A stretch of 64,000 bases of DNA from Oceanispirochaeta sp. (GTDB lineage Bacteria > Spirochaetota > Spirochaetia > DSM-2461): NCBI GenBank assembly GCA_963666275.2, contig CAXXOA010000001.1, positions 992,001 through 1,056,000 of the forward strand, given 5' to 3'. This document shows, piece after piece, positions 1-64,000 of this stretch (positions within the stretch are counted from its first letter, which is position 1; each line of letters starts with the position of its first letter). The notes under the pieces were generated by a model. That model saw nothing but the letters and a program-made list of their open reading frames with translations. It searched no databases and had not been told where the DNA came from. The translations under genes were made by a program, and so were the position numbers.

Positions 1-471
1 AAAATCCTTGAAAAAGGACAGGCCTACTGCGAAGTTGCTCCCTGCGGTCTGGCCGCCCGTGACAGCCTCCGGTTTGAACCGGGATTTCCCCTCTACGGCC
101 ATGAACTGAATGAGACCGTCCTTCCTCCGGAAGCCCTGTTGAAATGGGCCTGCGATTTCTCCACACCCTTTATGGGAAAAGAAGCTGTAGAGAGCCTGCT
201 CGAAAAGGGACTGGAGCGGAAACTGATGACATTCAAACTGATCGACAAGGGGGTTCCCCGGGAGGGCTATGAGATCCTTGCTGAAGACGGAACAGTTATC
301 GGTGAAGTTGTGAGCGGTCTGTACGCCCCTACGGTGGATCTTTACTGCGGGAACGGTTTTGTCCCCGCCGAATACTGCAAAGCCGGTACAAAGATAGGAA
401 TCAGCGTCCGGAGACGGGTTAAAGCGGCGGAAGTTGTCAAACGTCCTTTATATAAACCAAGTTACCGTTAA
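1..471 (+). CDS. gcvT: Glycine cleavage system aminomethyltransferase T, 3' part (runs off the window start)
   Basis: Frame open from base 1: KILEKG...PCGLAARDSLRFEPGFPLYGHEL...PREGY...GEVVSG; directly upstream of gcvH. Confidence 0.95.
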   Translation, partial: KILEKGQAYCEVAPCGLAARDSLRFEPGFPLYGHELNETVLPPEALLKWACDFSTPFMGKEAVESLLEKGLERKLMTFKLIDKGVPREGYEILAEDGTVIGEVVSGLYAPTVDLYCGNGFVPAEYCKAGTKIGISVRRRVKAAEVVKRPLYKPSYR

Positions 472-501
472 AATAGAAAAGAGAAAAAGAAACAGGAGAT
501 T

Positions 502-882
502 GTGAACATGGAGATCAAGTATTCGAAAACTCATGAATGGGCAGGCAAAGAGGGCGATCTTTTTATCTGCGGGCTCAGCGATTACGCACAGGACAAAATC
601 GGCGATGTTGTATTCGTCGAACTTCCCGAAGTGGGAAAAGAAGTAAAACAGGATGAACCCTTCGGCGTCATTGAATCGGTTAAAGCCGCCAATGATCTGT
701 ACTCTCCCCTGAACGGAGAAGTCGTTGAGGTCAATGAGGAGCTGGAAGATCAGCCCGAACTTGTAAACTCTTCTCCTCTGTCAGAAGGATGGATCTGCAA
801 AATCAAAGTTTCCGATGACAGTTTTGACAAACTTATGACGGAAGATGAGTATAAAGCGTTTCTGGAAGAACAGGACGATTAA
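502..882 (+). CDS. gcvH: Glycine cleavage system H protein
   Basis: YSKTHEW, GLSDYAQDKIGDVVFVELP, lipoyl-lysine motif ESVKAA; AGGAG RBS upstream. Confidence 0.97.
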   Translation: MNMEIKYSKTHEWAGKEGDLFICGLSDYAQDKIGDVVFVELPEVGKEVKQDEPFGVIESVKAANDLYSPLNGEVVEVNEELEDQPELVNSSPLSEGWICKIKVSDDSFDKLMTEDEYKAFLEEQDD

Positions 883-916
883 AAAGGGGCTGCCGGCAGG
901 CAGCCGGTGCCTTTTT
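883..916 (+). terminator. Hairpin with T-run between gcvH and gcvPA (terminator or attenuator-like)
   Basis: aaagg-g-gctgcc-ggca-ggcagc-cggtg-ccttttt. Confidence 0.45.
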
Positions 917-1001
917 AATCAAAGCGTCAGGTATCTTTTTCTCCGAAAAAGTACCGGGAGCGCAATAAAGATTAAGAAAAGGGAATCAGGAGTTTATTAA
1001 G

Positions 1002-2294
1002 GTGAATTACACACCCCATACCCGGTCGGACCGGGAAAAAATGATGGAATTTCTGGGGATTGAGAGTCTGGAAGAGCTGTTTGAGGCTGTCCCCGGGTCT
1101 CACCGGTTTCCGGAAGTGGCTCTGCCCGACGGCATGGCCGAACAGGATGTTCTCAGGGAACTTCGGCGCTTATCAGAAAAAAATACAAGCTCTGAATCAA
1201 CCCACTGGTTTCTCGGAGGGGGCGTTTACAGGCATTATATCCCCTCAGTTGTAGACAGTATCATTTCCCGGGGGGAGTTTTTTACCGCCTATACTCCCTA
1301 TCAGCCAGAGGTCAGCCAGGGAACCCTTCAGGCCATATTCGAATTTCAGACCATGATTGCCGAACTCTATGGAATGGAAGTGGTCAATGCGTCTCACTAT
1401 GACGGCGCTACGGCCATGGCGGAAGCGGCCCTTATGGCCATCCGTTCCTCCCGGGGCAGAAAAAAAATCCTTCTGGATGAGGGGATACATCCCGAGTACA
1501 GAGAGGTTCTTGAAACCTACCTGTCCGGTTCGGAAGGCTACATAGGAGAGGGAGAGCCCGATGACGAGACGGCCTGTTTCATTCTGGCCTTTCCCTCCTT
1601 TACAGGGCAGCTGAAGGATATGAAAGCCATCGGCGAAAAGGTGCACGCAGCGGGGGCTCTCTATGTGGTCCATGCGGATCCTCTTGCCTGCGGGCTCTTC
1701 CTGTCTCCCGGTGAGGCCGGCGCGGACATCGTGACCGGTGAAGGTCAGCCCCTGGGAATCTCCATGAACGCGGGAGGCCCCCTGCTGGGACTTTTCGCCA
1801 CCACCAAAAAGCTGATCCGGAAGATGCCAGGACGGGTGATCGGCAAGACCAGCGATACGGACGGACGTAACGGCTGTGTTCTGACCTTTTCGGCCAGAGA
1901 GCAGCATATCCGCCGGGAAAAGGCTACCAGTAATATCTGCTCCAACCAGGGGCTCATGGCTCTGGCCGCCGCTGTCTATATGGCCGCCATGGGAAAACAG
2001 GGCATTCAGGATACAGCGAAACTCTGTTATGACAAGGCCGTCTATGCGGCCGGTGAGATCAATAAGCTCGATGGCTACTCTGTGGATCTGTCAAAGCCGT
2101 TTTTCAGGGAGTTTTCTGTCACCTGCCCGATGGATGCGGATCTGATCGCTTCCCGGCTGAAAGAGAAGGATATTATTCCCGGGCTTCCTCTGGGGAGTTT
2201 CGGACGGGAGAACGAATTGCTGGTCTGTGTAACCGAACTGAATGAGAAGAGTGAGATTGATCTGCTGGTGCAGGCGTTGAAGGAGGCTGTGTAA
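1002..2294 (+). CDS. gcvPA: Glycine dehydrogenase (decarboxylating) subunit 1
   Basis: FLGGGVYRHYIP, EFFTAYTPYQPEVSQGTLQ, REQHIRREKATSNICSNQ. Confidence 0.97.
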   Translation: MNYTPHTRSDREKMMEFLGIESLEELFEAVPGSHRFPEVALPDGMAEQDVLRELRRLSEKNTSSESTHWFLGGGVYRHYIPSVVDSIISRGEFFTAYTPYQPEVSQGTLQAIFEFQTMIAELYGMEVVNASHYDGATAMAEAALMAIRSSRGRKKILLDEGIHPEYREVLETYLSGSEGYIGEGEPDDETACFILAFPSFTGQLKDMKAIGEKVHAAGALYVVHADPLACGLFLSPGEAGADIVTGEGQPLGISMNAGGPLLGLFATTKKLIRKMPGRVIGKTSDTDGRNGCVLTFSAREQHIRREKATSNICSNQGLMALAAAVYMAAMGKQGIQDTAKLCYDKAVYAAGEINKLDGYSVDLSKPFFREFSVTCPMDADLIASRLKEKDIIPGLPLGSFGRENELLVCVTELNEKSEIDLLVQALKEAV

Positions 2295-2295
2295 A

Positions 2296-3753
2296 ATGAA
2301 TAACGATACTGTTTCCTCCCTGTGGAATATCAGTCAGCCCGGCAGAAGGGCCGTGGAAATACCCTCTTCGGATGTTCCTGCCGCGGATATCCCGGGGTTT
2401 CTGAAAAGGGGAAGTGCCCCCGAACTGCCCGAAGTGGGGACCCTGGATCTGGTACGACACTATACTCGTCTTTCCCAGCTCAACTTCAGCATCGACTCCC
2501 ATTTTTATCCTCTGGGATCCTGTACTATGAAGTACAACCCCAGGATTAATGAGAAAACGGCCAGGATGGATGGGTTTGCAAACTCTCATCCCTATCTGAC
2601 AGAGTCGGAAATGCAGGGAAATCTGGAGCTTATGTTCAATCTTCAGGAAGCCCTTATGGAAGTCTCAGGCTTTAAAGCGGTGAGTCTGCAGCCTGCTGCA
2701 GGAGCCCATGGCGAGCTCGCTGGTGTTCTTATGATCAAGAAGTACCATCAGTCCCGCGGCGATACGGCCAGAACCCGCTTCCTTATACCCGATTCGGCTC
2801 ACGGAACCAATCCTGCCTCTGTCGCCATGGCCGGTTTTGATGCGGTAGAAGTTCCCTCGGATAAACGGGGAAATATCGATCTGGCCCGGCTGAAGGAACT
2901 GTGTGATGAAACTGTGGCGGGAATCATGATCACGAACCCCAATACTCTGGGGCTTTTTGAAGAGCAGATTCTGGAAGTTCTGGATACGGTGCATCAGTGC
3001 GGCGGTCTGGCCTACGGAGACGGTGCCAACTTCAATGCCATTATGGGAGTTGCCAAACCGGGAGAACTGGGCTTTGATGTTCTCCATTTCAATCTCCACA
3101 AAACATTCAGTACCCCCCATGGCGGCGGCGGACCCGGTGCGGGACCTGTCGGCGTGGGAGACGCTCTGGAACCCTTCCTGCCCGGACCGATTGTTGTTGA
3201 ATCCGAAGACAATCCCGGAGAATATGAGTTCTATATGCCTTCCGAGTCTATCGGCCGGCTCAAAAGTTTTTACGGAAATTTCGGCGTTCTTGTGAGAGCC
3301 TATACCTATATGCTTTCCCTGGGCGGAGAGGGCATGAAAGACGCCACCTTTATGGCTGTTCTCAATGCCAACTACCTGAGAAAAAAGGTGGAGGATATTT
3401 TTCCCCCCTGGTATGACAGGCCCTGTATGCATGAGTTTGTCTCCTCAGGAGAGAGCGCTCCCGGAGGAATTCACACAATGGATATTGCCAAAAGGCTTAT
3501 CGATTACGGATTCCATCCCCCTACGGTCTATTTTCCTCTGATTGTTCCCGAAGCGTTCATGGTGGAACCCACGGAAACGGAAAGTCTGGAGACTCTGGAT
3601 GCCTTTTCCGATGCTCTTCATGAAATTGCCCGGGAGGCGGTGGAAGAGCCGGACCTGCTCCACCAGGCCCCCCATCAGAGGCTGGTGAACCGGCTGGACG
3701 AAGTTCAGGCAGTAAGGAATCCTGTTCTGAGGGATGCTGTAAAAAGAATCTAA
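2296..3753 (+). CDS. gcvPB: Glycine dehydrogenase (decarboxylating) subunit 2
   Basis: YPLGSCTMKYNP, SAHGTNPAS, PLP-lysine motif NLHKTFSTPHGGGGPG. Confidence 0.97.
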   Translation: MNNDTVSSLWNISQPGRRAVEIPSSDVPAADIPGFLKRGSAPELPEVGTLDLVRHYTRLSQLNFSIDSHFYPLGSCTMKYNPRINEKTARMDGFANSHPYLTESEMQGNLELMFNLQEALMEVSGFKAVSLQPAAGAHGELAGVLMIKKYHQSRGDTARTRFLIPDSAHGTNPASVAMAGFDAVEVPSDKRGNIDLARLKELCDETVAGIMITNPNTLGLFEEQILEVLDTVHQCGGLAYGDGANFNAIMGVAKPGELGFDVLHFNLHKTFSTPHGGGGPGAGPVGVGDALEPFLPGPIVVESEDNPGEYEFYMPSESIGRLKSFYGNFGVLVRAYTYMLSLGGEGMKDATFMAVLNANYLRKKVEDIFPPWYDRPCMHEFVSSGESAPGGIHTMDIAKRLIDYGFHPPTVYFPLIVPEAFMVEPTETESLETLDAFSDALHEIAREAVEEPDLLHQAPHQRLVNRLDEVQAVRNPVLRDAVKRI

Positions 3754-5747
3754 AACAGGGAGGTCCGGATTTTCCGGACCTTGCTTATCTTTCTCACGGG
3801 GCAGCTGAAGGATTTATCCGGCAGTTCCGTCCCGAAGAGAATATCGTCCTGATTATCTTTTCCCTGCTCCAGCGAGCGGGGGATGATTCTGTGGGTAATC
3901 AGGTCGTAATCCTCCGTGGGAAGGGTCACATCCAGCTGGTAGGCTCTGTTTCCCATCACCGCTTTTATCATGCGCAGTTTTCCCTGGTAGTCCAGGCCTT
4001 TCACAGTTGTCAGTTCTTTCCGGACCGCAGCCGGCTGAATCTGATCTTCCCGGTAGAGAACCCCTCTTTCTATTCTGCTCAGCAGTTCCTCTTTCTCCTC
4101 ATCCGACAGGGACTTATGATTCAAAACCATCTCTTTCAGAGGCTCTCTGTAGGACAGGTCAAAATCTGTATCGGAAGGGAGATTGTTTTTTCCCGGAGGG
4201 AAGAGAGGGGGATGGTCTGTCAGTTTTACAGTATAGTTTTCCGCCGCTTTGACCCGGGCTCCCGGATTGATAAGAGCCGGAACGGAGTCCAGTCCGATCT
4301 CGGCCAGTGCCAGTTCCCATTCGTGACGGTCTTCTTTCGCCAAAAGATAGTATCCCTCTCCCAGCTCCCTTTTTATCAGGTTTTTCAGCCGGGCACTCCT
4401 TTCGATCAGGGGGATCCTCTCTCTGCCGACTTCCAGGACCACACCTTCCCAGAGGCGGATACTGTGGTAGTTCTCCTCCCAGTCTTTCAGGGAAAAGAGG
4501 ATGTTCTGGGGGATCTCCACAGAGAAGCGTTCATCCAGCTCCATCTGCAGTTCCTCCAGGGAGAGTCCGGCTTTCAGGAAATTCCTGAATGAGAGGCTGG
4601 AAAGGGTGAGCTGGGCAAAGGCATCGTAACGCTCGCAGGTCAAAGAGAGCGCCAGGGGCAGGCTGAAGGGCGATTCCGGAGTCAGGTTGGCATCAAATGT
4701 GGCCTGGAGGAAAAACGCCGGGCTTTCCGGTGCTGTTTTTCCCAGCAGCTCGGTTACCATGGGATGAATGTACCAGGCCTGACCATCGGTATGAAAAAAG
4801 TTGAAAAGCTTGAGTATCCGGACCATATGGGCGGGGCTCAGCATATTCTCTTCTCTTTCTATCACCCTGATCTGAAGGAGCTGGACCATTTTTTCAAGCT
4901 CTTTTGTCTCCAGTCCTCCCCGGGAGGGAAACTGGCTGGCCAGAGTACTGATCAGAGTCATACAGGATGCGAGCTTCGCAGTGGAACTGGTACAGAGGGC
5001 TGCCCAGACCCACAAAAGCTGGTCATTGCCGTTCAGCCGGGAGAAAGTTTTGAGATTATTTATCCTGAACTTCCACTGACCCGCCGATTCGCTGAGGAGC
5101 TTCAGTGTTTTCAGTGCATTCAGAAGCAGGTGAAGCCGTTCATTGGGCTCATCGGAAAAACCCGCTGCGGGAAATATCTGGGTCAGAGCCGAAGTGAATC
5201 TTTTTTTAAAGGAACCGTCGTTGTTGCATATTTTCAGGTCCTCCTTGAGGAGGGAGAAAAAACAGATCAGAAAAGACCCGTTTATCAGGGGCAGGACACG
5301 GGGGACGGGAGGTTCGGTCTCCCTGATTTCCACGATGGTATAGGGAGACAGCCTATCCAGGATCTCCTGGGGCAGAAGCGGGGACAGGATGTATCCCGGT
5401 TTCCCCCCTGCCTTTCTGAAAAACAGAAGGAGTCTCTCCTCCAGGCTGATAAGCCGGTTCTGGATCTCCGCCGGAGCCATAAAAGGGCCGAAAAGGTTGA
5501 TCAGATCCTGAAGGGAGGCCTGGCCGAACCATCTGGCCGCAGAGAGAATCTTCAGATCCGTAGGGCCCAGAGATACCTGAAGGGCTTTTATATAGTCGTG
5601 GCGGGTGAGACGGACTGCCAGTTTGTCAAGCAGATCGTTTTTGTCGTAGGGAGTTTCCACCCCGCCCAGATAGTTGTTCATGATTTCCATAAAGGCCGGA
5701 TCCGGAAGACTCCGGATCAGAGTATTCCACTCTTCCTGTCCATTCAT
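3750..5747 (-). CDS. Helicase-associated (XPB partner) domain protein
   Basis: 665 aa ORF overlapping the XPB stop; internal IPQNILFSLKDW segment resembles the XPB N-terminal/helicase-associated domain (VPDNVNYFI in XPB). Confidence 0.7.
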   Translation of the reverse strand: MNGQEEWNTLIRSLPDPAFMEIMNNYLGGVETPYDKNDLLDKLAVRLTRHDYIKALQVSLGPTDLKILSAARWFGQASLQDLINLFGPFMAPAEIQNRLISLEERLLLFFRKAGGKPGYILSPLLPQEILDRLSPYTIVEIRETEPPVPRVLPLINGSFLICFFSLLKEDLKICNNDGSFKKRFTSALTQIFPAAGFSDEPNERLHLLLNALKTLKLLSESAGQWKFRINNLKTFSRLNGNDQLLWVWAALCTSSTAKLASCMTLISTLASQFPSRGGLETKELEKMVQLLQIRVIEREENMLSPAHMVRILKLFNFFHTDGQAWYIHPMVTELLGKTAPESPAFFLQATFDANLTPESPFSLPLALSLTCERYDAFAQLTLSSLSFRNFLKAGLSLEELQMELDERFSVEIPQNILFSLKDWEENYHSIRLWEGVVLEVGRERIPLIERSARLKNLIKRELGEGYYLLAKEDRHEWELALAEIGLDSVPALINPGARVKAAENYTVKLTDHPPLFPPGKNNLPSDTDFDLSYREPLKEMVLNHKSLSDEEKEELLSRIERGVLYREDQIQPAAVRKELTTVKGLDYQGKLRMIKAVMGNRAYQLDVTLPTEDYDLITHRIIPRSLEQGKDNQDDILFGTELPDKSFSCPVRKISKVRKIRTSLF

Positions 5748-7417
5748 AATTCTTCCACTCCCAGGGATATAGTGTACTGGTATCCCTGTTCGGTCAGGAA
5801 TTTCTGCCGGTTGGCCGCATACTGCTCTTCCAGTGTATAACGGCTTACAAGAGAGTAGAACCAGGAGTCTTTCTCTTTGGGCCGGAGGATCCGTCCCAGT
5901 CTCTGGGCTTCCTCCTGACGGGATCCGAAGGTTCCCGATACCTGTACTGCCACCGAGGCATCAGGCAGGTCAATGGCAAAGTTGGCAACTTTGGATACCA
6001 CAATGATACGGGACCGGCCCTGGCGGAAGTCGTCATAGATGACTTCTCTCTCTTTGTTGGGCGTCTGACCTGTGATCAGAGGGGCTTTCAGAATCTTTGC
6101 CAGGGTTTTCAGCTGATTCACGTACTGACCGATGATAAGGATCGAATCGTCCGGATGGCGCTGGATGATCTTTTTAACAAGCTCCGGTTTGTCAGGATTT
6201 TCCGCGGCCATTCTGAACTTCTGCCGTTTATCCGCAATGGCATAGGAGACTTTCAGGCTTTCGGGAAGATCCAGGCGGATCTCGTGGCACCAGGCCGTGG
6301 CGATCCATCCCCCCGCTTCCAGCTCCTTCCAGGGGACATCGTAGCGTTTGGGCCCAACCAGGGAGAATACATCCTCTTCGGCCCCGTCTTCTCTGACCAG
6401 AGTCGCCGTCAGTCCGAGTCTCCGGACCGCCTGAATTTCTGCGGTAACCCGGAAAACCGGGGCGGGCAGCAGGTGGACTTCATCGTAGACGATCAGTCCC
6501 CAGTTGCCTTTCCGGAACAGAGAGAAATGGGGGAAATCGTGTTCCTTGTCCTTCCGCCATACAAGGATCTGATAGGTCCCTATGGTGATCGGACGGATCT
6601 CTTTTTTATCTCCCGTGTACTCGCCGATATCCTCTTCTTTCAGATCCGTCTTCTCCAGGAGTTCCCGTTTCCACTGATGCACCGCTGCCACATTTGTGGT
6701 CAGGATGAGAGTACTTGTCTGCAGGCGGCTCATGGCGGTCATGCCTATAACGGTTTTTCCGCCTCCGCAGGGGACTACGACCGTACCGAAACCGGTCCCG
6801 GGCTGATTCTTGCCTATGAAGGATTTGACCGCATCCTCCTGATAGTCCCTGATTTCAAAAGTCTTTCCGTTGGGAAGCGTTTCTTTCAGCCCGATCGGGC
6901 AGGGGTCCCCCTCTTTCAGGGGCGCCAGGTCTTCCACGGGAAATCCTGCTTTGATCAGAACCAGTTTGATGGTTCCCCTGTCGACGAGCTGTAGGTAAAA
7001 ACCGCCTTCACCGGGGGTTAAGTATTTTTTAAGACTCTTAAGATGACCGATTTCCAGTGCCAGAGTGGGATCTTCGATTTTAAGGAAAAGTACATTTTCA
7101 TCTTCCGTGGCTTCCAGTTTCAGCATGCCGTACCGGGAGAGGGTGCTGCGGATAAAATAGTTGACATTATCCGGAACGGGAAACCGGGAGTGTCTGTCCA
7201 GGGCATCGATGATCTCCTGTTCTCCCATACCCGCAGACGCGGCATTCCAGAGAGACAGAGGGCTCATACGGTAGGTGTGGATATGCTCCGGAGATTTCTC
7301 AAGTTCAGAAAAAGGGGATATGTCCGACCGGGCTTCTTCGAATCCCGGATTGTGAACATCCAGCAGCAGTGAGTGGTCTCCCTGTACTATCAGGGAACGA
7401 TTAAGGGCATCAGTCAT
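5744..7417 (-). CDS. DNA repair helicase XPB (Rad25/Ssl2 family)
   Basis: LIVQGDHSLLLDV, ELEKSPEHIHTYR, PCGGGKT, DEVH, GLTATLVRED, QRLGRILRPK. Confidence 0.95.
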   Translation of the reverse strand: MTDALNRSLIVQGDHSLLLDVHNPGFEEARSDISPFSELEKSPEHIHTYRMSPLSLWNAASAGMGEQEIIDALDRHSRFPVPDNVNYFIRSTLSRYGMLKLEATEDENVLFLKIEDPTLALEIGHLKSLKKYLTPGEGGFYLQLVDRGTIKLVLIKAGFPVEDLAPLKEGDPCPIGLKETLPNGKTFEIRDYQEDAVKSFIGKNQPGTGFGTVVVPCGGGKTVIGMTAMSRLQTSTLILTTNVAAVHQWKRELLEKTDLKEEDIGEYTGDKKEIRPITIGTYQILVWRKDKEHDFPHFSLFRKGNWGLIVYDEVHLLPAPVFRVTAEIQAVRRLGLTATLVREDGAEEDVFSLVGPKRYDVPWKELEAGGWIATAWCHEIRLDLPESLKVSYAIADKRQKFRMAAENPDKPELVKKIIQRHPDDSILIIGQYVNQLKTLAKILKAPLITGQTPNKEREVIYDDFRQGRSRIIVVSKVANFAIDLPDASVAVQVSGTFGSRQEEAQRLGRILRPKEKDSWFYSLVSRYTLEEQYAANRQKFLTEQGYQYTISLGVEEL

Positions 7418-7561
7418 AAACAGCTATTGTATCTTTTATAGGGAATTATGACAACATTACCGGGGTCATGGGAATTCCGGATACAGAGGGGTGGGATGGC
7501 TCTTCCCGGGGAAATCAGGGGGATTTGTAATTCTTTCGCGGATAGACGAAAATTTCTTTGT

Positions 7562-8989
7562 ATGAAAAGACATATCAATTTTTCCATGACCAAAATTATC
7601 GGAACCATTGGTCCTGCCAGCCGGGACCCGTCTGTTTTAGGTGAAATGATTGACCGGGGTCTGAATATAGTCAGGCTCAACTGCTCCCACGCGGGGCCGG
7701 ATGCGCTGGAAGGACTTATCAGGGATGTCAGGGAAGCCAGCCGTCTGAAAGAGGAACCACTGTCGATCCTGGCGGATCTGGGTGGCCCCAAGATCCGTCT
7801 GGGAGTACTGCCTGCGGATCTTCCCGTCTCAACAGGGGATGAAATCATACTGACCGCGGCGGAGTCGGAGAATCCTCTGGAGAAAATTCCCGCCGGGTAT
7901 CCTGAACTGGCCAGGGATCTCGCCCCGGGAAACAGGATCCTGATCGATGACGGTCTTGTTCAGCTGCAGGTTCTGCAGGTGGAGGATCCTGACATCCGCT
8001 GCCTTGTGATGAACGACGGGGTTCTGAAATCCCGGAAGGGGATCAACCTTCCCGGTGTGAATGTAAGTCTCTCCTCGCTCACCGAAAAGGACAGGCAGGA
8101 TATCGATTTTCTTGTGACCCAGCCCATCGACTACATTGCCCTGTCTTTTGTCAGGCGGCGGGAGGATATCCGGGAGCTCCGGGAACTGCTGCATTCCAAA
8201 GGCAGGAATATCCCGATCATAGCCAAGATCGAGAAGCCTGAAGCTGTCAGTGATCTGGAGGGCATTGTGGAAGAGACCGATATGGTCATGGTTGCCAGAG
8301 GGGATCTGGGAGTGGAGATGGCAACCCAGGAGGTTCCTCTGCTCCAGAAAAAGATCATCTCCGTTTGCAACAGGATGAACAAGCCTGTGATTACGGCCAC
8401 CCAGATGCTGGATTCGATGATCCACAATCCCCGTCCCACCCGGGCCGAGGCTTCCGACGTGGCCAATGCGGTATTTGACGGAACCGATGCGGTTATGCTC
8501 AGCGGAGAAACCTCGGTGGGGAAGTACCCTCTGGAAACTGTTGAAACCATGGCCAGTATTGTCAGGGCCGCAGAGGAGCACCGCTCACCCGAACAGATCC
8601 TGTTTCTCAGGCGGCGGGAAGGGAAGATGAGTATAGAGGACTCTATCTGCCACTCCGCCTGCATCATGGCCGAAGAGAACGATGCCGCCGCCATCATCTG
8701 TCTGACCAGATCGGGCAGAACCGCCAGGAAGCTCTCCCGGTTCCGATCCCGGGTACCGGTTCTGGCGTTTACCGAGGAGCTGGAGACGCTGCGGTATCTG
8801 AATATTTTCTGGGGGGTCCAGGCCGAACTGATCGACAGCGTGAAAGACACGGACTACACCCTCCATAAAGCGGCGGGTCTGGCTCTGGAACTGGGGTATA
8901 TCAAAAAAGGGGATACCGTGGTGTTCACCGCCGGAATCCCTCTGGTGGAGAGCCTTTATACAAATATGCTCAAAGTGGACAGGGTCTGA
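7562..8989 (+). CDS. pyk: Pyruvate kinase
   Basis: TKIIGTIGPAS, RLNCSH, DLGGPKIR, IIAKIE, MVARGDLGVE, ATQMLDSM, PTRAEASDV; start placed at ATG 7562. Confidence 0.97.
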   Translation: MKRHINFSMTKIIGTIGPASRDPSVLGEMIDRGLNIVRLNCSHAGPDALEGLIRDVREASRLKEEPLSILADLGGPKIRLGVLPADLPVSTGDEIILTAAESENPLEKIPAGYPELARDLAPGNRILIDDGLVQLQVLQVEDPDIRCLVMNDGVLKSRKGINLPGVNVSLSSLTEKDRQDIDFLVTQPIDYIALSFVRRREDIRELRELLHSKGRNIPIIAKIEKPEAVSDLEGIVEETDMVMVARGDLGVEMATQEVPLLQKKIISVCNRMNKPVITATQMLDSMIHNPRPTRAEASDVANAVFDGTDAVMLSGETSVGKYPLETVETMASIVRAAEEHRSPEQILFLRRREGKMSIEDSICHSACIMAEENDAAAIICLTRSGRTARKLSRFRSRVPVLAFTEELETLRYLNIFWGVQAELIDSVKDTDYTLHKAAGLALELGYIKKGDTVVFTAGIPLVESLYTNMLKVDRV

Positions 8990-9014
8990 TCAGACCCGGG
9001 GCGTCCCGCATCGT

Positions 9015-9923
9015 CTATTCCCCGCCGGGACGGGATTTTTCCCTGTTGGCCCGGCAGTTCTCCCTGAACTCATTGGGCGAGTAGTTGGTCAGCTTCTTCA
9101 GTACCGTACAGAAGTAGTTGCTTGATGAAAACCCCGCATCCAGGGCAATGCTTGTGATGGATTTGTCTGTGGTTCTCAGGAGCTTTTTGGCGAATTCCAG
9201 TTTTTTCAGGGTAATATAATTGGCCGGAGTGATGCCCACTTCCTCTTTGAATTTGATTTTGAACCGGGAGAGGGAGTACCCTGAAATCACGGCCAGCTCC
9301 TGCAGAAGGATGGATTCAAGATACTCTTTTTCGATATGTTCCATAACCCGTTTGATATTGGTATCCATGATCTTTTTCTCTTCCTGCCTGACAGGATGAA
9401 AATCGGGAATCTGAAAAAGGAAGCAGCTCAGATACTGAACCCCCAGTCTGAGAGAACCGGGATCGCCGTCACTGATATTTTTAAAGGCCTGTTTCAGCAG
9501 CTGCTGATCCATGGGAGAAAACCGCAGATGCCTGTGCTGCAGGTCCATAAGCGTTTCGTAGAGGGCCAGACTGTACTCTTCGTTGAGGCCCAGAAGGTTA
9601 TTGCTGTTTTTCACATTGATCTGGAATCCGTAGAAAGAGCAGGGGCTCAGATGGAAGTTGGAGCTGCTGTGGTTTTCAAAGGGAAAGGTAATGAAGAGCT
9701 CGTTCCCTGTGACTGTGAATTCCTTTCCATCCAGTTCCATCACCCTTTTTCCTTTTATAAGGCAGTGTATTTCCACAATATCCGAGTGGTGGTGCTCCGG
9801 TGTCGGGGGAGATGCCTTGGAGAGGTTCCAGTAGGCAAAATTTCCCAGTCCGGGGATTTTATGCTTCTCTCCGGGAATCACTTTTTTATGATCTTCCCAG
9901 CAGAAATCATCAAATATTTCCAT
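9015..9923 (-). CDS. AraC family transcriptional regulator
   Basis: N-terminal cupin (HHHSDIVEIH); C-terminal double HTH (SITSIALDAGFSSSNYF); divergent from a sugar operon. Confidence 0.93.
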   Translation of the reverse strand: MEIFDDFCWEDHKKVIPGEKHKIPGLGNFAYWNLSKASPPTPEHHHSDIVEIHCLIKGKRVMELDGKEFTVTGNELFITFPFENHSSSNFHLSPCSFYGFQINVKNSNNLLGLNEEYSLALYETLMDLQHRHLRFSPMDQQLLKQAFKNISDGDPGSLRLGVQYLSCFLFQIPDFHPVRQEEKKIMDTNIKRVMEHIEKEYLESILLQELAVISGYSLSRFKIKFKEEVGITPANYITLKKLEFAKKLLRTTDKSITSIALDAGFSSSNYFCTVLKKLTNYSPNEFRENCRANREKSRPGGE

Positions 9924-10070
9924 TAAGGACAGTCTCCTTAGCTGTATGCAATCGTACTAAATATTATATCGAATGTCATAATTCTGTTTACCCATTATAG
10001 TACAGCTATCCTTTTTATTGAAACCTTTTCAAAAAGGTTCTGAAAGCAAAACATAAGGAATATGGTTTAA

Positions 10071-10994
10071 ATGGAAAAAACAATAAAAGACGGCGTCTGG
10101 CCTGTCATGATAACCCCTTTTACGGAAGATGATAAAATTGACTACGATGGCGTCCTTGAAATTATCAATTGGTATGAATCCCAGGGCGTGTCCGGAATCT
10201 TTGCGGTCTGCCAGTCCAGTGAGATGTTCTTTCTCAGCAGAGAGGAGAGAATCGAGCTGGCCAGATTTGTCATAGACAATACAGATAAAAGCTGCGGAGT
10301 CATTGCTTCGGGGCATGTGGCTCAGTCTCTGGAAGAGCAGATCGATGATGCGAAAGCGATCATTGATGCCGGTGTGGATTCCTATGTGTTCATTTCCAAT
10401 CAGTTTGCAAAGGAAGGGGAGGGCGAAGATATTGCCAAAAAGAATATCGAAGCTCTTATCAGTCAGATTCCCGCTGAGAGTTTCGGTATCTACGAGTGTC
10501 CCCATCCCTACAAAAGGCTGGTGTCTCCGGAGCTTCTGAAGTGGTGCGCCGATACGGGACGTTTCTCTTTTCTGAAAGATACCTGCTGCAATATCCATGA
10601 GCTCAAGGCCAAACTGAAGGCTGTCGAGGGGAGCCCCCTGAAAATCTACAATGCCAATGCGGCGACCCTTCTGGAGAGCCTTCAGATGGGTGCTGCCGGA
10701 TACAGCGGTGTGATGGCGAACTTTCACGCCTCCCTGTATGTGTGGTTGTGCGAAAACTTCAAAACAGAGCCTGAAAAGGCTTCTCAGGTTCAGGACTTTC
10801 TGGGCATGGCCAGCATGACCGAGTGCCAGATGTATCCTGTGAACTCGAAATTCCACATGCAGCTGGAGGGACTGAATATCAACCTGTTCAGCCGGGTGCA
10901 GGATTTTACGGGTTTCTCTTCCAGCAGACAGATGGAGATTCAGCAGCTTCAGAGAACCGCCCGGATGTTCTCCGAAAAGATTCTAGGTTTGTGA
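10071..10994 (+). CDS. Dihydrodipicolinate synthase family aldolase/lyase
   Basis: GVWPVMITPF, GIFAVCQSSEMFFLS, IYECPHPY, Schiff-base FLKDT. Confidence 0.9.
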   Translation: MEKTIKDGVWPVMITPFTEDDKIDYDGVLEIINWYESQGVSGIFAVCQSSEMFFLSREERIELARFVIDNTDKSCGVIASGHVAQSLEEQIDDAKAIIDAGVDSYVFISNQFAKEGEGEDIAKKNIEALISQIPAESFGIYECPHPYKRLVSPELLKWCADTGRFSFLKDTCCNIHELKAKLKAVEGSPLKIYNANAATLLESLQMGAAGYSGVMANFHASLYVWLCENFKTEPEKASQVQDFLGMASMTECQMYPVNSKFHMQLEGLNINLFSRVQDFTGFSSSRQMEIQQLQRTARMFSEKILGL

Positions 10995-11040
10995 TTTAGC
11001 CCCGAGGGGTATAATGATATTTTCCAAATGGAGGAATAAA

Positions 11041-12060
11041 ATGAAAAAGATTTTAACACTTGTCATGGTTCTGGCTGCACTGACAGCCACCGGGTGCAGC
11101 AAGAAGACCGATGAAGCCGCAGGGTCTGAAAAGAAAAAACCTGTTGAAATTATCTTCTCTTCTGTTTCCGTATCAGGAGACTCTCACACAGAAGCCATGT
11201 ATGTTTTTGCCGATAAAGTGGCGGAGCTGACAGACGGCAGCGTGGAAGTCAAGGTATATGATAATGGAACTCTCTTCACAGCAGAGAACGAGTTTGATGC
11301 GCTGATCAGCGGTGAAACAGATATGGCCTATATCTCCTTTCCCCAGATCGCCACACAGATTCCCTCTTTCAGCATGTTCGGTTCCGGCTACTTCTTCAGC
11401 TCCTACGACCATATGACTTCCGTTCTAAACGGAGAAATCGCCGCTGAGAGCATCTGGCCCCAGGTCAGAAGCACTCTGAATGTGGAACCCCTGGGAAGCC
11501 TTTATCTGGGAAGCCGGGTGGTGAACACAAGAAATAAAGAGGTGAACAGCTATGCCGACATGGACGGTCTTCTTATGAGAATGCCCAACTCCGAAGCATG
11601 GCTCTTCCTGGGAGAAGCTCTGGGAGCCAATCCCACACCTCTGTCATTCAGCGAACTGTATACGGCTCTTCAGACCGGTGCTGTGGACGGACAGGACAAT
11701 CCCCTGCCCACAATCGAGAGCGCCAAGTTTTATGAAGTTACCAAATACATTGCCATTACCAACCACGTGATCGATTCGATCATGCCCTGTGTGAATCTGG
11801 ATAAATGGAACTCTCTGACCGCTGATCAGCAGGCTGCCGTTAAGGAAGCCATGACTTTTGCCATCGAGTTTAACGACAATGCCAGGATCGAAAACGAAAA
11901 GAGCAAGGTTGCCTTTTTCGAAGGCGAAGGCCTGACAGTTACCTATCCGGATATTGCCGATTTCCGGGATCATGTTCAGGCTGCCTATGCGGCCAACACA
12001 GAGATGACATCCTCCTGGGATATGGATCTCTACGAAAAAGTCCAGAGCATGGCAAAATAA
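11041..12060 (+). CDS. dctP: TRAP transporter substrate-binding lipoprotein (DctP family)
   Basis: Lipoprotein signal (LTATGC); GANPTPLSFSELYTALQTGAVDGQDNP; GGAGG RBS. Confidence 0.93.
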   Translation: MKKILTLVMVLAALTATGCSKKTDEAAGSEKKKPVEIIFSSVSVSGDSHTEAMYVFADKVAELTDGSVEVKVYDNGTLFTAENEFDALISGETDMAYISFPQIATQIPSFSMFGSGYFFSSYDHMTSVLNGEIAAESIWPQVRSTLNVEPLGSLYLGSRVVNTRNKEVNSYADMDGLLMRMPNSEAWLFLGEALGANPTPLSFSELYTALQTGAVDGQDNPLPTIESAKFYEVTKYIAITNHVIDSIMPCVNLDKWNSLTADQQAAVKEAMTFAIEFNDNARIENEKSKVAFFEGEGLTVTYPDIADFRDHVQAAYAANTEMTSSWDMDLYEKVQSMAK

Positions 12061-12089
12061 CAGGCAACTATAAATCCTGAAATCCAATC

Positions 12090-12129
12090 ATCGTTCCCGG
12101 AATGGACAGCTGTTCCTTCCGGGAACGAT
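12090..12129. repeat. 13-bp perfect inverted repeat after dctP (probable mRNA-stabilising or attenuating hairpin)
   Basis: atcgttcccggaa ... ttccgggaacgat. Confidence 0.6.
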
Positions 12130-12179
12130 TTCGGTCTTTACAGAGCGGGAAAGAAGGAATGGGAAGAGGTAGGAAATCA

Positions 12180-12683
12180 TTGAATCATTTAAGAAAAATC
12201 GGAAAAGCCGCCGTGTATATCCTGGGAACCGTGATTCCCAATATTACATTTACAGTCATCTTTGTGACTTTCATGGTGACAATTGTCTCCCGGTATGTAC
12301 TGAAAACACCGGTGGCCTGGAGTTATGAGGTCAGTATCCTGGCCTATATGTGGACCATGTTCTTCGGTGTGGGAAGAGCCCTGACGGCGGACGAGCATGT
12401 GGTATTCGGTCTTGTCTATGACAGTGTGAGGCCCGGAGTCAGGCGGATATTCAGGATTGCAGTGAATCTGCTGCTCATCATACTGCTGGTTGTGGTTTTT
12501 GTTCCCTCCATCCATTCCCTCATGTCCAAAAGGATGGTCACGGGGGTTCTTAAGCTGCCATTTTCCGTGGTTTTTGCCCCCCTTATCTACATGTTCGGTG
12601 AAATCATTGTCCGCAGTATTATCGAACTGAGGAAGAATATCCTCCATTTAATAAACAAAACCGATGTGGAAGAGGTCCGCTGA
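12180..12683 (+). CDS. dctQ: TRAP transporter small permease
   Basis: IVSRYV...WSYEV...EHV motif, 4 TM segments; TTG start inferred from RBS position. Confidence 0.88.
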   Translation: MNHLRKIGKAAVYILGTVIPNITFTVIFVTFMVTIVSRYVLKTPVAWSYEVSILAYMWTMFFGVGRALTADEHVVFGLVYDSVRPGVRRIFRIAVNLLLIILLVVVFVPSIHSLMSKRMVTGVLKLPFSVVFAPLIYMFGEIIVRSIIELRKNILHLINKTDVEEVR

Positions 12684-13963
12684 TGAATATCGTATTAATC
12701 CTTTTTGCCTTTCTGGCTCTCTGTTTTATCATCCGAATGCCCGTGGCTCTGTCCATGCTGAGTGCTTCTGTCGCCTATTTTATAATCAGCGGCAGAAGCC
12801 TTGAGCAGGTTTTTACAGTTATGAGCGGGAATATGTACTCCAATTACACCATGCTGGCGGCGCCCCTTTTTATCTTCATGGCCAATATCATGAACGAAGG
12901 AGAGGTGACGGATAAGCTCTTCAAATTCTGCAACGGTCTGTTCGGAAGGCTCCGGGGCGGAACCGCCCAGGTTAATGTGGCGGCGTCTCTTATCTTTTCC
13001 GGCATGACCGGTTCGGCCATTGCCGATGCTTCGGGTATCGGTCTGATGGAGATCGAACAGATGAAGAAAGAGGGCTATGACGGGGAGTTCAGCTGCGCCC
13101 TTACAGCGGCTTCCGCCACAGTGGGACCCATCTTTCCCCCCAGTATTCCCATGGTTATCTATGCCATGCTGTCGGGGGCTTCCATCGGAAAGCTCTTTAT
13201 GGGCGGTATGATTCCCGGTCTGATCCTCTCCCTCCTGCTCATGGTCTATGTGGGCATCCTTTCGGCCAAACGAAAGTATCCCCGGGGAGAACTGATGGCT
13301 GTCCGGCAGTTCATCCGTGTTACCATCGCGGCATTTCCCGCCCTTTTTACGGTAGTGCTCCTTCTGGGCGGTATCTATCTGGGGGTTGTGACTCCCACCG
13401 AAGCGGGGGCTCTGGCTTCGGCCTATGCCATCATCATATCCATTCTGGTGTACAAAAATCTGGGAATGGAAAAACTCTGGAGAATTATCAGAAAAAGCGC
13501 TGCCAATACAGCCACCCTGGCTCTTCTGGCGGGAACATCCATGCTGTTCTCCTATATTATCTCTCTGGAACAGGTTCCCCGGGCGGTTTCCACACTGGTT
13601 ATGGGGATTACCGAAAACAAGTACCTCTTCCTCATGGTTGTGAATGTGGTGTTCCTCCTTCTGGGATGTGTGCTGGATGTGAGTACCATACAGCTAGTTT
13701 TTGTTCCCATGGTGCTGCCACTGGTAAACGCCTTCGGTATCGATCTTGTCCACTTCGGCGTGGTCATCTGTTTGAACATGATGATCGGCCTTTCAACACC
13801 TCCCTTCGGCATGCTCCTCTTTATTGTCTCCGGACTGGGACGGGCCAGGATAAGCGGTGTTATCAGGGAGATCATTCCCATGATCCTTGTGATGATCGGA
13901 CTTCTGCTGCTGATTACCTATGTGCCCCAGATTGTCATGTGGATTCCCGACAACTTTATGTAG
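12683..13963 (+). CDS. dctM: TRAP transporter large permease
   Basis: FSGMTGSAIADA, GPIFPPSIPM, TPTEAG, TPPFG. Confidence 0.95.
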   Translation: MNIVLILFAFLALCFIIRMPVALSMLSASVAYFIISGRSLEQVFTVMSGNMYSNYTMLAAPLFIFMANIMNEGEVTDKLFKFCNGLFGRLRGGTAQVNVAASLIFSGMTGSAIADASGIGLMEIEQMKKEGYDGEFSCALTAASATVGPIFPPSIPMVIYAMLSGASIGKLFMGGMIPGLILSLLLMVYVGILSAKRKYPRGELMAVRQFIRVTIAAFPALFTVVLLLGGIYLGVVTPTEAGALASAYAIIISILVYKNLGMEKLWRIIRKSAANTATLALLAGTSMLFSYIISLEQVPRAVSTLVMGITENKYLFLMVVNVVFLLLGCVLDVSTIQLVFVPMVLPLVNAFGIDLVHFGVVICLNMMIGLSTPPFGMLLFIVSGLGRARISGVIREIIPMILVMIGLLLLITYVPQIVMWIPDNFM

Positions 13964-13977
13964 GGTGATGGAAAGCA

Positions 13978-16900
13978 ATGGCAGACAATCATACTCAGCT
14001 CTTTAAGCTTCTATCGGATCCTCCGGTTCCCTACAGGTCCGCTCCGTTCTGGGCCTGGAACGATACCCTGGATCCGGAAGAACTGAATCGTCAGATTCAG
14101 GAAATGGCCGGCCAGGGAATCGGCGGTTTTTTCATCCACTCCCGGGAGGGTCTGGAAACAGAATACCTGGGAGAGCGCTGGATGGAATGCGTGGGCTCCG
14201 CTGTTGACGAGGCACGGCGGCAGGGCATGGAAGCCTGGATCTACGATGAGGACAAGTGGCCTTCCGGCAGTGCCGGGGGACTTGTGAGCGCTTCGGATGC
14301 TCCGGCATTTACGGCAAAAGGACTGACGGCGCAGCTTCTGGAGGACTGTTCCCGGGACAGCCTGGAAAGGGTCTTCTCCGAGAGCGGCCTTCTGGGGGTC
14401 TATGCCCTTCAGTTCCGGCCCGGCCCGGCCTCTTCTGAATTGTCAGGATTCCGGCGGATCCTGTCTCCGGAGGAGTTCGAAAACAGTGAGGAGACGCCTC
14501 CGGTCTGTCTTGTCTGCCGGATGGAAACTTCCGGTCCCAGCGAATGGTACAACAACCTGGCGCCCACGGACTCTCTCAATCCAGAGGGAATCCGGAAGTT
14601 TCTGGCCCTGACCCATGAAGAGTATGAATCCCGGTTCGGCAGCGATTTCGGGAAGACCATACGGGGATTCTTTACGGATGAACCGAATTTCTGCGACTTC
14701 TTTTCCCACTTCACACCGGGACGTCCCTGGCTGCCCTGGTCGGCGGGACTGGCCGAGGTGTTTGCACGGGACCGGTCCTGTGATCCTGCTGAGATTCTGC
14801 CTCTGCTGTTTTTTCACGGCCCCGGAGAAGAGAAGGCCAGGTATGACTACTGGCTGACCCTGACAGAGCAGTTTTCCGCTGCCTATATGAAGCAGATCTC
14901 CCTCTGGTGCGAACAGAGGGGTCTGGAACTGACAGGACATGTGCTCTATGAGAACGATCTGGGGTATTCCGTGAGAGTTTCCGGGGCCGCCATGCCCCAT
15001 TACAGGCATATGCATGCCCCGGGGATCGACCTGCTGGGAGATCAGAGGCAGGAGTATCTGACAGTCAAACAGTGCACAAGCGTGGCCAATCAGTTTGACA
15101 GGAAAATGGTTATAACCGAAACATACGGCTGCACCGGATGGGACTTTTCCTTTGCAGGCCAGAAGCGGCTGGGAGACTGGCAGTTTGTGATGGGAGTGAA
15201 CAGGCGCTGCCAGCATCTGGCTCTCTACTCCTTTACGGGATGCCGGAAAAGGGATTATCCCCCCTCCTTCAACTATCACAACGGCTGGTGGGAGTATAAC
15301 CGGGGCCTGGAAGAGTACTTTGCCCGGCTTTCTGTCTGTGTGACAGAGGGGCAGGTGCACAGGGATATCCTTGTGATTCATCCCATGAGCTCCTTCTGGA
15401 TGAAATCCGGTTCCGCCATGGATGAGGACCTGGGCCGGGTGGAGATGAATATGGGATGGCTGGACGACCATATCCTCTCTCTCAACAAAGAGGGAGACCG
15501 GTACAATAAACTGGCCGAGATGCTTCTGAGGTCCCATTTTGATTTTGATTTCGGCGATGAGCTCATTATGCGGGATGAGGGAAACTGTGAGGAGGGCGTC
15601 CTTTCCATCGGTTCCGGGAGGTATAAAACCGTTGTGGTTCCCGGTGTGGACAACCTCATGTCCTCTACGTTGGACCTGCTGGAATCCTTTCTGGAATCGG
15701 GAGGCTCTCTCCTCTGGGTGGGAGCTCCCGCTTCTTATGTGGACGGTTCCCCCTCGAAGCGGAGCGACTCTCTGTCCCTGTATCCGGGATTCCGTGTGGC
15801 GGGAGATTACAGGGAGCTCCTTTCTCTTCTGGAGTCATCGGTAAACCGGGCTGTGAGTCTCTATGATGATCCGGGAAACGAACTGAAAGGCTTCCTTTCC
15901 ATGTCCCGTTCCCAGGGAAAGACGGAAATCCTCACCCTGGTCAACACGGAAGACCGGGAACAGCAGGTGGTGATCCATTTCGGGAAAAGGGGGAGACTTT
16001 TCAGCTATGATCCCCTGAGGGATATCAGAAGGGAGGAAGCCGCAGTCCTGAGGGAAGGCGATCCGGGAATGACTCTTTCTACTGTTTTTACGGCAGAAGA
16101 GAGCCGAGTCTTTTTTATTCTGACCGATGAAGCTCCTATGGAGACCCGGCGGGAACCCTTCTACAGGCATCCCCACAGGATAGAAAAACTGGCCCTGAGC
16201 TTTCCCCTTTCCGCAGAGTATGACCTGACAGCAGAAAATGTTCTGACCCTTGATACCTGCCGGTTTAGGCGGGATCAGGGCCCCTGGAGTGATATCTGTT
16301 CGGTCTGGCAGGGGCAGAAGGCCCTGCGGCAGGATCTCGGCATGCCCCAGGTTTACTATAACGGGGCTCCCCAGCGCTACAGCTGGCTCTCCCCGGAAGA
16401 GGAGAGGACTTTATATCCCCTGACTCTGGAGTTTGAGTTTACAGTGGAATATATCCCGGAAGGTCCTGTGTATGCGGCCATAGAAAAATCCCGGGAATTC
16501 AGGGTGTTCTGCAACGATCTTCCCTGTGAGCTGACAGAAGAGACCTTTCTGGACAGAGCTCTGAATAAATTCAGCCTTCCCCGGCTGAAGAAAGGGGTGA
16601 ACCGTTTAACAGTTTCTCTGGATTACTGTGACGCCACCGAGCTTGAGGATATCTATATTCTGGGATCTTTCGGAGTCTCTCCCGAAAGGAGCATCACAGA
16701 GCTTCCCGGGAAGCTCAGGGCGGGGGACTGGACTTTTCAGGGGCTTTTTCACTATCCCGGAAACGTCAGGTATCGGTATACCCTGCCGGCCCTCTCCTCC
16801 TCCTGGAGGGGGAAACCGCTCCAGTTGAAGCTGGGTGCCTTCGGGGGAACTCTGGCTGTTATCAGAATCAACAGCGGGCCGCCCCTGTATGGGCTGAAGG

Positions 16901-17136
16901 AGAATTCCTGTCTGGAAATAGGGGACTCTCTCTTTTTCGACAGGGAGAACCGGGTGGAAGTGGAGGTGGTGGGATCCCTGAGAAATATGATGGGACCCTT
17001 TCACAGAAGCTTCACCTCCTGCAGCCGGATCAGCTGGGAGGATTTCCGCACCGAAGGGGTCAGCTTTTTTCCGGAATATCAGGTTGTTCCCATGGGAATC
17101 CTGGGGGAGGTAGCCCTGATCAGCGCGGTGGAATAG
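13978..17136 (+). CDS. Large glycoside hydrolase (GH106/alpha-L-rhamnosidase-like)
   Basis: PFWAWN, GIGGFFIHSREGL, WIYDEDKWPSG, GFFTDEP, PGIDLL, ETYGCTGW. Confidence 0.75.
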   Translation: MADNHTQLFKLLSDPPVPYRSAPFWAWNDTLDPEELNRQIQEMAGQGIGGFFIHSREGLETEYLGERWMECVGSAVDEARRQGMEAWIYDEDKWPSGSAGGLVSASDAPAFTAKGLTAQLLEDCSRDSLERVFSESGLLGVYALQFRPGPASSELSGFRRILSPEEFENSEETPPVCLVCRMETSGPSEWYNNLAPTDSLNPEGIRKFLALTHEEYESRFGSDFGKTIRGFFTDEPNFCDFFSHFTPGRPWLPWSAGLAEVFARDRSCDPAEILPLLFFHGPGEEKARYDYWLTLTEQFSAAYMKQISLWCEQRGLELTGHVLYENDLGYSVRVSGAAMPHYRHMHAPGIDLLGDQRQEYLTVKQCTSVANQFDRKMVITETYGCTGWDFSFAGQKRLGDWQFVMGVNRRCQHLALYSFTGCRKRDYPPSFNYHNGWWEYNRGLEEYFARLSVCVTEGQVHRDILVIHPMSSFWMKSGSAMDEDLGRVEMNMGWLDDHILSLNKEGDRYNKLAEMLLRSHFDFDFGDELIMRDEGNCEEGVLSIGSGRYKTVVVPGVDNLMSSTLDLLESFLESGGSLLWVGAPASYVDGSPSKRSDSLSLYPGFRVAGDYRELLSLLESSVNRAVSLYDDPGNELKGFLSMSRSQGKTEILTLVNTEDREQQVVIHFGKRGRLFSYDPLRDIRREEAAVLREGDPGMTLSTVFTAEESRVFFILTDEAPMETRREPFYRHPHRIEKLALSFPLSAEYDLTAENVLTLDTCRFRRDQGPWSDICSVWQGQKALRQDLGMPQVYYNGAPQRYSWLSPEEERTLYPLTLEFEFTVEYIPEGPVYAAIEKSREFRVFCNDLPCELTEETFLDRALNKFSLPRLKKGVNRLTVSLDYCDATELEDIYILGSFGVSPERSITELPGKLRAGDWTFQGLFHYPGNVRYRYTLPALSSSWRGKPLQLKLGAFGGTLAVIRINSGPPLYGLKENSCLEIGDSLFFDRENRVEVEVVGSLRNMMGPFHRSFTSCSRISWEDFRTEGVSFFPEYQVVPMGILGEVALISAVE

Positions 17137-17296
17137 GAAGAATACCCGGAGATTCCCCTTTTATGACGGGATTCTCTCTGTCTCCGGTTGTTCCCCCGGG
17201 ATGTTTTTAATAGTATGTATTCTAGGAAGGAGAAGTCCCGGTTTTTTCCGGGACTTCCTCATTTATCAGGTTTTTCACAATCAAAGGAGTACAGCC

Positions 17297-17827
17297 ATGG
17301 GAGAATTCCTATTAATCGCCCTGCTCATTCTGGTCCTCCGGATCGGACAGGATACCCTGTTCCTGGCGAAAATAGATGCTTTCAACAGAAACAACAGATA
17401 CTATGCCAGCGGTATCAACTTTCTGGAAGCCATGTACGGCATTACAGTCATAAAGATCATACTGGATCTGATGCAGAGAAATCTCTCCTATATTGTTATC
17501 TACGGTACGGGATCCATACTGGGAGGTCTTCTCAGCGGGTACATTAAAAACAGACTGGACAGGCGTCTTATAGGTCAGAGGCAGTACTATGCCAGGATCT
17601 CTCTGGAAGATGAAATTGACAGAACCGAACTTCTGGATCTGCTTGTGAAAGAGCAATTTGACTTTACAGTCTCCCGCAGGGAGTACATCAATGGAAAAAC
17701 CAAACTCATTGTGGAGGGGTCCATTGAAAACCGCTCCCGCATGCTAGTACTGAAAGAGATACTCCGGGGCCGCCCCGGCAAGCATGTCACCTTCCTCAGG
17801 GCCGATGAAGTCTATCTTCTGAAATGA
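17297..17827 (+). CDS. Membrane protein, DUF2179/DUF5698-like
   Basis: AAGGAG RBS; 3 N-terminal hydrophobic segments with FLEA and YGTG..LG motifs, then a soluble C-terminal domain. Confidence 0.55.
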   Translation: MGEFLLIALLILVLRIGQDTLFLAKIDAFNRNNRYYASGINFLEAMYGITVIKIILDLMQRNLSYIVIYGTGSILGGLLSGYIKNRLDRRLIGQRQYYARISLEDEIDRTELLDLLVKEQFDFTVSRREYINGKTKLIVEGSIENRSRMLVLKEILRGRPGKHVTFLRADEVYLLK

Positions 17828-17930
17828 CCCTCCTGTACAGGCCGTTACTTTCCCGGCCCGCCCGGATTTGCTTTACATATGTCCGGACCCTCGATATGAG
17901 GGAATCAATTGCATCTGCAGGGGGGAGACT

Positions 17931-18854
17931 ATGAAGGGGATGGCGCTCTCGCAAAGATTCTACCGGGAATGGGGCGAGCCAATGATAGAGCAGCTATTTT
18001 CCGGGGAGAGGGAACATCTCGCCGCCGGTTTAGTGGGCGAGGGATCTATCTGTTTCGGCTATGATGATGAGATTTCCCGGGACCATGACTGGGGACCCGC
18101 CTTCTGCCTCTGGCTGGACAGGGATACCTACAGCCGGATCGGCAAGGATCTGAGCCGGGCCTACAGAGATCTTCCCGGACAGTTTGAGGGGCATTCCGTT
18201 CTGAGGATGGATGCGCCGCCTCTGCAGAGGGTGGGGGTGTTTGAAATATCCGGCTTTTATCAGAGGTTCACGGGGCTGGATCATCCTCCCCGATCCCATT
18301 CTGAATGGCGGAGGATTCCCGAAACCTATCTGAGCGTCGCCACCAACGGACGGGTCTTTGATGATCCGGCGGGAGACTTCACCCGGTACCGGGACCATCT
18401 TCTGAACTACTATCCCGAAGACATCCGCAGAAAAAAAATTGCCGCCCGGTGCATGTCTGTAGGCCAGGCGGGGCAGTACAACTACGAACGGTCTCTGCGG
18501 AGAGGGGAAACCGTCGCCGCTCAGCTGGCCAGGAGCCGGTTTCTGGAAGCCACGGCCTCTCTGGTTTATCTTCTCAACAGAAAGTACACTCCCTTTTACA
18601 AATGGCTGCACAAAGGCCTCCGGGAGCTTCCTCTCGGGGGAGGGGAGATCGCAGGACTTCTGGAGAGACTCTGCGGTTCCCCCGACAGGAAAGACATTCC
18701 TGTTATCGAGGAAATCTGCTCGATCCTGCTGGGAGAGATGAGATCCCAGTTTCTGACGGATGCTCCCGGAGATTTTCTGTTTACCCACGGACCGGCGGTT
18801 CAGCAGGGCATAGTGGATCCTGCAATCCGCTGTCTTCCCGTTACGGAAGACTAG
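17931..18854 (+). CDS. DUF4037 domain protein (nucleotidyltransferase-like N-terminus)
   Basis: AAGLVGEGS.CFGYDDEISRDHDWGP, ATNG.VFDD, QAGQYNY.R, YTPFYKW. Confidence 0.85.
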   Translation: MKGMALSQRFYREWGEPMIEQLFSGEREHLAAGLVGEGSICFGYDDEISRDHDWGPAFCLWLDRDTYSRIGKDLSRAYRDLPGQFEGHSVLRMDAPPLQRVGVFEISGFYQRFTGLDHPPRSHSEWRRIPETYLSVATNGRVFDDPAGDFTRYRDHLLNYYPEDIRRKKIAARCMSVGQAGQYNYERSLRRGETVAAQLARSRFLEATASLVYLLNRKYTPFYKWLHKGLRELPLGGGEIAGLLERLCGSPDRKDIPVIEEICSILLGEMRSQFLTDAPGDFLFTHGPAVQQGIVDPAIRCLPVTED

Positions 18855-18892
18855 GGAAGGCCCGGGGGCCGTCTCCGGAAATCCTGATACTT

Positions 18893-19453
18893 TCAGAGCG
18901 CCCGGGAGGAGTGGCTTTCCAGCTCTTCCAGCGACGGATAGCCCGCCAGTTCCGCCATGGCCTCGTATATATCCCGGGCCATGCTTTTTCCTGAATCGAT
19001 ATATCCTTCCAGATCCTGTCTCAGGAGCTGAAGGGTTCTGTCCGAATAGGTCTCCAGTTCGCTGGACAGGTAGTTCCTGAAATCTTCGATGTCTCTGCCC
19101 CGGGACATCAGATGGGGGCAGGATCTTATAATTTCCTCCTGCCATGCCACGGATTGATTGACAATAAAGGGAATGTCAGGACTCCCTGAAAGAGGAGATA
19201 TCTGATCAGCCATACGGGCATATTTCAGGGTCATCAGGTTCACACCCTCCTGCTGGGCCTTCTCCAGATCCTGCAGATAGGATCGGCAGGTTTCCTCTGA
19301 CCATCCGGCGAACTGACTTTTTCTGTGGAGCCGCATGCTTTTCAGGTTGGAACGGCAGGACGGTTCCTCCAGAACAGGCACCTCCAGAAACATTTTCATC
19401 TCAATATCAATGATCCGCTCAATCAGATTGTCTGTGTCCATTTGTGTGTTCAT
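18893..19453 (-). CDS. DUF4125 family protein
   Basis: IIDIEMKMF, RKSQF.GWS...SYL.DL, NLMTLKYARM, YLSSELETYS; start at ATG 19453 with GAGG RBS. Confidence 0.8.
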   Translation of the reverse strand: MNTQMDTDNLIERIIDIEMKMFLEVPVLEEPSCRSNLKSMRLHRKSQFAGWSEETCRSYLQDLEKAQQEGVNLMTLKYARMADQISPLSGSPDIPFIVNQSVAWQEEIIRSCPHLMSRGRDIEDFRNYLSSELETYSDRTLQLLRQDLEGYIDSGKSMARDIYEAMAELAGYPSLEELESHSSRAL

Positions 19454-19579
19454 AGGCCATGTATCCTCTTCTTTATTAGAGACTATTCTATCACCCTCCT
19501 GCAGAAGTGCAAGGAATTCTAAATTGCCCATCTGAAAATTGTATTTGTCAGAATCGGCCCGGCAGGGGATAATCACAGG

Positions 19580-20521
19580 ATGGAAAAGGAAGATCTGAAA
19601 ACAATTCTGTCAAAGCTGGACGGATTCTACAAAAACGGAAGGAGCGCTGAGGCCGAAGTCTTTCTGCTGGAAAAACTGCAGGAGTTTCAGGATTTTAATG
19701 GCTCTGAAAAAACTCAGGCGGCCATCCTGAGTGAACTGGGGGCTCTTTACAAGGAGCTCAGCCGGTTTGGCGAGTCGGACAGATATTTTACCCGGGCCGG
19801 AGAGCTTATGAAATCCATCACCGGAGAGGTTCATCCGGATTATGCCACACTGATAAATAACCGGGCCGGACTCTACCGTCTTATGGGGCGATATGACGAA
19901 GCTGAGACTCTTTTCAGGAAGACCATCGATCTGTATGCCCGGACGCTGGGAAAGGAGCACTATCTCTACAGCAGCAGTCTTAACAATCTGGGGCTCCTTT
20001 ATCAGGATATGAAAAGGTACGAAGAGGCTGCGGCGCTACACGAGAAAGCCCAGGAAATCATCGCTAGCCAGAAGGAGCACAAGATTGCCTATGCAACAGG
20101 CTTTAATAATCTGGCAGGTGTCTACAGGATGCTGGGCCGTCTGGACGAAGCGGAGGAGCTCATGCTCCGGGGGCTGGAGATGTTCAGAGCCCTCCTGGGG
20201 GATGAGCACAGCCTTGTGGCTTCCGGATTGAATAATCTGGGGTCTCTCTACTATTCGGAGGGCCGTTATGACAAGGCGGAAGAGGCCTTCCTTGCTTCCC
20301 GGGAAATCTGCCTGAAATTATACGGTTCAGAACAGCTTGAGTCTCTTTCGGTCTCCCAGAATCTGGGGCTGGTCTATGAAAAGATGGGAAACTCTCTAAA
20401 GGCCCGGATGTATCTGGAAAAAGCCGCATCAGGAATGGAAAGGATCTATGGAGCGGACCATGCCCGGTATCAGGGAGTTCTTGAGGCCCTGGGCCGTCTT
20501 GAAAAAGAAGAAGAGAACTGA
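19580..20521 (+). CDS. Tetratricopeptide repeat protein
   Basis: Tandem repeats of about 42 aa, NNLG.LY...GRY.EAE. Confidence 0.92.
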   Translation: MEKEDLKTILSKLDGFYKNGRSAEAEVFLLEKLQEFQDFNGSEKTQAAILSELGALYKELSRFGESDRYFTRAGELMKSITGEVHPDYATLINNRAGLYRLMGRYDEAETLFRKTIDLYARTLGKEHYLYSSSLNNLGLLYQDMKRYEEAAALHEKAQEIIASQKEHKIAYATGFNNLAGVYRMLGRLDEAEELMLRGLEMFRALLGDEHSLVASGLNNLGSLYYSEGRYDKAEEAFLASREICLKLYGSEQLESLSVSQNLGLVYEKMGNSLKARMYLEKAASGMERIYGADHARYQGVLEALGRLEKEEEN

Positions 20522-20545
20522 GGGCAAGGGAAGGAAATAAAAAAA

Positions 20546-20565
20546 GCCGCTTCCGGAGAAGCGGC
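20546..20565 (-). terminator. Intrinsic terminator between convergent genes
   Basis: gccgcttc-cgga-gaagcggc preceded by an A-run on + (U-tail on -). Confidence 0.75.
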
Positions 20566-20596
20566 AGATACATTGTATAAATTATCCTGTTTCTGA

Positions 20597-21037
20597 TCAA
20601 ACAAATGATGTGATAGACTCTATTTTCCGTCTGGAAATCCAGCTGCCGATTCCGTTGCCGTAAAAAGCGGCAAAATCGTTGGCTGCGTCTTCCGGGCTGA
20701 TTTCCGGATCTTTCTCTTTCATGTAGTACCAGTGTGTGGAAAGGGCAAAAAGAAGCTGGCCTTTTGTGTATTTAGAGAAGGCTTTTTTTACTTCCCACCA
20801 GTCAATGACTTTACCCAGAGGGGCATAGACGGTTTCTTTCCACGAGGCGGCGGCCTCATCCCAGTCAATGGCTTTTTCTTTATTCTGATTAATCAGATAT
20901 TTATGGACTTCCACATGATCTACCAGGGCGACCCACTCTTCTTCTTTTGTGAATCCCAGGTTTTCCGAGTCCAGCAGTTTTTTCAATGATTCAATTTTTT
21001 CTTCCAGATTTTCTACTTTATCTTTCAGTTCAGACAT
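20597..21037 (-). CDS. Small coiled-coil protein, DUF4032-like
   Basis: AAGGAG RBS before MSELKDK; HKYLIN...AAASW..VY.P...HWYY pattern. Confidence 0.55.
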   Translation of the reverse strand: MSELKDKVENLEEKIESLKKLLDSENLGFTKEEEWVALVDHVEVHKYLINQNKEKAIDWDEAAASWKETVYAPLGKVIDWWEVKKAFSKYTKGQLLFALSTHWYYMKEKDPEISPEDAANDFAAFYGNGIGSWISRRKIESITSFV

Positions 21038-21393
21038 GTTTGTCTCCTTCTGGTCGATGCTGTTTTCAATACGCTTTATCAGTTTGAAAACAGTAGCTGA
21101 AACTGCCGGGAACAGTCCGGGCTGTTTCTTCACGACCTTGTATATGAGCAGTAAAAAAGTTTCTTCTATACAGGTACATCTGCTCTATAAAAGCAAACAT
21201 AATCGATATGCAGATTATAATCAACAAAAAATCCTTGACAGATTAAAAAATCTCCCCATAGTATACATGCGTATAGATGTACTGTCTGCCTTCAAAACCT
21301 TTACAAATGTAAACTCATTGTGATCTCAAGGCGGAAGCAGGATTCCCCGGGGAAATAATCCCTCCAGGGAATCCCTTCTGTCTTTAATAAGCC

Positions 21394-22248
21394 CTAGGCC
21401 AGGAGTTTTTTCAGAGTCTCTTCCAGAGACGCCGGTTTTCTTCCCAGTAGTTTCTCCAGGTCACTGCTTTCTATGTCCAGAGATCCTTCGGCAATGGACT
21501 GATCCAGAGCTGCATAAAATCCAGCTGTTCCCTCATCCATTCCCGCGGCTTCCAGAGCGGCCTGTCTCTCCTCCAGGGAGATCAGCTTATGGGTTATCTT
21601 TTTACCGAACACCTTTGAGGCCGCTTCCGCCAGATCATTGAAATCCCAGACCTGTCCGGAGAGTTCATAGATTTTACCGCTGTGTCCCTCTCCAGTGAGG
21701 ACGGCCGCGGCGGCTTCGGCGTATTCCTCTCTGCCTGCAGAGGCGACGCGGCCTTTGCCTGTGGCAGTGGCAATCACACCGGACTGACCGGCATACTGTA
21801 CATCTCCCAGATAATTTTCGGTATACCAGTTATCCCGCAGAATCACATAGTCTATACCGGCGGATGTCAGATACTCTTCGGTCTGTTTATGTTCGGGAGC
21901 CAGAATATTGGTGGAACTGTCGGCCCTTGTAATGCTTGTATAGAGGATCTGTTTCACCCCGGCGGCTTTGGCCGCATCAATCACATTTTTATGCTGGGTG
22001 AATCTCTTTCCCACTTCTGAGCCCGAGACAAGCAGCACTTTCGAAACCCCCTGGAAAGCTTTTTCCAGGGAGGATTTATCGTCATAGTCGGCGATCTTCA
22101 CATCGATTCCCTTCTTTTTAAGGGGCGCCGCTTTCTCCTCATTTCTGGCAATGGCTACGATGGAAGAGGCGGGGATATCCCACTTCTGAAGGACTGAGAT
22201 AGCAGCGGAACCAAAGCCGCCTGTAGATCCTGTTATGGCATATTTCAT
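21394..22248 (-). CDS. NAD(P)H:quinone oxidoreductase, QorB/YtfG-like atypical SDR
   Basis: AITGSTGGFG, ADYDD, QHKNVIDAAKAAGV, LRDNWYTEN. Confidence 0.9.
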   Translation of the reverse strand: MKYAITGSTGGFGSAAISVLQKWDIPASSIVAIARNEEKAAPLKKKGIDVKIADYDDKSSLEKAFQGVSKVLLVSGSEVGKRFTQHKNVIDAAKAAGVKQILYTSITRADSSTNILAPEHKQTEEYLTSAGIDYVILRDNWYTENYLGDVQYAGQSGVIATATGKGRVASAGREEYAEAAAAVLTGEGHSGKIYELSGQVWDFNDLAEAASKVFGKKITHKLISLEERQAALEAAGMDEGTAGFYAALDQSIAEGSLDIESSDLEKLLGRKPASLEETLKKLLA

Positions 22249-22268
22249 ATTGTACTCCTTGCTAATAA

Positions 22269-22303
22269 TACTTACTATAATATAGTACTAACTATAAGTA
22301 AGT
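22269..22303. promoter_or_regulatory. Probable operator of the divergent HxlR-type regulator
   Basis: Direct repeat tacttactataa/tactaactataa plus inverted acttact...agtaagt in the short divergent intergenic region. Confidence 0.6.
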
Positions 22304-22346
22304 GACAAGGTTTTTTTTTTGTGATATTATACAAAACAGGAAAAAT

Positions 22347-22685
22347 ATGGAAATAGAGACACTGGAATACAATGTATTTGCCGCCCGATGTCCTTCCCGG
22401 ACGGCATTTGATCAGATTTTCGGAAAGTGGGGAATGCTGATTATCGCCCGTCTGAAAGAGGGGCCTGCCCGGTTCGGAGAAATTTTCCGGGCGGTAGAGG
22501 GAATAAGCGAAAGGATGCTTTCAAAATGTCTGAAAGTCCTGGTGGACGAAGGGCTTGTCATCCGGAAGGATTTCGAAGAGAAACCTCCCCGGGTGGAATA
22601 CAGCCTCAGTGAATCGGGAGAGCATATCGGCGATGCTGTTCTGGAAGTTATCTCCCGGCTCTATGAAGCCATTGACTGCCGCTGA
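22347..22685 (+). CDS. HxlR/DUF24 family winged-helix regulator
   Basis: CPSR...GKWG, RFGEI..AVEGIS.RMLS..LK.L, PPRVEYSLS.SG. Confidence 0.93.
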   Translation: MEIETLEYNVFAARCPSRTAFDQIFGKWGMLIIARLKEGPARFGEIFRAVEGISERMLSKCLKVLVDEGLVIRKDFEEKPPRVEYSLSESGEHIGDAVLEVISRLYEAIDCR

Positions 22686-22701
22686 GAAGATTGACAGGAG
22701 T

Positions 22702-23031
22702 TTATTCTTTTCGGGGTGTCAGACGGTACAGTCTGTCATCCGAACACGGTTCGGCAGAGCGGGGTGAAGTATTGGTTGATATAAGATAAAACGCATTCCC
22801 CGCGGGGTAAACCTGCCGGAGCCTCTCCCCGTTGGAGAAAACCGGATGGAGTTCGCTATTCTCTTCATCCAGAGCTTAGAGACTCCTTCCCTGCAGGCCC
22901 GTGATCAGAAGGCAGCCGTGGGCATAGGCTATTCCCGAAGGGGCCCAGGTGCTGCTGCCTGACTGCAGGAGGGGGGAGATCACACCGGGACTCTCCTCCG
23001 CCCTCCGGATGTCCCTGGGATAGGTCAACCC
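22702..23031 (-). pseudogene. C-terminal remnant of a PQQ-dependent sugar (glucose/sorbosone) dehydrogenase
   Basis: Frame not in the ORF track: ...PLLQSGSSTWAPSGIAYAHGCLLITGLQGRSL*ALDE...GERLRQV...YLISTNTSPR...DDRLYRL; in-frame TAA at 22876-22878 and no 5' part. Confidence 0.7.
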
Positions 23032-23087
23032 TCAGCCAGAACCTCCATATCCCAGTCATCACTGGTACTTATAATAATCACAGGAAC

Positions 23088-24500
23088 TCAATTGTCCAGA
23101 AAAGCGATGTCTCCTGCCAGTACCATCAGGGAAAGGTAGATCTGCTGCACCGCCACACGGGCCTGTTCCACCTTCCAGAGACTCATCCGTTCGGAAATCT
23201 CCGCGGACGCCCTGTCGGTTCTCAGAGCCTGTCCCGCTTCAAACCGGGTGACCACTGCCTCTTTCAGCCGGCTCTGTCTTTTAGAGGCTTCCCTTGCCAG
23301 GTCCAGGTTTTTCCGGGCCTGTATAAAGCGCTGATAGAGGGCACGAAGTTCCAGGGACAGTTTATCAGCCTGCTCTTTCTGCAGCTCCTGCTGCCGGAGC
23401 CTTTCTGATATCAGCAGGTCTTTTTCAAGACGGTCTGATTTTCCCAGTCCCAGTGTCAGAGTCACGGAAATTCCGGATACCCAGTTATCCTGCTGTACCG
23501 ATTGCGATTCAGCCTCATTGAAAGTCCCCATCGGGAAGGCGTATCCCAGATCCAGATTCCGGTTCTCCCAGTTAAATGTCATGGTCCAGTCCTGATCATC
23601 ACGGGAGAGGAAAGGCTTTACCAGGACATTCCAGTCCGGTCTCTCCAGGCGGGTCATGGTCTCAGTCAGGGATGTAACGCTGTCCTGCTGTTTTGAGTAC
23701 TCCGGACTTGTATTCAATACGTCGTCGGTCATGCCCGCAGGTTTCTCATCCAGAGCTGTTTCAAATCTTACATCTTCCAGAAGGGGGATGGCATCTCCGC
23801 TCCGGCTTCCGGATAGGCCTCTTGCCTGTTCCAGGGTAAACCAGGTCAGTCTCTGGTCCAGAAGGTTCTGATTCAGACTGTCTTCCGCTGTATCCAGATC
23901 TTCCTGGCCGTCTTCCACCTGGGAAAGAGTGACCGCTCCGTTTTCATAGAGCTGGATCAGGCCTTCATACTTTTCCTCCGCCAGGTTTTTATCATCCACC
24001 AGAATGGGATACTCCTGCTGAAGGAGCCAGAGATTCGAATAGATCTGATACAGGTAGGATACCCGCTGGCGCCTCACATCCTGAAGGCTCAGGAGTTCCG
24101 TCTGAAGTGATCTTCGGGCTGCCCTGTACTTCTCTTCCTGCAGAAGGCTCCTTCCCAGGACAAAAGAGGCGCCTGTACTCATTGTCAGATCTGTCTGGCC
24201 ATAGCCGTCCTCCCCGCTGTACTGGGTTTTCACTCCCGGCTGAAGGGATAGCTCCGGATCTCCCGGATACCGGCTGGATTCCACCTCTTTCCGGCTTGTT
24301 TCATAGGCCTCCCGGGCTGCTCCCAGGGCTGTACTCTGATCCAGATCTGCCAGAACCCGGGAGAAGCTGAGAGTTTCCCCCGTTGTCTGTTCCGACATTA
24401 TCTCCTGAGCTGACAGGGGCAGTATGAGAGCTGAAAGGATTATGAAAGTCATAAAGAAATTTATCTTGAATGAAATGTATTCTCTGTTGGTATTGTGCAT
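23088..24500 (-). CDS. TolC family outer membrane efflux protein
   Basis: Signal peptide, helical repeats, last gene of an RND-MFP operon. Confidence 0.75.
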   Translation of the reverse strand: MHNTNREYISFKINFFMTFIILSALILPLSAQEIMSEQTTGETLSFSRVLADLDQSTALGAAREAYETSRKEVESSRYPGDPELSLQPGVKTQYSGEDGYGQTDLTMSTGASFVLGRSLLQEEKYRAARRSLQTELLSLQDVRRQRVSYLYQIYSNLWLLQQEYPILVDDKNLAEEKYEGLIQLYENGAVTLSQVEDGQEDLDTAEDSLNQNLLDQRLTWFTLEQARGLSGSRSGDAIPLLEDVRFETALDEKPAGMTDDVLNTSPEYSKQQDSVTSLTETMTRLERPDWNVLVKPFLSRDDQDWTMTFNWENRNLDLGYAFPMGTFNEAESQSVQQDNWVSGISVTLTLGLGKSDRLEKDLLISERLRQQELQKEQADKLSLELRALYQRFIQARKNLDLAREASKRQSRLKEAVVTRFEAGQALRTDRASAEISERMSLWKVEQARVAVQQIYLSLMVLAGDIAFLDN

Positions 24501-24509
24501 GGCTTATTC

Positions 24510-25865
24510 CTATAGTTCCGCAGTTTCCAGGCTGTAATCCGTGGATTCCGCAATGGTAACAGGAGAGCCAGGTTTCAGGTAGCTCTGTCCTTCGATCACA
24601 AGGATGTCCCCTTCCTTCAGATCCCCCTCCACTTGTATGAGTCCCTGCCTTCCCGAGCCCAGATCAACAGGAATACGTTTGCTTATATTTTCCTCCACAA
24701 GGAAGATATAGTGATCCGGCCCATCGGAAATAACAGCTTTCTGAGGGACTACGAACCGTGGCTGCAGCTGTGTCAGTACAATCTGCACTTCCATGAGCAT
24801 TCCCGGCAGAAGTCTCTGGTTCTGATTGGTCAGTCTGGCCCGTACCTGATAGGTTCTATTGCTTTCCGGAAGCACATTGTGGCCGACCACAACTCCCTCC
24901 ATGCCGTAACGGGAAGCGGTGGGCGGTTTGGCTTTGACAGGAGCGTCTCTTTTTATTCTGGAAATAATATTTTCAGGGACTTCCACTGTCAGAAGAACCT
25001 CTTCCAGATTGACGATTTCTACAGAATCGGCTGTATTCACAGTATCCCCTTCGGCAAAACTCAAGCGGGACACATAACCTCTTCCGGGACTTGTTCCCAG
25101 GCGGCCCGCATAATTCTCCTGCAGATCCTCCAGTTCGGTCGAACGGGAGAGACGGATTTTATCCAGATTCAGCTGGGCTTCCGTCAGGGCCTGATCCGCT
25201 TTTTCCAGATCCTGCCTTGTCACAAGATCCCTGGCATAAAAGGTCCGGGTCCGCTCCACCTCTTTCACCGCTTCATCCAGACGCAGCTGAGCCAGGGTCA
25301 GTTCAGTCTCCCATTTCTCTTCCGACCGTTCCAGGTCTCTCACCCAGTCACTGCTGTCCAGAGAGAAGAGCAGGTCGCCGGGTTCCACGAAATCTCCTAC
25401 CGAAACAAACACCTTGCGGGCGGTTCCCGGGGCGGCGGGGGAGACTTTCATAATGGTGCCAGCTTCCACTTCTCCCAGGCCGTAGTAGAGTATCTCCATA
25501 GGTCCAGTATTGAGAGGAGCAGTAATGACCGAGACCGGTTTGGACGAAACGGGCGCCTTTTGTGTCACCTCTTCCGCCTGAGTGGTATCTCCCTCTGCAA
25601 GGGATGCCAGGTATTTATCCCAGGACTCCTGTCTCTTTTCTTCTGTAAAGGTATCCCATTTCTCCTGAGTTGCCTGACTGCCGGGAGGAGGTACCGTCAG
25701 ATCGGCTTTTACCCCCTCCTGAGCGGGGTTTTCAGAGGAACTGCTCTCTGATGGAGTTTTAGCAGTGTTCTCTTCAGTACTGTTTTCATTACAGGAAAAA
25801 AGGAGAAGGGGCATCAGAGCCGCAAGGGTCAATACTATTCTTGAAAGGGTAGGGTTTTTCATCAT
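24510..25865 (-). CDS. RND efflux periplasmic adaptor (MFP) lipoprotein
   Basis: Lipobox LLFSC; V.VGD.V..GDLLF.LD, LLPGM, VPQKAV. Confidence 0.9.
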   Translation of the reverse strand: MMKNPTLSRIVLTLAALMPLLLFSCNENSTEENTAKTPSESSSSENPAQEGVKADLTVPPPGSQATQEKWDTFTEEKRQESWDKYLASLAEGDTTQAEEVTQKAPVSSKPVSVITAPLNTGPMEILYYGLGEVEAGTIMKVSPAAPGTARKVFVSVGDFVEPGDLLFSLDSSDWVRDLERSEEKWETELTLAQLRLDEAVKEVERTRTFYARDLVTRQDLEKADQALTEAQLNLDKIRLSRSTELEDLQENYAGRLGTSPGRGYVSRLSFAEGDTVNTADSVEIVNLEEVLLTVEVPENIISRIKRDAPVKAKPPTASRYGMEGVVVGHNVLPESNRTYQVRARLTNQNQRLLPGMLMEVQIVLTQLQPRFVVPQKAVISDGPDHYIFLVEENISKRIPVDLGSGRQGLIQVEGDLKEGDILVIEGQSYLKPGSPVTIAESTDYSLETAEL

Positions 25866-28800
25866 TTAAACTTCCTCCTGATAGTCTAAAAAGACGGGAA
25901 TTCTGTTCTGGATCTTTCTTTTCAGATGATCCGTGGTATAAAACGTCAAGGGCAGGATCAGCAGGGTCAGTACAGTGGAAGCCACAAGGCCGGAAATCAG
26001 AGAGATACTCAGCTGGGCAAAGTTCTGGTCTTTGAAGGCCAGGGGCAGCATTCCTCCGATGGTGGTCAGGCTTGTTGCCAGAACCGGGGCAAAACGGGAG
26101 CGTCCGGCTTCCGTCAGAGCCGGGATCAGCTGGCCGCTGCTGCTGCGGATTCTGTTGACCGTGTCCACAAGAACAATGGCATCGTTGACCACAATTCCCA
26201 CCAGGGCAATGACACCCATAAAGGCATAGAGGCCGAAGTTGTTTCCCGTCAGGATCAGTCCTGCAAAGACTCCTATAATCGACATGGGCACGGAAAGCAT
26301 GATCACAAGGGACTGGGAGAAGGAATCAAACTGAACCGCCAGGATCAGGAAAACCACAGCCAGGGCTGCCAGAAAATTGAAGAACATGCTTCCCAGTGAG
26401 TCATCCAGATCGGCCGCTTCTCCGGCCCAGCTGTAAGTGATTCCTTCAGGCAGGGCTGACCCGTCCCGGCTTCGGATATTTTCAAATTCTCCCACAATCT
26501 CCCTTATATTGGCATCCGGCAGCATCTGAGCCATAACTGTTATGGTTCTTTTGCCCCCGGTATGCCTTATGGTGCCGTATCCCTGAGTCCGGATAATCTC
26601 CGCCACATGGGTAACAGGCAGGGTCTCACCGTTTTTCAGTGTGATGAGTATCTTTCCCATATCATCGATGGAGTCTCTGAGTGAGGGATTTATATCCAGA
26701 ATGATCTCCTGTTCGCCTTCCTGAACAAGCAGAGTTCCCGCCGTCTGGGCATTCAGGTAGGTTCTGACCTGAGTTCCCAGGGTAGAGGCATCAACCCCTG
26801 CTGCGGCGGCATAGAGGGGTCTCGGGAAGATCTGCAGTTCCGGATACCCCCTTTCCCAGTCGCTTAAAACTCCCCGGACCCCATCTATCCGGGAAAGATC
26901 CGCTGAAAGGATTTCAGATGCTGTGTGCAGGGCTTCCAGATCCTCTCCCTGAACTTTGATCTGAACCGGGCTGTTGGCAGTTTTTCCCCCCGCCTGGGTT
27001 CCCACTGTAATCCTGGCTCCGGGGATGGCGGAAAGGAGTCCCATCAGTTCGGGAATCTTTTTCTGGGTTGTCCAGTTACGTTCCTCCGGAGGGAGAAGAT
27101 TCATGACCACCTGAGCGTCCCGGCTGGATGTGAGGCCCACTTCACTGTAGAGGCTGCCAATCCCGTCAATTTCAAGAAGCCTTTTTTCCACCTCCCTGGT
27201 AATCCGGTCCGTATTGTCCAGGGTGCTGTATTCGGGGGCTGTAATGACGGCATACAGGGCCGTTTCATCCTTTATGGGAAACAGCTCCATCTTGAGAAAT
27301 CCCGAAAAGAGTCCCCAGAAGACCACCGCCAGCAGAGCAAACATGATGCCCGGAAGAACCACTCTGTATACCCTGTGCCGCAGGATATTACCAAGCATCT
27401 TCTCATAGGCTCCGGCAACAGAACCAAACGCATCAAACTCTCTGTACCGGAAGATCATCCTCATAACCATGAATCCGGCCATAAACAGGGTCATCAGGAC
27501 TGAAAGGAGTCCGGGCCTGCCGTTTTCAAAAAAGGCCCAACCGAAGAGAAGGGAGATCAGGATGACCTGTCCTATCTCTCTTTTTCTGAATCCATCCTGT
27601 ACCTCTTCCTTTTCCTTCGGGATCTCCGGTTTTTTTTCTCTCAGCCAGCGGGCACTGAGAGCAGGAGTCAGGGTCAGGGCGATCAGAAGGGAGGAACCAA
27701 TAATGAAGATCACCGTTATAGGGATGACGCTGATGATCATTCCGATGCGCCCTTCCATGAGGGCCAGGGGAATAAAAGCCGCCATGGTGGTCAGTGTGGC
27801 CGCAAAGATGGACGGGGTTACTTCCCGGGCGGCATTCTTGACTGCGGCTGTTCCTGATTCACCCTGTTTACGGTGGTCCACAATGCTCTCGACTATAACA
27901 ATCCCATTGTCTACTAGGAGTCCCAGGGCTATGATCATGGCAAGAAGGGTCATGGTATTGAAGGTCATCCCCGCCAGGTCCATGGCGGCAAAACTCATAA
28001 ACATGGAAAAGGGAATGATCAGACTTGTAATGAGAGCTTCCCAGATCCCGAGAAAGAGATAGAGAATCAGAATAACAATCAGCAGTCCTGAAAAGGCATT
28101 CTCCAGAACATCCGAAAGATCCTGACGCACTGTTACCGCATCATCCTGAATGATCTGTACATCCATATCCCTGAAAATACCCGATTTCTCAAGCTCATTC
28201 AGAACCTCATAAACGGTGCTGCTGGGGCCTACAATATCAGAACCTCCGTCCCTGTAGAGAGACAGGGTTACCGAAGGGAGCATCTTGGCATTCCCGGTTC
28301 CAAGCCCAACGGCCCGTCTGGAAAGGGTACTGCCCGGGGCGGACCGGGTTTCCACGGCGGCCAGGTCCTTCAGAAAGCGGAACCCTCCGCCGGGAAGAGG
28401 GATCTGGGTACGCCGGATCTCTTCCACTGTCGAAAGGGCTCCCAGAACACGGACATAGTAGAGCATATCATCCAGTTCTATCTCTCCTGCGGGAGTATCC
28501 TTGTGGTTCAGCCTAACCGCCTGGAGGATGGCATCCGGCGACAGGCCGTATTCGGCCAGAACCGCCGGGGTGTACTCAATCAGAATCTCTTCGCTGTTCA
28601 GACCGGAAAGGCGCAGCTCGCTGACTCCCTCCACAGCCTGGAGCTGTCTTTCCAGGAGCAGGGTGGTCTCTCTCAGCTTCTCCGGTGATACATCCCCGGC
28701 AAGGCTCAGGACCAGAAAGGCCCTGTTGGCAGTGGTGGAAACCCGTATGACCGGTGCTTCCACCTCATCGGGCAGATCCCTGACAACCAGATCCAGCGCC

Positions 28801-29156
28801 GCGGCTACTGCATCCCGGTTCTCTTCCAGGTCACTCTCCGGGTAGAAATCCAGCTGTATTTCGCTCCTGCCGGCCAGAGAGGAGGAACTGATGAATTCCA
28901 GGTCCGGCAGATTTATGAGCACCGCTTCCAGAGGGTCGCTGATAAGCTGTTCCACATCCCTGGGAGACGCCCCGGGGTAGTTGGCCGAAACCTTGATGGT
29001 GGGGAAAACAATTTCCGGTTTGGACTCTCTGGGAAGTTTGCTGTAGAGACTCAGGCCTATGACTGTGATTAACACGATTCCCAGATAGATGATCCTGTAC
29101 TTATCAACACTCAATGATGAGAGTTTTCCTAATATTCCCGATTTATTTTTCATCAT
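25866..29156 (-). CDS. RND efflux permease (AcrB/AcrD/AcrF family)
   Basis: YPGASPRDVE, GLLVDNGIVIVE, GIVVNDAIVLVD, RFAPVLATSLTT. Confidence 0.95.
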   Translation of the reverse strand: MMKNKSGILGKLSSLSVDKYRIIYLGIVLITVIGLSLYSKLPRESKPEIVFPTIKVSANYPGASPRDVEQLISDPLEAVLINLPDLEFISSSSLAGRSEIQLDFYPESDLEENRDAVAAALDLVVRDLPDEVEAPVIRVSTTANRAFLVLSLAGDVSPEKLRETTLLLERQLQAVEGVSELRLSGLNSEEILIEYTPAVLAEYGLSPDAILQAVRLNHKDTPAGEIELDDMLYYVRVLGALSTVEEIRRTQIPLPGGGFRFLKDLAAVETRSAPGSTLSRRAVGLGTGNAKMLPSVTLSLYRDGGSDIVGPSSTVYEVLNELEKSGIFRDMDVQIIQDDAVTVRQDLSDVLENAFSGLLIVILILYLFLGIWEALITSLIIPFSMFMSFAAMDLAGMTFNTMTLLAMIIALGLLVDNGIVIVESIVDHRKQGESGTAAVKNAAREVTPSIFAATLTTMAAFIPLALMEGRIGMIISVIPITVIFIIGSSLLIALTLTPALSARWLREKKPEIPKEKEEVQDGFRKREIGQVILISLLFGWAFFENGRPGLLSVLMTLFMAGFMVMRMIFRYREFDAFGSVAGAYEKMLGNILRHRVYRVVLPGIMFALLAVVFWGLFSGFLKMELFPIKDETALYAVITAPEYSTLDNTDRITREVEKRLLEIDGIGSLYSEVGLTSSRDAQVVMNLLPPEERNWTTQKKIPELMGLLSAIPGARITVGTQAGGKTANSPVQIKVQGEDLEALHTASEILSADLSRIDGVRGVLSDWERGYPELQIFPRPLYAAAAGVDASTLGTQVRTYLNAQTAGTLLVQEGEQEIILDINPSLRDSIDDMGKILITLKNGETLPVTHVAEIIRTQGYGTIRHTGGKRTITVMAQMLPDANIREIVGEFENIRSRDGSALPEGITYSWAGEAADLDDSLGSMFFNFLAALAVVFLILAVQFDSFSQSLVIMLSVPMSIIGVFAGLILTGNNFGLYAFMGVIALVGIVVNDAIVLVDTVNRIRSSSGQLIPALTEAGRSRFAPVLATSLTTIGGMLPLAFKDQNFAQLSISLISGLVASTVLTLLILPLTFYTTDHLKRKIQNRIPVFLDYQEEV

Positions 29157-29284
29157 TTTGGCTCCTTGTTTAAACTTAGGAGCTGCTAACAGGGAATGCA
29201 AATATTATATATAAAATAAATAATATATAGATGGTCAGGTTTATTTCCGTAAAAAATCGAGTTTTCAAGATTCCGGGATGGGCA

Positions 29285-31300
29285 CTAAATTATGAAGTCA
29301 TGAATCAGGGGATTTCCGTCGGAGGGATTTGAACCTTTTATGAATTCCTCTGCGGCTTCCGCCGGAACAGGCTTGCTGAAGTAAAAGCCCTGAATAAAGT
29401 CGCACTGGAGTTTCTCCAGCAGATCCCACTGCCTTGACTGTTCCACCCCTTCGGCTATAACAGGCATATTCAGGCTGTGGGCCAAACTGATTATTGTATT
29501 GACTATGGTGCTTTTCTCTTCATTCATCTGCTGAATAAAAGATTTATCGACTTTCAGGATATCAATGGGCAGTCTGTGAAGGTAACTGAGAGAGGAGAAA
29601 CCTGTTCCGAAGTCATCAATAAGAATCTGGCATCCCATCTCCCGGATAGGATCCAGGATGGTTTTTATCATTTCCGGTTTATCCAGCAGGAGGCTCTCGG
29701 TCAGTTCAAATTTCAGGCGGGAGGGATCAGTTTCATTCCGCTCAAATATAGATCGTATTTTATCAAGCAGCCCTTTGTCCTGAAACTGCCGGGAGGAAAT
29801 ATTGACGCTTACCGTGAAATCCCTCCTGTCGGGATACCGTTCATTCCAGGTGCCTATCTGCTGGCAGACTCTGTTTAAAACCCAGTAGCCAATCGGGTTT
29901 ATCAGTCCTGTCTTTTCAGCAAGGGGAATAAACTCTCCGGGAGAGATATTTCCCTTCTGCGGATGATTCCACCTCAGCAGAGCTTCAAAGCCGGCAATCT
30001 CTTTTGTACCGGTATGGACAATAGGCTGATAGTGGATGGTAAAGCCATTGCTTTCCAGGGCATGCCGCATATCCTGTTCGAGATCTCTTTCGGACTGAAT
30101 GGATTCCAGCATAAAGGGATCAAAAAAGGCGTATCTGGTTTCGGAAGGACTTTTCTTGACCCTGTACATGGCGATATCTGCATTTCTTATAATATTTTCC
30201 GGATTGGTATAGTCCTCTCTTCCCATGGCAACCCCGAAACTGGCAGTGGGATAAAAGATATTTCCTTCAATCTTTAAAGGTTCCTGTATGGCGCTGATAA
30301 CCCGGGTCAGTATTGTCAGGACTTCAGACGGATCTGCTATATCTTCCAGAAGAATGACAAATTCATCCCCTCCCAGCCGTCCGACCATATCCTGAGCCCT
30401 TATGATTTCCATTAATCGTTTACTGATCTCAATCAGAAAATGATCACCGTAGTGATGTCCATAAGTATCATTGACCCCTTTAAACCCGTCCAGATCTATG
30501 AATATGACAGCATAATTCCGATCTTTGTGACGCCGGGAATATTCAATGGCATGGCTGATTCGGTTTTTCAGCAGTTCCCGGTTGGGCAGATCTGTCAGGC
30601 TGTCATGGTAGGCCGAATAGGCGAGTTTCTGATGCATCTGATTTTTTTTCTCAAGTTCTATCTCCAGCTGCCTGTTTATCTCCAGAATTTCCTGGTTCTG
30701 CAGCTTTTCGACGCTGATGATATGGGATGTGATAATTAGAATTGTCACAGGGGAGACTATGTTGAAGAGAAGAGGGATAAAAATCAGGTGAAACGTAATT
30801 TCCTGAATCAGCAGGGGGAAGGAAACAATTATAAGCGCATTCAGGAGTGAATAGCCTATGGTATAGCTCATAGGGAGCAGGGCGCTGCTGAGGAGGATTG
30901 TCAGGATATTCCATATCAGGAGGATCAGGATGGATCCCGGACTGAGATCCTGACTGAGATGCACATTGAACATAGGGATCAGGCTCAAGGTGGAAATACA
31001 GATCACAGCTCCGATAATATGGAAACCCGTTCGAGCCAGCAGGTAGGAGATAAAAAAGAATATTTCCGCAATGAGCAGGACAATACCGACTCGGGGATTT
31101 GTGCTGTAGCGGCTCATGTATATGACACCGCTGTTCACTGCAATGGTCAGAAACAGGGTGAGCTGCTGAATGAGGATTATCTGTTTGATTTCTATGGGAT
31201 CCGAAACTTTGTAAGAGGGCTTGATGATGAGATGCATTAGTTTCTTTGTTATTTGAATCATACCCTTGCTGTTGTTATATTTCCTTTTCTTACATGGCAA
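29285..31300 (-). CDS. Membrane GGDEF-EAL protein
   Basis: HDSLTDLPNR, RLGGDEF, FEALLRW, IDDFGTGFSSL, AEGVE; exact start uncertain. Confidence 0.93.
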   Translation of the reverse strand: MPCKKRKYNNSKGMIQITKKLMHLIIKPSYKVSDPIEIKQIILIQQLTLFLTIAVNSGVIYMSRYSTNPRVGIVLLIAEIFFFISYLLARTGFHIIGAVICISTLSLIPMFNVHLSQDLSPGSILILLIWNILTILLSSALLPMSYTIGYSLLNALIIVSFPLLIQEITFHLIFIPLLFNIVSPVTILIITSHIISVEKLQNQEILEINRQLEIELEKKNQMHQKLAYSAYHDSLTDLPNRELLKNRISHAIEYSRRHKDRNYAVIFIDLDGFKGVNDTYGHHYGDHFLIEISKRLMEIIRAQDMVGRLGGDEFVILLEDIADPSEVLTILTRVISAIQEPLKIEGNIFYPTASFGVAMGREDYTNPENIIRNADIAMYRVKKSPSETRYAFFDPFMLESIQSERDLEQDMRHALESNGFTIHYQPIVHTGTKEIAGFEALLRWNHPQKGNISPGEFIPLAEKTGLINPIGYWVLNRVCQQIGTWNERYPDRRDFTVSVNISSRQFQDKGLLDKIRSIFERNETDPSRLKFELTESLLLDKPEMIKTILDPIREMGCQILIDDFGTGFSSLSYLHRLPIDILKVDKSFIQQMNEEKSTIVNTIISLAHSLNMPVIAEGVEQSRQWDLLEKLQCDFIQGFYFSKPVPAEAAEEFIKGSNPSDGNPLIHDFII

Positions 31301-31852
31301 TAGTATAATCCATTATGGAGTACTTTAAAATACTGGCTTTTTCATAATTCATATTAAAAATTTTAAATATCTATATTGTAATAAAATGCACTGTCGAAAA
31401 TGATGCCGGAAAATTATGTGTGAATAAAAGGAATTTTCAGGTAATCCTCAATATTCCGTCCGGTCTCGCTGGCATGATTGCTGTCATTGCCGTCATAGAA
31501 GGGAATTTGTTCATTATCCGCGGTCTTCAGGGGTACTCTGAAATTCTGATAGGGACGGAGCTCCTGATGTCTGTACCTGTTATTGTCTCTGCCTGATAGG
31601 CGTAATCTATTAACAGTAAAAATGATTCTCTTTATGGCAGTAGACGTTCTTTGGATGTGAACCCTAACAGCCCGGATCCGTGTTTCAGGTCTGGCGCATC
31701 TCCGGCCGTAGCGATTTCGTTTGACAGCAGGTACGACCCTACTATAATTAAGTTGAGACAGAAATGGCAGAGCCGTTCAAATCAGGGTCATTTACCGGTT
31801 TTCCATCCTATACCTGCTTCCGGTATTGAATCCACTCAGATGAGGGAGATAG

Positions 31853-34800
31853 ATGTTTTTTAAAATAAGTGCGAAAACTCTCCTTTTTATTCTGACTCTA
31901 ATTATCATAGAAAGCCTCTGCTTTGCAGAGGAGCAGGCCATCTCTCTCAGGCTGCAGTGGAAACATCAGTTTGAATTTGCCGGGTTCTATGCGGCAAAGG
32001 AGAAGGGTTACTACAGCGATGCCGGCATGGATGTTGATATTCTCGAATACCATAACGGTGTGAATATTATTTCGGAAGTCACATCGGGGGATGTGGATTT
32101 CGGCATCTGGGGCAGCGGCATTATAGAACTGGGCATGGAGGGAGAGCCTCTTGTCCTGCTGGCAAACTATTTCAAGCGCTCCCCCCTGGCTCTGGTGACG
32201 CAGCCCGATATTCGGCTTCCATCCGAGCTGGCAGGTAAAACAGTGATGATCTCCGATGTGGATTTCAAGAATGCCAATTATACGCAGATGTTCAGGACTT
32301 TCAAAATTGACATGGACAGTATCAATACGGTTCCTCTCACTTTTACAATGGACGATTTCTTTTCCGGGAAAGTGGATGCTGTTTCCATTTTTCTTACCAA
32401 TGAGCCCTTCCTGCTGCAGAAAGAAGGAGTTCCCTACAATATCATCGATCCCAACAACTACGGCCTGGAACTTTATGATGTGAATCTGTTCACTTCCCGG
32501 AAGCTCATGGAAACCGATCCTTCCCTGGTGGAGGCTTTTATTGATGCCAGTAACCGGGGATGGGAATATGCCCTGGAGAATCCCGAGGAAATCGTCGATC
32601 TCATCCTGAATAAATATAATACACAGAATAAAAGCCGGGAACATCTTCTCTTTGAAGCCCGGCAGACCCTTCGTATGGTGCAGCCCAGAGCCCATCCCCT
32701 GGGAAGCCTCGACCTGGATCATATAAAAAGGATCGCCAATCTTTTTACCGAGGTGGGACTCTCCGAACCGGACGGTTCCTACTCCTTTGTTTACTCTGAA
32801 GGGCTGCCTGAAATCGGTCTGACTGCGCAGGAGAAGGAGTTTGTCAAATCTCACGGGAATGTCTCTATTGCCATGATGCCGGATTTTACACCCTTCAGTT
32901 TTGCCGAGGGTAGCGATGTTATCGGTTTTGAGCATGATCTTCTGGCTCTGCTGAGGGGGCGGACAGGGCTGGATTTTATTCCCCGCTACGGCATCTGGAG
33001 TGAAGGTTTGAATGCCTTCCAACGCCGGGAAGTCGATATGATTGCCAGTATTTCCTATAAGGAAGAACGGCTTCCCTTTACTCTTTTTACCGATCCCTAC
33101 TATGAGATCCCCATTATGATCTACGTGAGGGATGATTTCGGGGACTACAGGAGTCTGCAAAGTCTTGCAGGGTAGAAAGTGGGGGTCCTGAGGGATGTCT
33201 TTTATATCAAGGAGCTGCAGGACCTGGGTACCATGGACCTTGTGGTTTATGAAACATACGATGATTTGACAAAGGCTCTTGTGTACGGCCAGATAGATGC
33301 CCTGATGCAGAACCTGACAAATATCGATGCCCTTATCAAACAGAATGCCTACACCAATCTGCGCCTGGCGGGAGAGCTCCAGCTTCCCACTGTCTCCAGG
33401 GAGGATCTCCGCTTCGGGATCCGTTCCGACGAGCCTCTGCTTCATTCTATTGTCCAGAAAGGTCTGGAGGATATCACACAGGACGAGAAAAGATCTCTGA
33501 CTCAGAAATGGCTGGGAGCCAGAACTGTAGGGGAAGAGAAAAAAGTCGTTTTCACCCGGGAGGAACGGGAATATCTTGAGCAGAAAGGCCCTATCAGAAT
33601 GGCTGTGGACCCTGCCTGGATGCCCCTGGAAGGGATTAATGACAAATCCGAGCATGAGGGCATTGCCGCCGATGTCTTGCAGGAACTCATGAAAAACAGC
33701 GGACTCAACCTGGAACTGGTTCCCACTCAGAGCTGGGAGGAGAGTGTCAATGCGGCAAAGATGCGGCAGATAGATATTTTTTCTCTGGCTATGAGAACAC
33801 CGGAGCGGGAGGAATATATGGATTTCACCACTCCCTATCTCTCCTATCCTTTTGTTATCGCCACACTCAGCAGCAGACTCTTTATTGATGATGTCAAAAC
33901 CCTGTCGGGAGAAAAACTGGCTATGCTGAAGGGCTATGCGGCGGCGGAACTTTTCAGAATAGCCTATCCGGAAATCGAGATCGTAGAAGTGGACACCCTG
34001 ATGGAGGGGATTCAAATGGTCCGTTCCGAAGAGGTTTTCGGTTATGTCGATTCCCTTCCCACACTGACCTCGGCGATTCAGAGAGAGGGGATGACGGATA
34101 TCCGTGTTTCCGGGAAGTTTGATGAAGAGTGGGAGTTGAGCATTGCTGTCAGGAATGATGAGCCTCAGCTGCTGGGGATTATGCAGAAAGCCCTGGACAG
34201 TGTGGATCCCGAAACCATCCGGACAATCAACAACAGATGGCTGGCGGTCCGTTACGATTCACGGGTGGATTATTCTCTCCTTTACAAAGTTATTATAGGT
34301 TTTGTTCTGGTCGCTCTGGTGGGATACTGGCGGCACAGGGAGCTCTATCGGGTTAAGAAAACCATTGAAGAGAAAAATCATCAGCTTCAGGAAGCCTATG
34401 AGAAATATTCCTGGCTGGCTGAGAATATGGATGATGTTGTCTGGGTTATGGGAGTTGACGGGGAACTTATCTATATAAGCCCCTCTGTAGAGAGGATGCG
34501 GGGGTACACTCCCGATGAGGTGATGACCCAGAGTTTTGAAGAGCTTTTCTGTGAAAAATCCCTTCCAAAAGTCAGAGAGGAAATGGAATCGGCCCTGGAG
34601 ACTGTCAGAAGGGGAGAGGTCCCTTCCCTGTCGAGCATACGGGTGGAGCAGCCCTGCCGGGACGGATCCACAGTCTGGACCGAGGTCAATGCCCGTCTGA
34701 TTGTGGACAGGGAAAAGGATCAGATGCGGTTTATCGGGCTGACTCGGAACATCACCGATACTCTCGCCTACGAGGAGGAACTGGAGGAGCTGGCTCTCAC

Positions 34801-35272
34801 CGACAGACTGACTGGTTTATACAACCGGCATAAACTGGATGAAATACTGGAGGAACAGCTGGATCTGGCCAACCGCTATCAGGTTCCCTTTGCCGTCATG
34901 ATCATGGATATTGATCATTTCAAACAGGTCAATGATACCTACGGGCATAATATCGGAGACTCCACTCTCATCGATTTTGCCCTGATCCTGGCATCTGCCA
35001 CAAGGCAGAGCGACATGGTCGGCCGCTGGGGGGGAGAAGAGTTTATGGTGATTATTCCCCAGGCTGAAAAAAATCTGGCCCGGGAGATGGCCGAAAGGCT
35101 GAGGAAAACAATTGAGAGCCATGAGTTTGATACTGTAAAAAAGGTGACAGCCAGTTTCGGTATGGCATTGCACAGGCCCGGTGAAAATATAAGTTCCCTT
35201 ATCTCCCGTTCCGATGCGGCTCTGTATGATTCCAAAAAGAACGGCCGGAACAGGGTCACCTTTTCCTCCTGA
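31853..35272 (+). pseudogene. Sensor diguanylate cyclase (NMT1/THI5-like + two SBP + PAS + GGDEF) interrupted by one in-frame TAG at 33173-33175
   Basis: ORFs 31853-33175 and 33179-35272 share a frame (SLAG*KVGVL); LQWKHQFEFAGFYAA N-terminus, GRWGGEEF C-terminus. Confidence 0.8.
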
Positions 35273-35342
35273 AAAATTTCAAGGTACTTTCACACCCTCT
35301 TTCAGCTGTACAGCTACCGGAAAGAGCTGTAAAGTAAACTCT

Positions 35343-35882
35343 ATGAAACAGGGCATTCTCGTAAAAGCCATCCCCCGGGAGAACCGGCATGACATCCATA
35401 TCCCCAATGAACCTTTTGAGCTCTCAGGCCGGCTCAGCCCTTCGTACATTAATGGAAAATGGGACTATGAGGCAGAGTATTTCGAGTCTGATAGGACAGG
35501 CAGCATGTGTTTTCCCGATGAAAACTACGACTACGATGAACTCAAGCGGAACAGTGTGATCCTGGGCGCTTATATGGGGGATATATGCGTTGGAATGGCT
35601 ATTCTGCAGCACCGCTGGAACAGGTATATCTACCTGAGTGATCTGAAAGTCAGGGCGGCGTACAGGGGGCGGGGGATTGCCTCGCACCTCATAGAGGCCT
35701 GCCGAAACACAAGCCGGGAGACGGGATACAGGGGGATCCATACCATTGCCCAGGACAACAACCTGGGGGCCTGTCTTTTCTACCTGAACCGCGGTTTTGT
35801 CCTGGGCGGGCTGGATACGGAAGTGTATCGGGGAACCCGTCAGGAAGGGAAAATCAATCTTCTGTTCTATACAGACAATTAA
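35343..35882 (+). CDS. GNAT acetyltransferase, streptothricin acetyltransferase-like
   Basis: YLSDLKV...YRGRGIA, AQDNNLGACLFY..RGF.LGGLD. Confidence 0.8.
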   Translation: MKQGILVKAIPRENRHDIHIPNEPFELSGRLSPSYINGKWDYEAEYFESDRTGSMCFPDENYDYDELKRNSVILGAYMGDICVGMAILQHRWNRYIYLSDLKVRAAYRGRGIASHLIEACRNTSRETGYRGIHTIAQDNNLGACLFYLNRGFVLGGLDTEVYRGTRQEGKINLLFYTDN

Positions 35883-35937
35883 AACCCGGGGTACTGGCTG
35901 GCTCTCCATAAACTGGTATCTCCGACTCGGAAATTGT

Positions 35938-37542
35938 CTATAGCATTGCCGAATTCAGTTTCTGACTCTGTTCCAGCAGATCCTTGCAGAGCTTCTCCAT
36001 GGTTTCAGAGGCCTCTTTCAGTTCCCGGGTTTCTTCGGCGGAAGAACGGGAAATGGATGCTGTATTTTCCGAAATCCTCCGGATATCCTGCAGATCCGAA
36101 TTCACCTTTTTAGCGGCTTCCGCCACGCTGTTGACCTGTTCCATCACTTCCTGGGTTATGTGATTCAGATTTCCAACGGAAACCAGGATTTCCCGGCTTC
36201 CCGAATTCAGTTCTTCTGTACTGTGGGAGATCTCCGACATGGATAATTCCACAGTATCAATGCCCTTGGCTATATTCTGAAATGCTGTTCCTGAGGCATC
36301 CACGTGTTTTCCTGTCTGTTCTATGGCCTGGATCATTTCCCTGATTGTTTCTTCAATGCGTTTGGCATTCTGGGAGCTTGATTCGGCCAGTTTTCGGATT
36401 TCAGCCGATACAATGGCAAATCCCCGGCCCGCAGAACCCGCATGGGCGGCTTCGATGGCCGCGTTCATGGCAAGCAGGTTTGTCTGATCGGCAATGCCGG
36501 AGATCATAACGGTTATATTGCTGATCTCATCCAGCAGGGCGCTGGCCCTGTCAAAGGCTCCCCGGGTCCGGGTCATTGTCTTTTCCCCCTGATCGGCCTC
36601 GTTCTTCAGATTTTCCACCGAGGCCGACTTGCTCTGAATGATGGATGAGACATTGTTGATCGAGGCCGCCATTTCTTCAATGGAAGCGCTGGACTGGGTT
36701 ACCTGGGAGGACTGGTCCTGGGAGATCATCCTGAGTTTTTCAATGGATTTGTCCACACTCTGCAGCACCTCACCTGAATTCTCCAGGCGCTGATTCAGCT
36801 GTTCCGTATCTTTTTTCAGACGATCCGTATGATCCTGGATCATATCGCTGACCTTGAGGGTCCGGTTGGCATCGGTCTGGAGCTGCGAGGCTTTGCTGAG
36901 CTGCCGGGCCGATTCGCTTATGAGATTTTTATTCTTCCGGGAAAACTCCTCCAGCTGTTCCATCTTCTCTTTCATATTATCCAGGACGATGTTAACGGTT
37001 CGGCGGATCATCAGGATGCTGAGGCAGACCGAGAGGACGGCCACCATGGTAAAAAGGATCTGTTCGGGAACTGAAATCCCTCCTTCCGCATCCCAGCCCC
37101 ACCGGAACTGGAGCATCAGAATCATACCCAGGTAGCTGGCTATGTATATTCCCGCCTGAATCAGAAGAAAGAGCATTCTGTCGATGAAAACGGAACTGAA
37201 TATAATGAATGCGCCCACAATGGTTGTCAGAACGGGGAGGGTGGCATCGCCGCAATTCCCCCGGGAGAACCGGAGCAGAATAAAACCGATTGTCAGAAGA
37301 AAAAAGAAAGCGGTGCTTACCTGCTGGTAATAGCCTTTCCTCACAAGGACCCAGGAGCTGAATATAATGGCTATCAGCACAAAGTGGGAGATGTATCTTG
37401 AGAGTTCCACCCCTGTAAGGACATCGCTCACAATGATAAGCATGGAGAGTCCCAGAATGGCTAAAAGCACGATAGAGAACATGGAGGCTTTCAGACGAAC
37501 TTCAAAATTTTTCTCTTTGTAAATGTTTCTAACACTTTCCAT
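35938..37542 (-). CDS. Methyl-accepting chemotaxis protein
   Basis: [35 protein letters not shown]; multi-TM N-terminus. Confidence 0.95.
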
Positions 37543-37555
37543 AATCTTTCCTTTA

Positions 37556-38344
37556 TTAAGAAACAAAAATTGAAATAGCGCTTAATAGGATGACTGCTGC
37601 CATTAGAGGTATCTGAACAATGGATTTCTGGAAGGATGCAACAAAAGAGGTAAAACCCGGGGTTTTAAGGCCATCTTCCACTTTCTGTTTGTAGGCTATC
37701 TGGAGTACTCCCCCCGAGGTCAGGCTGGTGGCTCTTGCGAGCACCCAGATTCCGGGGTTGAGAAAGGCCAGGCTGATCAGCGCCGGGGTGGCAAGAATCG
37801 CCAGATGATAGAGGCTGACCGAGGGAGAAAATTCCCCGGTCACAAAGTTCCAGTTCCAGAGCGTATAGGCAATGGCCCAGAGGAGGATTCCCCTGGACTG
37901 AATCATATAATAACCGATATGAACCAGCCCCCATTGCTCTCCTTCCAGAACCGTCGTCCACTGGGAGTTGAAAAGCAGATGGGTGGAAGCCAGCATGGCG
38001 ATCCCGGCAATACCGTTCCAGTAACGTTTCTTTTTGAAATCCGAAACGGTAGCTTCGGAGATATTTATGTACATGAGAATAGCAAGGATAATGATCAGGG
38101 CCCGGGGAGGAAGCAGGGTGAATGCTGTGAGAGCTGTCAGGGCCCTTCCTATAATCAGAGTTGAGAGTTTTATCTTTTCAAAGGAAACCATTTTCGTGGT
38201 GATCAGAAGATAAACGGGCAGAAGGATATTCAGGGGGATATTTCCCCAGATCGGGAAATAGACAGAAAGTACTGTTGCGGCTGCGATGGCAGATAACGAC
38301 ATAAGGAAGAAAGGAATTACTGTACCTGAGGATGTCCTGTTCAC
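37556..38344 (-). CDS. Integral membrane protein of unknown function
   Basis: 262 aa hydrophobic [22 protein letters not shown] segment. Confidence 0.7.
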
Positions 38345-38597
38345 TGTATTTCTCCAATGGATTTTTAATTCTTTTTATTAGAGTATCAAATATTATTCCT
38401 CTGGCAAAGATACCGCCAAAAATAAATACACTTTTAAGTTATACATTTCTTCTGCGAAGAGCGGTTCAATCAGATCATTATGTTTGTTTTCAAATAATAA
38501 TCTGAATTTCTCCCCGGGTGGGGATGCCTGTCTCTTGTTTCGCACAGCTCCTTCAGGGTAAGTTGCTTCTCATTGCCATAATATTTCAGGAGCGATT

Positions 38598-40037
38598 TTG
38601 AATATCTCCCCATACGCAGCCCTTAAAGACTATTTCGGATACGAGGATTTCCTGGGTCGCCAGGAAGAAATCATCACCCGGACTCTGGCGGATCCTGACA
38701 ACCACAGCCTGGTGCTGATGCCCACCGGCGGAGGTAAGTCCCTGTGCTACCAGATCCCCGCCCTCTGCCTTAAAGGCAGGACCCTGGTCATCAGTCCTCT
38801 TATCTCCCTGATGAAAGACCAGGTGGACAGCCTGAAGACCCGGGGGATCAAAGCGGGCTTTATCAACTCCACCTTAAGCCGGGACGAGCGGGAGAAGCGT
38901 CTGGAATCCTTTCTCTACGGGGAGTTGAAAATCCTCTATCTGACTCCGGAGCGGCTGAAACAGCCGGATTTTATGGACAGGATAAAACGGGCGGATATTG
39001 ATCTTCTGGCGGTGGATGAAGCTCACTGTATTTCTGCCTGGGGCCATGACTTCCGCCCCGATTACAGCCTGTTAGGTCTCTACAGGGAGCAGCTGGGAAG
39101 CCCCCGGACTCTAGCCCTTACCGCCAGCGCCACGAAAGAGGTGCAGGAGGATATCATCCGCGCTCTTCATCTGGATAAGGAGAACTGTGAAATCTTCCAC
39201 CAGGGCATCCGCAGGCCCAACCTCCATATCCAAGCGGAAGAGGTGATCGATGATGATGCCAGACTGGAGAACATCCTGACCCTTGCGGCTTCCAACCCCG
39301 GCAGCGGGATCGTCTACTTCTCCCTGATCAAAACCCTGGAAGCTTTCTCGTCCATCCTGGACCAGAAGGGGATCAGCCATCTGATGTACCACGGCAAGCT
39401 GGAGCATGGTGAGCGCAAAAGGGTGCAGAACCGCTTTATGGAAGGGCATGAACTGATTCTGGCTACCAACGCCTTCGGCATGGGTATAGACAAGAAGGAT
39501 ATCCGTCTCATTATCCATGCTGAGATGCCCGGCAGCGTAGAGTCCTACTACCAGGAGATCGGCCGTGCCGGACGGGATGGGAAAAAATCCCTCTGTTCCT
39601 TGATTTACAACCAGGAAGATCTGATGATCCATATGGATTTTATCAACTGGTCCAACCCCGAGCCCGCTTTCTATCACAAGCTCTACCTCCTTCTGGAAAA
39701 GGAGATGGATAAGCTCAACAGTTTAGGTCTGGATTACCTGAAGGAACAGCTGGTTTATAAAAACCGCTTTGATTTCCGGCTGGAAACAGCCCTTTCTGTG
39801 CTGGAGCGCCACGAGGTGATCACCGGAAGCCTGCACCAGAAAAATCTGAAGCTTCTGAGTTCCCTGCCTGCCTTTCTGACGGACAGGGACAGCCATGAGA
39901 AGCAGATCTCCCACGCCCGGATGAAGCTCCTGGGAATGGTCAATTTTTTCCGCAGCGAGGATTGCCGTTTTGCCTTTCTGGATGATTACTTTTCTCTTCC
40001 CCGGGGCGGGGACTGCGGAAATTGCGACAGGTGCTGA
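38598..40037 (+). CDS. recQ: RecQ family ATP-dependent DNA helicase (short form, no HRDC domain seen)
   Basis: MPTGGGKSLCYQ, DEAHCISAWGHDFRP, ATNAFGMGIDK, YYQEIGRAGRDG, CGNCDRC. Confidence 0.93.
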   Translation: MNISPYAALKDYFGYEDFLGRQEEIITRTLADPDNHSLVLMPTGGGKSLCYQIPALCLKGRTLVISPLISLMKDQVDSLKTRGIKAGFINSTLSRDEREKRLESFLYGELKILYLTPERLKQPDFMDRIKRADIDLLAVDEAHCISAWGHDFRPDYSLLGLYREQLGSPRTLALTASATKEVQEDIIRALHLDKENCEIFHQGIRRPNLHIQAEEVIDDDARLENILTLAASNPGSGIVYFSLIKTLEAFSSILDQKGISHLMYHGKLEHGERKRVQNRFMEGHELILATNAFGMGIDKKDIRLIIHAEMPGSVESYYQEIGRAGRDGKKSLCSLIYNQEDLMIHMDFINWSNPEPAFYHKLYLLLEKEMDKLNSLGLDYLKEQLVYKNRFDFRLETALSVLERHEVITGSLHQKNLKLLSSLPAFLTDRDSHEKQISHARMKLLGMVNFFRSEDCRFAFLDDYFSLPRGGDCGNCDRC

Positions 40038-40054
40038 CAGGATGGGAAAAAAAA

Positions 40055-40128
40055 AGCCTTCTGTCAGATTCGAACTGACGACCCCGAGATTACAAGTCAC
40101 GTGCTCTGGCCAGCTGAGCTAAGAAGGC
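40055..40128 (-). tRNA. tRNA-Thr(TGT)
   Basis: GCCTTCT TAGCTCAGCTGGCCAGAGC ... loop CTTGTAA ... GTTCGAATC ... AGAAGGC; no encoded CCA. Confidence 0.93.
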
Positions 40129-40138
40129 ATTTTAAAGA

Positions 40139-40219
40139 TGGGGAGAGAAGGATTTGAACCTACGAAGCCGAAGCAACAGATTTACAGTCTGCCCCCTTTG
40201 ACCACTCGGGAACCTCCCC
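40139..40219 (-). tRNA. tRNA-Tyr(GTA)
   Basis: GGGGAGG TTCCCGAGTGGTCAAAGGG GCAGA CTGTAAA TCTGT, long variable arm, GGTTCAAATCC. Confidence 0.93.
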
Positions 40220-40272
40220 GTCATATTCAACTGTCATGCTGGTCTGAAGCACTGCTTCAGTCAGCGATTGAG

Positions 40273-40301
40273 ACTTTAAAGAATACTGGAGAAAATGTCA
40301 A
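40273..40301 (-). promoter_or_regulatory. Sigma70-type promoter of the tRNA-Tyr/Thr pair
   Basis: Minus strand TTGACA (40301-40296), 17 bp spacer, TAAAGT (40278-40273). Confidence 0.7.
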
Positions 40302-40512
40302 TAAATGGCTGGAAGAACAGGGATTGGGCAATATCGAATATCTCTGGTGTTAAGCTCAGGGGTATATTTTATCAAATCAGGATTTTGTTTGCTCCATGGA
40401 GTGAACCGCCTCCGGTCACAGCTTCGCTGTTGCTCGTTTATACTTCCGACCCGTGGAGACCCGCATACTCATTTGGTGTGGGGGGGAGGGTAAAAGCCTC
40501 GGGCTACCCGAT
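40295..40512 (+). mobile_element. Degenerate 3' remnant of group IIC intron lineage A (RT C-terminus + DV-DVI)
   Basis: NKWLEEQGLGNIEYLWC followed by gtgaaccgcc...ggctacccgat, homologous to 47735-47914; 40-bp insert in DV. Confidence 0.9.
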
Positions 40513-40552
40513 TTCTACAGCTTTTTCATAATTTGCTGAATTACTCCGTATT

Positions 40553-41392
40553 CTATAGGATTCTGGCACTCCCCCCCACTTGCACACTCTCTATATTGCC
40601 TTGATTATTAGTCACTTTTACAAATATTCTTGAAGGGAGATTCAAAGTATATCCTTGTTCAAACTCGAAAGAACGATCGTTATTATCATCGCTATATTTC
40701 GACAAATAACAGGCTAATGCTCCATTTGATGTTCCTGTTGCAGACTCCTCATCTATTCCATATCTTGGTGCAAAGTTTCTTGTATGTGCATCGGCCTCAT
40801 TTATTGATTCAAGGCAAAAAGCATGTATTCCAACAACATCATATTTTTCACTTATCTTAGAAATACAATTGCTATTGGCTTTAAGCTGATTTAATGTCTT
40901 TAAATTTCGTATTGGAAGAATAATATCCCGTAATCCTGTTGATACAATCTGGATTGGCAAATCCGCATAGAAGTCATTATGATCCATGCTAAAGCAATTC
41001 ATTAATTCTTTTCTATCTATAATATCACCGAATTTAGGAATATTTTGTTCCATATAAACAAGTTTATCATATATTTCAAGCTGTAATACTCCAGCTCTAG
41101 TCTCTTGAGTATAACGACCACTTTTGATCACATGAAGATCTCTTAATAAATTAAAAGTTGCGATTGTTGCATGACCGCATAAATCAACTTCAGAAACAGT
41201 AGTGAAAAATTTGACCTTGAAATCAGCATATAAAGATTTCATAATAAACGCTGTCTCAGAAAAGCCAATGTCTTTCGCAATATTTAGCATTTCGTTCTCT
41301 GATAATATATCTGCATCCAAGACCACGCCAGCAGGATTCCCTCCCATATTATTATATTGAAATGCAGATATTTTATAGATTTGTCTATTCAT
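40553..41392 (-). CDS. PhzF family epimerase/isomerase (cassette gene)
   Basis: GGNPAGVV, GFSETAF, EVDLCGHATIA, RNFAP..GIDEESATGTSNG, EQG. Confidence 0.93.
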   Translation of the reverse strand: MNRQIYKISAFQYNNMGGNPAGVVLDADILSENEMLNIAKDIGFSETAFIMKSLYADFKVKFFTTVSEVDLCGHATIATFNLLRDLHVIKSGRYTQETRAGVLQLEIYDKLVYMEQNIPKFGDIIDRKELMNCFSMDHNDFYADLPIQIVSTGLRDIILPIRNLKTLNQLKANSNCISKISEKYDVVGIHAFCLESINEADAHTRNFAPRYGIDEESATGTSNGALACYLSKYSDDNNDRSFEFEQGYTLNLPSRIFVKVTNNQGNIESVQVGGSARIL

Positions 41393-41445
41393 AGATCGGT
41401 CCTTATTATCAAGTGAAGGAAATCTTCAATCATATAACTATCCTT

Positions 41446-42150
41446 CTAGTTTGCATATTCCCTTAACCAACTAGTTATTTCTTTTTCGGAATGTAGGTAG
41501 TGCTCACCATTTTTTACTATTGTAAGAGTTGCACTATATTTATTTATAAAGGAATCTATTATATATCGTTCAGTAAGATTGTCCTTCTCACCGTAAATAA
41601 TATGTGATTCAGTGTACCATCCTGAGATTTTGTTTTCCCTTATATATGTTAAATATTGCCAAGAAAGGGTCTCTCCTATTGGTATTGCGATTTCTTTTTT
41701 GGTTTTAAGATCATTTTCTGAAACATTAAACCATCCCATCATATTTTTTATTAATGCTTCCATATCTAATATTGGGGACTCAAATAGGCTTTTTTTAATT
41801 TTATAGTTTTCAAATGCGACTAAGCTAAAGTATGCCCCGATACTTGAAGCATATATCGATATTTCATTCCATTTATTACTTGCAAAAGTATAAACATTTT
41901 TTAATTCAGGCACACAATTTTGAATTATAAACTCTTTATCATTATCTTTTCGTTCACCATGCTTTGGTAAATCAAAACTTATTACTTGAAATCCTTTATA
42001 ATTACCTTCTTCCGCTAATCTCTCAGCATATTCTTTATGACTATCCTTTCCATGAATATATATGTATACTCTATCTGATTTTTCCCCCCATATTATTGCT
42101 GGGATACCATGAATTATCTGTTTATCTTTTTTCATTCCTAGCCTATTCAT
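41446..42150 (-). CDS. Alpha/beta hydrolase (cassette gene)
   Basis: IYIHG, SFDLPKHG, ASSIGA nucleophile elbow, YGEKD, GEH. Confidence 0.85.
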   Translation of the reverse strand: MNRLGMKKDKQIIHGIPAIIWGEKSDRVYIYIHGKDSHKEYAERLAEEGNYKGFQVISFDLPKHGERKDNDKEFIIQNCVPELKNVYTFASNKWNEISIYASSIGAYFSLVAFENYKIKKSLFESPILDMEALIKNMMGWFNVSENDLKTKKEIAIPIGETLSWQYLTYIRENKISGWYTESHIIYGEKDNLTERYIIDSFINKYSATLTIVKNGEHYLHSEKEITSWLREYAN

Positions 42151-42439
42151 TCTTTTTCTTATTTAACTTTATTTAAGCGCCGAAGGCGTCAGCCTGACGA
42201 GACTGTAGAAACACTCTATTTGAATATTTTTCCCTCTTTTTAAAATAGAATTATTCAGAGAATTATTCATCTCTCCATTTACGAATTTCTATCCATTAAA
42301 CCCGCATATATTCCATTACAATTGAATATATCTCTTAAAACTTCCAATCTCATTGGTTCTTTCGTATTCCTACAGACTATACCGCTGAAATTTCCCGATA
42401 TTATGCACCATGCAATACCGTAACCATTATATTCTGAGT

Positions 42440-42514
42440 ATGCTTCCGACCCGTGCGGACCCGCATGCTCATTTGGTGTGGGGGCTGGAGCTTAAAAGCC
42501 TCGGGCTACCCGAT
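42440..42514 (+). mobile_element. Group IIC intron DV-DVI remnant
   Basis: ccgtgcggacccgcatgc..tggtgtgggggctggagcttaaaagcctcgggctacccgat, followed by TTACGC (attC core remainder). Confidence 0.88.
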
Positions 42515-42532
42515 TTACGCAGATTTTAAATT

Positions 42533-42808
42533 TTATTTATATGCTTCATCATGAGACCCAATGCTTATGGGAATTATAGTATCATCTTGTATCAGGAACT
42601 CAACTGTAATTCGGTATGAAATATTAATTGATATGCTATATAACTCTGATAAATTACCTTTTAATTGATGTAAGCGTAGAGATGGGTGATTGGGGTTTAT
42701 TTCCATTAGCTGCAATGCCTTAGAATACTGTTTTTTTATCTCTGGGTGTTTTTTTAAGAATTTTGCAGCTTTTTTTTCGTAACTATGTGTAAATATAATT
42801 TTAGGCAT
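42533..42808 (-). CDS. RelE/YafQ-like type II toxin
   Basis: HPSLRLHQLKG, YSISINISYRI, SIGSHDEAY; overlaps the antitoxin stop. Confidence 0.88.
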   Translation of the reverse strand: MPKIIFTHSYEKKAAKFLKKHPEIKKQYSKALQLMEINPNHPSLRLHQLKGNLSELYSISINISYRITVEFLIQDDTIIPISIGSHDEAYK

Positions 42809-43058
42809 CAGTTATTCTTTCTATATGGTCTTCTATACTACCGGTATAATATTTTCCTTCTTGTATATCTTTCTTAGCTTCAACCAATGCTGCTTCAAGT
42901 TCACATTCTCTTAAGCGGTTGTATTCATCCATTGAAAGAACAACATATTTACTTTTACCTCGGACAGTTATGACTGCTTCATTCTCCTCTGAGATGACTT
43001 GATCCAGAACAGATACACCTTTAACTTTCAAATCATTGGCTGTTATACTATTAAACAT
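42801..43058 (-). CDS. Phd/YefM family antitoxin
   Basis: ITANDLK...AVITVRGKSKYVVLSMDEY. Confidence 0.9.
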   Translation of the reverse strand: MFNSITANDLKVKGVSVLDQVISEENEAVITVRGKSKYVVLSMDEYNRLRECELEAALVEAKKDIQEGKYYTGSIEDHIERITDA

Positions 43059-43072
43059 ATTGTTACCTCATT

Positions 43073-43105
43073 ATTAATAGTACTATTAATTGTGCTGTCT
43101 ATCAA
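43073..43105 (-). promoter_or_regulatory. TA cassette promoter with palindromic operator
   Basis: TTGATA-17bp-TACTAT on -; perfect 18-bp palindrome attaatagtactattaat (43073-43090) over the -10 box. Confidence 0.8.
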
Positions 43106-43254
43106 TTGTTTAACAGTTATATTTTCATATATGTAAGAAAAGTATTTTAAACAACTTCGAAGCATAATCCTCCATCGGAGATTTGAATTTCCTGATAAAT
43201 TTTCTTTCTCTTTTCCAGTAATATCTTTAACGTAAAAAATAAACATTTAATTCT

Positions 43255-43365
43255 GTGTAACATTCTTTTCATTTGCAGACCGTAAACCTGGCGTGAAACT
43301 TGCCTGCGTAGCAGAAAAGCAGGTTTCATGACAGTAGGGCTGTCAATTGCAAAAGCAAGTTAAAT
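43255..43365 (-). other. attC site, intron-free (111 bp)
   Basis: gtgtaac-att-cttttcatttg ... tgaaacttgc-ctgc-gta-gcag-aaaa-gcaggtttca ... caattgcaaaag-caa-gttaaat. Confidence 0.88.
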
Positions 43366-43386
43366 AGTGCCCTTAATGCGTTTTTG

Positions 43387-44598
43387 CTAATACAAGAATC
43401 CAAAGAGATGTAATGGGATCTCGTATCTGGATCCGTATAATATATCATCTTTTACTAAATAGCTGTTTTCTAAATTTTCCTTTATCTGTTTTCTGTCCTT
43501 ATTTTTTCCACCGACTTCAAAGAAGTTGTTCTGAATCTTAAAATCACCAATTCTGCTCATGTGAACTTTGAGATTGGCGTTTAAAGTCATTCTGATGAAA
43601 AATATTTCTCTCAATGTTCCAATATTGGATTCAAAGCCGATTTCTTCAGCTACAGATTTATATATGTCCGGATTATCAAGAAATATCTTTTCAGTCTGTT
43701 TAAGAACTGCTGATCCTGATTTGTCCATTGATAAAAGAGTAATCACTCCTGTCTCATGCAGTATATTCAGGTAATTCTGTATTGTTTTGTTATCAAGCCC
43801 AAGATTCTTGGCTATGCTGTTCCTGTTCAATTCTCCGGGGGGGATGGTTGCCAGATAGCTGATAATGCGTTTGAAATTTATCAAATTCTCAGTTTTCAAT
43901 TTATAGTGGTTGGATATATCCTCATAAATTGTCTTATCAATGATCCTTAAGATTTTCTGATTGTATGTGGAAATCCCTTCTTGAGCGAAAGGATAATACC
44001 CACACCCTAAATATTCTTTGAAATGACCCCTGAGTTTTGGCACATCGGCTATTTTCGATTCAAAGTTCGACCTATTGGAGATTAAGTCATTAATAGTAAT
44101 TATACCTGTATCAGCGATATCATTGAAAAGGAGATACTCTCTAAATGATAAACCACCAATTCTGTAAATAACTCCTCTTCTGGATAAATCATATGTACCC
44201 TTGATCAGATCAATGCTGGAACTTCCTGAGAAGATGATTTTAATGTCCGGGTAGGCATCATATATATTTTTTAATTCCTGGTTCCAGTTCGGGTATTTAT
44301 GTATTTCATCCAGGAAAAAGTATTTTATACCATTTTCTTCGTATAGATCATTCACAAAATCTATTAAATTGTTTTGGGTGAAATAAATATGGTCTATAGA
44401 TGCATATATAGCTTCGTCAGGATTTGATATATTTTCTTTGATGTATTGAAGTAATAATGTAGTCTTACCCGTACCTCTTGGGCCAATTAACCCTGTAAGT
44501 CGATTCTCTGTATTAAAACTATCAAATATGTATCGGTGGTGAGGGTAGTTAGTCTGACTGAGAAGTCGTTTATATATAGCGATAAAATTATTCTTCAT
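43387..44598 (-). CDS. AAA+ ATPase (AAA_14/DUF4143-type) cassette gene
   Basis: GPRGTGKTT, FFLDEIHKY, SGSS, LSFREYL, G.YP, KIFLDNP, FEVGGK. Confidence 0.88.
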   Translation of the reverse strand: MKNNFIAIYKRLLSQTNYPHHRYIFDSFNTENRLTGLIGPRGTGKTTLLLQYIKENISNPDEAIYASIDHIYFTQNNLIDFVNDLYEENGIKYFFLDEIHKYPNWNQELKNIYDAYPDIKIIFSGSSSIDLIKGTYDLSRRGVIYRIGGLSFREYLLFNDIADTGIITINDLISNRSNFESKIADVPKLRGHFKEYLGCGYYPFAQEGISTYNQKILRIIDKTIYEDISNHYKLKTENLINFKRIISYLATIPPGELNRNSIAKNLGLDNKTIQNYLNILHETGVITLLSMDKSGSAVLKQTEKIFLDNPDIYKSVAEEIGFESNIGTLREIFFIRMTLNANLKVHMSRIGDFKIQNNFFEVGGKNKDRKQIKENLENSYLVKDDILYGSRYEIPLHLFGFLY

Positions 44599-44665
44599 TG
44601 GAATATACTCTACCTATATGCGTCATAATTATGATTGTACTCCAATATAAATAAATTTCAAGTCT

Positions 44666-44836
44666 ATTTAACACCCAAATATGATGCGAAGCGGCCTGAC
44701 CGAAGGGCAGGTATAGGCGCTTTTCTTGCTCCTTTATTCTAAACACCAGTTCGTTATTTGAGAAGAACAATTACTTTATCGAAGCTATTTCTGCAAGAAA
44801 TGTGATCTATAGCTTCGACTGCATCATTTGTTATCC
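44666..44836 (-). other. attC site, intron-free, one arm apparently shortened
   Basis: atttaac-acc-caaatatgatgc-gaagc ... ttttcttgc ... gcaagaaa ... gcttc-gact-gcatca-ttt-gttatcc. Confidence 0.75.
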
Positions 44837-45789
44837 AATTTTCTATATCTTGTCATTCTACCTTTACCTGAAGACACAATCCTCTTTTCTTCTAGTAATT
44901 GCTTTAAATCTCTGCTTGCTGTTGCACTAGATATACCTTTACAGACACTCATGTATTCTTTTCTATCAAACCAATCTTCTAGTTTTGATAAAGCTATTTT
45001 TGATCGTTTTTCATAATCAGGATTAACTGGTTTTGATTCATTAATTGTATTTCTTAGAGCTTCATTTATTACGTTCAACATGAATTCAATAAAAACAGTC
45101 GATTTTCCAGTATTATCCGATATTGATAACACTTTATAATACTCTTGCTGATTATCCTTAATTAACTTTTCTATTGGAACAAATTCAAATATCGGATTCA
45201 CATTCATCAATATCCGTGTTTGCCAAAATCTGCCCATACGACCATTTCCATCTTCAAAAGGGTGAATAAATTCCATTTCATAATGAAATACACAGCTTTT
45301 AATGATTTCTTGATCTTCATCGTGTTTTAAATATTGAAATAAATCTTTCATCAAACCTGGTACCATTTCTGAAGTAGGAGCAATATGTGTAACTTCTTTA
45401 CCTTTCATTATCCCAACTTGAGATTTTCGAAATTCACCAGGATTTGGAACTAAACCCTCCATTAAGATCCTATGTGCGTCTAAGAAATCTTTATTACTAT
45501 GTGGTTTAAAGGAATTTAATCGCTCATATGCGACAATTGCATTTTGAACTTCTAGAATATCTTTACTTGGGGCAATTATTCTTTGATTATCAATCAAGGC
45601 AGTAACATTCTCAATATTTAAAGTGTTACCTTCTATTGATAAGGATGATTGAATTGTTTTAATTCTATTTTGTCTTCTGAGTCTTGCTTCTGGTTTTACA
45701 AGCATTAAACTTTGGCAAATACCCAATCCTTCAGTTATTTGACCATATAATTTTAAAATTCGGTTTGTAATTTCATACGGTGGTTTCAT
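44824..45789 (-). CDS. Fic family protein with C-terminal HTH (cassette gene)
   Basis: SSLSIEGN; canonical HPFEDGNGRMGR; ISSATASRDLKQL HTH. Confidence 0.95.
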   Translation of the reverse strand: MKPPYEITNRILKLYGQITEGLGICQSLMLVKPEARLRRQNRIKTIQSSLSIEGNTLNIENVTALIDNQRIIAPSKDILEVQNAIVAYERLNSFKPHSNKDFLDAHRILMEGLVPNPGEFRKSQVGIMKGKEVTHIAPTSEMVPGLMKDLFQYLKHDEDQEIIKSCVFHYEMEFIHPFEDGNGRMGRFWQTRILMNVNPIFEFVPIEKLIKDNQQEYYKVLSISDNTGKSTVFIEFMLNVINEALRNTINESKPVNPDYEKRSKIALSKLEDWFDRKEYMSVCKGISSATASRDLKQLLEEKRIVSSGKGRMTRYRKLDNK

Positions 45790-45796
45790 CTCTTAA

Positions 45797-45820
45797 TGAT
45801 AGCATCATTTGATACTATCA
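45797..45820. promoter_or_regulatory. Inverted repeat just upstream of fic (probable autoregulatory operator)
   Basis: tgatagcatca-tt-tgatactatca (10/11 match). Confidence 0.6.
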
Positions 45821-45853
45821 CCAACAGGTCATAAATATTCTGTGCCGAAGGCT

Positions 45854-46004
45854 GGATAACGTCCGGTTCTGTGGAATGCCGTTAAATGGCGCTTTTCTTG
45901 CTTTACTATGTTAACCAGCTTTTTCATAGCTAAAAATGCTTACCGAATTAATAATAAACCCAAAGCAAGAAATGTGACATAGGCATTTCCATAGCAACCG
46001 TTTG
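45854..46004 (-). other. attC site interrupted by intron A1 (completed by 47915-47920)
   Basis: ggataac-gtc-cggtt-ctgtggaatgcc ... ggcatttccatag-caaccg-ttt-g|ttatgt. Confidence 0.9.
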
Positions 46005-47914
46005 GTACGCCTGACATGGCAATAAACTTATGAGTTGAAAGTCCACTACAGCTACCCACGTATAGTAAACATGCTATACCAACTGTTAGCCGACGGCAAG
46101 GGCAATTCCGTGAGGAATTGTCTGGAGGAAGCCTGAGTGCAAAACCGGGAGCCCATGTATAAGAATGTGATATGGAATGCGAGTCACGCAGCATTCCACC
46201 CCCCAGTTCCGGAGGCTGGTCGCAAACAAGTTTGCTGCTCGCCCATGCAGCCTAGGGCGAGTCAGCCAATGATGACGATGCCCCGTGGGTGAGGGATAGG
46301 GTAAATCACAGGGTTGTCCGGCCCTGGTCGTAAACTTCGCTTGCTGCTCGCCCATGCAACCGGGGCATAGTAGCCAACGCCCGGAGTAATGTCCGGTTCA
46401 TGGTGAAGGCCTGAACATTTCACAAGGAGGAGCCTTATGGTTCTCAAAGGAACAATTTCAGTTTATGCCGGAATCACTTTTGGCGGACCATGGAGAAACA
46501 AGCCTTGAACGAATCTATGATGGATTTGATTTTATCCTCTGAAAATATGCACAAAGCCTGGAAACAGGTCAAACGCAATGGAGGTAGCCCTGGAATCGAC
46601 GGTATCACTGTCGAGAAGTTTCCAGGATATCTGAAAACCAGATGGCCTAGAATCAAACGAGCTTTGCTCAACGGGTACTATGTACCTTCTCCGGTGCTGA
46701 GGGTAGAAATCCCGAAGAAATCCGGAGGCTGGTCGCAAACAAGTTTGCTGCTCGCCCATGCAACCGGGGGAAAACGGATGCTGGGAATCCCGACAGTTCT
46801 AGACAGGGTTATCCAGCAGGCTATTTCACAGGTTCTGAATCCCATATTTGATCCGGATTTCTCGGAGCATAGCTATGGATTCAGACCGGGAAGATCGGCT
46901 CACGGAGCAGTGAAACAGGTAAATCAACATGTCAAATCCGGGTATAGATACGCCGTGGATCTGGACTTGGAAAAGTTCTTTGATACAGTTAATCATGATA
47001 TCCTGATGCATTTTGTGGCTGTAAAAGTCTGGGACAAATCTGTCCTCAGACTCATCGGCCGTTACCTGAGAGCCGGTATTCAGTTGGACAATGGAAAAGT
47101 GATTCCTACAGACATCGGCACACCCCAAGGCGGGCCCTTATCACCTCTGCTTTCCAATATCCTCCTTGATCGGTTGGATATGGAACTGGAGAGAAGAAAT
47201 GTGAGGTTCGCACGGTATGCAGATGACACTATCCTTTTAACGAAGAGATTGTGTGATGCTAGGAAGATCCTACAGGAAGTTTCAATATTTCTGGTAAGGA
47301 AATTGAAATTGGTAGTGAATCAGGAGAAAACGAAAGTTGCAAAGATAAGGGAGTGCAGTTTCCTGGGATTCACATTCAAGGGTAAGAAGATTCGCTGGAC
47401 AGAGTCGTCCTTTGAGGATTTTCGGTATCATCTGAAATATCTGACAAGGCGTTCCTGGGGTGTTTCCATGGAATACAGAATCGGGAAACTCAATGAGTAT
47501 ATCCGGGGCTGGATGAACTACTATGGGATCTCCCAATATTACAGCCCTATACAGAATCTTGATGACTGGCTCCTTAGGAGGATTCGCATGTGCTACTGGA
47601 AACAGTGGCGATATCCCAGAACGAAAGTCAGGAAACTGATGGAACTGGGAATTCCGAAAGATTTTGCCATTATCACCGGTGCCAGTAGTAAATCCTATTG
47701 GCATCTCTCCAAGTCTTACGCTACCAATGCAGCTATGTCCAATAAATGGCTGGAAGAGCAGGGATTGGTCAATATCAAATATCTGTGGTGTAAAGCCCAG
47801 GGATATATCTGATCAAATCAGGATTTCGTTTGCTCCATGGAGTGAACCGCCCCGTGCGGACCCGCATGCGGGGTGGTGTGGGGGCTGGAGGTTAAAAGCC
47901 TCCGGCTACCCGAT
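46005..47914 (+). mobile_element. Group IIC-attC intron, lineage A copy 1 (1910 nt; 5' RNA damaged)
   Basis: 5' GTACGCC, DV gaaccgccccgtgcggacccgcatgcggggtggtgtg, 3' CCCGAT; 229-nt segment replaced and hairpin inserts relative to copy 2. Confidence 0.93.
46490..47812 (+). CDS. ltrA: Group II intron reverse transcriptase/maturase (no endonuclease domain), with 14-aa insert
   Basis: PGIDG, LGIPTVLDR, SYGFRPGR, DLEKFFD, GTPQGGPLSPLL, RYADD, domain X. Confidence 0.95.
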   Translation: MEKQALNESMMDLILSSENMHKAWKQVKRNGGSPGIDGITVEKFPGYLKTRWPRIKRALLNGYYVPSPVLRVEIPKKSGGWSQTSLLLAHATGGKRMLGIPTVLDRVIQQAISQVLNPIFDPDFSEHSYGFRPGRSAHGAVKQVNQHVKSGYRYAVDLDLEKFFDTVNHDILMHFVAVKVWDKSVLRLIGRYLRAGIQLDNGKVIPTDIGTPQGGPLSPLLSNILLDRLDMELERRNVRFARYADDTILLTKRLCDARKILQEVSIFLVRKLKLVVNQEKTKVAKIRECSFLGFTFKGKKIRWTESSFEDFRYHLKYLTRRSWGVSMEYRIGKLNEYIRGWMNYYGISQYYSPIQNLDDWLLRRIRMCYWKQWRYPRTKVRKLMELGIPKDFAIITGASSKSYWHLSKSYATNAAMSNKWLEEQGLVNIKYLWCKAQGYI

Positions 47915-47922
47915 TTATGTGG

Positions 47923-48786
47923 TCAATTATTTATTACCAAGTATTCAGTCAAACATAATTGATCATTCTTTTTTCCAATAACAAATAAGATATTTCTTTC
48001 AAAGTCATAATCTATAGAATATATTCTAGTTTCTTCTGAATTTATATTTTCCATTTTTGTTATACCTTCATCAATATTATAAAGCTTGAAATTGTTAATG
48101 CAAGAAGTTAGAAAACGATTATTACCAATATAAACAGCAGATGTTATAAGTTCTTTTTCATCTATTTTATACTTGTCTTCATTATTAGTTATATAATATT
48201 CATATCCTTTATACGGAATATTAATCCCATAAATGAAGTCTTTTGAATTTAATTTATGATCAAAAACCATTAATTCATTTTCTGTAATAACTGTCTCACA
48301 AAAGCCTGAAATTAATGAGTATTTTTGGATCTTTACTTTTTTTTCTCCAGGAAAATATCTCTCAATAAAAAAAGATGTATCAGTATCCCAGAAAATATTC
48401 CTAATGATTAAGAGTTCATCTTTACTTGTAATTAAAGCATCCAAATTTGAATCCAATCTATTCTCTTCAACTAAAGTAATTCCAGAGAACCAACCCGAAT
48501 GCCCTGAAATAAACAATAATGAATTATCCATGAAACTCATGCTAAAGATTGATAGTTCATCAGGAATAAGTGAGCTTATATTATTCCTTTCACCATTTTC
48601 ATCATAAAAATAGAGAGAATGCCCCATCGAAATATAAAAACCATTATTAGTTCCTGAAACAAGTAGTGGTAATCCTTCTCTATTGAAATAGAATTCATCA
48701 ATTTTCTGTAGTTCTAATGAATATAAATTTGTAAATATCAATATGACTAATAAATATGTAATTGCTTTTTTCATCATTAATTCCAT
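47923..48786 (-). CDS. Exported protein of unknown function (putative immunity partner)
   Basis: Signal peptide MKKAITYLLVILIFTNLYS; beta-rich; abuts the stop of the upstream gene within the same cassette. Confidence 0.7.
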   Translation of the reverse strand: MELMMKKAITYLLVILIFTNLYSLELQKIDEFYFNREGLPLLVSGTNNGFYISMGHSLYFYDENGERNNISSLIPDELSIFSMSFMDNSLLFISGHSGWFSGITLVEENRLDSNLDALITSKDELLIIRNIFWDTDTSFFIERYFPGEKKVKIQKYSLISGFCETVITENELMVFDHKLNSKDFIYGINIPYKGYEYYITNNEDKYKIDEKELITSAVYIGNNRFLTSCINNFKLYNIDEGITKMENINSEETRIYSIDYDFERNILFVIGKKNDQLCLTEYLVINN

Positions 48787-49844
48787 TAAAAGTAAAACGT
48801 TGAAGGATTGATTAATTTTCCATTGATATGCGTTCTAAAATCTAAATGTGGATTGGTAGACATGCCAGTTGAGCCGATAGAACCAATTATCTGACCTTGT
48901 TCAACCCATTGCCCATTTTCAACTGAAACTGTTGATAGATGAGAATATTGTGATGAAACTTTAAAGAAGGGAACATCTTTATCATTAGGAAATTGCTTTG
49001 CATAATCAATAAATAAACTGTTACCATAGGCATCAGATAGAGAACTATCAAATCTTATATAACCAGAATGAGCCGCGTATACTGGATCACCAAGAGGACA
49101 ATCATAATCAATCCCACCATGCCATCGGTTGATTTCTTCTCCTTGATAAAACAGCTTACAAAACCCATAATTTTCCGTTACAATTGGATCATCAACAGGA
49201 ACAATAAAACCTAATTCTAACAAACAAGATGGTCTTGTAATTTCAACATAGTGCCTAACAGGGTCACTTGCCTCCAATTGCTCAAAAGAATTATCATACA
49301 TGTCTTTATAATGATCGCTTACATTCTCGTAACAAGCTTTTTTATTCTCCTTTGGAGCAGGAGCGGGTGGAGTTTCTTCCTTCGGAGCAGATTTCATTAT
49401 CGGCTTATCATCATCTTCTCCATCTAGCCATAAATCTTCATAGATTAATTCTATTCTTTCTACTGCGATACCATTTGCTCTAAAATCTAATGTGGGGCCA
49501 ATCCAACGGCAGGGTAAAGCACGAAAGAAATTCCAACGTTTTACTTCTTCACCGCTTTGATCCATTAAAATAACTGAACCGCTTCTCCTTTCTACTGGCT
49601 TGTCGGAATGAATTACATCATAGTACCAACGGTATAAATCATCACAAGTAGAAATACCTTTTTCGAGAATCAAATTTGGGAAACGAGTTCTTCCCTCAAA
49701 TCGATGAATTCCATACCCGCCTTCTTCCACTTCATAAACATATTTTTCTGATTCGAGACCTTCACAACGAGAAAATGTTGTTGTTATGACTCCATCCAGT
49801 TCTAATGCAAAACAATGTGGTAAATAAGAATCTGATCTATTCAT
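48786..49844 (-). CDS. Phage tail tube (T4 gp19-like) domain fused to an M23 family peptidase domain
   Basis: FALELDG...FSRCEGL...EGG...NLILEKG...LYRW...RRSGSVILMD...RWNFFRALPCRWIGP...AVERIELIYE; P-rich linker; HGGIDY, PVYAAHSG, YSHL, V.QGQ.IG..GSTG.ST.PHLDF. Confidence 0.85.
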   Translation of the reverse strand: MNRSDSYLPHCFALELDGVITTTFSRCEGLESEKYVYEVEEGGYGIHRFEGRTRFPNLILEKGISTCDDLYRWYYDVIHSDKPVERRSGSVILMDQSGEEVKRWNFFRALPCRWIGPTLDFRANGIAVERIELIYEDLWLDGEDDDKPIMKSAPKEETPPAPAPKENKKACYENVSDHYKDMYDNSFEQLEASDPVRHYVEITRPSCLLELGFIVPVDDPIVTENYGFCKLFYQGEEINRWHGGIDYDCPLGDPVYAAHSGYIRFDSSLSDAYGNSLFIDYAKQFPNDKDVPFFKVSSQYSHLSTVSVENGQWVEQGQIIGSIGSTGMSTNPHLDFRTHINGKLINPSTFYF

Positions 49845-50128
49845 TACTAATCTCCCCAAATAATGATTTCTTGTTTTACATTTAGTAATTTACGTCATTA
49901 ATATATATTGATTCTTTTAATGATTCTTGTCACTAGATAATATGAATTGTTTTTCTTACAAATAACCCATTTTCTTCGTAGCATAATCCTCCACCGGAGG
50001 TTTCTTCCCAATTTTTCTCCCACTGGGGTTTCTTTCTATTTCATACTTATTCTTCCATCCGGCGGAAGAAATCTAATTCTATCCGTATAGTGTAACATAC
50101 AAAGGTGTATAATGAACAGCCGTAACCC

Positions 50129-50233
50129 ACATAACATCGATTTAACTAGCAGACAGATAGCTGGCGGATTCTGTGCCTGCAAAGCAGATAAGCACAGAAT
50201 GTGACCAGCCTGGCTGACTAGTTCAAATCCTTG
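50129..50233 (-). other. attC site interrupted by intron A2 (completed by 52265-52270)
   Basis: acataac-atc-gatttaactag ... attctgtgc-ctgc-aaa-gcag-ataa-gcacagaat ... ctagttcaaatc-ctt-g|ttagat. Confidence 0.9.
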
Positions 50234-52264
50234 GTACGCCTGACATGGCAATAAACTTATGAGGTGAAAGTCCTCTACAGCTACCCACGTATAGTAAACA
50301 TGCTATACCAACTGTTAGCCGACGGCAAGGGCAATTCCGTGAGGAATTGTCTGGAGGAAGCCTGAGTGCAAAACCGGGAGCCCATGTACAAGAATGTGAT
50401 AGAAGGCCCAGTTCTGGAGGTGAGTCAGCCAATGATGACGATGCCCCGTGGGTGAGGGATAGGGTAAATCACAGGGTTGTCCGGGGAATGTTTATTGTCT
50501 TATTCGGGGAGATCTGTCTGCAAGGCGGTAACACCGGTTTGACCGTGAGAATCCGGAGGATACCGGGGTAACAAATCCAGGCCTATCAGGGGATGACACT
50601 CTGATAAGGAGCCGTTTATACGGAACACAAAGAAGTCGTCACAGCGATTCAAACCGGATGATACAGCGTCAGCAGGAGTAATTCAACTGATAAGCAGACA
50701 GAAGTCAGCAGAAGGCATAGTAGCCAACGCCCGGAGTAATGTCCGGTTCATGGTGAAGGTCTGAACATTTCACAAGGAGGAGCCTTATGGTTCTCAAAGG
50801 AACAATTTCAGTTTATGCCGGAATCACTTTTGGCGGACCATGGAGAAACCAGCCTTGAACGAATCTATGATGGATTTGATTTTATCCTCTGAAAATATGC
50901 ACAAAGCCTGGAAACAGGTCAAACGCAATGGAGGTAGCCCTGGAATCGACGGTATCACTGTCGAGAAGTTTCCAGGATATCTGAAAACCAGATGGCCTAG
51001 AATCAAACGAGCTTTGCTCAACGGGTACTATGTACCTTCTCCGGTGCTGAGGGTAGAAATCCCGAAGAAATCCGGAGGCTGGTCGCAAACAAGTTTGCTG
51101 CTCGCCCATGCAACCGGGGGAAAACGGATGCTGGGAATCCCGACAGTTCTAGACAGGGTTATCCAGCAGGCTATTTCACAGGTTCTGAATCCCATATTTG
51201 ATCCGGATTTCTCGGAGCATAGCTATGGATTCAGACCGGGAAGATCGGCTCACGGAGCAGTGAAACAGGTAAACCAACATGTCAAATCCGGGTATAGATA
51301 CGCCGTGGATCTGGACTTGGAAAAGTTCTTTGATACAGTTAATCATGATATCCTGATGCATTTTGTGGCTGTAAAAGTCCGGGACAAATCTGTCCTCAGA
51401 CTCATCGGCCGTTACCTGAGAGCCGGTATTCAGTTGGACAATGGAAAAGTGATTCCTACAGACATCGGCACACCCCAAGGCGGGCCCTTATCACCTCTGC
51501 TTTCCAATATCCTCCTTGATCGGTTGGATATGGAACTGGAGAGAAGAAATGTGAGGTTCGCACGGTATGCAGATGACACTATCCTTTTAACGAAGAGATT
51601 GTGTGATGCTAGGAAGATCCTACAGGAAGTTTCAATATTTCTGGTAAGGAAATTGAAATTGGTAGTGAATCAGGAGAAAACGAAAGTTGCAAAGATAAGG
51701 GAGTGCAGTTTCCTGGGATTCACATTCAAGGGTAAGAAGATTCGCTGGACAGAGTCGTCCTTTGAGGATTTTCGGTATCATCTGAAATATCTGACAAGGC
51801 GTTCCTGGGGTGTTTCCATGGAATACAGAATCGGGAAACTCAATGAGTATATCCGGGGCTGGATGAACTACTATGGGATCTCCCAATATTACAGCCCTCT
51901 ACAGAACCTTGATGACTGGCTCCGTAGGAGGATTCGCATGTGCTACTGGAAACAGTGGCGATATCCCAGAACGAAAGTCAGGAAACTGATGGAACTGGGA
52001 ATTCCGAAAGATTTTGCCATTATCACCGGTGCCAGTAGTAAATCCTATTGGCATCTCTCCAAGTCTTACGCTACCAATGCAGCTATGTCCAATAAATGGC
52101 TGGAAGAGCAGGGATTGGTCAATATCAAATATCTGTGGTGTAAAGCCCAGGGATATATCTGATCAAATCAGGATTTCGTTTGCTCCATGGAGTGAACCGC
52201 CCCGTGCGGACCCGCATGCGGGGTGGTGTGGGGGCTGGAGGTTAAAAGCCTCCGGCTACCCGAT
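50234..52264 (+). mobile_element. Group IIC-attC intron, lineage A copy 2 (2031 nt)
   Basis: GTACGCC...CCCGAT; same length as copy 5 plus a 42-bp insert in the ORF. Confidence 0.95.
50840..52162 (+). CDS. ltrA: Group II intron reverse transcriptase/maturase, with 14-aa insert
   Basis: Same RT motifs including RYADD. Confidence 0.95.
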   Translation: MEKPALNESMMDLILSSENMHKAWKQVKRNGGSPGIDGITVEKFPGYLKTRWPRIKRALLNGYYVPSPVLRVEIPKKSGGWSQTSLLLAHATGGKRMLGIPTVLDRVIQQAISQVLNPIFDPDFSEHSYGFRPGRSAHGAVKQVNQHVKSGYRYAVDLDLEKFFDTVNHDILMHFVAVKVRDKSVLRLIGRYLRAGIQLDNGKVIPTDIGTPQGGPLSPLLSNILLDRLDMELERRNVRFARYADDTILLTKRLCDARKILQEVSIFLVRKLKLVVNQEKTKVAKIRECSFLGFTFKGKKIRWTESSFEDFRYHLKYLTRRSWGVSMEYRIGKLNEYIRGWMNYYGISQYYSPLQNLDDWLRRRIRMCYWKQWRYPRTKVRKLMELGIPKDFAIITGASSKSYWHLSKSYATNAAMSNKWLEEQGLVNIKYLWCKAQGYI

Positions 52265-52273
52265 TTAGATTGT

Positions 52274-53299
52274 CTATATATATAAATCAATTCCTCCAAA
52301 TTCTTTTACAAAATCAATAATGGTTTTAATATTTTGTAATGATCTATATTTCTCAAGAAAATCTATTTGTCTTTTATCAAAGTAAATTAACAAAATACAA
52401 GCATGACTACGTGTTTCCTCATGAATTGTTTCATCTGCGATAATTTCTCTTAAATATTCAATTTTATTACTATTACAATTAATAATAGCTTCAACAGACT
52501 GTCCAATACTGCCTCTTTGGATCCCAATCTCTGGATTAATAAATTCTAACAGTTTAATTATTGTTTTTTTGGGGATATTTGCTAATAAAATCTTTGCATA
52601 ATTTCGTGTTTCGTCAGTAAGTTGTGTTCCTGTATAGAAGATATCTGGATGTCCTGGAACATGAGCAATATAATAAATTAGTTGACTTGAAATGTCATAG
52701 ATCGTTGAAGAAGTTATATAATCAATAAAAATATCCCATATAACTTTTTCATTTTTATAATTGCTAAATAGAATCGATGAACCGAGCGAGTGTTCTTGGA
52801 TGATATCGGATTTGAAGAGTTCTATACTTTCCTCTATAGTCAATTCTGGTATCTTTCGAATCATTTGTGGTAGAAATAGATTTGAAAAACTTTTCTTTTC
52901 AATAATATTTGTTCTATTTAGAAATATTTTGATTGAAGTATCATTAGGAAAATCATGCAAATATTTTTTAATGTCAATCCAATATGCTTTATCATTTTGA
53001 TCATCATATACTATTCCATGTACAGGCAAGGAATAATTCGACCAGTAATCACGATGATCTTCAATTTGAAAAAAAGCATAATCACGTTTTTTAGAAAAAT
53101 ATGATTTTCCTGATTTGATCTGATATGCAATAGAAGTATTAGTTGGGGAACCATTTAAAAAGAATTCAATTATACAATCTATTCCAAAATCATTTTCTTG
53201 TTCAATTTTATGGAAAATAGATCCAGATTCTTCCACTAGTGACTTAATAAAGTTTATTCCACGTTTTGCTGTTATTGATGATGGTTTCAATTTACCCAA
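52274..53299 (-). CDS. DUF4365-like PD-(D/E)XK nuclease domain protein (cassette gene)
   Basis: ENDFGIDCIIEF...IAYQIKSGKSY...YW....LPV..IVYD....AYW. Confidence 0.75.
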   Translation of the reverse strand: MGKLKPSSITAKRGINFIKSLVEESGSIFHKIEQENDFGIDCIIEFFLNGSPTNTSIAYQIKSGKSYFSKKRDYAFFQIEDHRDYWSNYSLPVHGIVYDDQNDKAYWIDIKKYLHDFPNDTSIKIFLNRTNIIEKKSFSNLFLPQMIRKIPELTIEESIELFKSDIIQEHSLGSSILFSNYKNEKVIWDIFIDYITSSTIYDISSQLIYYIAHVPGHPDIFYTGTQLTDETRNYAKILLANIPKKTIIKLLEFINPEIGIQRGSIGQSVEAIINCNSNKIEYLREIIADETIHEETRSHACILLIYFDKRQIDFLEKYRSLQNIKTIIDFVKEFGGIDLYI

Positions 53300-53327
53300 A
53301 ATTTACCCTTTCCGTTTCTTGCAATAA

Positions 53328-54032
53328 TTATTTCTTTTTCCCTTTATAATAAAATCCTAATATTTTGTAGAAATGATCTCTATAATCATCATTCTCAGGA
53401 ATATTATAATTTTTTTTATCGAATTTCGCTGCATAAAAAACTTTCAATTCCCAGCATACATTAGCTGTGTTTAACGATTTTAAATGACCTTTATATTTAT
53501 TGAAAACTTTTTTTATCTTAATCTTATTGTCCATAATATTTGTGATATCAACAACAAATGGTAAATAAGCTTCTTTAAAACAATTTTCACCTGTTCTATC
53601 CTGAAAATCGAAAAGTTCAGTCATTCTTTTTAAGTCTTTCAAAATTTCTTTTTTGGAAGGGGAATCTCTTTTCACTTCAATACAATATCTCGAATGATTA
53701 ATTCCTTGAATATTTTCATAGATGCAAATATCCATATTCCCATTTCTTTTTGTATTCTTAATTTTTGAAATAATCATCTTTGCAAAACCAAATTCATCTC
53801 CTTTATCCTCTGTTGATAACAGCGGTACACAACTTCTTGCGAATTTTTTTGTTGATTCTTCAACTTTTATAATCCATGGGTCTATTGGACAATCTTTGAT
53901 TTCAGCGACCGATTTAGCTATATTTACAGTCAATAAATACTCAGGGAAATCATAATTATTTATTTCACCAGTAAATAACTCTAAATCACTGTATGTGTTT
54001 TTTATTCCCTTTTTAATTTTGTCTTCAATCAT
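53328..54032 (-). CDS. Hypothetical protein with PD-(D/E)XK-like motif (cassette gene)
   Basis: PEYLLTV...NMDICIY...CIEVKR...DLKRM. Confidence 0.6.
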   Translation of the reverse strand: MIEDKIKKGIKNTYSDLELFTGEINNYDFPEYLLTVNIAKSVAEIKDCPIDPWIIKVEESTKKFARSCVPLLSTEDKGDEFGFAKMIISKIKNTKRNGNMDICIYENIQGINHSRYCIEVKRDSPSKKEILKDLKRMTELFDFQDRTGENCFKEAYLPFVVDITNIMDNKIKIKKVFNKYKGHLKSLNTANVCWELKVFYAAKFDKKNYNIPENDDYRDHFYKILGFYYKGKKK

Positions 54033-54048
54033 TTTTATACCTTTATCA

Positions 54049-54144
54049 ATCTAACTATCTTTTAAGTAGCAGATCGTAAACTGGCGAGATCGTTGCCAAA
54101 GCAAGGATCATGACAGTAGAACTGACTACTTCAAAAGCTCGTTA
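54049..54144 (-). other. attC site interrupted by intron B (completed by 56119-56121)
   Basis: atctaac-tat-cttttaagtag ... gatc-gttgc-caaa-gcaag-gatc ... ctacttcaaaag-ctc-gtta|tat. Confidence 0.88.
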
Positions 54145-56118
54145 GTACGCCCGGCATGGGTATCAACTTATGGGGTGAAAGTCCCCTGCAGGTTCTCACA
54201 GATAGTTAATGCTATCCAAACTGCTAGCCAGAGGCAAGGGCATCTTCGTGAGGAGTTGTCTGAAGGAAGCCCGACGGCAAAACCGGGAACCGATGAACAA
54301 AAATGTGATATAAGGCCTAGTTTCAGAGACGAGTTAGCTAACGATAACGATGTCCGGTGAGAGTGAAACAGGGTAAATCACACGGTTGTCCGGGGAAAGC
54401 TGATACCCTTATCCGGGGAGGCCTGTTTGCACGGCGATTTTGATGAAGACCTTTCGGAATAATCGGCAGAAGGATGCCGATCAAAGCAAATCCCGGCTGT
54501 TCACAAGGTGGCAATTGTGAAACGGAGCCATCATCCGATGGAACACAAAATGATGTCACAGAAAGTTCTTCATGGAAAGCATTAGTGGTAGCAATTTCAC
54601 TGATTAGCAGACAGGAGTCAGCAGAAGGCATAGTAGCCAACGCCCGGAGTAATGCCCGGTTCACGGCGAAGGCCTGAACATTTCACAAGGAGGAGCCTTA
54701 TGGTTCTCAGGAACAAAACTATTTCTGGCGGATCATGGAGAAACCAGCCTTGAACAACACCTTGATGGATCTGATTCTTACATCGGAAAACATGCACAAA
54801 GCCTGGAAGCAGGTGAAGAGCAACGGAGGAAGTCCCGGAGTTGACGGCATAACCGTCGAAGAATTCCCGGCATACCTTCGGAATCGATGGGAAAGGGTCA
54901 GGCGAGCTTTGCTTTTTGGGTACTACGTGCCCTCTCCGGTTAAACGGGTCGAAATCCCCAAGAAATCCGGAGGAAAACGAATACTGGGTATCCCGACAGT
55001 ACTCGACCGGGTTATCCAGCAAGCCATTACACAGGTTCTGAGTCCGATCTTCGATCCCGATTTTTCGGATTGCAGTTTTGGATTCAGGCCGGGAAAATCG
55101 GCTCATGGAGCAGTGAAGAAGGTTCAGAGCTATGTTGTATCAGGATATGGCTATGCTGTGGATCTGGACTTGGAAAAGTTCTTTGATACAGTCAATCATG
55201 ATATTCTGATGCATCTGGTCGGCCGGAAAGTCCGGGACAAGAAAGTCCTCAGGTTGATCGGTCGGTACCTTAGAGCCGGAATTCTGGATAAAGAAGGAAA
55301 TAACCTTCCAACTGTTGTTGGGACTCCTCAAGGAGGCCCTCTTTCTCCGCTTCTTTCAAATATCCTTTTGGATCAGTTTGATAAGGAGCTGGAAAGACGT
55401 AAGTTATTGTTTTCCCGATATGCTGATGATGCCATAATTTTGGTCCGAAATCAGCATGAAGGATCTCGACTTCTATCAGAGGTCTCCAGCTTCCTGAGCA
55501 GGAAACTGAAACTCATTGTCAATGAGGAAAAGAGTAAGGTTGCACCGATAAGAGATTGTTCATTCCTGGGTTTTACCTTCATCGGGGGAAAGATCCGCTG
55601 GACAGAAAAGGCGTACCAGGATTTCCGTTACAACATCAGACGTTTGACTGGACGATCATGGGGTGTTTCCATGAAATACCGCTATAGCAAACTGAATCAA
55701 TACTTGAGAGGCTGGATGAATTACTATGGTATTTCCGAATACTACAGGCCGATTCCGGGACTTGAAGAATGGCTCAGAAGGAGAATCCGTATGTGCTACT
55801 GGAAACAGTGGCGCAGATGTCGAACAAAAGTCAACAACTTGATCAAACTAGGGATTCCGGTGCGTGCTGCTATACCTGCCGGTACATGCAGCCACTCTTA
55901 CTGGAAGATGTCGAAGACTTACACAACGAATGCAGGTCTATCCAATAAATGGCTGGAAGAGCAGGGACTAGTCAGTATTAAAGCCCTTTGGTGCAAAGCC
56001 CAAGGGTATACTTGACCAGATTGAGGAAGCTGTTTGCTTCATGAAATGAACCGCCCTGTGCGGATCCGCTTGCAGGGTGGTGTGGGGACTGGGGGAGAGA
56101 AACCCCCGGTTACCCGAT
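54145..56118 (+). mobile_element. Group IIC-attC intron, lineage B (1974 nt)
   Basis: 5' GTACGCCCGG, DV gaaccgccctgtgcggatccgcttgcagggtggtgtg, 3' CCCGAT; clearly diverged from lineage A. Confidence 0.93.
54735..56015 (+). CDS. ltrA: Group II intron reverse transcriptase/maturase, lineage B
   Basis: PGVDG, GTPQGGPLSPLL, RYADD; 426 aa. Confidence 0.95.
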   Translation: MEKPALNNTLMDLILTSENMHKAWKQVKSNGGSPGVDGITVEEFPAYLRNRWERVRRALLFGYYVPSPVKRVEIPKKSGGKRILGIPTVLDRVIQQAITQVLSPIFDPDFSDCSFGFRPGKSAHGAVKKVQSYVVSGYGYAVDLDLEKFFDTVNHDILMHLVGRKVRDKKVLRLIGRYLRAGILDKEGNNLPTVVGTPQGGPLSPLLSNILLDQFDKELERRKLLFSRYADDAIILVRNQHEGSRLLSEVSSFLSRKLKLIVNEEKSKVAPIRDCSFLGFTFIGGKIRWTEKAYQDFRYNIRRLTGRSWGVSMKYRYSKLNQYLRGWMNYYGISEYYRPIPGLEEWLRRRIRMCYWKQWRRCRTKVNNLIKLGIPVRAAIPAGTCSHSYWKMSKTYTTNAGLSNKWLEEQGLVSIKALWCKAQGYT

Positions 56119-56122
56119 TATT

Positions 56123-56310
56123 TCATATAGTTTTTAGCCTAAATCTAATTGATGAAGGGCTAAAACCCATTTTTTCATAAAAACCAATTGCATTACTGTT
56201 GTTTGCAAATACTGATAGACGTATATCAGTCAACCCTTTTTCTCTTATCCATTCTAATCCATGCATGAATAAGCTTTTCCCAATTCCTCGTTTACGTATT
56301 CCTTCGGTTA
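56123..56310 (-). pseudogene. 3' fragment of a GNAT acetyltransferase cassette gene, truncated by IS3
   Basis: TEGIRKRGIGKSLF...LSVFANNSNAIGFYEKMGF...KTI*; not in the ORF track. Confidence 0.85.
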
Positions 56311-56340
56311 TGAACCACCCCGAGAATCCCGGAGACAGAT

Positions 56341-57246
56341 TTACTTGAGTCCGGCTGTTACTGCCAGACTAATTTCCTGTTCATAATACATCATTTCAAA
56401 CTCTTGTGGAGAAATATATCCCAGAGGTTCCATGATCCGTTTGTTATTATACCAATCCACCCAGTCTAAAGTAGCCAGTTCAACCTGTTCAATCGAGCGC
56501 CAGGGACCATCTTTGTGAATGACTTCTGCCTTGTATAGACCGTTTATTGTCTCTGCCAGAGCATTGTCATAAGAGTCACCTTTACTCCCAACTGATGGAT
56601 CAATTCCTGCTTCAATAAGTCGTTCTGTATAGGAAATAGCCAGATATTGAGAACCACGATCACTATGATGGATCAGCTTTTCTGTTACCTGTCTTGCCCA
56701 CAATGCCTGATTGAGTGCATCCAAAGTAAAATCCGTTTTCATTGACGTTGATGCCCGCCACCCGACAATCATTCTTGAAAATACATCAATTATGAAAGCA
56801 ACATAAACAAATCCCCTCCAAGTGGAAACATAGGTGAAGTCAGCCACCCACAGCTCGTTTGGCCTGGAAGCAGTGAAATCCCGGTTTACAAGATCATCAG
56901 GCCTGTTATCTTTCGTCGGAATCGTTGTCCTGACTTTCTTACCACGAATTACACCACGAAGCCCCATGGCACGCATTAAACGCTCTACAGTGCATCTGGC
57001 GACGGGGATTCCTTCTTTATTCATGGCCTGCCAGACTTTTTTAGCTCCATATACACATCTATTCTCAAACCAGACCCGTTTGATTTCATCTTTCAGGTGG
57101 TTATCCCTTTTTACTCTTGGAGGCTCTCTGTCTGGATCTGATTGCCGTGATTTCATTTCGTAATAGGTTGATGGAGCTATCTGAATATTCTTACAGAGAG
57201 GCTCGACTCCATGATTTTCCCTATTCTTATCAATGAAATTGACCAT
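56341..57246 (-). CDS. IS3 transposase OrfB (DDE)
   Basis: WVADFTYV, HHSDRGSQY, SYDNALAETINGLYKAE. Confidence 0.95.
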   Translation of the reverse strand: MVNFIDKNRENHGVEPLCKNIQIAPSTYYEMKSRQSDPDREPPRVKRDNHLKDEIKRVWFENRCVYGAKKVWQAMNKEGIPVARCTVERLMRAMGLRGVIRGKKVRTTIPTKDNRPDDLVNRDFTASRPNELWVADFTYVSTWRGFVYVAFIIDVFSRMIVGWRASTSMKTDFTLDALNQALWARQVTEKLIHHSDRGSQYLAISYTERLIEAGIDPSVGSKGDSYDNALAETINGLYKAEVIHKDGPWRSIEQVELATLDWVDWYNNKRIMEPLGYISPQEFEMMYYEQEISLAVTAGLK

Positions 57247-57566
57247 TATTTCTTTCGGCGGTCGAGCTCCGCCTGGGCGAAATATGCTGATGCCTTACGC
57301 AATATCTCATTGGCTTCTCTTAGCTCACGAACTTCTCTTTCAAGTTCCTTTATTCTTGCCCGTTCTTCACTGGAGACGCCTTCCTTGATACCACGGTCTA
57401 TCTCGGTTTGTTTTACCCATTTTCTCAGAGACTCCGGAGTACACCCGGTTTTTGAGGCTATTGAAATTATTGCTGCCCACCGTGATTCATAGTCTTTTTC
57501 ATGATCAAAGACCATCCTGACTGCCCGCTCTTTAACTTCTTGAGCATACCTGATTCTTTTTCCCAT
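57246..57566 (-). CDS. IS3 transposase OrfA
   Basis: RAVRMV...LRKWV...[30 protein letters not shown]. Confidence 0.95.
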
Positions 57567-57616
57567 AACACAATCCTCTCATATAATTGTGTCTCCGGGA
57601 AACCCGGGGTGGTTCA

Positions 57617-58318
57617 CGGTATGCAGATGACACTATCCTTTTAACGAAGAGATTGTGTGATGCTAGGAAGATCCTAAAGGAAGTTTCAATATTTCTGGTA
57701 AGGAAATTGAAATTGGTAGTGAATCAGGGAAAAACGAAAGTTGCAAAGATAACGGAATGCAGCTTCCTGGGGTTCACATTCAAGGGTAAGAAGATTCGCT
57801 GGACTGAGTCGTCTTTTGAGGATTTTCGGTATCAACTGAAATATCTGACAAGGCGTTCCTGGGGTGTTTCCATGGAATACAGAATCGGGAAACTCAATGA
57901 GTATATCCGGGGCTGGATGAACTACTATGGGATCTCCCAATATTACAGCCCTCTACAGAACCTTGATGACTGGCTCCGTAGGAGGATTCGCATGTGCTAC
58001 TGGAAACAGTGGCGATATCCCAGAACGAAAGTCAGGAAACTGATGGAACTGGGAATTCCGAAAGATTTTGCCATTATCACCGGTGCCAGTAGTAAATCCT
58101 ATTGGCATCTCTCCAAGTCTTACGCTACCAATGCAGCTATGTCCAATAAATGGCTGGAAGAGCAGGGATTGGTCAATATCAAATATCTGTGGTGTAAAGC
58201 CCAGGGATATATCTGATCAAATCAGGATTTCGTTTGCTCCATGGAGTGAACCGCCCCGTGCGGACCCGCATGCGGGGTGGTGTGGGGGCTGGAGGTTAAA
58301 AGCCTCCGGCTACCCGAT
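57617..58318 (+). mobile_element. 3' part of lineage A intron (copy 4); RT truncated just before RYADD
   Basis: Matches 61304-62005; begins exactly at the IS3 end. Confidence 0.93.
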
Positions 58319-59893
58319 TTATATGTCATCTTTTATGTAATTTTGATTAATGACTACTTTGTATTTTCCTTTTAAATATTCTTTTCCAGAATAAATATTT
58401 GGCACATTTATCCTTTTAATTCGCTTTACCTCAAGAGTTCCAATTAATTTCTTTCCTAACCCATGATTATTTAATTTTCTTTCTCTCATGTCTTCATTAA
58501 AAATATTTATTCTGCAATATCCTAGTTGTAAAAAATTTATAGCACTTCTCTTTTGATATTTAGCTTTTCTTAAGCATTTTCTTATTATTTTTCGTTTCAG
58601 TTCAAAAAGCATATTTTCATTGATGTTTGAATGATTAATTATAATATTTGCATTTAATATTAGAGACATTTTATTTCTATGTATCTTAGCATCTCTAACA
58701 CTGATATCAATTGGGTTTAAATTCTTTTTAATTTCATCAAATGCTAATGGCATGTGTAACTTAAATGAATGATAAAGGCTATTTATTTTGTATACAATTT
58801 TTGGGAGTTTATATTTTAATAATGCAAAAACTCCACCATCAAGAAAAACTCCTTCATAATTATCCATAGAGACATTTTTTGACTTTCTATTTTTCCGTAA
58901 TAGTTTACCATCTAATCTTGCCCAACCTGGTCCTTTTATCACTTTAGAACGTATTGATATAAAATATACATCAAATCCTTTTAAAAAGAATTCAGAATAT
59001 AAAGCTGTTAGAAAAGAATAAAACTGTAATTTGCTTATATCTGTTGTATGTGATTCGCAAAATATAATTAGCTGGTTTTTATTATTTATAATTTTAGATT
59101 CAAGAATTCCTTCAACACTCCACCAAGGAGAATCTAACTCCTTCTTTATTTCTTGAACAGTAAAATGCTTTGAAATAGTTAAATCTGGATTATTTAACAA
59201 ATATATTTTCATTGCCAAGCAAAATGCGTTACATACATCAATAAGATCATCAAACAGTCTTATAAAATTTGATATATCTTGTTTAACCCTTTTTCCTTTT
59301 TTATCATAGAATTCAATCTCATCTTTATAGAAGAGTATTTTTCCATGTGCAATACCATTCCGAATTGTGTTATTGTAATTGCCTTGAATATCTTTAAAAT
59401 CTGTTTGCTTCAATTCGTCATTACAATTATATATATCTAAGTTATCAGTACCTTTTTTTCGTTGTCTCCTAGAATTTAGAGCAATGAAGTAAATAAAAAT
59501 ATGGTAGATACTTTCTAGAGTTTTTAGATATTGTGGTACTATGCTATCATTTATGTATAAAGCACTTTGGAATTCATTTGTACTTTTACTATTTTCATGG
59601 ATATCTTTTGAATTGATTTCTGACATCGTTTTTATTGCAATATCAATTTCTGTGCTTTTTTCATTTATGTCTTTTTTTGAACATGAACTCTTTAGAAAAG
59701 CATAATATTTATAAAATAATTCCTTATTGTAGTATTTCTCTGGTGATTTTTGAATATATCTTTGCAGAGAAACACCTTGATTTAATATTGGCTCAGTCAA
59801 TTCCGGAAAATATTCTTTAATTTTTTCTTTCAATTGTCTATTGAGTGTATGAGTAAGATTGTTTCCAAAAAGACTTAAAATTCTATTATCCAT
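58319..59893 (-). CDS. Hypothetical cassette protein with an RxxxxH (HEPN-like) motif
   Basis: 524 aa AT-rich ORF; IRNGIAHG; stop codon overlaps the attC core. Confidence 0.7.
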   Translation of the reverse strand: MDNRILSLFGNNLTHTLNRQLKEKIKEYFPELTEPILNQGVSLQRYIQKSPEKYYNKELFYKYYAFLKSSCSKKDINEKSTEIDIAIKTMSEINSKDIHENSKSTNEFQSALYINDSIVPQYLKTLESIYHIFIYFIALNSRRQRKKGTDNLDIYNCNDELKQTDFKDIQGNYNNTIRNGIAHGKILFYKDEIEFYDKKGKRVKQDISNFIRLFDDLIDVCNAFCLAMKIYLLNNPDLTISKHFTVQEIKKELDSPWWSVEGILESKIINNKNQLIIFCESHTTDISKLQFYSFLTALYSEFFLKGFDVYFISIRSKVIKGPGWARLDGKLLRKNRKSKNVSMDNYEGVFLDGGVFALLKYKLPKIVYKINSLYHSFKLHMPLAFDEIKKNLNPIDISVRDAKIHRNKMSLILNANIIINHSNINENMLFELKRKIIRKCLRKAKYQKRSAINFLQLGYCRINIFNEDMRERKLNNHGLGKKLIGTLEVKRIKRINVPNIYSGKEYLKGKYKVVINQNYIKDDI

Positions 59894-59913
59894 TTTACCT
59901 CATACCTTTGTAC

Positions 59914-60016
59914 ATATAACGCCCGCATAACCTGTTTTCCGTACATGGCGGAAATCCTGCCTGCGAAGCAGAAAAAGCAGGATTTGTGACATAGGAAAAT
60001 CTGGTTCATGCGTTTG
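59914..60016 (-). other. attC site interrupted by intron A5 (completed by 62006-62011)
   Basis: atataac-gcc-cgcataacc ... aaatcctgc-ctgc-gaa-gcag-aaaaa-gcaggattt ... ggttcatgcg-ttt-g|ttatgt. Confidence 0.9.
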
Positions 60017-62005
60017 GTACGCCTGACATGGCAATAAACTTATGAGGTGAAAGTCCTCTACAGCTACCCACGTATAGTAAACATGCTATACCAACTGTTA
60101 GCCGACGGCAAGGGCAATTCCGTGAGGAATTGTCTGGAGGAAGCCTGAGTGCAAAACCGGGAGCCCATGTACAAGAATGTGATAGAAGGCCCAGTTCTGG
60201 AGGTGAGTCAGCCAATGATGACGATGCCCCGTGGGTGAGGGATAGGGTAAATCACAGGGTTGTCCGGGGAATGTTTATTGTCTTATTCGGGGAGATCTGT
60301 CTGCAAGGCGGTAACACCGGTTTGACCGTGAGAATCCGGAGGATACCGGGGTAACAAATCCAGGCCTATCAGGGGATGACACTCTGATAAGGAGCCGTTT
60401 ATACGGAACACAAAGAAGTCGTCACAGCGATTCAAACCGGATGATACAGCGTCAGCAGGAGTAATTCTACTGATAAGCAGACAGAAGTCAGCAGAAGGCA
60501 TAGTAGCCAACGCCCGGAGTAATGTCCGGTTCATGGTGAAGGTCTGAACATTTCACAAGGAGGAGCCTTATGGTTCTCAAAGGAACAATTTCAGTTTATG
60601 CCGGAATCACTTTTGGCGGACCATGGAGAAACCAGCCTTGAACGAATCTATGATGGATTTGATTTTATCCTCTGAAAATATGCACAAAGCCTGGAAACAG
60701 GTCAAACGCAATGGAGGTAGCCCTGGAATCGACGGTATCACTGTCGAGAAGTTTCCAGGATATCTGAAAACCAGATGGCCTAGAATCAAACGAGCTTTGC
60801 TCAACGGGTACTATGTACCTTCTCCGGTGCTGAGGGTAGAAATCCCGAAGAAATCCGGAGGAAAACGGATGCTGGGAATCCCGACAGTTCTAGACAGGGT
60901 TATCCAGCAGGCTATTTCACAGGTTCTGAATCCCATATTTGATCCGGATTTCTCGGAGCATAGCTATGGATTCAGACCGGGAAGATCGGCTCACGGAGCA
61001 GTGAAACAGGTAAATCAACATGTCAAATCCGGGTATAGATACGCCGTGGATCTGGACTTGGAAAAGTTCTTTGATACAGTTAATCATGATATCCTGATGC
61101 ATTTTGTGGCTGTAAAAGTCTGGGACAAATCTGTCCTCAGACTCATCGGCCGTTACCTGAGAGCCGGTATTCAGTTGGACAATGGAAAAGTGATTCCTAC
61201 AGCAATCGGCACACCCCAAGGCGGGCCTTTATCACCTTTGCTTTCCAATATCCTCCTTGATCGGTTGGATATGGAACTGGAAAGAAGAAATGTACGGTTT
61301 GCACGGTATGCAGATGACACTATCCTTTTAACGAAGAGATTGTGTGATGCTAGGAAGATCCTAAAGGAAGTTTCAATATTTCTGGTAAGGAAATTGAAAT
61401 TGGTAGTGAATCAGGGAAAAACGAAAGTTGCAAAGATAACGGAATGCAGCTTCCTGGGGTTCACATTCAAGGGTAAGAAGATTCGCTGGACTGAGTCGTC
61501 TTTTGAGGATTTTCGGTATCAACTGAAATATCTGACAAGGCGTTCCTGGGGTGTTTCCATGGAATACAGAATCGGGAAACTCAATGAGTATATCCGGGGC
61601 TGGATGAACTACTATGGGATCTCCCAATATTACAGCCCTCTACAGAACCTTGATGACTGGCTCCGTAGGAGGATTCGCATGTGCTACTGGAAACAGTGGC
61701 GATATCCCAGAACGAAAGTCAGGAAACTGATGGAACTGGGAATTCCGAAAGATTTTGCCATTATCACCGGTGCCAGTAGTAAATCCTATTGGCATCTCTC
61801 CAAGTCTTACGCTACCAATGCAGCTATGTCCAATAAATGGCTGGAAGAGCAGGGATTGGTCAATATCAAATATCTGTGGTGTAAAGCCCAGGGATATATC
61901 TGATCAAATCAGGATTTCGTTTGCTCCATGGAGTGAACCGCCCCGTGCGGACCCGCATGCGGGGTGGTGTGGGGGCTGGAGGTTAAAAGCCTCCGGCTAC
62001 CCGAT
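60017..62005 (+). mobile_element. Group IIC-attC intron, lineage A copy 5 (1989 nt, apparently intact)
   Basis: GTACGCC...CCCGAT, no inserts. Confidence 0.95.
60623..61903 (+). CDS. ltrA: Group II intron reverse transcriptase/maturase (426 aa)
   Basis: RT0-7 motifs, RYADD, domain X. Confidence 0.95.
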   Translation: MEKPALNESMMDLILSSENMHKAWKQVKRNGGSPGIDGITVEKFPGYLKTRWPRIKRALLNGYYVPSPVLRVEIPKKSGGKRMLGIPTVLDRVIQQAISQVLNPIFDPDFSEHSYGFRPGRSAHGAVKQVNQHVKSGYRYAVDLDLEKFFDTVNHDILMHFVAVKVWDKSVLRLIGRYLRAGIQLDNGKVIPTAIGTPQGGPLSPLLSNILLDRLDMELERRNVRFARYADDTILLTKRLCDARKILKEVSIFLVRKLKLVVNQGKTKVAKITECSFLGFTFKGKKIRWTESSFEDFRYQLKYLTRRSWGVSMEYRIGKLNEYIRGWMNYYGISQYYSPLQNLDDWLRRRIRMCYWKQWRYPRTKVRKLMELGIPKDFAIITGASSKSYWHLSKSYATNAAMSNKWLEEQGLVNIKYLWCKAQGYI

Positions 62006-62050
62006 TTATGTCGCCTCCATCTACCATCAATTTTATCATTTATGTTATGT

Positions 62051-63736
62051 CTAAATTGCCTCGAAAAATATCAACTCTACATCGTAGCCAATCATATCTA
62101 ATCTTTCGTAGAACATATTTAAATTTATCTTACTAAATAATGGAATTGAAAAACTTCCACTTCTATCCTTTTTTGTTATGATACCATATGCAATAATATA
62201 GTTGCTTTTATCAAAACGGTCTAAAGTTGAAAAATGAAGTACTGTATTTGAGATTATAGTATTGGCCTCAATCCTAAAATTCTTATCGTTTAATCTTTCA
62301 CCAGAAACAAGTCCTTGGCTAAACAAATGACTTAATGCACTTGAACCATATTTGAATTTATTATGTAGTAATACAATTTTTCCATTTTCTTTAAAAATCA
62401 CATCACAAATTTCAGTTTTCTTTATAAGTTTTGTATCTAGAAGATCTGCATCATATGAGTTTTTCAAAAATGATGATAAATCTGAGTTATAAACGAATTC
62501 TTTATTCTTATTTTGTTTTTTTGCCTTAAGCCCAATTGCAGATATATTATATGGAAAACTAATATTACGACTTTGACTGATAATGCTTTGATATTTTGCA
62601 TCTACAACTGATATAAAATCATTATTTACTTTGTACCAAACCCCACTTTCTATAAAATAATGTGTATTTTGGTGATTTATATCAAAATAAAGACATTGAT
62701 ATACCTTTTGGGAGAATCTATCTCTATTTGTATTTATATCAACAGCAATTACCTGTTGTCTTTTTATATCATCGACTGATAATGTTAAGTTTTGAACTTT
62801 CGGATAATACTGATCGATTATGTCTAACTCTGGATATCTTGATGTATCAGACCGTCTGGGGGTAATACTTGAATAGCGATAGTAAATTGGTGCATTTTTA
62901 TCTAGGGTTTCAGGAAATGAGAGTAATATGTTTTGATTTTTCTTATTTAATTCATCGACTAATAATTCATCAAGCTTTGAAATCAATCCTTTATCCTTTA
63001 TGATTCGGAAATTATCTACCCAATCAAAACCTTTCCTTCTATAGTCATCAAGTTGATACTTTTCTATTAACATATTAACTATTGATAACAGCTCACTCGA
63101 ATCTCCTGAGTATGAAAACTTAATACTATCTGCACCATCAATATTCTTAAAATAGTCTTCAAATTCGGCTTTTACTTTTCCAGCAATATTTTTTAGTAAT
63201 GAGTTATATATATTTATTTCGTACTCATCAAATTTCGTTTGTTTTCCTGATTGTTTTCTTGTACGTAAAGCTATTTCAGATGGTGTAAATAGATCGGCTG
63301 ATTTTATTTTCTCTTCATCTAATAAGTTTAATGCTGTTTTCAATCCGAAATCATATTCTATTGCTATGGGATTAATTAAAAAGCGGCCGTGCCCATGTGC
63401 AATAATTACTTTTTTTCCATTTATCTCTTTCAAGATAATTAAATCCGTTGATTTATTTTCTAGATTTGGTTCTGGAATTTGCCAAAAATCTTTCCACCAA
63501 GGATTTGGATTATCAGAATTACGGTAATAAACATTATGTGTTGAGGTCGACTTATGAATCGGCCTAAATTCTATTTTTCTATCCACTAGGAATCTATGTA
63601 TTAAGTTGTCATTATTTGTTGAGACACCATTATTGAAGACGCTTCTATTGTTTACAATTACTGAGCTATTCTGAACAGAATATCGTTCATTAAAATTATA
63701 TCCATCTTTTACGAGGTAAATAGTAAATCTAGGCAT
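62051..63736 (-). CDS. DUF6119/TIGR04141-like protein (cassette gene)
   Basis: FTIYLVK, GHGRFL...IEYDFGLKTALN, G.WY.VN..F, EICD, HNK...SSALSHLFSQGLVS, IPLFSKINL. Confidence 0.75.
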   Translation of the reverse strand: MPRFTIYLVKDGYNFNERYSVQNSSVIVNNRSVFNNGVSTNNDNLIHRFLVDRKIEFRPIHKSTSTHNVYYRNSDNPNPWWKDFWQIPEPNLENKSTDLIILKEINGKKVIIAHGHGRFLINPIAIEYDFGLKTALNLLDEEKIKSADLFTPSEIALRTRKQSGKQTKFDEYEINIYNSLLKNIAGKVKAEFEDYFKNIDGADSIKFSYSGDSSELLSIVNMLIEKYQLDDYRRKGFDWVDNFRIIKDKGLISKLDELLVDELNKKNQNILLSFPETLDKNAPIYYRYSSITPRRSDTSRYPELDIIDQYYPKVQNLTLSVDDIKRQQVIAVDINTNRDRFSQKVYQCLYFDINHQNTHYFIESGVWYKVNNDFISVVDAKYQSIISQSRNISFPYNISAIGLKAKKQNKNKEFVYNSDLSSFLKNSYDADLLDTKLIKKTEICDVIFKENGKIVLLHNKFKYGSSALSHLFSQGLVSGERLNDKNFRIEANTIISNTVLHFSTLDRFDKSNYIIAYGIITKKDRSGSFSIPLFSKINLNMFYERLDMIGYDVELIFFEAI

Positions 63737-63844
63737 ACATCCTCCAATAAACTGCTAAACAATATTGTCTTTCTATTTGCCCTTTGTCGACATAACGCAT
63801 TCCTTAACACAAATATTTGTATAGAATGTATTTAACAGCTAATT

Positions 63845-64000
63845 TTATCTTAGCCTGTCAAAGCTTTCTGCTAGCCAGTAATCCTTAAAAACCAATGATA
63901 ATAATTGCTCAGGAATTTCATCCGATATTTTTACAAATGAAATTTCCCAATATTCAATCCCATTAGAATTATCAAGGTTAAAATTATATAATCGCCCAGA
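63845..64000 (-). CDS. 3' end of the next probable cassette gene (partial, unknown function)
   Basis: Open frame from the window end: SGRLYNFNLD...WLAESFDRLR*. Confidence 0.5.
   Translation of the reverse strand, partial: SGRLYNFNLDNSNGIEYWEISFVKISDEIPEQLLSLVFKDYWLAESFDRLR

Follow-up and report, generated by a model that had tools for sequence, protein, structure and literature searches.

The 64,000-nucleotide stretch analysed here (the window) contains part of a cassette array whose open reading frames (ORFs) all lie on the minus strand and whose introns all lie on the plus strand (Table 1), opposite to the cassettes as the earlier note had described. The array runs past the window to intI at C1:1063760 (window-equivalent 71760), and two more introns are found there. 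The same note had advised looking for intI and attI past position 64000, and both were located 7–8 kb beyond the window. IntI matches TIGR02249 at C1:1063760–1064701 with 390 bits (cut-off 265), and its 407-aa ORF contains no stops. The integrase gene is divergent from the array and is present in nine of ten same-genus genomes. The attI crossover, ACATAAC, matches GTTATGT of the first cassette, and complementary R′′/R′ ends were matched along the array. No excision joint was found among the joints listed for contigs of the matching sample, which is probably the source sample of the assembly. Several cassettes match PADLOC models. The remnant at 40295–40512, which forms the distal end of the array, adjoins two tRNAs.

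Table 1. Features of the cassette array within the window
Feature	Position	Strand	Remarks
Intron A, 3′ remnant	40295–40512	+	End of ORF, D5 broken by mini-insert (∼39 nt), D6
PhzF family cassette gene	40553–41392	−	
Cassette gene	41446–42150	−	Weak alpha/beta-hydrolase match
Intron A, 3′ remnant	42446–42514	+	69 nt, altered D5
Type II toxin–antitoxin cassette	42533–43058	−	Phd/YefM antitoxin and RelE/YafQ-like toxin
Empty attC	43255–43365	+	Bottom strand on +; CAAG at IBS1 position, cannot pair with EBS1 of intron A
AAA_14 ATPase cassette gene	43387–44598	−	PADLOC PDC-S01 match
Empty attC	44666–44836	+	IBS1 TTTG, pairable; Fic ORF reads through insertion point
Fic domain cassette gene	44824–45789	−	PADLOC SoFic match
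attC body (R′, L′, L′′)	45854–46004	+	Ends TTG at intron junction
Intron A copy	46005–47914	+	ORF 46490–47812, 440 aa
Two-gene cassette	47923–49859	−	Tail-tube (gp19/CIS-like)–M23 peptidase fusion, then 287-aa protein of no assigned family
attC body	50129–50233	+	Ends CTTG at intron junction
Intron A, full copy	50234–52264	+	ORF 50840–52162, 440 aa with 14-aa insert; EBS1 CAAU within 50422–50441
P1out-like motif of preceding intron	50300–50328	−	
DUF4365 nuclease-like cassette gene	52274–53299	−	
Cassette gene	53328–54032	−	PADLOC Tin match
attC body	54049–54144	+	Ends CTCGTTA; unpairable with EBS1 of intron A, taken by intron B
Intron B	54145–56118	+	ORF 54735–56015, 426 aa; EBS1 UAAC within 54331–54350
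P1out-like motif of intron B	54209–54237	−	
GNAT-like cassette gene, 3′ part	56119–56310	−	Cut by IS3; label from translation read by eye
IS3-family element	56311–57616	−	ORFs 56341–57246 and 57246–57566; ALIL pseudoknot
Intron A, 3′ 701 nt	57618–58318	+	5′ part and attC lost at IS3 end
524-aa cassette gene	58319–59893	−	Without family match; TAA stop abuts intron
attC body	59914–60016	+	Ends TTTG at intron junction
Intron A, full copy	60017–62005	+	1989 nt; ORF 60623–61903, 426 aa; EBS1 within 60205–60224; D5 61937–61968
P1out-like motif of preceding intron	60083–60111	−	
R′′ core remainder	62006–62011	+	TTATGT
DUF6119/TIGR04141 cassette gene	62051–63736	−	

All seven intron 3′ ends claimed previously were found on the plus strand (40512, 42514, 47914, 52264, 56118, 58318 and 62005), each with the motif GG[C/T]TACCCGAT and each followed directly by the rest of the R′′ core. 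Genome-wide, this motif has 19 matches, of which 18 fall within four cassette clusters; the reversed control gives two. Intron DNA is present at nine of the 11 cassette ends of the array, which bears out the description of a nearly saturated array, but only four of the seven window copies have a 5′ end (46005, 50234, 54145 and 60017). The attC body has been lost at the three 3′ remnants (40295–40512, 42446–42514 and 57618–58318), and D5 is damaged in the first two, which are short. The altered D5 of the second recurs at C2:1173808 and at the orthologous toxin–antitoxin cassette of a sister species, G003. The copy at 46005–47914 contains two mini-inserts, a hairpin of 24 nt inserted in DI, an in-frame ORF insert of 42 nt and an internal deletion of 228 nt. 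The agents of decay are IS3, IS66 and a 35-nt mini-insert; no Rfam family was found for the mini-insert.

The assignment of these elements to antisense group IIC-attC introns lying in R′′ is supported by the protein tree, D5 and the target site. The intron-encoded protein matches RVT_1 and GIIM only and scores over the cut-off of TIGR04416; that of the 60017–62005 copy has YADD and consists of RT plus maturase with no En. In a 20-row tree introns A and B, which are 73% identical, group with the class 1 integron IIC-attC references L028 and L029 (support 98.2/98) in a clade separate from other RTs, including that of a terminator-type intron; a 40-row tree did not resolve the base. D5 is of the short IIC type (32 nt with a CGC triad), D6 has a bulged A and the introns end in AY, a D5/D6 fold matching that of L028 in five of the seven window copies and broken in two remnants. 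Insertion is antisense and falls within R′′ on the bottom strand of attC in six of six complete array copies and at all 11 5′ junctions of the source genome (G000), with near-identical copies standing in unrelated attC sites. A class E or IIB intron was ruled out by the D5 type and the placement with the IIC-attC references. Introns A and B are two variants, with shifted guides, of a known class whose named members, from class 1 and chromosomal integrons, include S.ma.I2, E.c.I7, Kl.pn.I1, N.e.I1, G.s.I1 and Sh.ba.I2 (PMC3001079). With these they share the 5′ GTACGCC and 3′ CCCGAT ends, a length of 1.9–2.0 kb, the En-less RT/maturase (50–52% identity to the references), the D5 features, the antisense position in R′′ and a candidate P1out-like motif in DI.

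In silico removal of the introns, which had been set as a check, rebuilds the junctions: all six complete copies of the array (four in the window and two beyond) leave canonical attC hairpins. Empty sites were sought with a profile scan whose training sites came from relatives without the intron, and all counts were taken from it because a loose, fold-only scan gives many false hits in AT-rich DNA. The only empty full attC sites that it found in the array are the two reported earlier, at 43255–43365 and 44666–44836.

Occupancy of the attC sites tracks IBS1 pairing and strand. In both introns EBS1 is located in an 8-nt loop and fits the 3–4 bp EBS1–IBS1 pairing rule; intron A (CAAU) inserts at TTG|TT and intron B (UAAC) at GTTA|T. 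The 5′ junctions of intron A read xTTG/T in nine of ten cases and AATG/T in one, and that of intron B reads GTTA/T. Relative to the reference insertion, TTGT|T, the register is shifted by −1 in intron A and +2 in intron B, with EBS1 changed to match; the host, likely a spirochaete, is a further difference from the references. TTGT/T (IBS1/IBS3) is a majority rule and not absolute (PMC7923331), and it is because introns A and B lie off it that we call them variant; their registers may already be described in Quiroga and Centron 2009. Across related introns EBS1 covaries with the 5′ exon (ACAA/TTGT, ACCA/TGGT, CACA/TGTG, CAAT/xTTG and TAAC/GTTA), and the invaded sites are unrelated in sequence, yet all are cut at the base predicted by EBS1. 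On the plus strand of the source genome intron A is found in ten of 12 pairable sites and in none of seven unpairable sites (Fisher p = 7e-4, a value that overstates the significance since sites in one array are not independent); one of the seven holds intron B. Of the eight sites left empty here only two are pairable, compared with 28 of 29 in four relatives that lack the intron. Among 25 junctions a single one is crossed by an ORF, and it belongs to one of these two sites. Sites occupied by an IS110-like element, one each in G000 C2 and G003 C3, were excluded from the occupancy counts, as were partial matches and those 3′ remnants that lack a 5′ junction; the site at C1:1295353, with an IS just past the core, was counted as empty. 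As the remaining empty sites are mostly unpairable with the guide loop, the intron has likely exhausted nearly all of its reachable targets. The earlier note had overlooked the shift in insertion register, the way in which IBS1 governs which sites stay empty, and the bias towards one replication strand.

Taking G000 and G003 together, 14 of 16 sites pairable with intron A are filled on the lagging-strand template versus two of 15 on the leading. Around every invaded cluster the plus strand is rich in G, and the skew switches at dnaA. An opposite-strand cluster of six sites (C1:1.29–1.30 Mb) has no introns in its five pairable sites; it may simply postdate the burst of insertion. The leading-strand template of G003 carries two full copies and one partial copy. 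In three relatives (G002, G006 and G008) the integron is oriented the other way, and the stretches covered contain no intron end; in G001, which has a weak plus skew, three of four pairable sites are empty. Only intI aligned among the integron flanks of the relatives, so that an inversion could not be shown. Three Desulfobacterota chromosomes show no clear orientation bias (7/13, 10/13 and 5/10, or 22/36 among the matches listed), this being a crude count of unverified motif matches in which dnaA was assumed to be the origin, three presumed-terminus matches were dropped and 15 matches lay outside the count.

In our view, the likely explanation is a chromosomal integron filled by numerous antisense copies of two group IIC-attC introns in a selfish burst of retrohoming into pairable sites on the template of the lagging strand. 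The endonuclease-less RNP would reverse-splice into attC hairpins that are presumably single-stranded at the fork, and would in this way enter nearly every EBS1-pairable site on that template. Intron B is present in one copy only despite having a near-universal core as its target, and this explanation leaves that unaccounted for. Terminator-targeting group IIC introns, as described in PMC10190682, likewise recognize a hairpin through short EBS1/IBS1 and EBS3/IBS3 pairings and use the lagging strand at forks, and one G003 copy lies after a terminator-like hairpin; they differ in belonging to a separate protein clade, and in G000 every one of the 11 5′ junctions falls at attC.

That the copies spread chiefly as DNA, through gene conversion between attC–intron junctions or through IntI moving intron-bearing cassettes, is quite unlikely compared with independent retrohoming. 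The copies are mosaics of two haplotypes, a splicing-dead D5 variant occurs at three G000 junctions and one G003 junction, and a 2389-bp cassette-plus-intron unit occurs at two G003 loci, all of which would fit such spread. The cuts at the EBS1-predicted base in unrelated attC sites argue against it, as does the difference of ∼15 bases between the two G003 units: an empty copy of the duplicated cassette is closer to the integron copy, while the integron's intron matches other recent copies, which favours insertion after integration. Movement of cassette plus intron as a unit was sought in G003, and the sole duplicated unit better fits independent insertion. The earlier expectation that the repeats recombine is borne out by the mosaics, but deletion or shuffling of cassettes from intron to intron was not shown; such deletion lies beyond an end-matching test, its joints being inseparable from repeat-graph joints.

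Comparison with relatives, also proposed earlier, shows that G003 repeats the architecture with an intron protein that is 83% identical; its copies are mostly identical, pointing to recent activity. Mis-assembled repeats, raised in the earlier note as an objection, are unlikely. The copies carry distinct variants, and contigs of the matching sample show no differences between neighbouring intron ends. The unitig that the introns share has a depth of 87× versus 9–15× for unique flanks. Assembly collapse was rejected on these grounds, with the caveat that whole introns are not bridged by any read or contig of that sample, so that cassette order is not independently proven; the genome itself is in three contigs. 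That the density itself is an artefact of a repeated element is scarcely credible when G003 shows the same pattern.

The earlier note had proposed that splitting the core should block IntI. The site split by intron A reads G-G-T against AAC, and in IntI1 assays one unpaired middle base lowered attC × attI1 recombination from 2.2e-3 to 6e-6 (PMC2811028). Extrapolating from IntI1 and attC-aadA7, it is plausible that intron A, which breaks the core, blocks excision at its sites, and much of the array is likely frozen; for intron B, whose insertion keeps GTT and a 5-bp R box, the proposal is unsupported. On the retrohoming explanation, insertion of intron A, across from the point of IntI cleavage, would leave the core unpaired and halt recombination there, so that new cassettes would enter at attI and then become fixed, a one-way ratchet.

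Antisense introns cannot splice from cassette mRNA, as had been pointed out, and this is true in principle; it matters little since no cassette gene is interrupted. None of the 17 intron junctions is crossed by a cassette ORF, and the insertions are located at or after stop codons. The P1out-like motif (TTGCCG/T-17-TAGCAT, intron positions 65–95) stands at a conserved position in A and B and also in G003; it was not listed by a generic promoter scan, and the motif search that found it also picks up P1out as published for the two references. This candidate promoter, carried by each intron, would transcribe the cassette that follows (cf. PMC3001079). Host tolerance likely owes to the position of the insertions and to this outward promoter.

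It could be argued that selection maintains the introns because they act as locks and promoters that stabilize and express defence-type cassettes on an excision-prone orientation. We consider this unlikely. An orientation that places the bottom strand of attC on the template of the lagging strand promotes excision and is rare among sedentary chromosomal integrons (5/30; PMC5371416), and the conserved motif position, the PADLOC matches and the recurrence in G003 agree with the proposal; but copies towards the distal end are decaying and have lost the 5′ end with the promoter, in G003 copies also lie inside an IS66 and next to a chromosomal gene, after a hairpin resembling a terminator, and most integron-bearing relatives are without the intron (six of 38 have a match and two have more than one). 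The array resembles those five integrons in its small size (∼11 sites; class median 15), divergent intI and toxin–antitoxin cassette at the far end, and differs in that introns have split or removed the majority of its sites.

The cassette-genesis model of Leon and Roy, as summarized in PMC7923331, would make the introns intermediates that join genes to attC by recombination of two copies. The many homologous, recombining copies and the G003 copy beside a chromosomal gene suit it. However, the R′′/R′ ends are complementary in cassettes that keep both ends, which is what finished, IntI-integrated cassettes should show, and near-identical attC sites are empty elsewhere in the genome (C3:279380 against C1:1056548), making this very improbable here.

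More speculatively, and on balance doubtfully, the locus may record an arms race over attC, with the EBS1 of intron B re-aimed at the invariant GTTA core and integron orientation acting as an anti-intron defence. Intron B would then enter a site unusable by A, leave it recombinogenic and so be able to travel in IntI-excised cassettes, and orientation as defence would explain the rarity of introns in most integrons. That scarcity has been called perplexing and the role of the introns left open (PMC3001079). The element class is known; what stands out is the density of the copies, their retargeting and the likely exhaustion of targets. The locus is a counter-example to scarcity with internal controls in one genome, namely pairable and unpairable sites and two orientations, and it makes testable whether intron load depends on replication orientation, whether split attC sites are dead and whether natural changes in EBS1 shift the insertion point along the core.

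Other attC parasites lie antisense to cassettes, namely the IS1111-attC elements ISPa21 and ISPst6 (PMC3001079), which differ in transposing as DNA by means of a recombinase, without an RNA intermediate. In the source genome an IS110-like element also occupies attC ends.

All seven intron 3′ ends that the earlier note had read in the cassette array (40295–62011) are present (40512, 42514, 47914, 52264, 56118, 58318 and 62005), but a 5′ end accompanies only four copies in the window (46005, 50234, 54145 and 60017). Two further complete copies lie beyond the window. Removal in silico of the six complete copies rebuilt a canonical attC hairpin in each case (6/6), and a profile trained on 17 attC sites from relatives lacking the intron picked out the same two empty sites in the array as had been proposed (43255–43365 and 44666–44836), and only those. 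Intron DNA stands at nine of the 11 cassette ends (six complete or near-complete copies, three remnants) and accounts for 8892 nt of the 21717 in that interval. Genome-wide the 3′-end motif is met 19 times, 18 of these within four cassette clusters and every one on the + strand, compared with two occurrences of the reversed control. One matching sample, which is probably the source, has contigs over the unique inter-intron stretches with zero differences; none spans a whole intron, and depth on the intron exceeds that of the flanks.

Features of the genome under study (G000), its integron and the elements that interrupt the introns
Feature	Position	Strand	Remark
Genome	C1:992001–1056000 (window)		5.27 Mb, 3 contigs
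Integron integrase	C1:1063760–1064701	+	TIGR02249, 390 bits (cut-off 265)
IS3	56311–57616		decay agent of intron copy
Mini-element	46216–46249		
Mini-element	46324–46359		
Mini-element	46729–46763		
Mini-element	51079–51113		

The integrase and attI were located beyond position 64000, where the earlier note had suggested looking; the integrase ORF comprises 407 aa without stops and is preceded by the attI crossover, some 170 bases before its start. The cassettes lie on the − strand and extend through the window as far as two tRNAs at 40055–40219. Near 63790 and 41465 we note isolated, partnerless R′-like heptamers between cassette genes. These are likely to be deleted attC sites, the cassettes being thereby fused, in which case some sites have gone without an intron trace. 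The cargo includes an unusual gene (48786–49859, − strand) in which a T4 gp19/CIS-like tail-tube domain is fused to an M23 peptidase, and which overlaps an ORF of 287 aa with no function assigned. PADLOC matches in the cassettes at 43387–45789 and 52274–54032 are to PDC-S01, SoFic, an Argonaute-associated nuclease domain and Tin.

The observation is real, and the introns are members of the known group IIC-attC class, in a variant form. Their proteins have only RT and maturase domains, and D5, 32 nt long with a CGC triad, is of IIC type. Spirochaetaceae records are the closest named relatives of the intron protein (79–88%), which makes a spirochaete the likely host. In a 20-row tree the main intron (A) and the single divergent copy at 54145–56118 (B) nest with the reference introns of class 1 integrons (L028 and L029), apart from six outgroup RTs (98.2/98), among which a terminator-like hairpin was seen upstream of L091 only. 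A 40-row tree gives a spirochaete clade at 100/100 with an unresolved base.

The variation concerns the insertion register. The insertion point is T(T/G)GT↓T in the references and in most relatives outside the spirochaetes, which agrees with the TTGT/T given as majority consensus in PMC7923331. Intron A inserts one base earlier (TTG↓TT), at a point that faces the IntI cut when the site is folded, and intron B two bases later (GTTA↓T). The EBS1 loop shifts with the register, from ACAA in the references to CAAU in A and UAAC in B; other relatives show the EBS1/target pairs ACCA/TGGT and CACA/TGTG, and the CAAU form is common to G001, G003, G017, L053 and L098. Neither shifted register was met in the literature examined, though either may already be described in the primary target-site papers.

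The occupancy of intron A follows pairing with EBS1. Taking as pairable an IBS1 position with at least three of four pairs to CAAU, A occupies ten of 12 pairable sites on the + strand and none of seven with fewer pairs, one of which holds B. Among empty sites, 2/8 are pairable here versus 28/29 in stretches from four compared genomes (G002, G006, G008 and G019), the pattern expected if A had exhausted its targets. The two exceptions are 44666–44836, the sole junction of 25 to be read across by an ORF (Fic), and C3:279380.

Occupancy also follows the replication strand. As indicated by GC skew and dnaA (C2:470385), the + strand of all invaded clusters is the lagging-strand template, and an opposite-facing six-site cluster (C1:1290217–1304914) has no intron in five pairable sites. 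In the sister species G003, whose intron protein is 83% identical, the same-orientation integron has nine exact 3′-end motifs and no empty site; its opposite-facing clusters have two of ten pairable sites filled. Pooling both species gives 14/16 pairable sites filled on the lagging template versus 2/15 on the leading, although the sites are not independent. Integron orientation is opposite in G002, G006 and G008, with no intron ends within the 40 kb fetched. This bias agrees with the use of lagging strands by IIC proteins, which are without endonuclease (PMC10190682), and with the favouring of attC folding on the lagging-strand template, avoided by 25 of 30 sedentary integrons (PMC5371416). 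However, in G003 the local skew is mixed immediately before the array, three of four pairable sites are empty in G001, and a crude count over three Desulfobacterota chromosomes gave 22/36. Intron protein matches at E ≤ 1e-100 occur in six of 38 family genomes, many fragmented, with more than one match in G000 and G003 only. What the array offers is near-complete use of its available targets, two natural EBS1 retargetings side by side and a strand control within the genome; we regard it as well suited for testing and not as an element of a new kind.

The proposal that intron insertion blocks IntI holds, as a prediction, for A and not for B. The folded A-split site sets G-G-T against AAC with the R box mostly opened; the B-split site retains GTT and five pairs. 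Since a single unpaired middle base lowered IntI1 recombination from 2.2e-3 to 6e-6 (PMC2811028), recombination is predicted to be almost abolished at A-split sites but not at the B-split site. No ORF crosses any of 17 intron junctions, and a TAA stop directly abuts the intron at five. A P1out-like motif (TTGCCG/T-17-TAGCAT) at intron positions 65–95 is directed at the next cassette; it is absent from the output of a generic promoter scan. The promoter search recovers the P1out sequences and positions of L028 and L029 as in Table 3 of PMC3001079, where S.ma.I2 is described as impeding read-through while supplying such a promoter.

The suggestion that the intron repeats provide a recombination route was borne out for exchange between copies, but not by any demonstrated cassette deletion. 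Eleven aligned A copies are mosaics of two haplotypes; the copies at 60017 and C2:1176052 are identical at every variable site over intron positions 1187–1506, with 75 differences overall. The mosaics show exchange, by DNA recombination or template switching.

Decay has involved IS3, IS66 (outside this stretch) and a hairpin mini-element of about 35 nt. A profile of this element scores 34 hits genome-wide; 11 of them lie within introns, at three intron positions. Its insertion sites are CCNGG-like, often within larger CCCCTCTCC...GGAGAGGGG palindromes; it has no Rfam match, and no mobiliser was found. In five of ten full A ORFs it adds 14 in-frame residues to the RT, splitting the IPK..R.LGIP motif between its K and its R, both conserved, and the L053 intron (79% identical) carries it at the identical codon. 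It further marks where deletions end in the 46005 copy and in L055. The deletion in the former, of 228 nt, extends between one mini-insert and the position of another in the related intron L052, suggesting recombination between two mini-inserts. One and the same altered form of D5, likely splicing-dead, recurs at four junctions (42446–42514, 40450–40512, C2:1173808–1173876 and G003 C2:1653251–1653332). As this D5 stands at the orthologous TA cassette in both species, either that insertion is older than the G000/G003 split or the cassette moved together with the remnant.

An IS110-like element, so labelled from a reading of its N-terminus, is a second attC parasite in both species, found at the R″ end (G000 C2:1166480 and C1:1295350; G003 C3, locus L048 near 15213). 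Relatives of A also occur outside attC in G003, at C2:1656889 within an IS66 itself interrupting another intron copy and at C2:97525 downstream of a terminator-like hairpin. A short gene-less cassette, possibly a promoter or non-coding cassette, is present there in at least five copies (C2:1685067–1687455 and the C3/C4 clusters), either empty, intron-filled or IS-interrupted. In the Desulfobacterota genome G058 (C7, L087), clusters of the 3′-end motif, for example four in 719–726 kb and five in 1211–1231 kb, suggest further intron-rich arrays.

What the first reader, a model, noticed from the sequence alone, without database searches (positions are those of the whole stretch)
40411..51120. A 35-42 bp hairpin micro-element that repeatedly parasitises the group II introns
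Seen by comparison with insert-free copy 5: related inserts at 46216-46257, 46322-46363, 46729-46770, 51079-51120 and a diverged one at 40411-40450 (its tail atgcttccgac also at 42440-42450). Shared layout: C(T/C)GGTC-[5-6 bp stem, 2-3 nt loop]-TGCTCG-NNN-ATRC. The stem sequence changes while pairing is largely kept (gcaaac-aa-gtttgc; acagc-ttc-gctgt; gtaaac-ttc-gcttgc, imperfect). Each follows a CCG(G) target and ends in an imperfect copy of it (ccggagg/ccggggg; ccgcc/ccgac; ccgg/ccgg), i.e. about 35 bp plus a 5-7 bp duplication. There are at least four different target positions and no terminal inverted repeats; I did not notice copies outside intron DNA. Inference: a very small non-autonomous element, possibly moved by RT template switching, a HUH/REP-type transposase or the integron integrase acting on single-stranded hairpins.
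Basis: partly seen in the sequence, partly recalled or inferred. Interest (0 to 1): 0.8.

Follow-up and report, generated by a model that had tools for sequence, protein, structure and literature searches.

The report
Tiny self-guided hairpin insertion element
A roughly 42-base hairpin-folding piece of DNA has jumped into introns, repeats, genes and ribosome-binding sites of spirochaetes and Firmicutes, apparently choosing its landing site by base-pairing with part of itself, while the enzyme that moves it is still unknown.

Summary
The inserts are real but are not intron-specific and carry no target duplication. They belong to a 39-45 bp family: 2 nt-CTGGTC-[6-7 bp stem, short loop]-TGCTCG-N3-ATGCANCC-1-4 nt tail. 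23 of 34 model hits in this genome lie outside introns. The exact pattern is in 21 of 41 related genomes and in many Bacillota. Filled and empty sites (introns, palindromic repeats, a Paenibacillus gene) show precise insertion, usually at purine^GG and often at Shine-Dalgarno sites. Both stems covary (97% paired). N3 pairs with the element's own 5' end, its tail and, partly, the target: a built-in guide, as in IS200/IS605 and REP systems. Introns are still a hot spot (7 sites in one intron family). No mover was found: Y1, Y2, IntI, intron RT, DUF559, PD-(D/E)XK and relaxase genes neither flank nor track it. No Rfam or literature match in the searches run. The scan earlier noted other micro-insert families on other DNA; two sequence look-ups for this one were blank. 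Verdict: new family, new variant of the REP/SDR kind.

The parts
40410..40449 (+). Diverged 40 bp element inserted in domain V of a 3' intron remnant, just after the CGC triad
   Evidence: (12 other copies empty here); triad position from recalled group IIC anatomy
42440..42449 (+). Right-hand tail of a second copy at the same domain V site; the intron remnant begins inside the element
46214..46255 (+). 42 bp element at site 1 in intron domain I (copy 2)
   Evidence: filled in 2 of 10 copies
46322..46363 (+). Hybrid 42 bp element: left half of a site-2 element, right half of a site-3 element; 228 bp of intron RNA between the two sites is gone
   Evidence: site 2 filled in 3 other copies; site 3 filled in L015; X11 has 228 letters here; X4 has site 3 filled
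46727..46768 (+). 42 bp element in frame in the RT gene of copy 2 (+14 aa, 440 against 426 aa)
   Evidence: (5 filled, 5 empty)
51077..51118 (+). Same in-frame element in the RT gene of copy 3
46173..46201 (+). A second, unrelated small hairpin insert replacing 5 nt of domain I, next to site 1
45999..47919 (+). Host group II intron copy 2 (three elements, deletion)
50231..52267 (+). Host group II intron copy 3 (RT insert only)
60010..62010 (+). Insert-free intron copy 5, used as the empty reference

Best explanation
A gene-less 39-45 bp insertion element that moves as folded single-stranded DNA. SHOWN: it inserts precisely, without duplicating the target, at many unrelated sites, mostly purine^GG; it forms tandem and nested arrays; an inner stem and a 3 bp closing stem around a fixed 5x5 internal loop are kept by compensatory change. 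INFERRED: the strand with C-GNA-G loops (minus strand as written) is the folded one; the N3 bases and the arm beside them act as a guide or splint that pairs with the element's own 5' end (circle or tandem junction) or with the target (insertion); one nick at each end and strand transfer by an enzyme supplied in trans, most likely of HUH (Y1-like) chemistry as in IS200/IS605 and REP systems, gives a small single-stranded circle that inserts at a matching site. The enzyme is not identified. Copies survive where tolerated (intron RNA, loops of other repeats, rRNA spacers, just before Shine-Dalgarno sites, in frame in protein loops) and are then multiplied by the host repeats and introns they sit in.
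For: Filled/empty pairs: intron sites 2 of 10, 4 of 10, 5 of 10; palindromic repeats with a 5 nt loop against 47 nt; dynamin-like gene filled in 3 of 20 loci. Covariation in 95 sequences with a 15 nt core: 97.4% of cells paired, 259 changes on both sides against 64 shuffled; the pattern did not ask for pairing. N3 positions 1-2 pair with the two bases before CTGGTC (223 and 232 of 242), position 3 does not pair with the flank (100 of 242) but with the second tail base (172 of 218, shuffled mean 93, maximum 116): a pair that closes only across a circle, tandem or right junction. First base after the cut matches the element's first base in 116 of 146 sites (shuffled 101; C-starting elements before C in 9 of 14, G-starting in 8 of 126). 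Target bases +3 to +5 lean to GAG, the complement of the element's arm, also without GGAG sites (1.07 against 0.74 matches, 57 sites, p 0.0008). Loops: C-GNA-G on the minus strand in 68 of 123, on the plus strand 0 of 123. No orientation bias to transcription (14 against 15). 10 of 48 tandem neighbours differ in the core; nested copies.
Against: No mover found: no recurring transposase-like neighbour; Y1_Tnp not found in G012, G017, G018, G219, G272 and not associated with carriers (7 of 20 against 5 of 20). Circles and excision were not observed (only contigs could be laid). The guide signals are statistical; tail length had to be inferred and partly used the target; kin are not independent. 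Target +2 shows no pairing bias, GC-starting elements mostly sit before GG or AG, and closing stems have decayed in G272. Predicted DNA energies are weak (-1.9 to -5.3 kcal/mol) and the linear unit folds otherwise. High counts in G045, G272, G348, G219 are largely hitch-hiking in host repeats, so recent activity is not shown.
Confidence: 0.6

Rival explanations
1. No dedicated enzyme: short hairpin fragments are copied in by template switching or repair at forks and gaps, primed by 1-3 bases of homology; arrays grow by slippage.
For: No mover gene found; micro-homology after the cut; 38 of 48 tandem neighbours share the core.
Against: The same two boundaries recur at unrelated sites in several phyla; a fixed internal loop and tail with freely changing stems look like a protein recognition surface; distribution is patchy (5 of 151, 4 of 201), unlike a universal host process.
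Confidence: 0.15
2. A tyrosine recombinase (integron IntI or Xer type) recombines the folded strand as it does attC: closing stem, unpaired spacer, inner stem.
For: IntI lies 7.8 kb beyond the window; IntI-like hits in 16 of 20 carriers against 10 of 20 non-carriers; the element often sits in cassette-spacer repeats.
Against: No IntI over the cut-off in five carriers with 1-64 copies; G024 (one contig, 95% complete) carries 4 copies without it; a 42 nt circle leaves no duplex for the outer binding site (inference); no attC core motif in the consensus.
Confidence: 0.1
3. A host-serving structure (regulatory hairpin at ribosome-binding sites, or protein-binding site) spread mainly by host repeats and gene conversion, only rarely mobile.
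For: 22 of 87 independent GG targets are Shine-Dalgarno sites against 23 of 1122 controls; strong structural conservation; hitch-hiking.
Against: It also sits in reading frames, in intron domain V and inside other copies of itself; no orientation bias overall; DNA-type loops on the strand opposite the message at Shine-Dalgarno sites; absent at orthologous sites in 17 of 20 loci.
Confidence: 0.1
4. Group II intron RT inserts it by template switching during cDNA synthesis.
For: 7 sites in one 2 kb intron family, all in the sense orientation; 11 of 34 genome hits lie in about 0.5% of the genome.
Against: Most copies are outside introns; both orientations to transcription; G018 has 17 copies and no intron RT at E 1e-40.
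Confidence: 0.05

Closest known systems
REP elements with TnpA-REP/RAYT, and the ends of IS200/IS605 elements (PMC8266576, passages; PMC6006769, passages; PMC3116915, passages)
   Same: Short single-strand hairpin with functional mismatches, strand-specific, no terminal repeats, cleavage site chosen by pairing with a guide at the foot of the hairpin, clusters and insertions into other repeats, occasional in-frame insertion.
   Different: No GTAG foot; the guide bases vary and covary with the ends; the single unit, not an inverted doublet, is what is present or absent; head-to-tail arrays without spacers; no Y1 gene flanked by it in any locus examined.
Small dispersed repeats (SDR) of Nostocaceae, e.g. 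SDR5 (seen only as one passage in PMC4390886; Elhai 2008 itself not held; other details recalled)
   Same: Very small gene-less module inserted precisely at a short target; mover unknown; recalled to occur in an intron and in genes.
   Different: Longer (39-45 against a recalled 21-27 nt), other sequence and phyla, target is purine^GG rather than a fixed octamer, two covarying stems and a guide-like segment.
CGTC-type repeats / NTS with Ssn GIY-YIG nucleases (PMC3733652, passages; PMC11893778, passages)
   Same: About 30-40 nt hairpin repeats processed as single strands; CGTC repeats were reported to lack a dedicated transposase.
   Different: No CGTC foot; stem sequence is free here, whereas SsnA needs the stem sequence; no stand-alone GIY-YIG gene in G012, G017, G018, G045, and the one in G000 has its own other repeat.
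MITEs (definition in PMC3733652, passage)
   Same: Non-autonomous, intergenic, may fold.
   Different: No 15-30 bp terminal inverted repeats, no target duplication, shorter than 70 bp.

Membership tests
GTAG REP / RAYT | GTAG tetranucleotide at the foot of the hairpin | tested here: not met
   consensus of 95 sequences on either strand
GTAG REP / RAYT | Y1 transposase gene flanked by the repeat | tested here: not met
   7 Y1 genes in G000 have other terminal repeats; 20 Y1 loci from carrier genomes hold no element
GTAG REP / RAYT | Strand-specific hairpin with conserved mismatches | tested here: met
   fixed 5x5 loop, covarying stems, strand-biased loops
IS200/IS605-type single-strand transposition | No target duplication; element end resembles the target; guide pairs with the cleavage site | tested here: met
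   (guide-target pairing is statistical and partial)
IS200/IS605-type single-strand transposition | TnpA Y1 present in the genome | tested here: inconclusive
   7 of 20 carriers, 5 of 20 non-carriers; the enzyme may have been lost or be too diverged
IS200/IS605-type single-strand transposition | Single-stranded circle and 5'-phosphotyrosine intermediate | not testable with these tools
   only contigs were available
IS200/IS605-type single-strand transposition | Orientation bias to replication direction | tested here: inconclusive
   copies lie on both sides by GC skew in G000; few independent events, not counted formally
MITE | Terminal inverted repeats of 15-30 bp and target duplication | tested here: not met
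attC / IntI substrate | R-box core motif and IntI in carrier genomes | tested here: not met
CGTC repeat / Ssn | CGTC foot and adjacent small GIY-YIG gene | tested here: not met
Nostoc SDR | Sequence identity with SDR families | not tested
   source paper not held
Curated RNA family | Match to an Rfam model | tested here: not met
   no match over the element in the window or in 20 loci (one sub-threshold radC hit at E 1.8 overlaps L128)

The most novel reading that the evidence does not exclude
A self-guided single-strand micro-transposon: one 42 nt fold holds the recognition surface, both cleavage sites and a changeable guide whose mismatched loop is displaced by the target, and it is moved by an enzyme outside the known Y1, Y2, IntI, GIY-YIG and relaxase families.
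Probability: 0.25. Interest if true: 0.85.

Novelty: new variant of a known kind. Interest (0 to 1): 0.64.

Why it matters
How the smallest bacterial repeats spread is a long-standing open question. This family gives exact ends, hundreds of natural variants, a testable guide rule (change N3, change the target) and many filled/empty pairs, so the mechanism can be tested with short oligonucleotides. If the mover is of a new kind it would be a compact, retargetable single-strand integration system. The element also damages group II introns (domain V hit, deletion between two copies), adds 14-residue loops to proteins and lodges at ribosome-binding sites.

Tried and rejected
Target duplication: rejected. 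Intron specificity: rejected. Assembly artefact: unlikely; same unit in many genomes, and a 490 nt contig of run X1 spans the RT insert, though X1 may be the source sample. Mover by neighbourhood: clustering of 1572 ORFs gave only the intron RT and rRNA shadows; Pfam on 126 of 178 flanking ORFs and 30 of 135 gave no recurring transposase; 3 of 9 viral loci lie before serine recombinase genes, probably one prophage module, not pursued. Mover by presence in 20 carriers / 20 non-carriers: Y1 7/5, IntI 16/10, intron RT 8/3, DUF559 5/1, PDDEXK_2 12/7, relaxase PF03432 0/0; Y2 in 1 of 5; GIY-YIG only UvrC-sized in 4 of 5. These tests are weak because copies may be old. Insertion into hairpin loops as a rule: not supported (149 of 198 against 445 of 592), though empty sites fold somewhat more strongly. 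CC upstream of the target is only a weak bias (32 of 201 against 608 of 5869). Plasmid records: no match. Literature: no paper with six 14 nt consensus strings; five further topic searches listed no description of this family; subscription papers and supplements were not seen. Runs with small shares were not used as evidence.
Full report
Setting. The window is G000:C1:992001-1056000. It holds several group II introns on the plus strand among minus-strand genes, with an integron integrase at C1:1063760, so the region is most likely a cassette array with attC-targeting class C introns (inference). The host is probably a free-living spirochaete (inference; not told).

Observation. The five inserts and the tail are present. 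Comparing intron copies across the genome gives site 1 filled in 2 of 10 copies, site 2 in 4 of 10, site 3 in 0 of 10 but filled in L015, site 4 (RT gene) in 5 of 10, site 5 (domain V) empty in 12 copies and filled at 40410 (one spurious row at site 2 dropped). A sister genome, G003, has two more sites in the RT gene (L320), so this intron family has been hit at seven positions. The copy at 46322 joins the left half of a site-2 element to the right half of a site-3 element, and 228 bp between the sites is missing; a contig of another study has those 228 letters, and another shows site 3 filled with a different core. The RT insert adds 14 residues at a gap after residue 72 of the solved GsI-IIC RT, which I recall as the tip of the fingers loop. 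Whether that RT still works was not tested.

It is a wide family. A structured scan found 35 hits in G000 against 1 in a Markov control. A covariance model gave 34 hits at E below 0.001, 11 in introns and 23 elsewhere (150 of 1096 candidates scored). The others lie in palindromic repeats that flank DUF559 genes (loop 5 nt empty, 47 nt filled), in four rRNA spacers, before a tRNA-Met gene, in a duplicated tRNA end, and before a Shine-Dalgarno site. The exact pattern is in 21 of 41 related genomes with 0 control hits. It is patchy: 5 of 151 genomes in the class of G044 and 4 of 201 in the window's phylum, each count including its centre. High counts often reflect residence in larger host repeats. 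In a Paenibacillus dynamin-like gene it is present in frame in 3 of the 20 best loci from 37 genomes and absent in 17.

Anatomy. Unit: 2 nt, CTGGTC, a 6-7 bp stem with a 2-3 nt loop, TGCTCG, three variable bases (N3), ATGCANCC, a 1-4 nt tail; tandem periods 39-45. The fixed letters are fixed partly by the search pattern, but pairing was not asked for: in 95 sequences with a 15 nt core 97.4% of cells pair, with 259 two-sided changes against 64 shuffled, and slid controls fall to 25-50%. N3 positions 1-2 pair with the two bases before CTGGTC (223 and 232 of 242), position 3 does not pair with the next flank base (100 of 242; 83 of 212 against 79 shuffled after dropping 38 poor stems) but does with the second tail base (172 of 218 against 93). 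So the element starts two bases before CTGGTC, the CC-N2-3 at its right end is its own, and nothing is duplicated. At C2:648534 both sides of the cut differ from the element's ends and the empty form is the tRNA gene itself, which fixes a single cut position. Odd loops read C-GNA-G on the minus strand in 68 of 123 cores and on the plus strand in none; such loops are, from memory, unusually stable in DNA. Orientation to co-oriented flanking genes is 14 against 15 among 91 loci.

Targets. Among 198 single copies the two bases after the cut are GG in 114 (tail length partly chosen with the target; 77 with a fixed 2 nt tail). The base before the cut is a purine in 75% of 201 independent flanks against 48%. 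22 of 87 independent GG targets are Shine-Dalgarno sites against 23 of 1122 controls, and bases +3 to +5 lean to GAG even without GGAG sites (p 0.0008), while +2 shows no pairing bias. GG-N-GAG is the complement of the element's own arm. The first target base follows the element's first base (116 of 146 against 101 shuffled). These signals suggest that N3 and the adjoining arm splint either the element's own 5' end or the target. Against this, GC-starting elements mostly precede GG or AG, and purine-rich intergenic DNA could add to the bias.

Mechanism. The closest working model is guide-directed single-strand transposition: in IS200/IS605 and TnpA-REP systems the cleavage site is chosen by pairing with a short guide at the hairpin foot and stem mismatches are recognised (PMC8266576, passages). 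Here one hairpin and one guide would serve both ends. Arrays follow because the right junction recreates a target; 10 of 48 neighbours differ in the core and nested copies exist. The enzyme was sought and not found. PMC3733652 (passages) notes no obvious correlation between tyrosine transposase genes and repeat families, so absence is weak evidence. The intron hot spot may reflect exposed single-stranded cDNA and tolerated, multi-copy DNA (inference).

Comparison and novelty. It works like a REP or IS200/IS605 end but fails membership (no GTAG, no linked Y1 gene). It is not a MITE, attC site, CGTC/Ssn repeat or Rfam family. The nearest kind is the Nostoc SDR modules, seen only through one passage (PMC4390886). 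No paper held the consensus strings, and searches listed no description; subscription papers and supplements were not seen. Of PMC6006769, PMC3116915 and PMC11893778 I read passages only. Earlier scan notes describe other micro-insert families; sequence look-ups for this one were blank. Verdict: a real, widespread, apparently undescribed family; new variant of a known kind; interest 0.64.

Noticed in passing
window 46173-46201; also G000 C3:269872: A second small hairpin insert in intron domain I; its 14 nt core recurs at C1:1548438 and C2:340012, the latter beside a tRNA-Gly gene.
   Followed up: partly
G000 C1:1063760-1064701: Integron integrase just beyond the window; the window looks like a cassette array with many attC-type introns.
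   Followed up: partly
L140-L146 (G000): Seven Y1 transposase genes, most bracketed by a short inverted repeat, resembling the TIRYT class.
   Followed up: partly
L340:1100-1950 (G000 C1:1676797): Stand-alone 135 aa GIY-YIG gene flanked by its own hairpin repeat family, like an Ssn locus.
   Followed up: no
L151, L152 (G000 C2:1912745, C2:1193624): DUF559 genes; at C2:1193624 flanked by a dispersed palindromic repeat with a 5 nt loop, a REP-like family tied to this nuclease.
   Followed up: partly
L346:2100-5900 and L347 (G219): Array of single small genes separated by about 130 bp repeats that carry the element, in a Clostridia-class genome where IntI was not tested; an IS110-like ORF (recognised by eye) ends the contig.
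   Followed up: no
L381-L387 (G348), L391-L400 (G272), L401-L414 (G045): Further host repeat families that each carry the element at one fixed position.
   Followed up: no
L133, L135, L136: Three prophage contigs carry different variants of the element just before a serine recombinase module after the lysis genes.
   Followed up: partly
window 56341-57566: IS3-family element with an ALIL frameshift signal next to a 3' intron fragment at 57615-58322.
   Followed up: no
window 46210-46258 and G000 C3:269860: The site-1 element occurs on both alleles of two flanking polymorphisms, pointing to gene conversion among intron copies; RT genes are mosaic too.
   Followed up: partly

Follow-up and report, generated by a model that had tools for sequence, protein, structure and literature searches.

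The closest described counterparts of the locus analyzed here are the Hcp-ET proteins of the Enterobacteriaceae T6SS, which are described in PMC6730261 and PMC8262886 as a tube subunit joined to a variable C-terminal toxin and followed by a cognate immunity gene, with antibacterial tips. Effectors of extracellular contractile injection systems (eCIS), such as those of Afp, PVC, and AlgoCIS and toxins led by DUF4157, appear in PMC6899500, PMC8213781, PMC3482391, and PMC12961389 as separate cargo encoded mostly in or beside the operon and equipped with N-terminal loading signals; antibacterial eCIS toxin-immunity pairs are also known from these accounts. The eCIS loading described so far in such accounts uses N-terminal signals and leads into the lumen. 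How eCIS effectors are loaded and whether eCIS attack bacteria are open questions in the field, and a literature search for an eCIS equivalent of Hcp-ET found none.

We analyzed a 64,000-nt window of the Oceanispirochaeta sp. genome, in which the original prediction had seen an “evolved tube” effector/immunity module carried on an integron cassette. This reading is supported by the comparisons presented below, and we consider it moderately probable that the cassette supplies an effector-immunity module to a contractile injection system (CIS) of this spirochaete, the locus of which lies at G000:C1:2.18-2.23 Mb. The cassette and its flanks contain the following features (window coordinates; a slash marks the intron insertion point).

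45854..46004, minus strand: main body of the cassette’s own attC; core site GTTATCC at 45860-45854, long terminal loop, separated from the inverse core by an intron
46005..47914, plus strand: group II intron in the cassette’s own attC; bottom-strand insertion at G/TT of the inverse core, RT ORF 46490-47812
47915..47920, minus strand: remaining inverse core (ACATAA/C) of the own attC
47923..48786, minus strand: ORF2, putative periplasmic immunity protein; 287 aa, signal peptide, predicted all-beta
48786..49844, minus strand: ORF1, tube-effector fusion; 352 aa (P0001), no signal peptide
48804..49121, minus strand: M23 peptidase domain of ORF1; H242xxxD246, H302, H333xD335
49215..49430, minus strand: K/P/D/E-rich linker and pre-M23 segment of ORF1; about residues 139-210, model confidence mostly low
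49431..49811, minus strand: gp19-type tube domain of ORF1, CIS5/Afp5-like; about residues 12-138, PF06841 E 8e-28
49845..50128, minus strand: cassette leader with ribosome site
50129..50233, minus strand: upstream attC, part of the previous cassette; core site GTTATGT is the start of the ORF1/ORF2 cassette
50234..52264, plus strand: second group II intron copy, in the upstream attC; RT ORF 50840-52162, remaining inverse core 52265-52270

The two genes abut, as predicted: ORF1 (49844-48786) and ORF2 (48786-47923) overlap by one base (TAATG). The ATG at 49844, which is preceded by a GGGGAG ribosome site, is probably the start of ORF1, rather than the TTG at 49859. No sigma-70-like promoter was found in the leader (49845..50128, minus strand), and there is an intron upstream of it.

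The pair is flanked by two attC sites, each interrupted by a group II intron. With the introns removed in silico, both sites fold into long hairpins (−24.2 kcal/mol, z −3.9 for the own attC; −30.1 kcal/mol, z −7.8 for the upstream attC), none of 200 shuffles being as low in either case. Scored with a covariance model (R1) built on nine other attC sites from the same genome, they reach 49.7 and 59.2 bits, respectively. An integrase gene, intI (TIGR02249, 390 bits; cut-off 265), is located at G000:C1:1063760-1064701, 21.4 kb away from the cassette. Core and inverse core sites that complement each other, a hairpin at both sides, and a divergent integrase at the array head together establish at the sequence level that the ORF1/ORF2 unit is an integron gene cassette. 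Its ends had been placed correctly, as GTTATGT at 50135-50129 exactly complements the inverse core ACATAAC; however, the predicted extent of 47915..50135 misses most of the own attC, which lies at 45854-46004 past the 1.9-kb intron, and the physical cassette spans about 45860-50134. A 97%-identical cassette is present in run X4, where no piece covers its neighbors. Comparison with this cassette, from which X5 (partial cover) and X7 (no cover) were left out, revealed purifying selection on both ORFs, with pN/pS of 0.15 for the C-terminal half of ORF1 and 0.12 for ORF2.

ORF1 matches two Pfam families above cut-off, Phage_T4_gp19 (E 8e-28) and Peptidase_M23 (E 6e-22), lacks an N-terminal hydrophobic stretch, and contains the P/E/D-rich linker that had been described. 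Both PF06841 and TIGR02241 match its N terminus above cut-off, and a tube fold is kept whole and predicted with high model confidence, so the gp19-like tube of the original prediction stands. The comparison made there to Afp1 and Afp5 can be narrowed, since the domain looks like the single-ring adaptor tube (Afp5/CIS5) and less like Afp1, the main tube. It scores 57.4 bits with CIS5 versus 28.8 bits with CIS1, both under cut-off (260 for the CIS5 equivalog), and CIS5 outscores CIS1 in all 11 other fusions tested. A PDB sequence search gave Pvc5 as the best match, yet Afp1 outscored Afp5. Pvc5 sits one ring above Pvc7 in the structure described in PMC12546770, and tube B of the CIS locus, the presumed partner of the ORF1 tube, directly precedes an Afp7-like gene. 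Among the stand-alone tubes compared, tube B is the best match to the ORF1 tube, with 61% identity versus 27% for tube A; three Treponema-type fusion/machine pairs share 72-77%, and tube B orthologues share 87%. In two quick trees, the ORF1 tube groups with stand-alone Spirochaetaceae tubes (SH-aLRT 91 and 93) on a long branch (0.83-0.89), while one clade uniting every fused tube was not rejected by an AU test (p 0.53). Given the long branch and the AU result, we do not claim an independent origin of the ORF1 fusion despite the trees.

The M23 motifs HGGID, YSHL, and PHLDF, reported earlier with Asp for the second His of HxH, are all present. The active-site residues H242 and D246 (HxxxD), H302, and H333 are intact; D335 (codon GAT, 48842-48840) replaces the usual third zinc-binding His, and the canonical HxH thus reads HxD. 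In a Foldseek comparison the domain shares the M23 fold (E 5e-10). Across 217 aligned M23 stretches, residue 335 is His in 198 and Asp in 14. HxD is kept in the five nearest M23 relatives of ORF1, two of them with Rhs features, and an HxD domain also forms the C-terminal end of an Rhs protein. Judged by this distribution, HxD is a trait of an M23 subfamily and not a lone mutation. Sequencing error was likewise ruled out, HxD being shared by relatives and by the 97%-identical cassette. No literature on HxD-type M23 was found, and a strict-threshold search of 38 order-level and 401 class-level genomes detected no M23-HxD relatives with genomic context beyond G000. The ORF1 M23 domain is a probable cell-wall-cutting enzyme.

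ORF2 has a single N-terminal hydrophobic stretch, in line with the signal peptide assigned to it originally. It matched no family in Pfam or NCBIfam, a homologue search returned only ORF2 itself, and it is unrelated to the partner proteins of Treponema tube-M23 fusions. Its single-sequence structure model (pLDDT 44) suggests a protein that is probably all-beta and a beta-propeller; propeller matches found by Foldseek on this model and Atlas neighbors (DUF5050, 0.93) are low-confidence leads only. ORF2 is likely a periplasmic immunity protein acting as an antidote to ORF1.

The window contains no sheath gene, as noted before: all three PF04984 matches of the genome fall outside it. A contractile system, the absence of which would have spoken against the module, is present as a full CIS locus 1.16 Mb from the cassette. 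This locus encodes two sheaths, two gp19 tubes, a CIS_tube+LysM initiator, a GPD hub, baseplate J, gp25, VgrG-type OB proteins, an AAA ATPase, and three DUF4157 proteins, and thus has the tube, sheath, baseplate J, gp25, spike/hub, tube initiator, and AAA ATPase that define an eCIS locus. No match to Afp16 (DUF4255) was found among the CIS-locus genes scanned. Since signal-peptide and membrane proteins are also encoded there, an anchored mode is possible, and the machine may be either released or envelope-anchored. A T6SS was ruled out as the partner machine of ORF1: neither Hcp (PF05638) nor VipB was found in the 97%-complete genome.

A search for gp19 tubes with other toxin tips beside attC sites, proposed in the original prediction, did find such loci. 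Among the pooled tube proteins, 111 of 116 have tails longer than 90 aa, which fall into 28 tip classes (here and below, near-identical copies inflate the numbers, and many fetched loci are short). Most classes have no Pfam name; the classes include Tox-GHH, GH-E, and WHH/colicin DNase (HNH nucleases), a DddA-like deaminase, PT-HINT, NlpC/P60, and M23, and the largest ones are wall enzymes. Where the source is labeled, members come mostly from spirochaetes. A sheath gene was present in the fetched metagenome DNA of 0/22 fused tubes versus 41/57 unfused ones, and among 52 genome loci none of the 11 with a fusion has a sheath gene alongside. No sheath match was obtained in 6 of 11 fusion-bearing genomes, these six being metagenome-assembled with completeness not given; the fused tube is the sole tube in four of them. 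attC sites accompany 7 of 43 orphan-tube loci versus 0 of 51 machine loci.

At 27 loci, the start of the next gene was inspected. It is signal-peptide-like behind all 22 wall-enzyme-type or unknown tips and behind none of the four nuclease-like or fragmentary ones, with one odd case; all 20 similarity links between next genes connect the same tip class. The sequence and compartment of the next gene follow the tip class. The family has the constant N-terminal carrier, the many unrelated C-terminal tips, and the several curated toxin families of polymorphic toxins, and it has adjacent tip-specific, compartment-matched genes at the family level only, as ORF2 is without a homologue for comparison. 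Sequence comparison across the family shows that the tube domain is the constant N terminus of a family of polymorphic toxins whose downstream genes match the tip.

In the mechanism we propose, ORF1 would be synthesized as a cytoplasmic protein. Through its CIS5-type tube domain it would be incorporated, together with unfused tube B subunits, into the single adaptor ring, which directly overlies the tube initiator and spike. With the long linker, the M23 domain could be carried inside the lumen or alongside the ring. A tube may have no room for a folded tail, given that a 30-kDa addition to Hcp cargo stalled T6SS assembly in the experiments described in PMC8262886. Upon sheath contraction, the adaptor end of the tube would enter the target bacterium first and deposit the M23 domain at the peptidoglycan, whose peptide cross-links this domain would cleave via a His/Asp/Asp zinc site. 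ORF2, exported to the periplasm, would protect the carrier and related cells by inhibiting the enzyme, and the integron would transfer tube-toxin/immunity modules among spirochaetes with the same machine. Points counted against the module are the long-branch tube, the 61% identity, the 6/11 sheathless genomes, the rarity of HxD, the lack of an ORF2 homologue, and the lack of a leader promoter. A broader proposal is, in our judgment, evenly balanced: an undescribed polymorphic spirochaete antibacterial system in which the toxin carrier is the adaptor ring (Afp5 type) of an eCIS-class machine and the tube-toxin/immunity pairs are kept away from the machine and traded as integron cassettes, the integron thereby rearming the machine, with an active His/Asp/Asp M23 subfamily and a new beta-propeller inhibitor.

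The tube domain could instead be a loading tag only, which binds the tube end, a chaperone, or an AAA ATPase so that the toxin travels as cargo in the lumen, without the tube domain being built into a ring. Divergence is greater in the fused tube than in structural tubes, and eCIS cargo fills the lumen in the system described in PMC8894135; however, the whole tube fold and the CIS5 signature in 11/11 other fusions exceed, we infer, the needs of a tag, which makes this explanation unlikely. It is also improbable that the module is not loaded in this genome, being a foreign cassette retained for its immunity gene or a passenger locked by two introns. The cassette GC of 0.32 versus 0.48 at the CIS locus, the modest identity to tube B, the sheathless fusion-bearing genomes, and the splitting of both attC sites would fit such a history, but purifying selection includes the C-terminal half of ORF1, and the best stand-alone match to its tube is the genome’s own.

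Phage tail-associated lysins help the tail tube through peptidoglycan, and the M23 domain could likewise be a structural aid, a tube-borne lysin or wall-binding domain easing peptidoglycan crossing, with HxD marking lost catalysis. The prevalence of wall enzymes among the largest tip classes, the location of the CIS5 ring close to the puncturing end, and the same fold in inactive M23 proteins such as EnvC agree with this. We nevertheless regard it as quite improbable, since the same tube also bears nucleases, a deaminase, and a HINT domain, downstream genes are tip-specific, an Rhs protein also terminates in the HxD domain, and the remaining four active-site residues are intact. Finally, although a contractile-sheath prophage lies at G000:C1:1.63-1.65 Mb, the tailocin half of the predicted “eCIS or tailocin” partnership is very improbable and the prophage was ruled out as the partner of ORF1, because its tube belongs to another family (phrog_185) and bears no resemblance to the fused one (E 0.35), PHROGs contains no match to the latter, and viral contigs gave a single distant locus (29%).

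If the cassette does serve the CIS as an effector-immunity module, covalent tube-toxin fusion would be a directly testable second loading route, the eCIS counterpart to Hcp-ET, and integrons would swap payloads for a machine encoded elsewhere. The immunity genes of tube-toxin pairs would predict the bacterial target and its compartment, and the gp19/CIS5 tube would be a new carrier domain for toxin-family mining. The family points to interbacterial warfare in spirochaetes without a T6SS. For enzymology, the HxD M23 subfamily offers a lead of its own. Overall, this seems to be a swappable antibacterial payload system on a tube subunit, apparently undescribed.

Like Hcp-ET as described in the sources cited above, the cassette and its family combine a tube subunit, a variable C-terminal tip, and a following putative immunity gene. 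Unlike Hcp-ET, the tube is of the gp19/CIS5 type (PF06841), the genome has no Hcp or VipB, most tips are wall enzymes whose partners are exported, and carriage is on integron cassettes. The distant CIS locus shares the eCIS core parts and DUF4157 genes with the accounts of Afp, PVC, and AlgoCIS, whereas ORF1 joins its effector to a structural tube subunit and lies far from the machine genes. With polymorphic toxins on Rhs, LXG, PAAR, and VgrG carriers, as presented in PMC3482391 and bioRxiv 10.1101/2021.10.19.465003, the family shares a constant N-terminal carrier, an exchangeable tip, and a tip-specific putative immunity gene, as well as the tips Tox-GHH, GH-E, WHH, DddA-like, HINT, and, in an Rhs protein, M23-HxD. 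In the methods of the latter source, gp19 is absent from the list of trafficking domains, and the portions of PMC3482391 considered here name gp19 once, as a structural part. The M23 domain resembles the zinc endopeptidases LytM, lysostaphin, ShyA, and Pgp3 in its fold, HxxxD, and two further histidines and differs from them in HxD for HxH, the lack of a signal peptide, and fusion to a tube. The introns resemble the group IIC-attC introns described in PMC3001079 in that they occupy the bottom strand of attC and run counter to the cassette genes; unlike the cassettes described there, this single array holds six complete intron copies, and the cassette bears a part of an injection system.

Both genes of the cassette matched the original prediction in domain content and layout. 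With its most plausible start at the ATG at 49844, the tube-M23 fusion (ORF1) has 352 aa (P0001) and overlaps the gene of the putative periplasmic immunity protein (ORF2, 287 aa) by one base. ORF1 matches Pfam families Phage_T4_gp19 (E = 8e-28) and Peptidase_M23 (E = 6e-22); ORF2 has no Pfam match. The AlphaFold model of ORF1, built on a 45-row alignment (mean pLDDT 76), contains two confident domains and a low-confidence joining stretch at approximately residues 151 to 210. Both domains were recovered by the structure prediction proposed earlier: in Foldseek, the tube matched Pvc5 (E = 1e-6) and the C terminus matched M23 peptidases (best E = 5e-10). In a poor structure model, ORF2 is all-beta and leans to a beta-propeller. 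Beta-propeller immunity proteins exist for T6SS wall toxins. The elements of the array within the window are as follows.

49844-48786, minus strand, ORF1
48786-47923, minus strand, ORF2
46005-47914, plus strand, group II intron interrupting an attC inverse core at G|TT
50234-52264, plus strand, group II intron interrupting an attC inverse core at G|TT
45854-46004 joined to 47915-47920, own attC of the cassette (fold z −3.9; 49.7 bits with a covariance model)
50129-50233 joined to 52265-52270, upstream attC (fold z −7.8; 59.2 bits with a covariance model)
42533-43058, 44824-45789, 52274-53299, 56341-57566, and 62051-63736, other array genes

When the introns were excised in silico, none of 200 shuffles folded as low as either attC. 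Covariance model R1, trained on nine other attC of the source genome (G000), found no attC in 40 kb of the contractile injection system (CIS) locus of that genome. GC content is 0.32 in the cassette versus 0.48 in the CIS locus, and a divergent intI lies 21.4 kb from the cassette.

In the array (window 40512-62005; L003, G000:C1:1032500-1061560), six group II introns are complete and two more persist as 3′-end remnants, all at a single site within the attC inverse core; further copies occur in attC clusters on contigs C2 and C3. A heavy intron load may freeze cassette shuffling. Introns of the group IIC-attC kind can, according to a passage of PMC3001079, block the integron promoter and bring their own; no sigma-70-like site was found on the coding strand of the cassette leader. 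A 42-base segment occurs twice in intron 46005-47914, in the 5′ RNA part (46208-46249) and, in frame, in the reverse transcriptase (RT) gene (46721-46762). The intron RT copies are 440 or 426 aa long, a difference of 14 aa. The other array genes encode a Phd/YefM antitoxin with a RelE/YafQ-like toxin, a Fic protein, DUF4365, and DUF6119; an insertion sequence (IS) with an integrase core gene and an ALIL pseudoknot lies inside an intron.

The machine, which had been inferred to be encoded elsewhere, was found in the same genome. By tblastn, G000 has two more gp19 tubes, tube A and tube B, both at G000:C1:2.18-2.23 Mb, 1.16 Mb from the cassette. The locus encodes gp25, baseplate J, two sheaths, both tubes, a CIS_tube+LysM initiator, a GPD hub, an AAA ATPase, VgrG-type OB proteins, a LuxR regulator, and three DUF4157 proteins; neither Hcp nor VipB was found in this 97% complete genome. 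Sequence identity of the fused tube is 61% with tube B versus 27% with tube A, and tube B ranked first among its stand-alone matches in a set of 112 distinct tube sequences. With NCBIfam models, all scoring below cut-offs, tube B and the fusion favor CIS5 (the Afp5/Pvc5-type single-ring adaptor tube) over CIS1 (the Afp1/Pvc1-type main tube), while tube A does the opposite. The tube B gene immediately precedes the initiator gene. In PVC, according to PMC12546770, a single Pvc5 ring with a 45-Å lumen sits between Pvc7 and the stack of Pvc1; sections of PMC8894135 describe an Alg5/Alg7 initiator complex in AlgoCIS, the C-terminal LysM domain of Alg7 facing outward.

The locus also encodes conserved proteins with a signal peptide or membrane segment (a vWA protein with a membrane helix, a lipoprotein-like gene, and an FHA protein; L001 18626-19810 and L002 2926-4783, with the same order in L038/L039 and L042). 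They suggest that the spirochaete machine may be envelope-anchored rather than released. Downstream (G000:C1:2184000-2195400; L001 1-10400, L004) lie three repeats, each consisting of a DUF4157 gene and two variable genes behind it, the second of which has a hydrophobic N terminus; these repeats look like additional toxin-immunity units. Elsewhere, the genome carries a prophage that encodes a head, sheath, and tube (G000:C1:1627000-1650000; L208), presumably Mu-like judging from gene order.

We consider it fairly probable that ORF1 is a specialized CIS5-ring subunit delivering a wall endopeptidase to a bacterial target, with ORF2 as its periplasmic inhibitor. The tube domain would join the single ring close to the spike together with unfused tube B subunits and bring the predicted endopeptidase into the target. 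A one-ring adaptor would limit the load to at most six copies and spare the sheathed tube. This may explain why all 11 other fusions tested also preferred CIS5 over CIS1. That the tube domain serves as a loading tag only is unlikely.

Several observations weigh against the ring-subunit reading. A sheath is present in 5 of 11 fusion-bearing genomes (G000, G270, G746, G749, and G750) and was not found in the other six, which are metagenome-assembled, with completeness not given. Three of these six are labeled as non-spirochaetes, possibly through binning errors, and in four the fused tube is the sole gp19 gene. Fusion and machine tubes are 61% identical in the window pair versus 72 to 77% in three other pairs. 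The window tube sits on a long branch, and a tree test did not reject a single origin of all fusions. In a set of 61 near relatives, gp19 tubes occur in 10, and G000 alone carries a fusion; at the phylum level, 9 of 401 genomes have tubes. That the module is not loaded in its G000 host is improbable in our estimate.

Protein searches returned many tailed gp19 tubes, with named sources mostly Treponema. Tails exceed 90 aa in 111 of 116 pooled proteins and form 28 tip (C-terminal toxin domain) classes. Pfam names NlpC/P60 (36 proteins), M23 (11), Tox-GHH, GH-E, WHH/colicin DNase, DddA-like, PT-HINT, DUF6883, and PG_binding_1; CHAP-like, C39-like, and lysozyme-like labels for other classes are by-eye motif readings without Pfam support. 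In the fetched DNA of 79 metagenome loci, with weak or truncated matches excluded, a sheath gene accompanied 0 of 22 fused versus 41 of 57 unfused tubes; the unfused set includes short contigs as well as a few truncated fusions. No sheath gene occurred in any of the 11 fusion loci within a set of 52 genome loci. G270 carries a chromosomal array of three intact fusions whose tips and partner genes all differ, and its machine is on a 165-kb contig. Arrays on both contigs (L036 16340-18079; L037; L039 10272-18900) also contain baseplate-hub-like genes that have long variable C termini and precede small variable genes; they may form a second family of carriers, with effectors fused to the hub.

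Among 27 loci checked, a signal-peptide-like start marks the next gene after each of the 22 wall-enzyme-type or unknown tips and is missing after the 4 nuclease-like or fragmentary tips, L064 being an odd case. Across 23 next genes, each of the 20 similarity links connects genes of the same tip class, a count inflated by near-identical copies. Also unlikely, and slightly less credible than the loading-tag and not-loaded alternatives, is an M23 domain acting as a penetration aid. A prophage part is highly improbable: the tube of the resident prophage is unrelated.

The proposed search for gp19 tubes with other toxin tips beside attC yielded such loci. R1, although trained on G000 alone, found attC in six foreign fusion loci. 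A retrained model, which includes some of these matches, hit 7 of 43 orphan-tube loci versus 0 of 51 machine loci; the remaining 36 orphan-tube loci show none. Sites flank the tube-toxin/partner pair on both sides in L106, in the near-identical L149 and L153, and in L090, where the tube gene is broken. L074, L078, and L090 all come from G746, which also carries intI and a sheath; independent cases number at most five, window included. Since the fusions in L064, L075, L078, L048, and L160 start directly after a GTTRRRY core-like site, cassette origin may exceed 7 of 43; the model finds no attC there, at a contig end, IS, or decayed site.

When the C-terminal 182 aa of ORF1 were searched against 1.84 billion representatives, three close relatives (49 to 60%) and further ones emerged. 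HLD[FY]R occurs in all five nearest. At the D335 position, Asp is found in 14 and His in 198 of 217 aligned stretches. This M23 subfamily, in which HxD replaces HxH, comprises P0122, P0123, P0124, P0132, P0134, and eight more. P0132 is a 2129-aa SpvB/Rhs protein ending in an HxD M23 domain, and P0122 presumably has an Rhs-core-like motif ahead of its own; the tip is thus also borne by a second polymorphic carrier. In this predicted enzyme, Asp could plausibly serve as a zinc ligand. In the tube-M23 fusions of Treponema, the motif is the usual HxH and the partner differs from ORF2.

In marine metagenome run X4, a cassette variant differs at 53 of 1715 bases, and both genes are free of indels. 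From 40 of 93 difference rows, spanning ORF2 and the C-terminal half of ORF1 and with two changes in one codon scored singly, we counted 16 silent and 8 replacement changes in ORF2 (pN/pS 0.12) and 10 and 6 in the ORF1 half (pN/pS 0.15). Among the differences listed, none affects the five M23 active-site residues.

In the texts reached by a full-text literature search, we found no paper on toxin fusions of gp19/Afp5 tubes, on integron cassettes that carry CIS effectors, or on HxD M23 enzymes; supplementary domain tables (PMC8213781, PMC3482391) could list some of the fusions. Passages of PMC11297309, PMC6899500, PMC8651086, PMC8213781, PMC12961389, PMC3482391, and bioRxiv 10.1101/2021.10.19.465003 do not describe such a fusion. 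The tube-toxin cassette is real and part of a larger, seemingly undescribed system, a variant of the specialized-tube effector idea on an eCIS-class machine, partly mobilized by integrons. A close parallel is Hcp-ET, as described in parts of PMC6730261 and PMC8262886: the ORF1 fusion would work likewise, but it falls outside Hcp, its tube being of the gp19 type.
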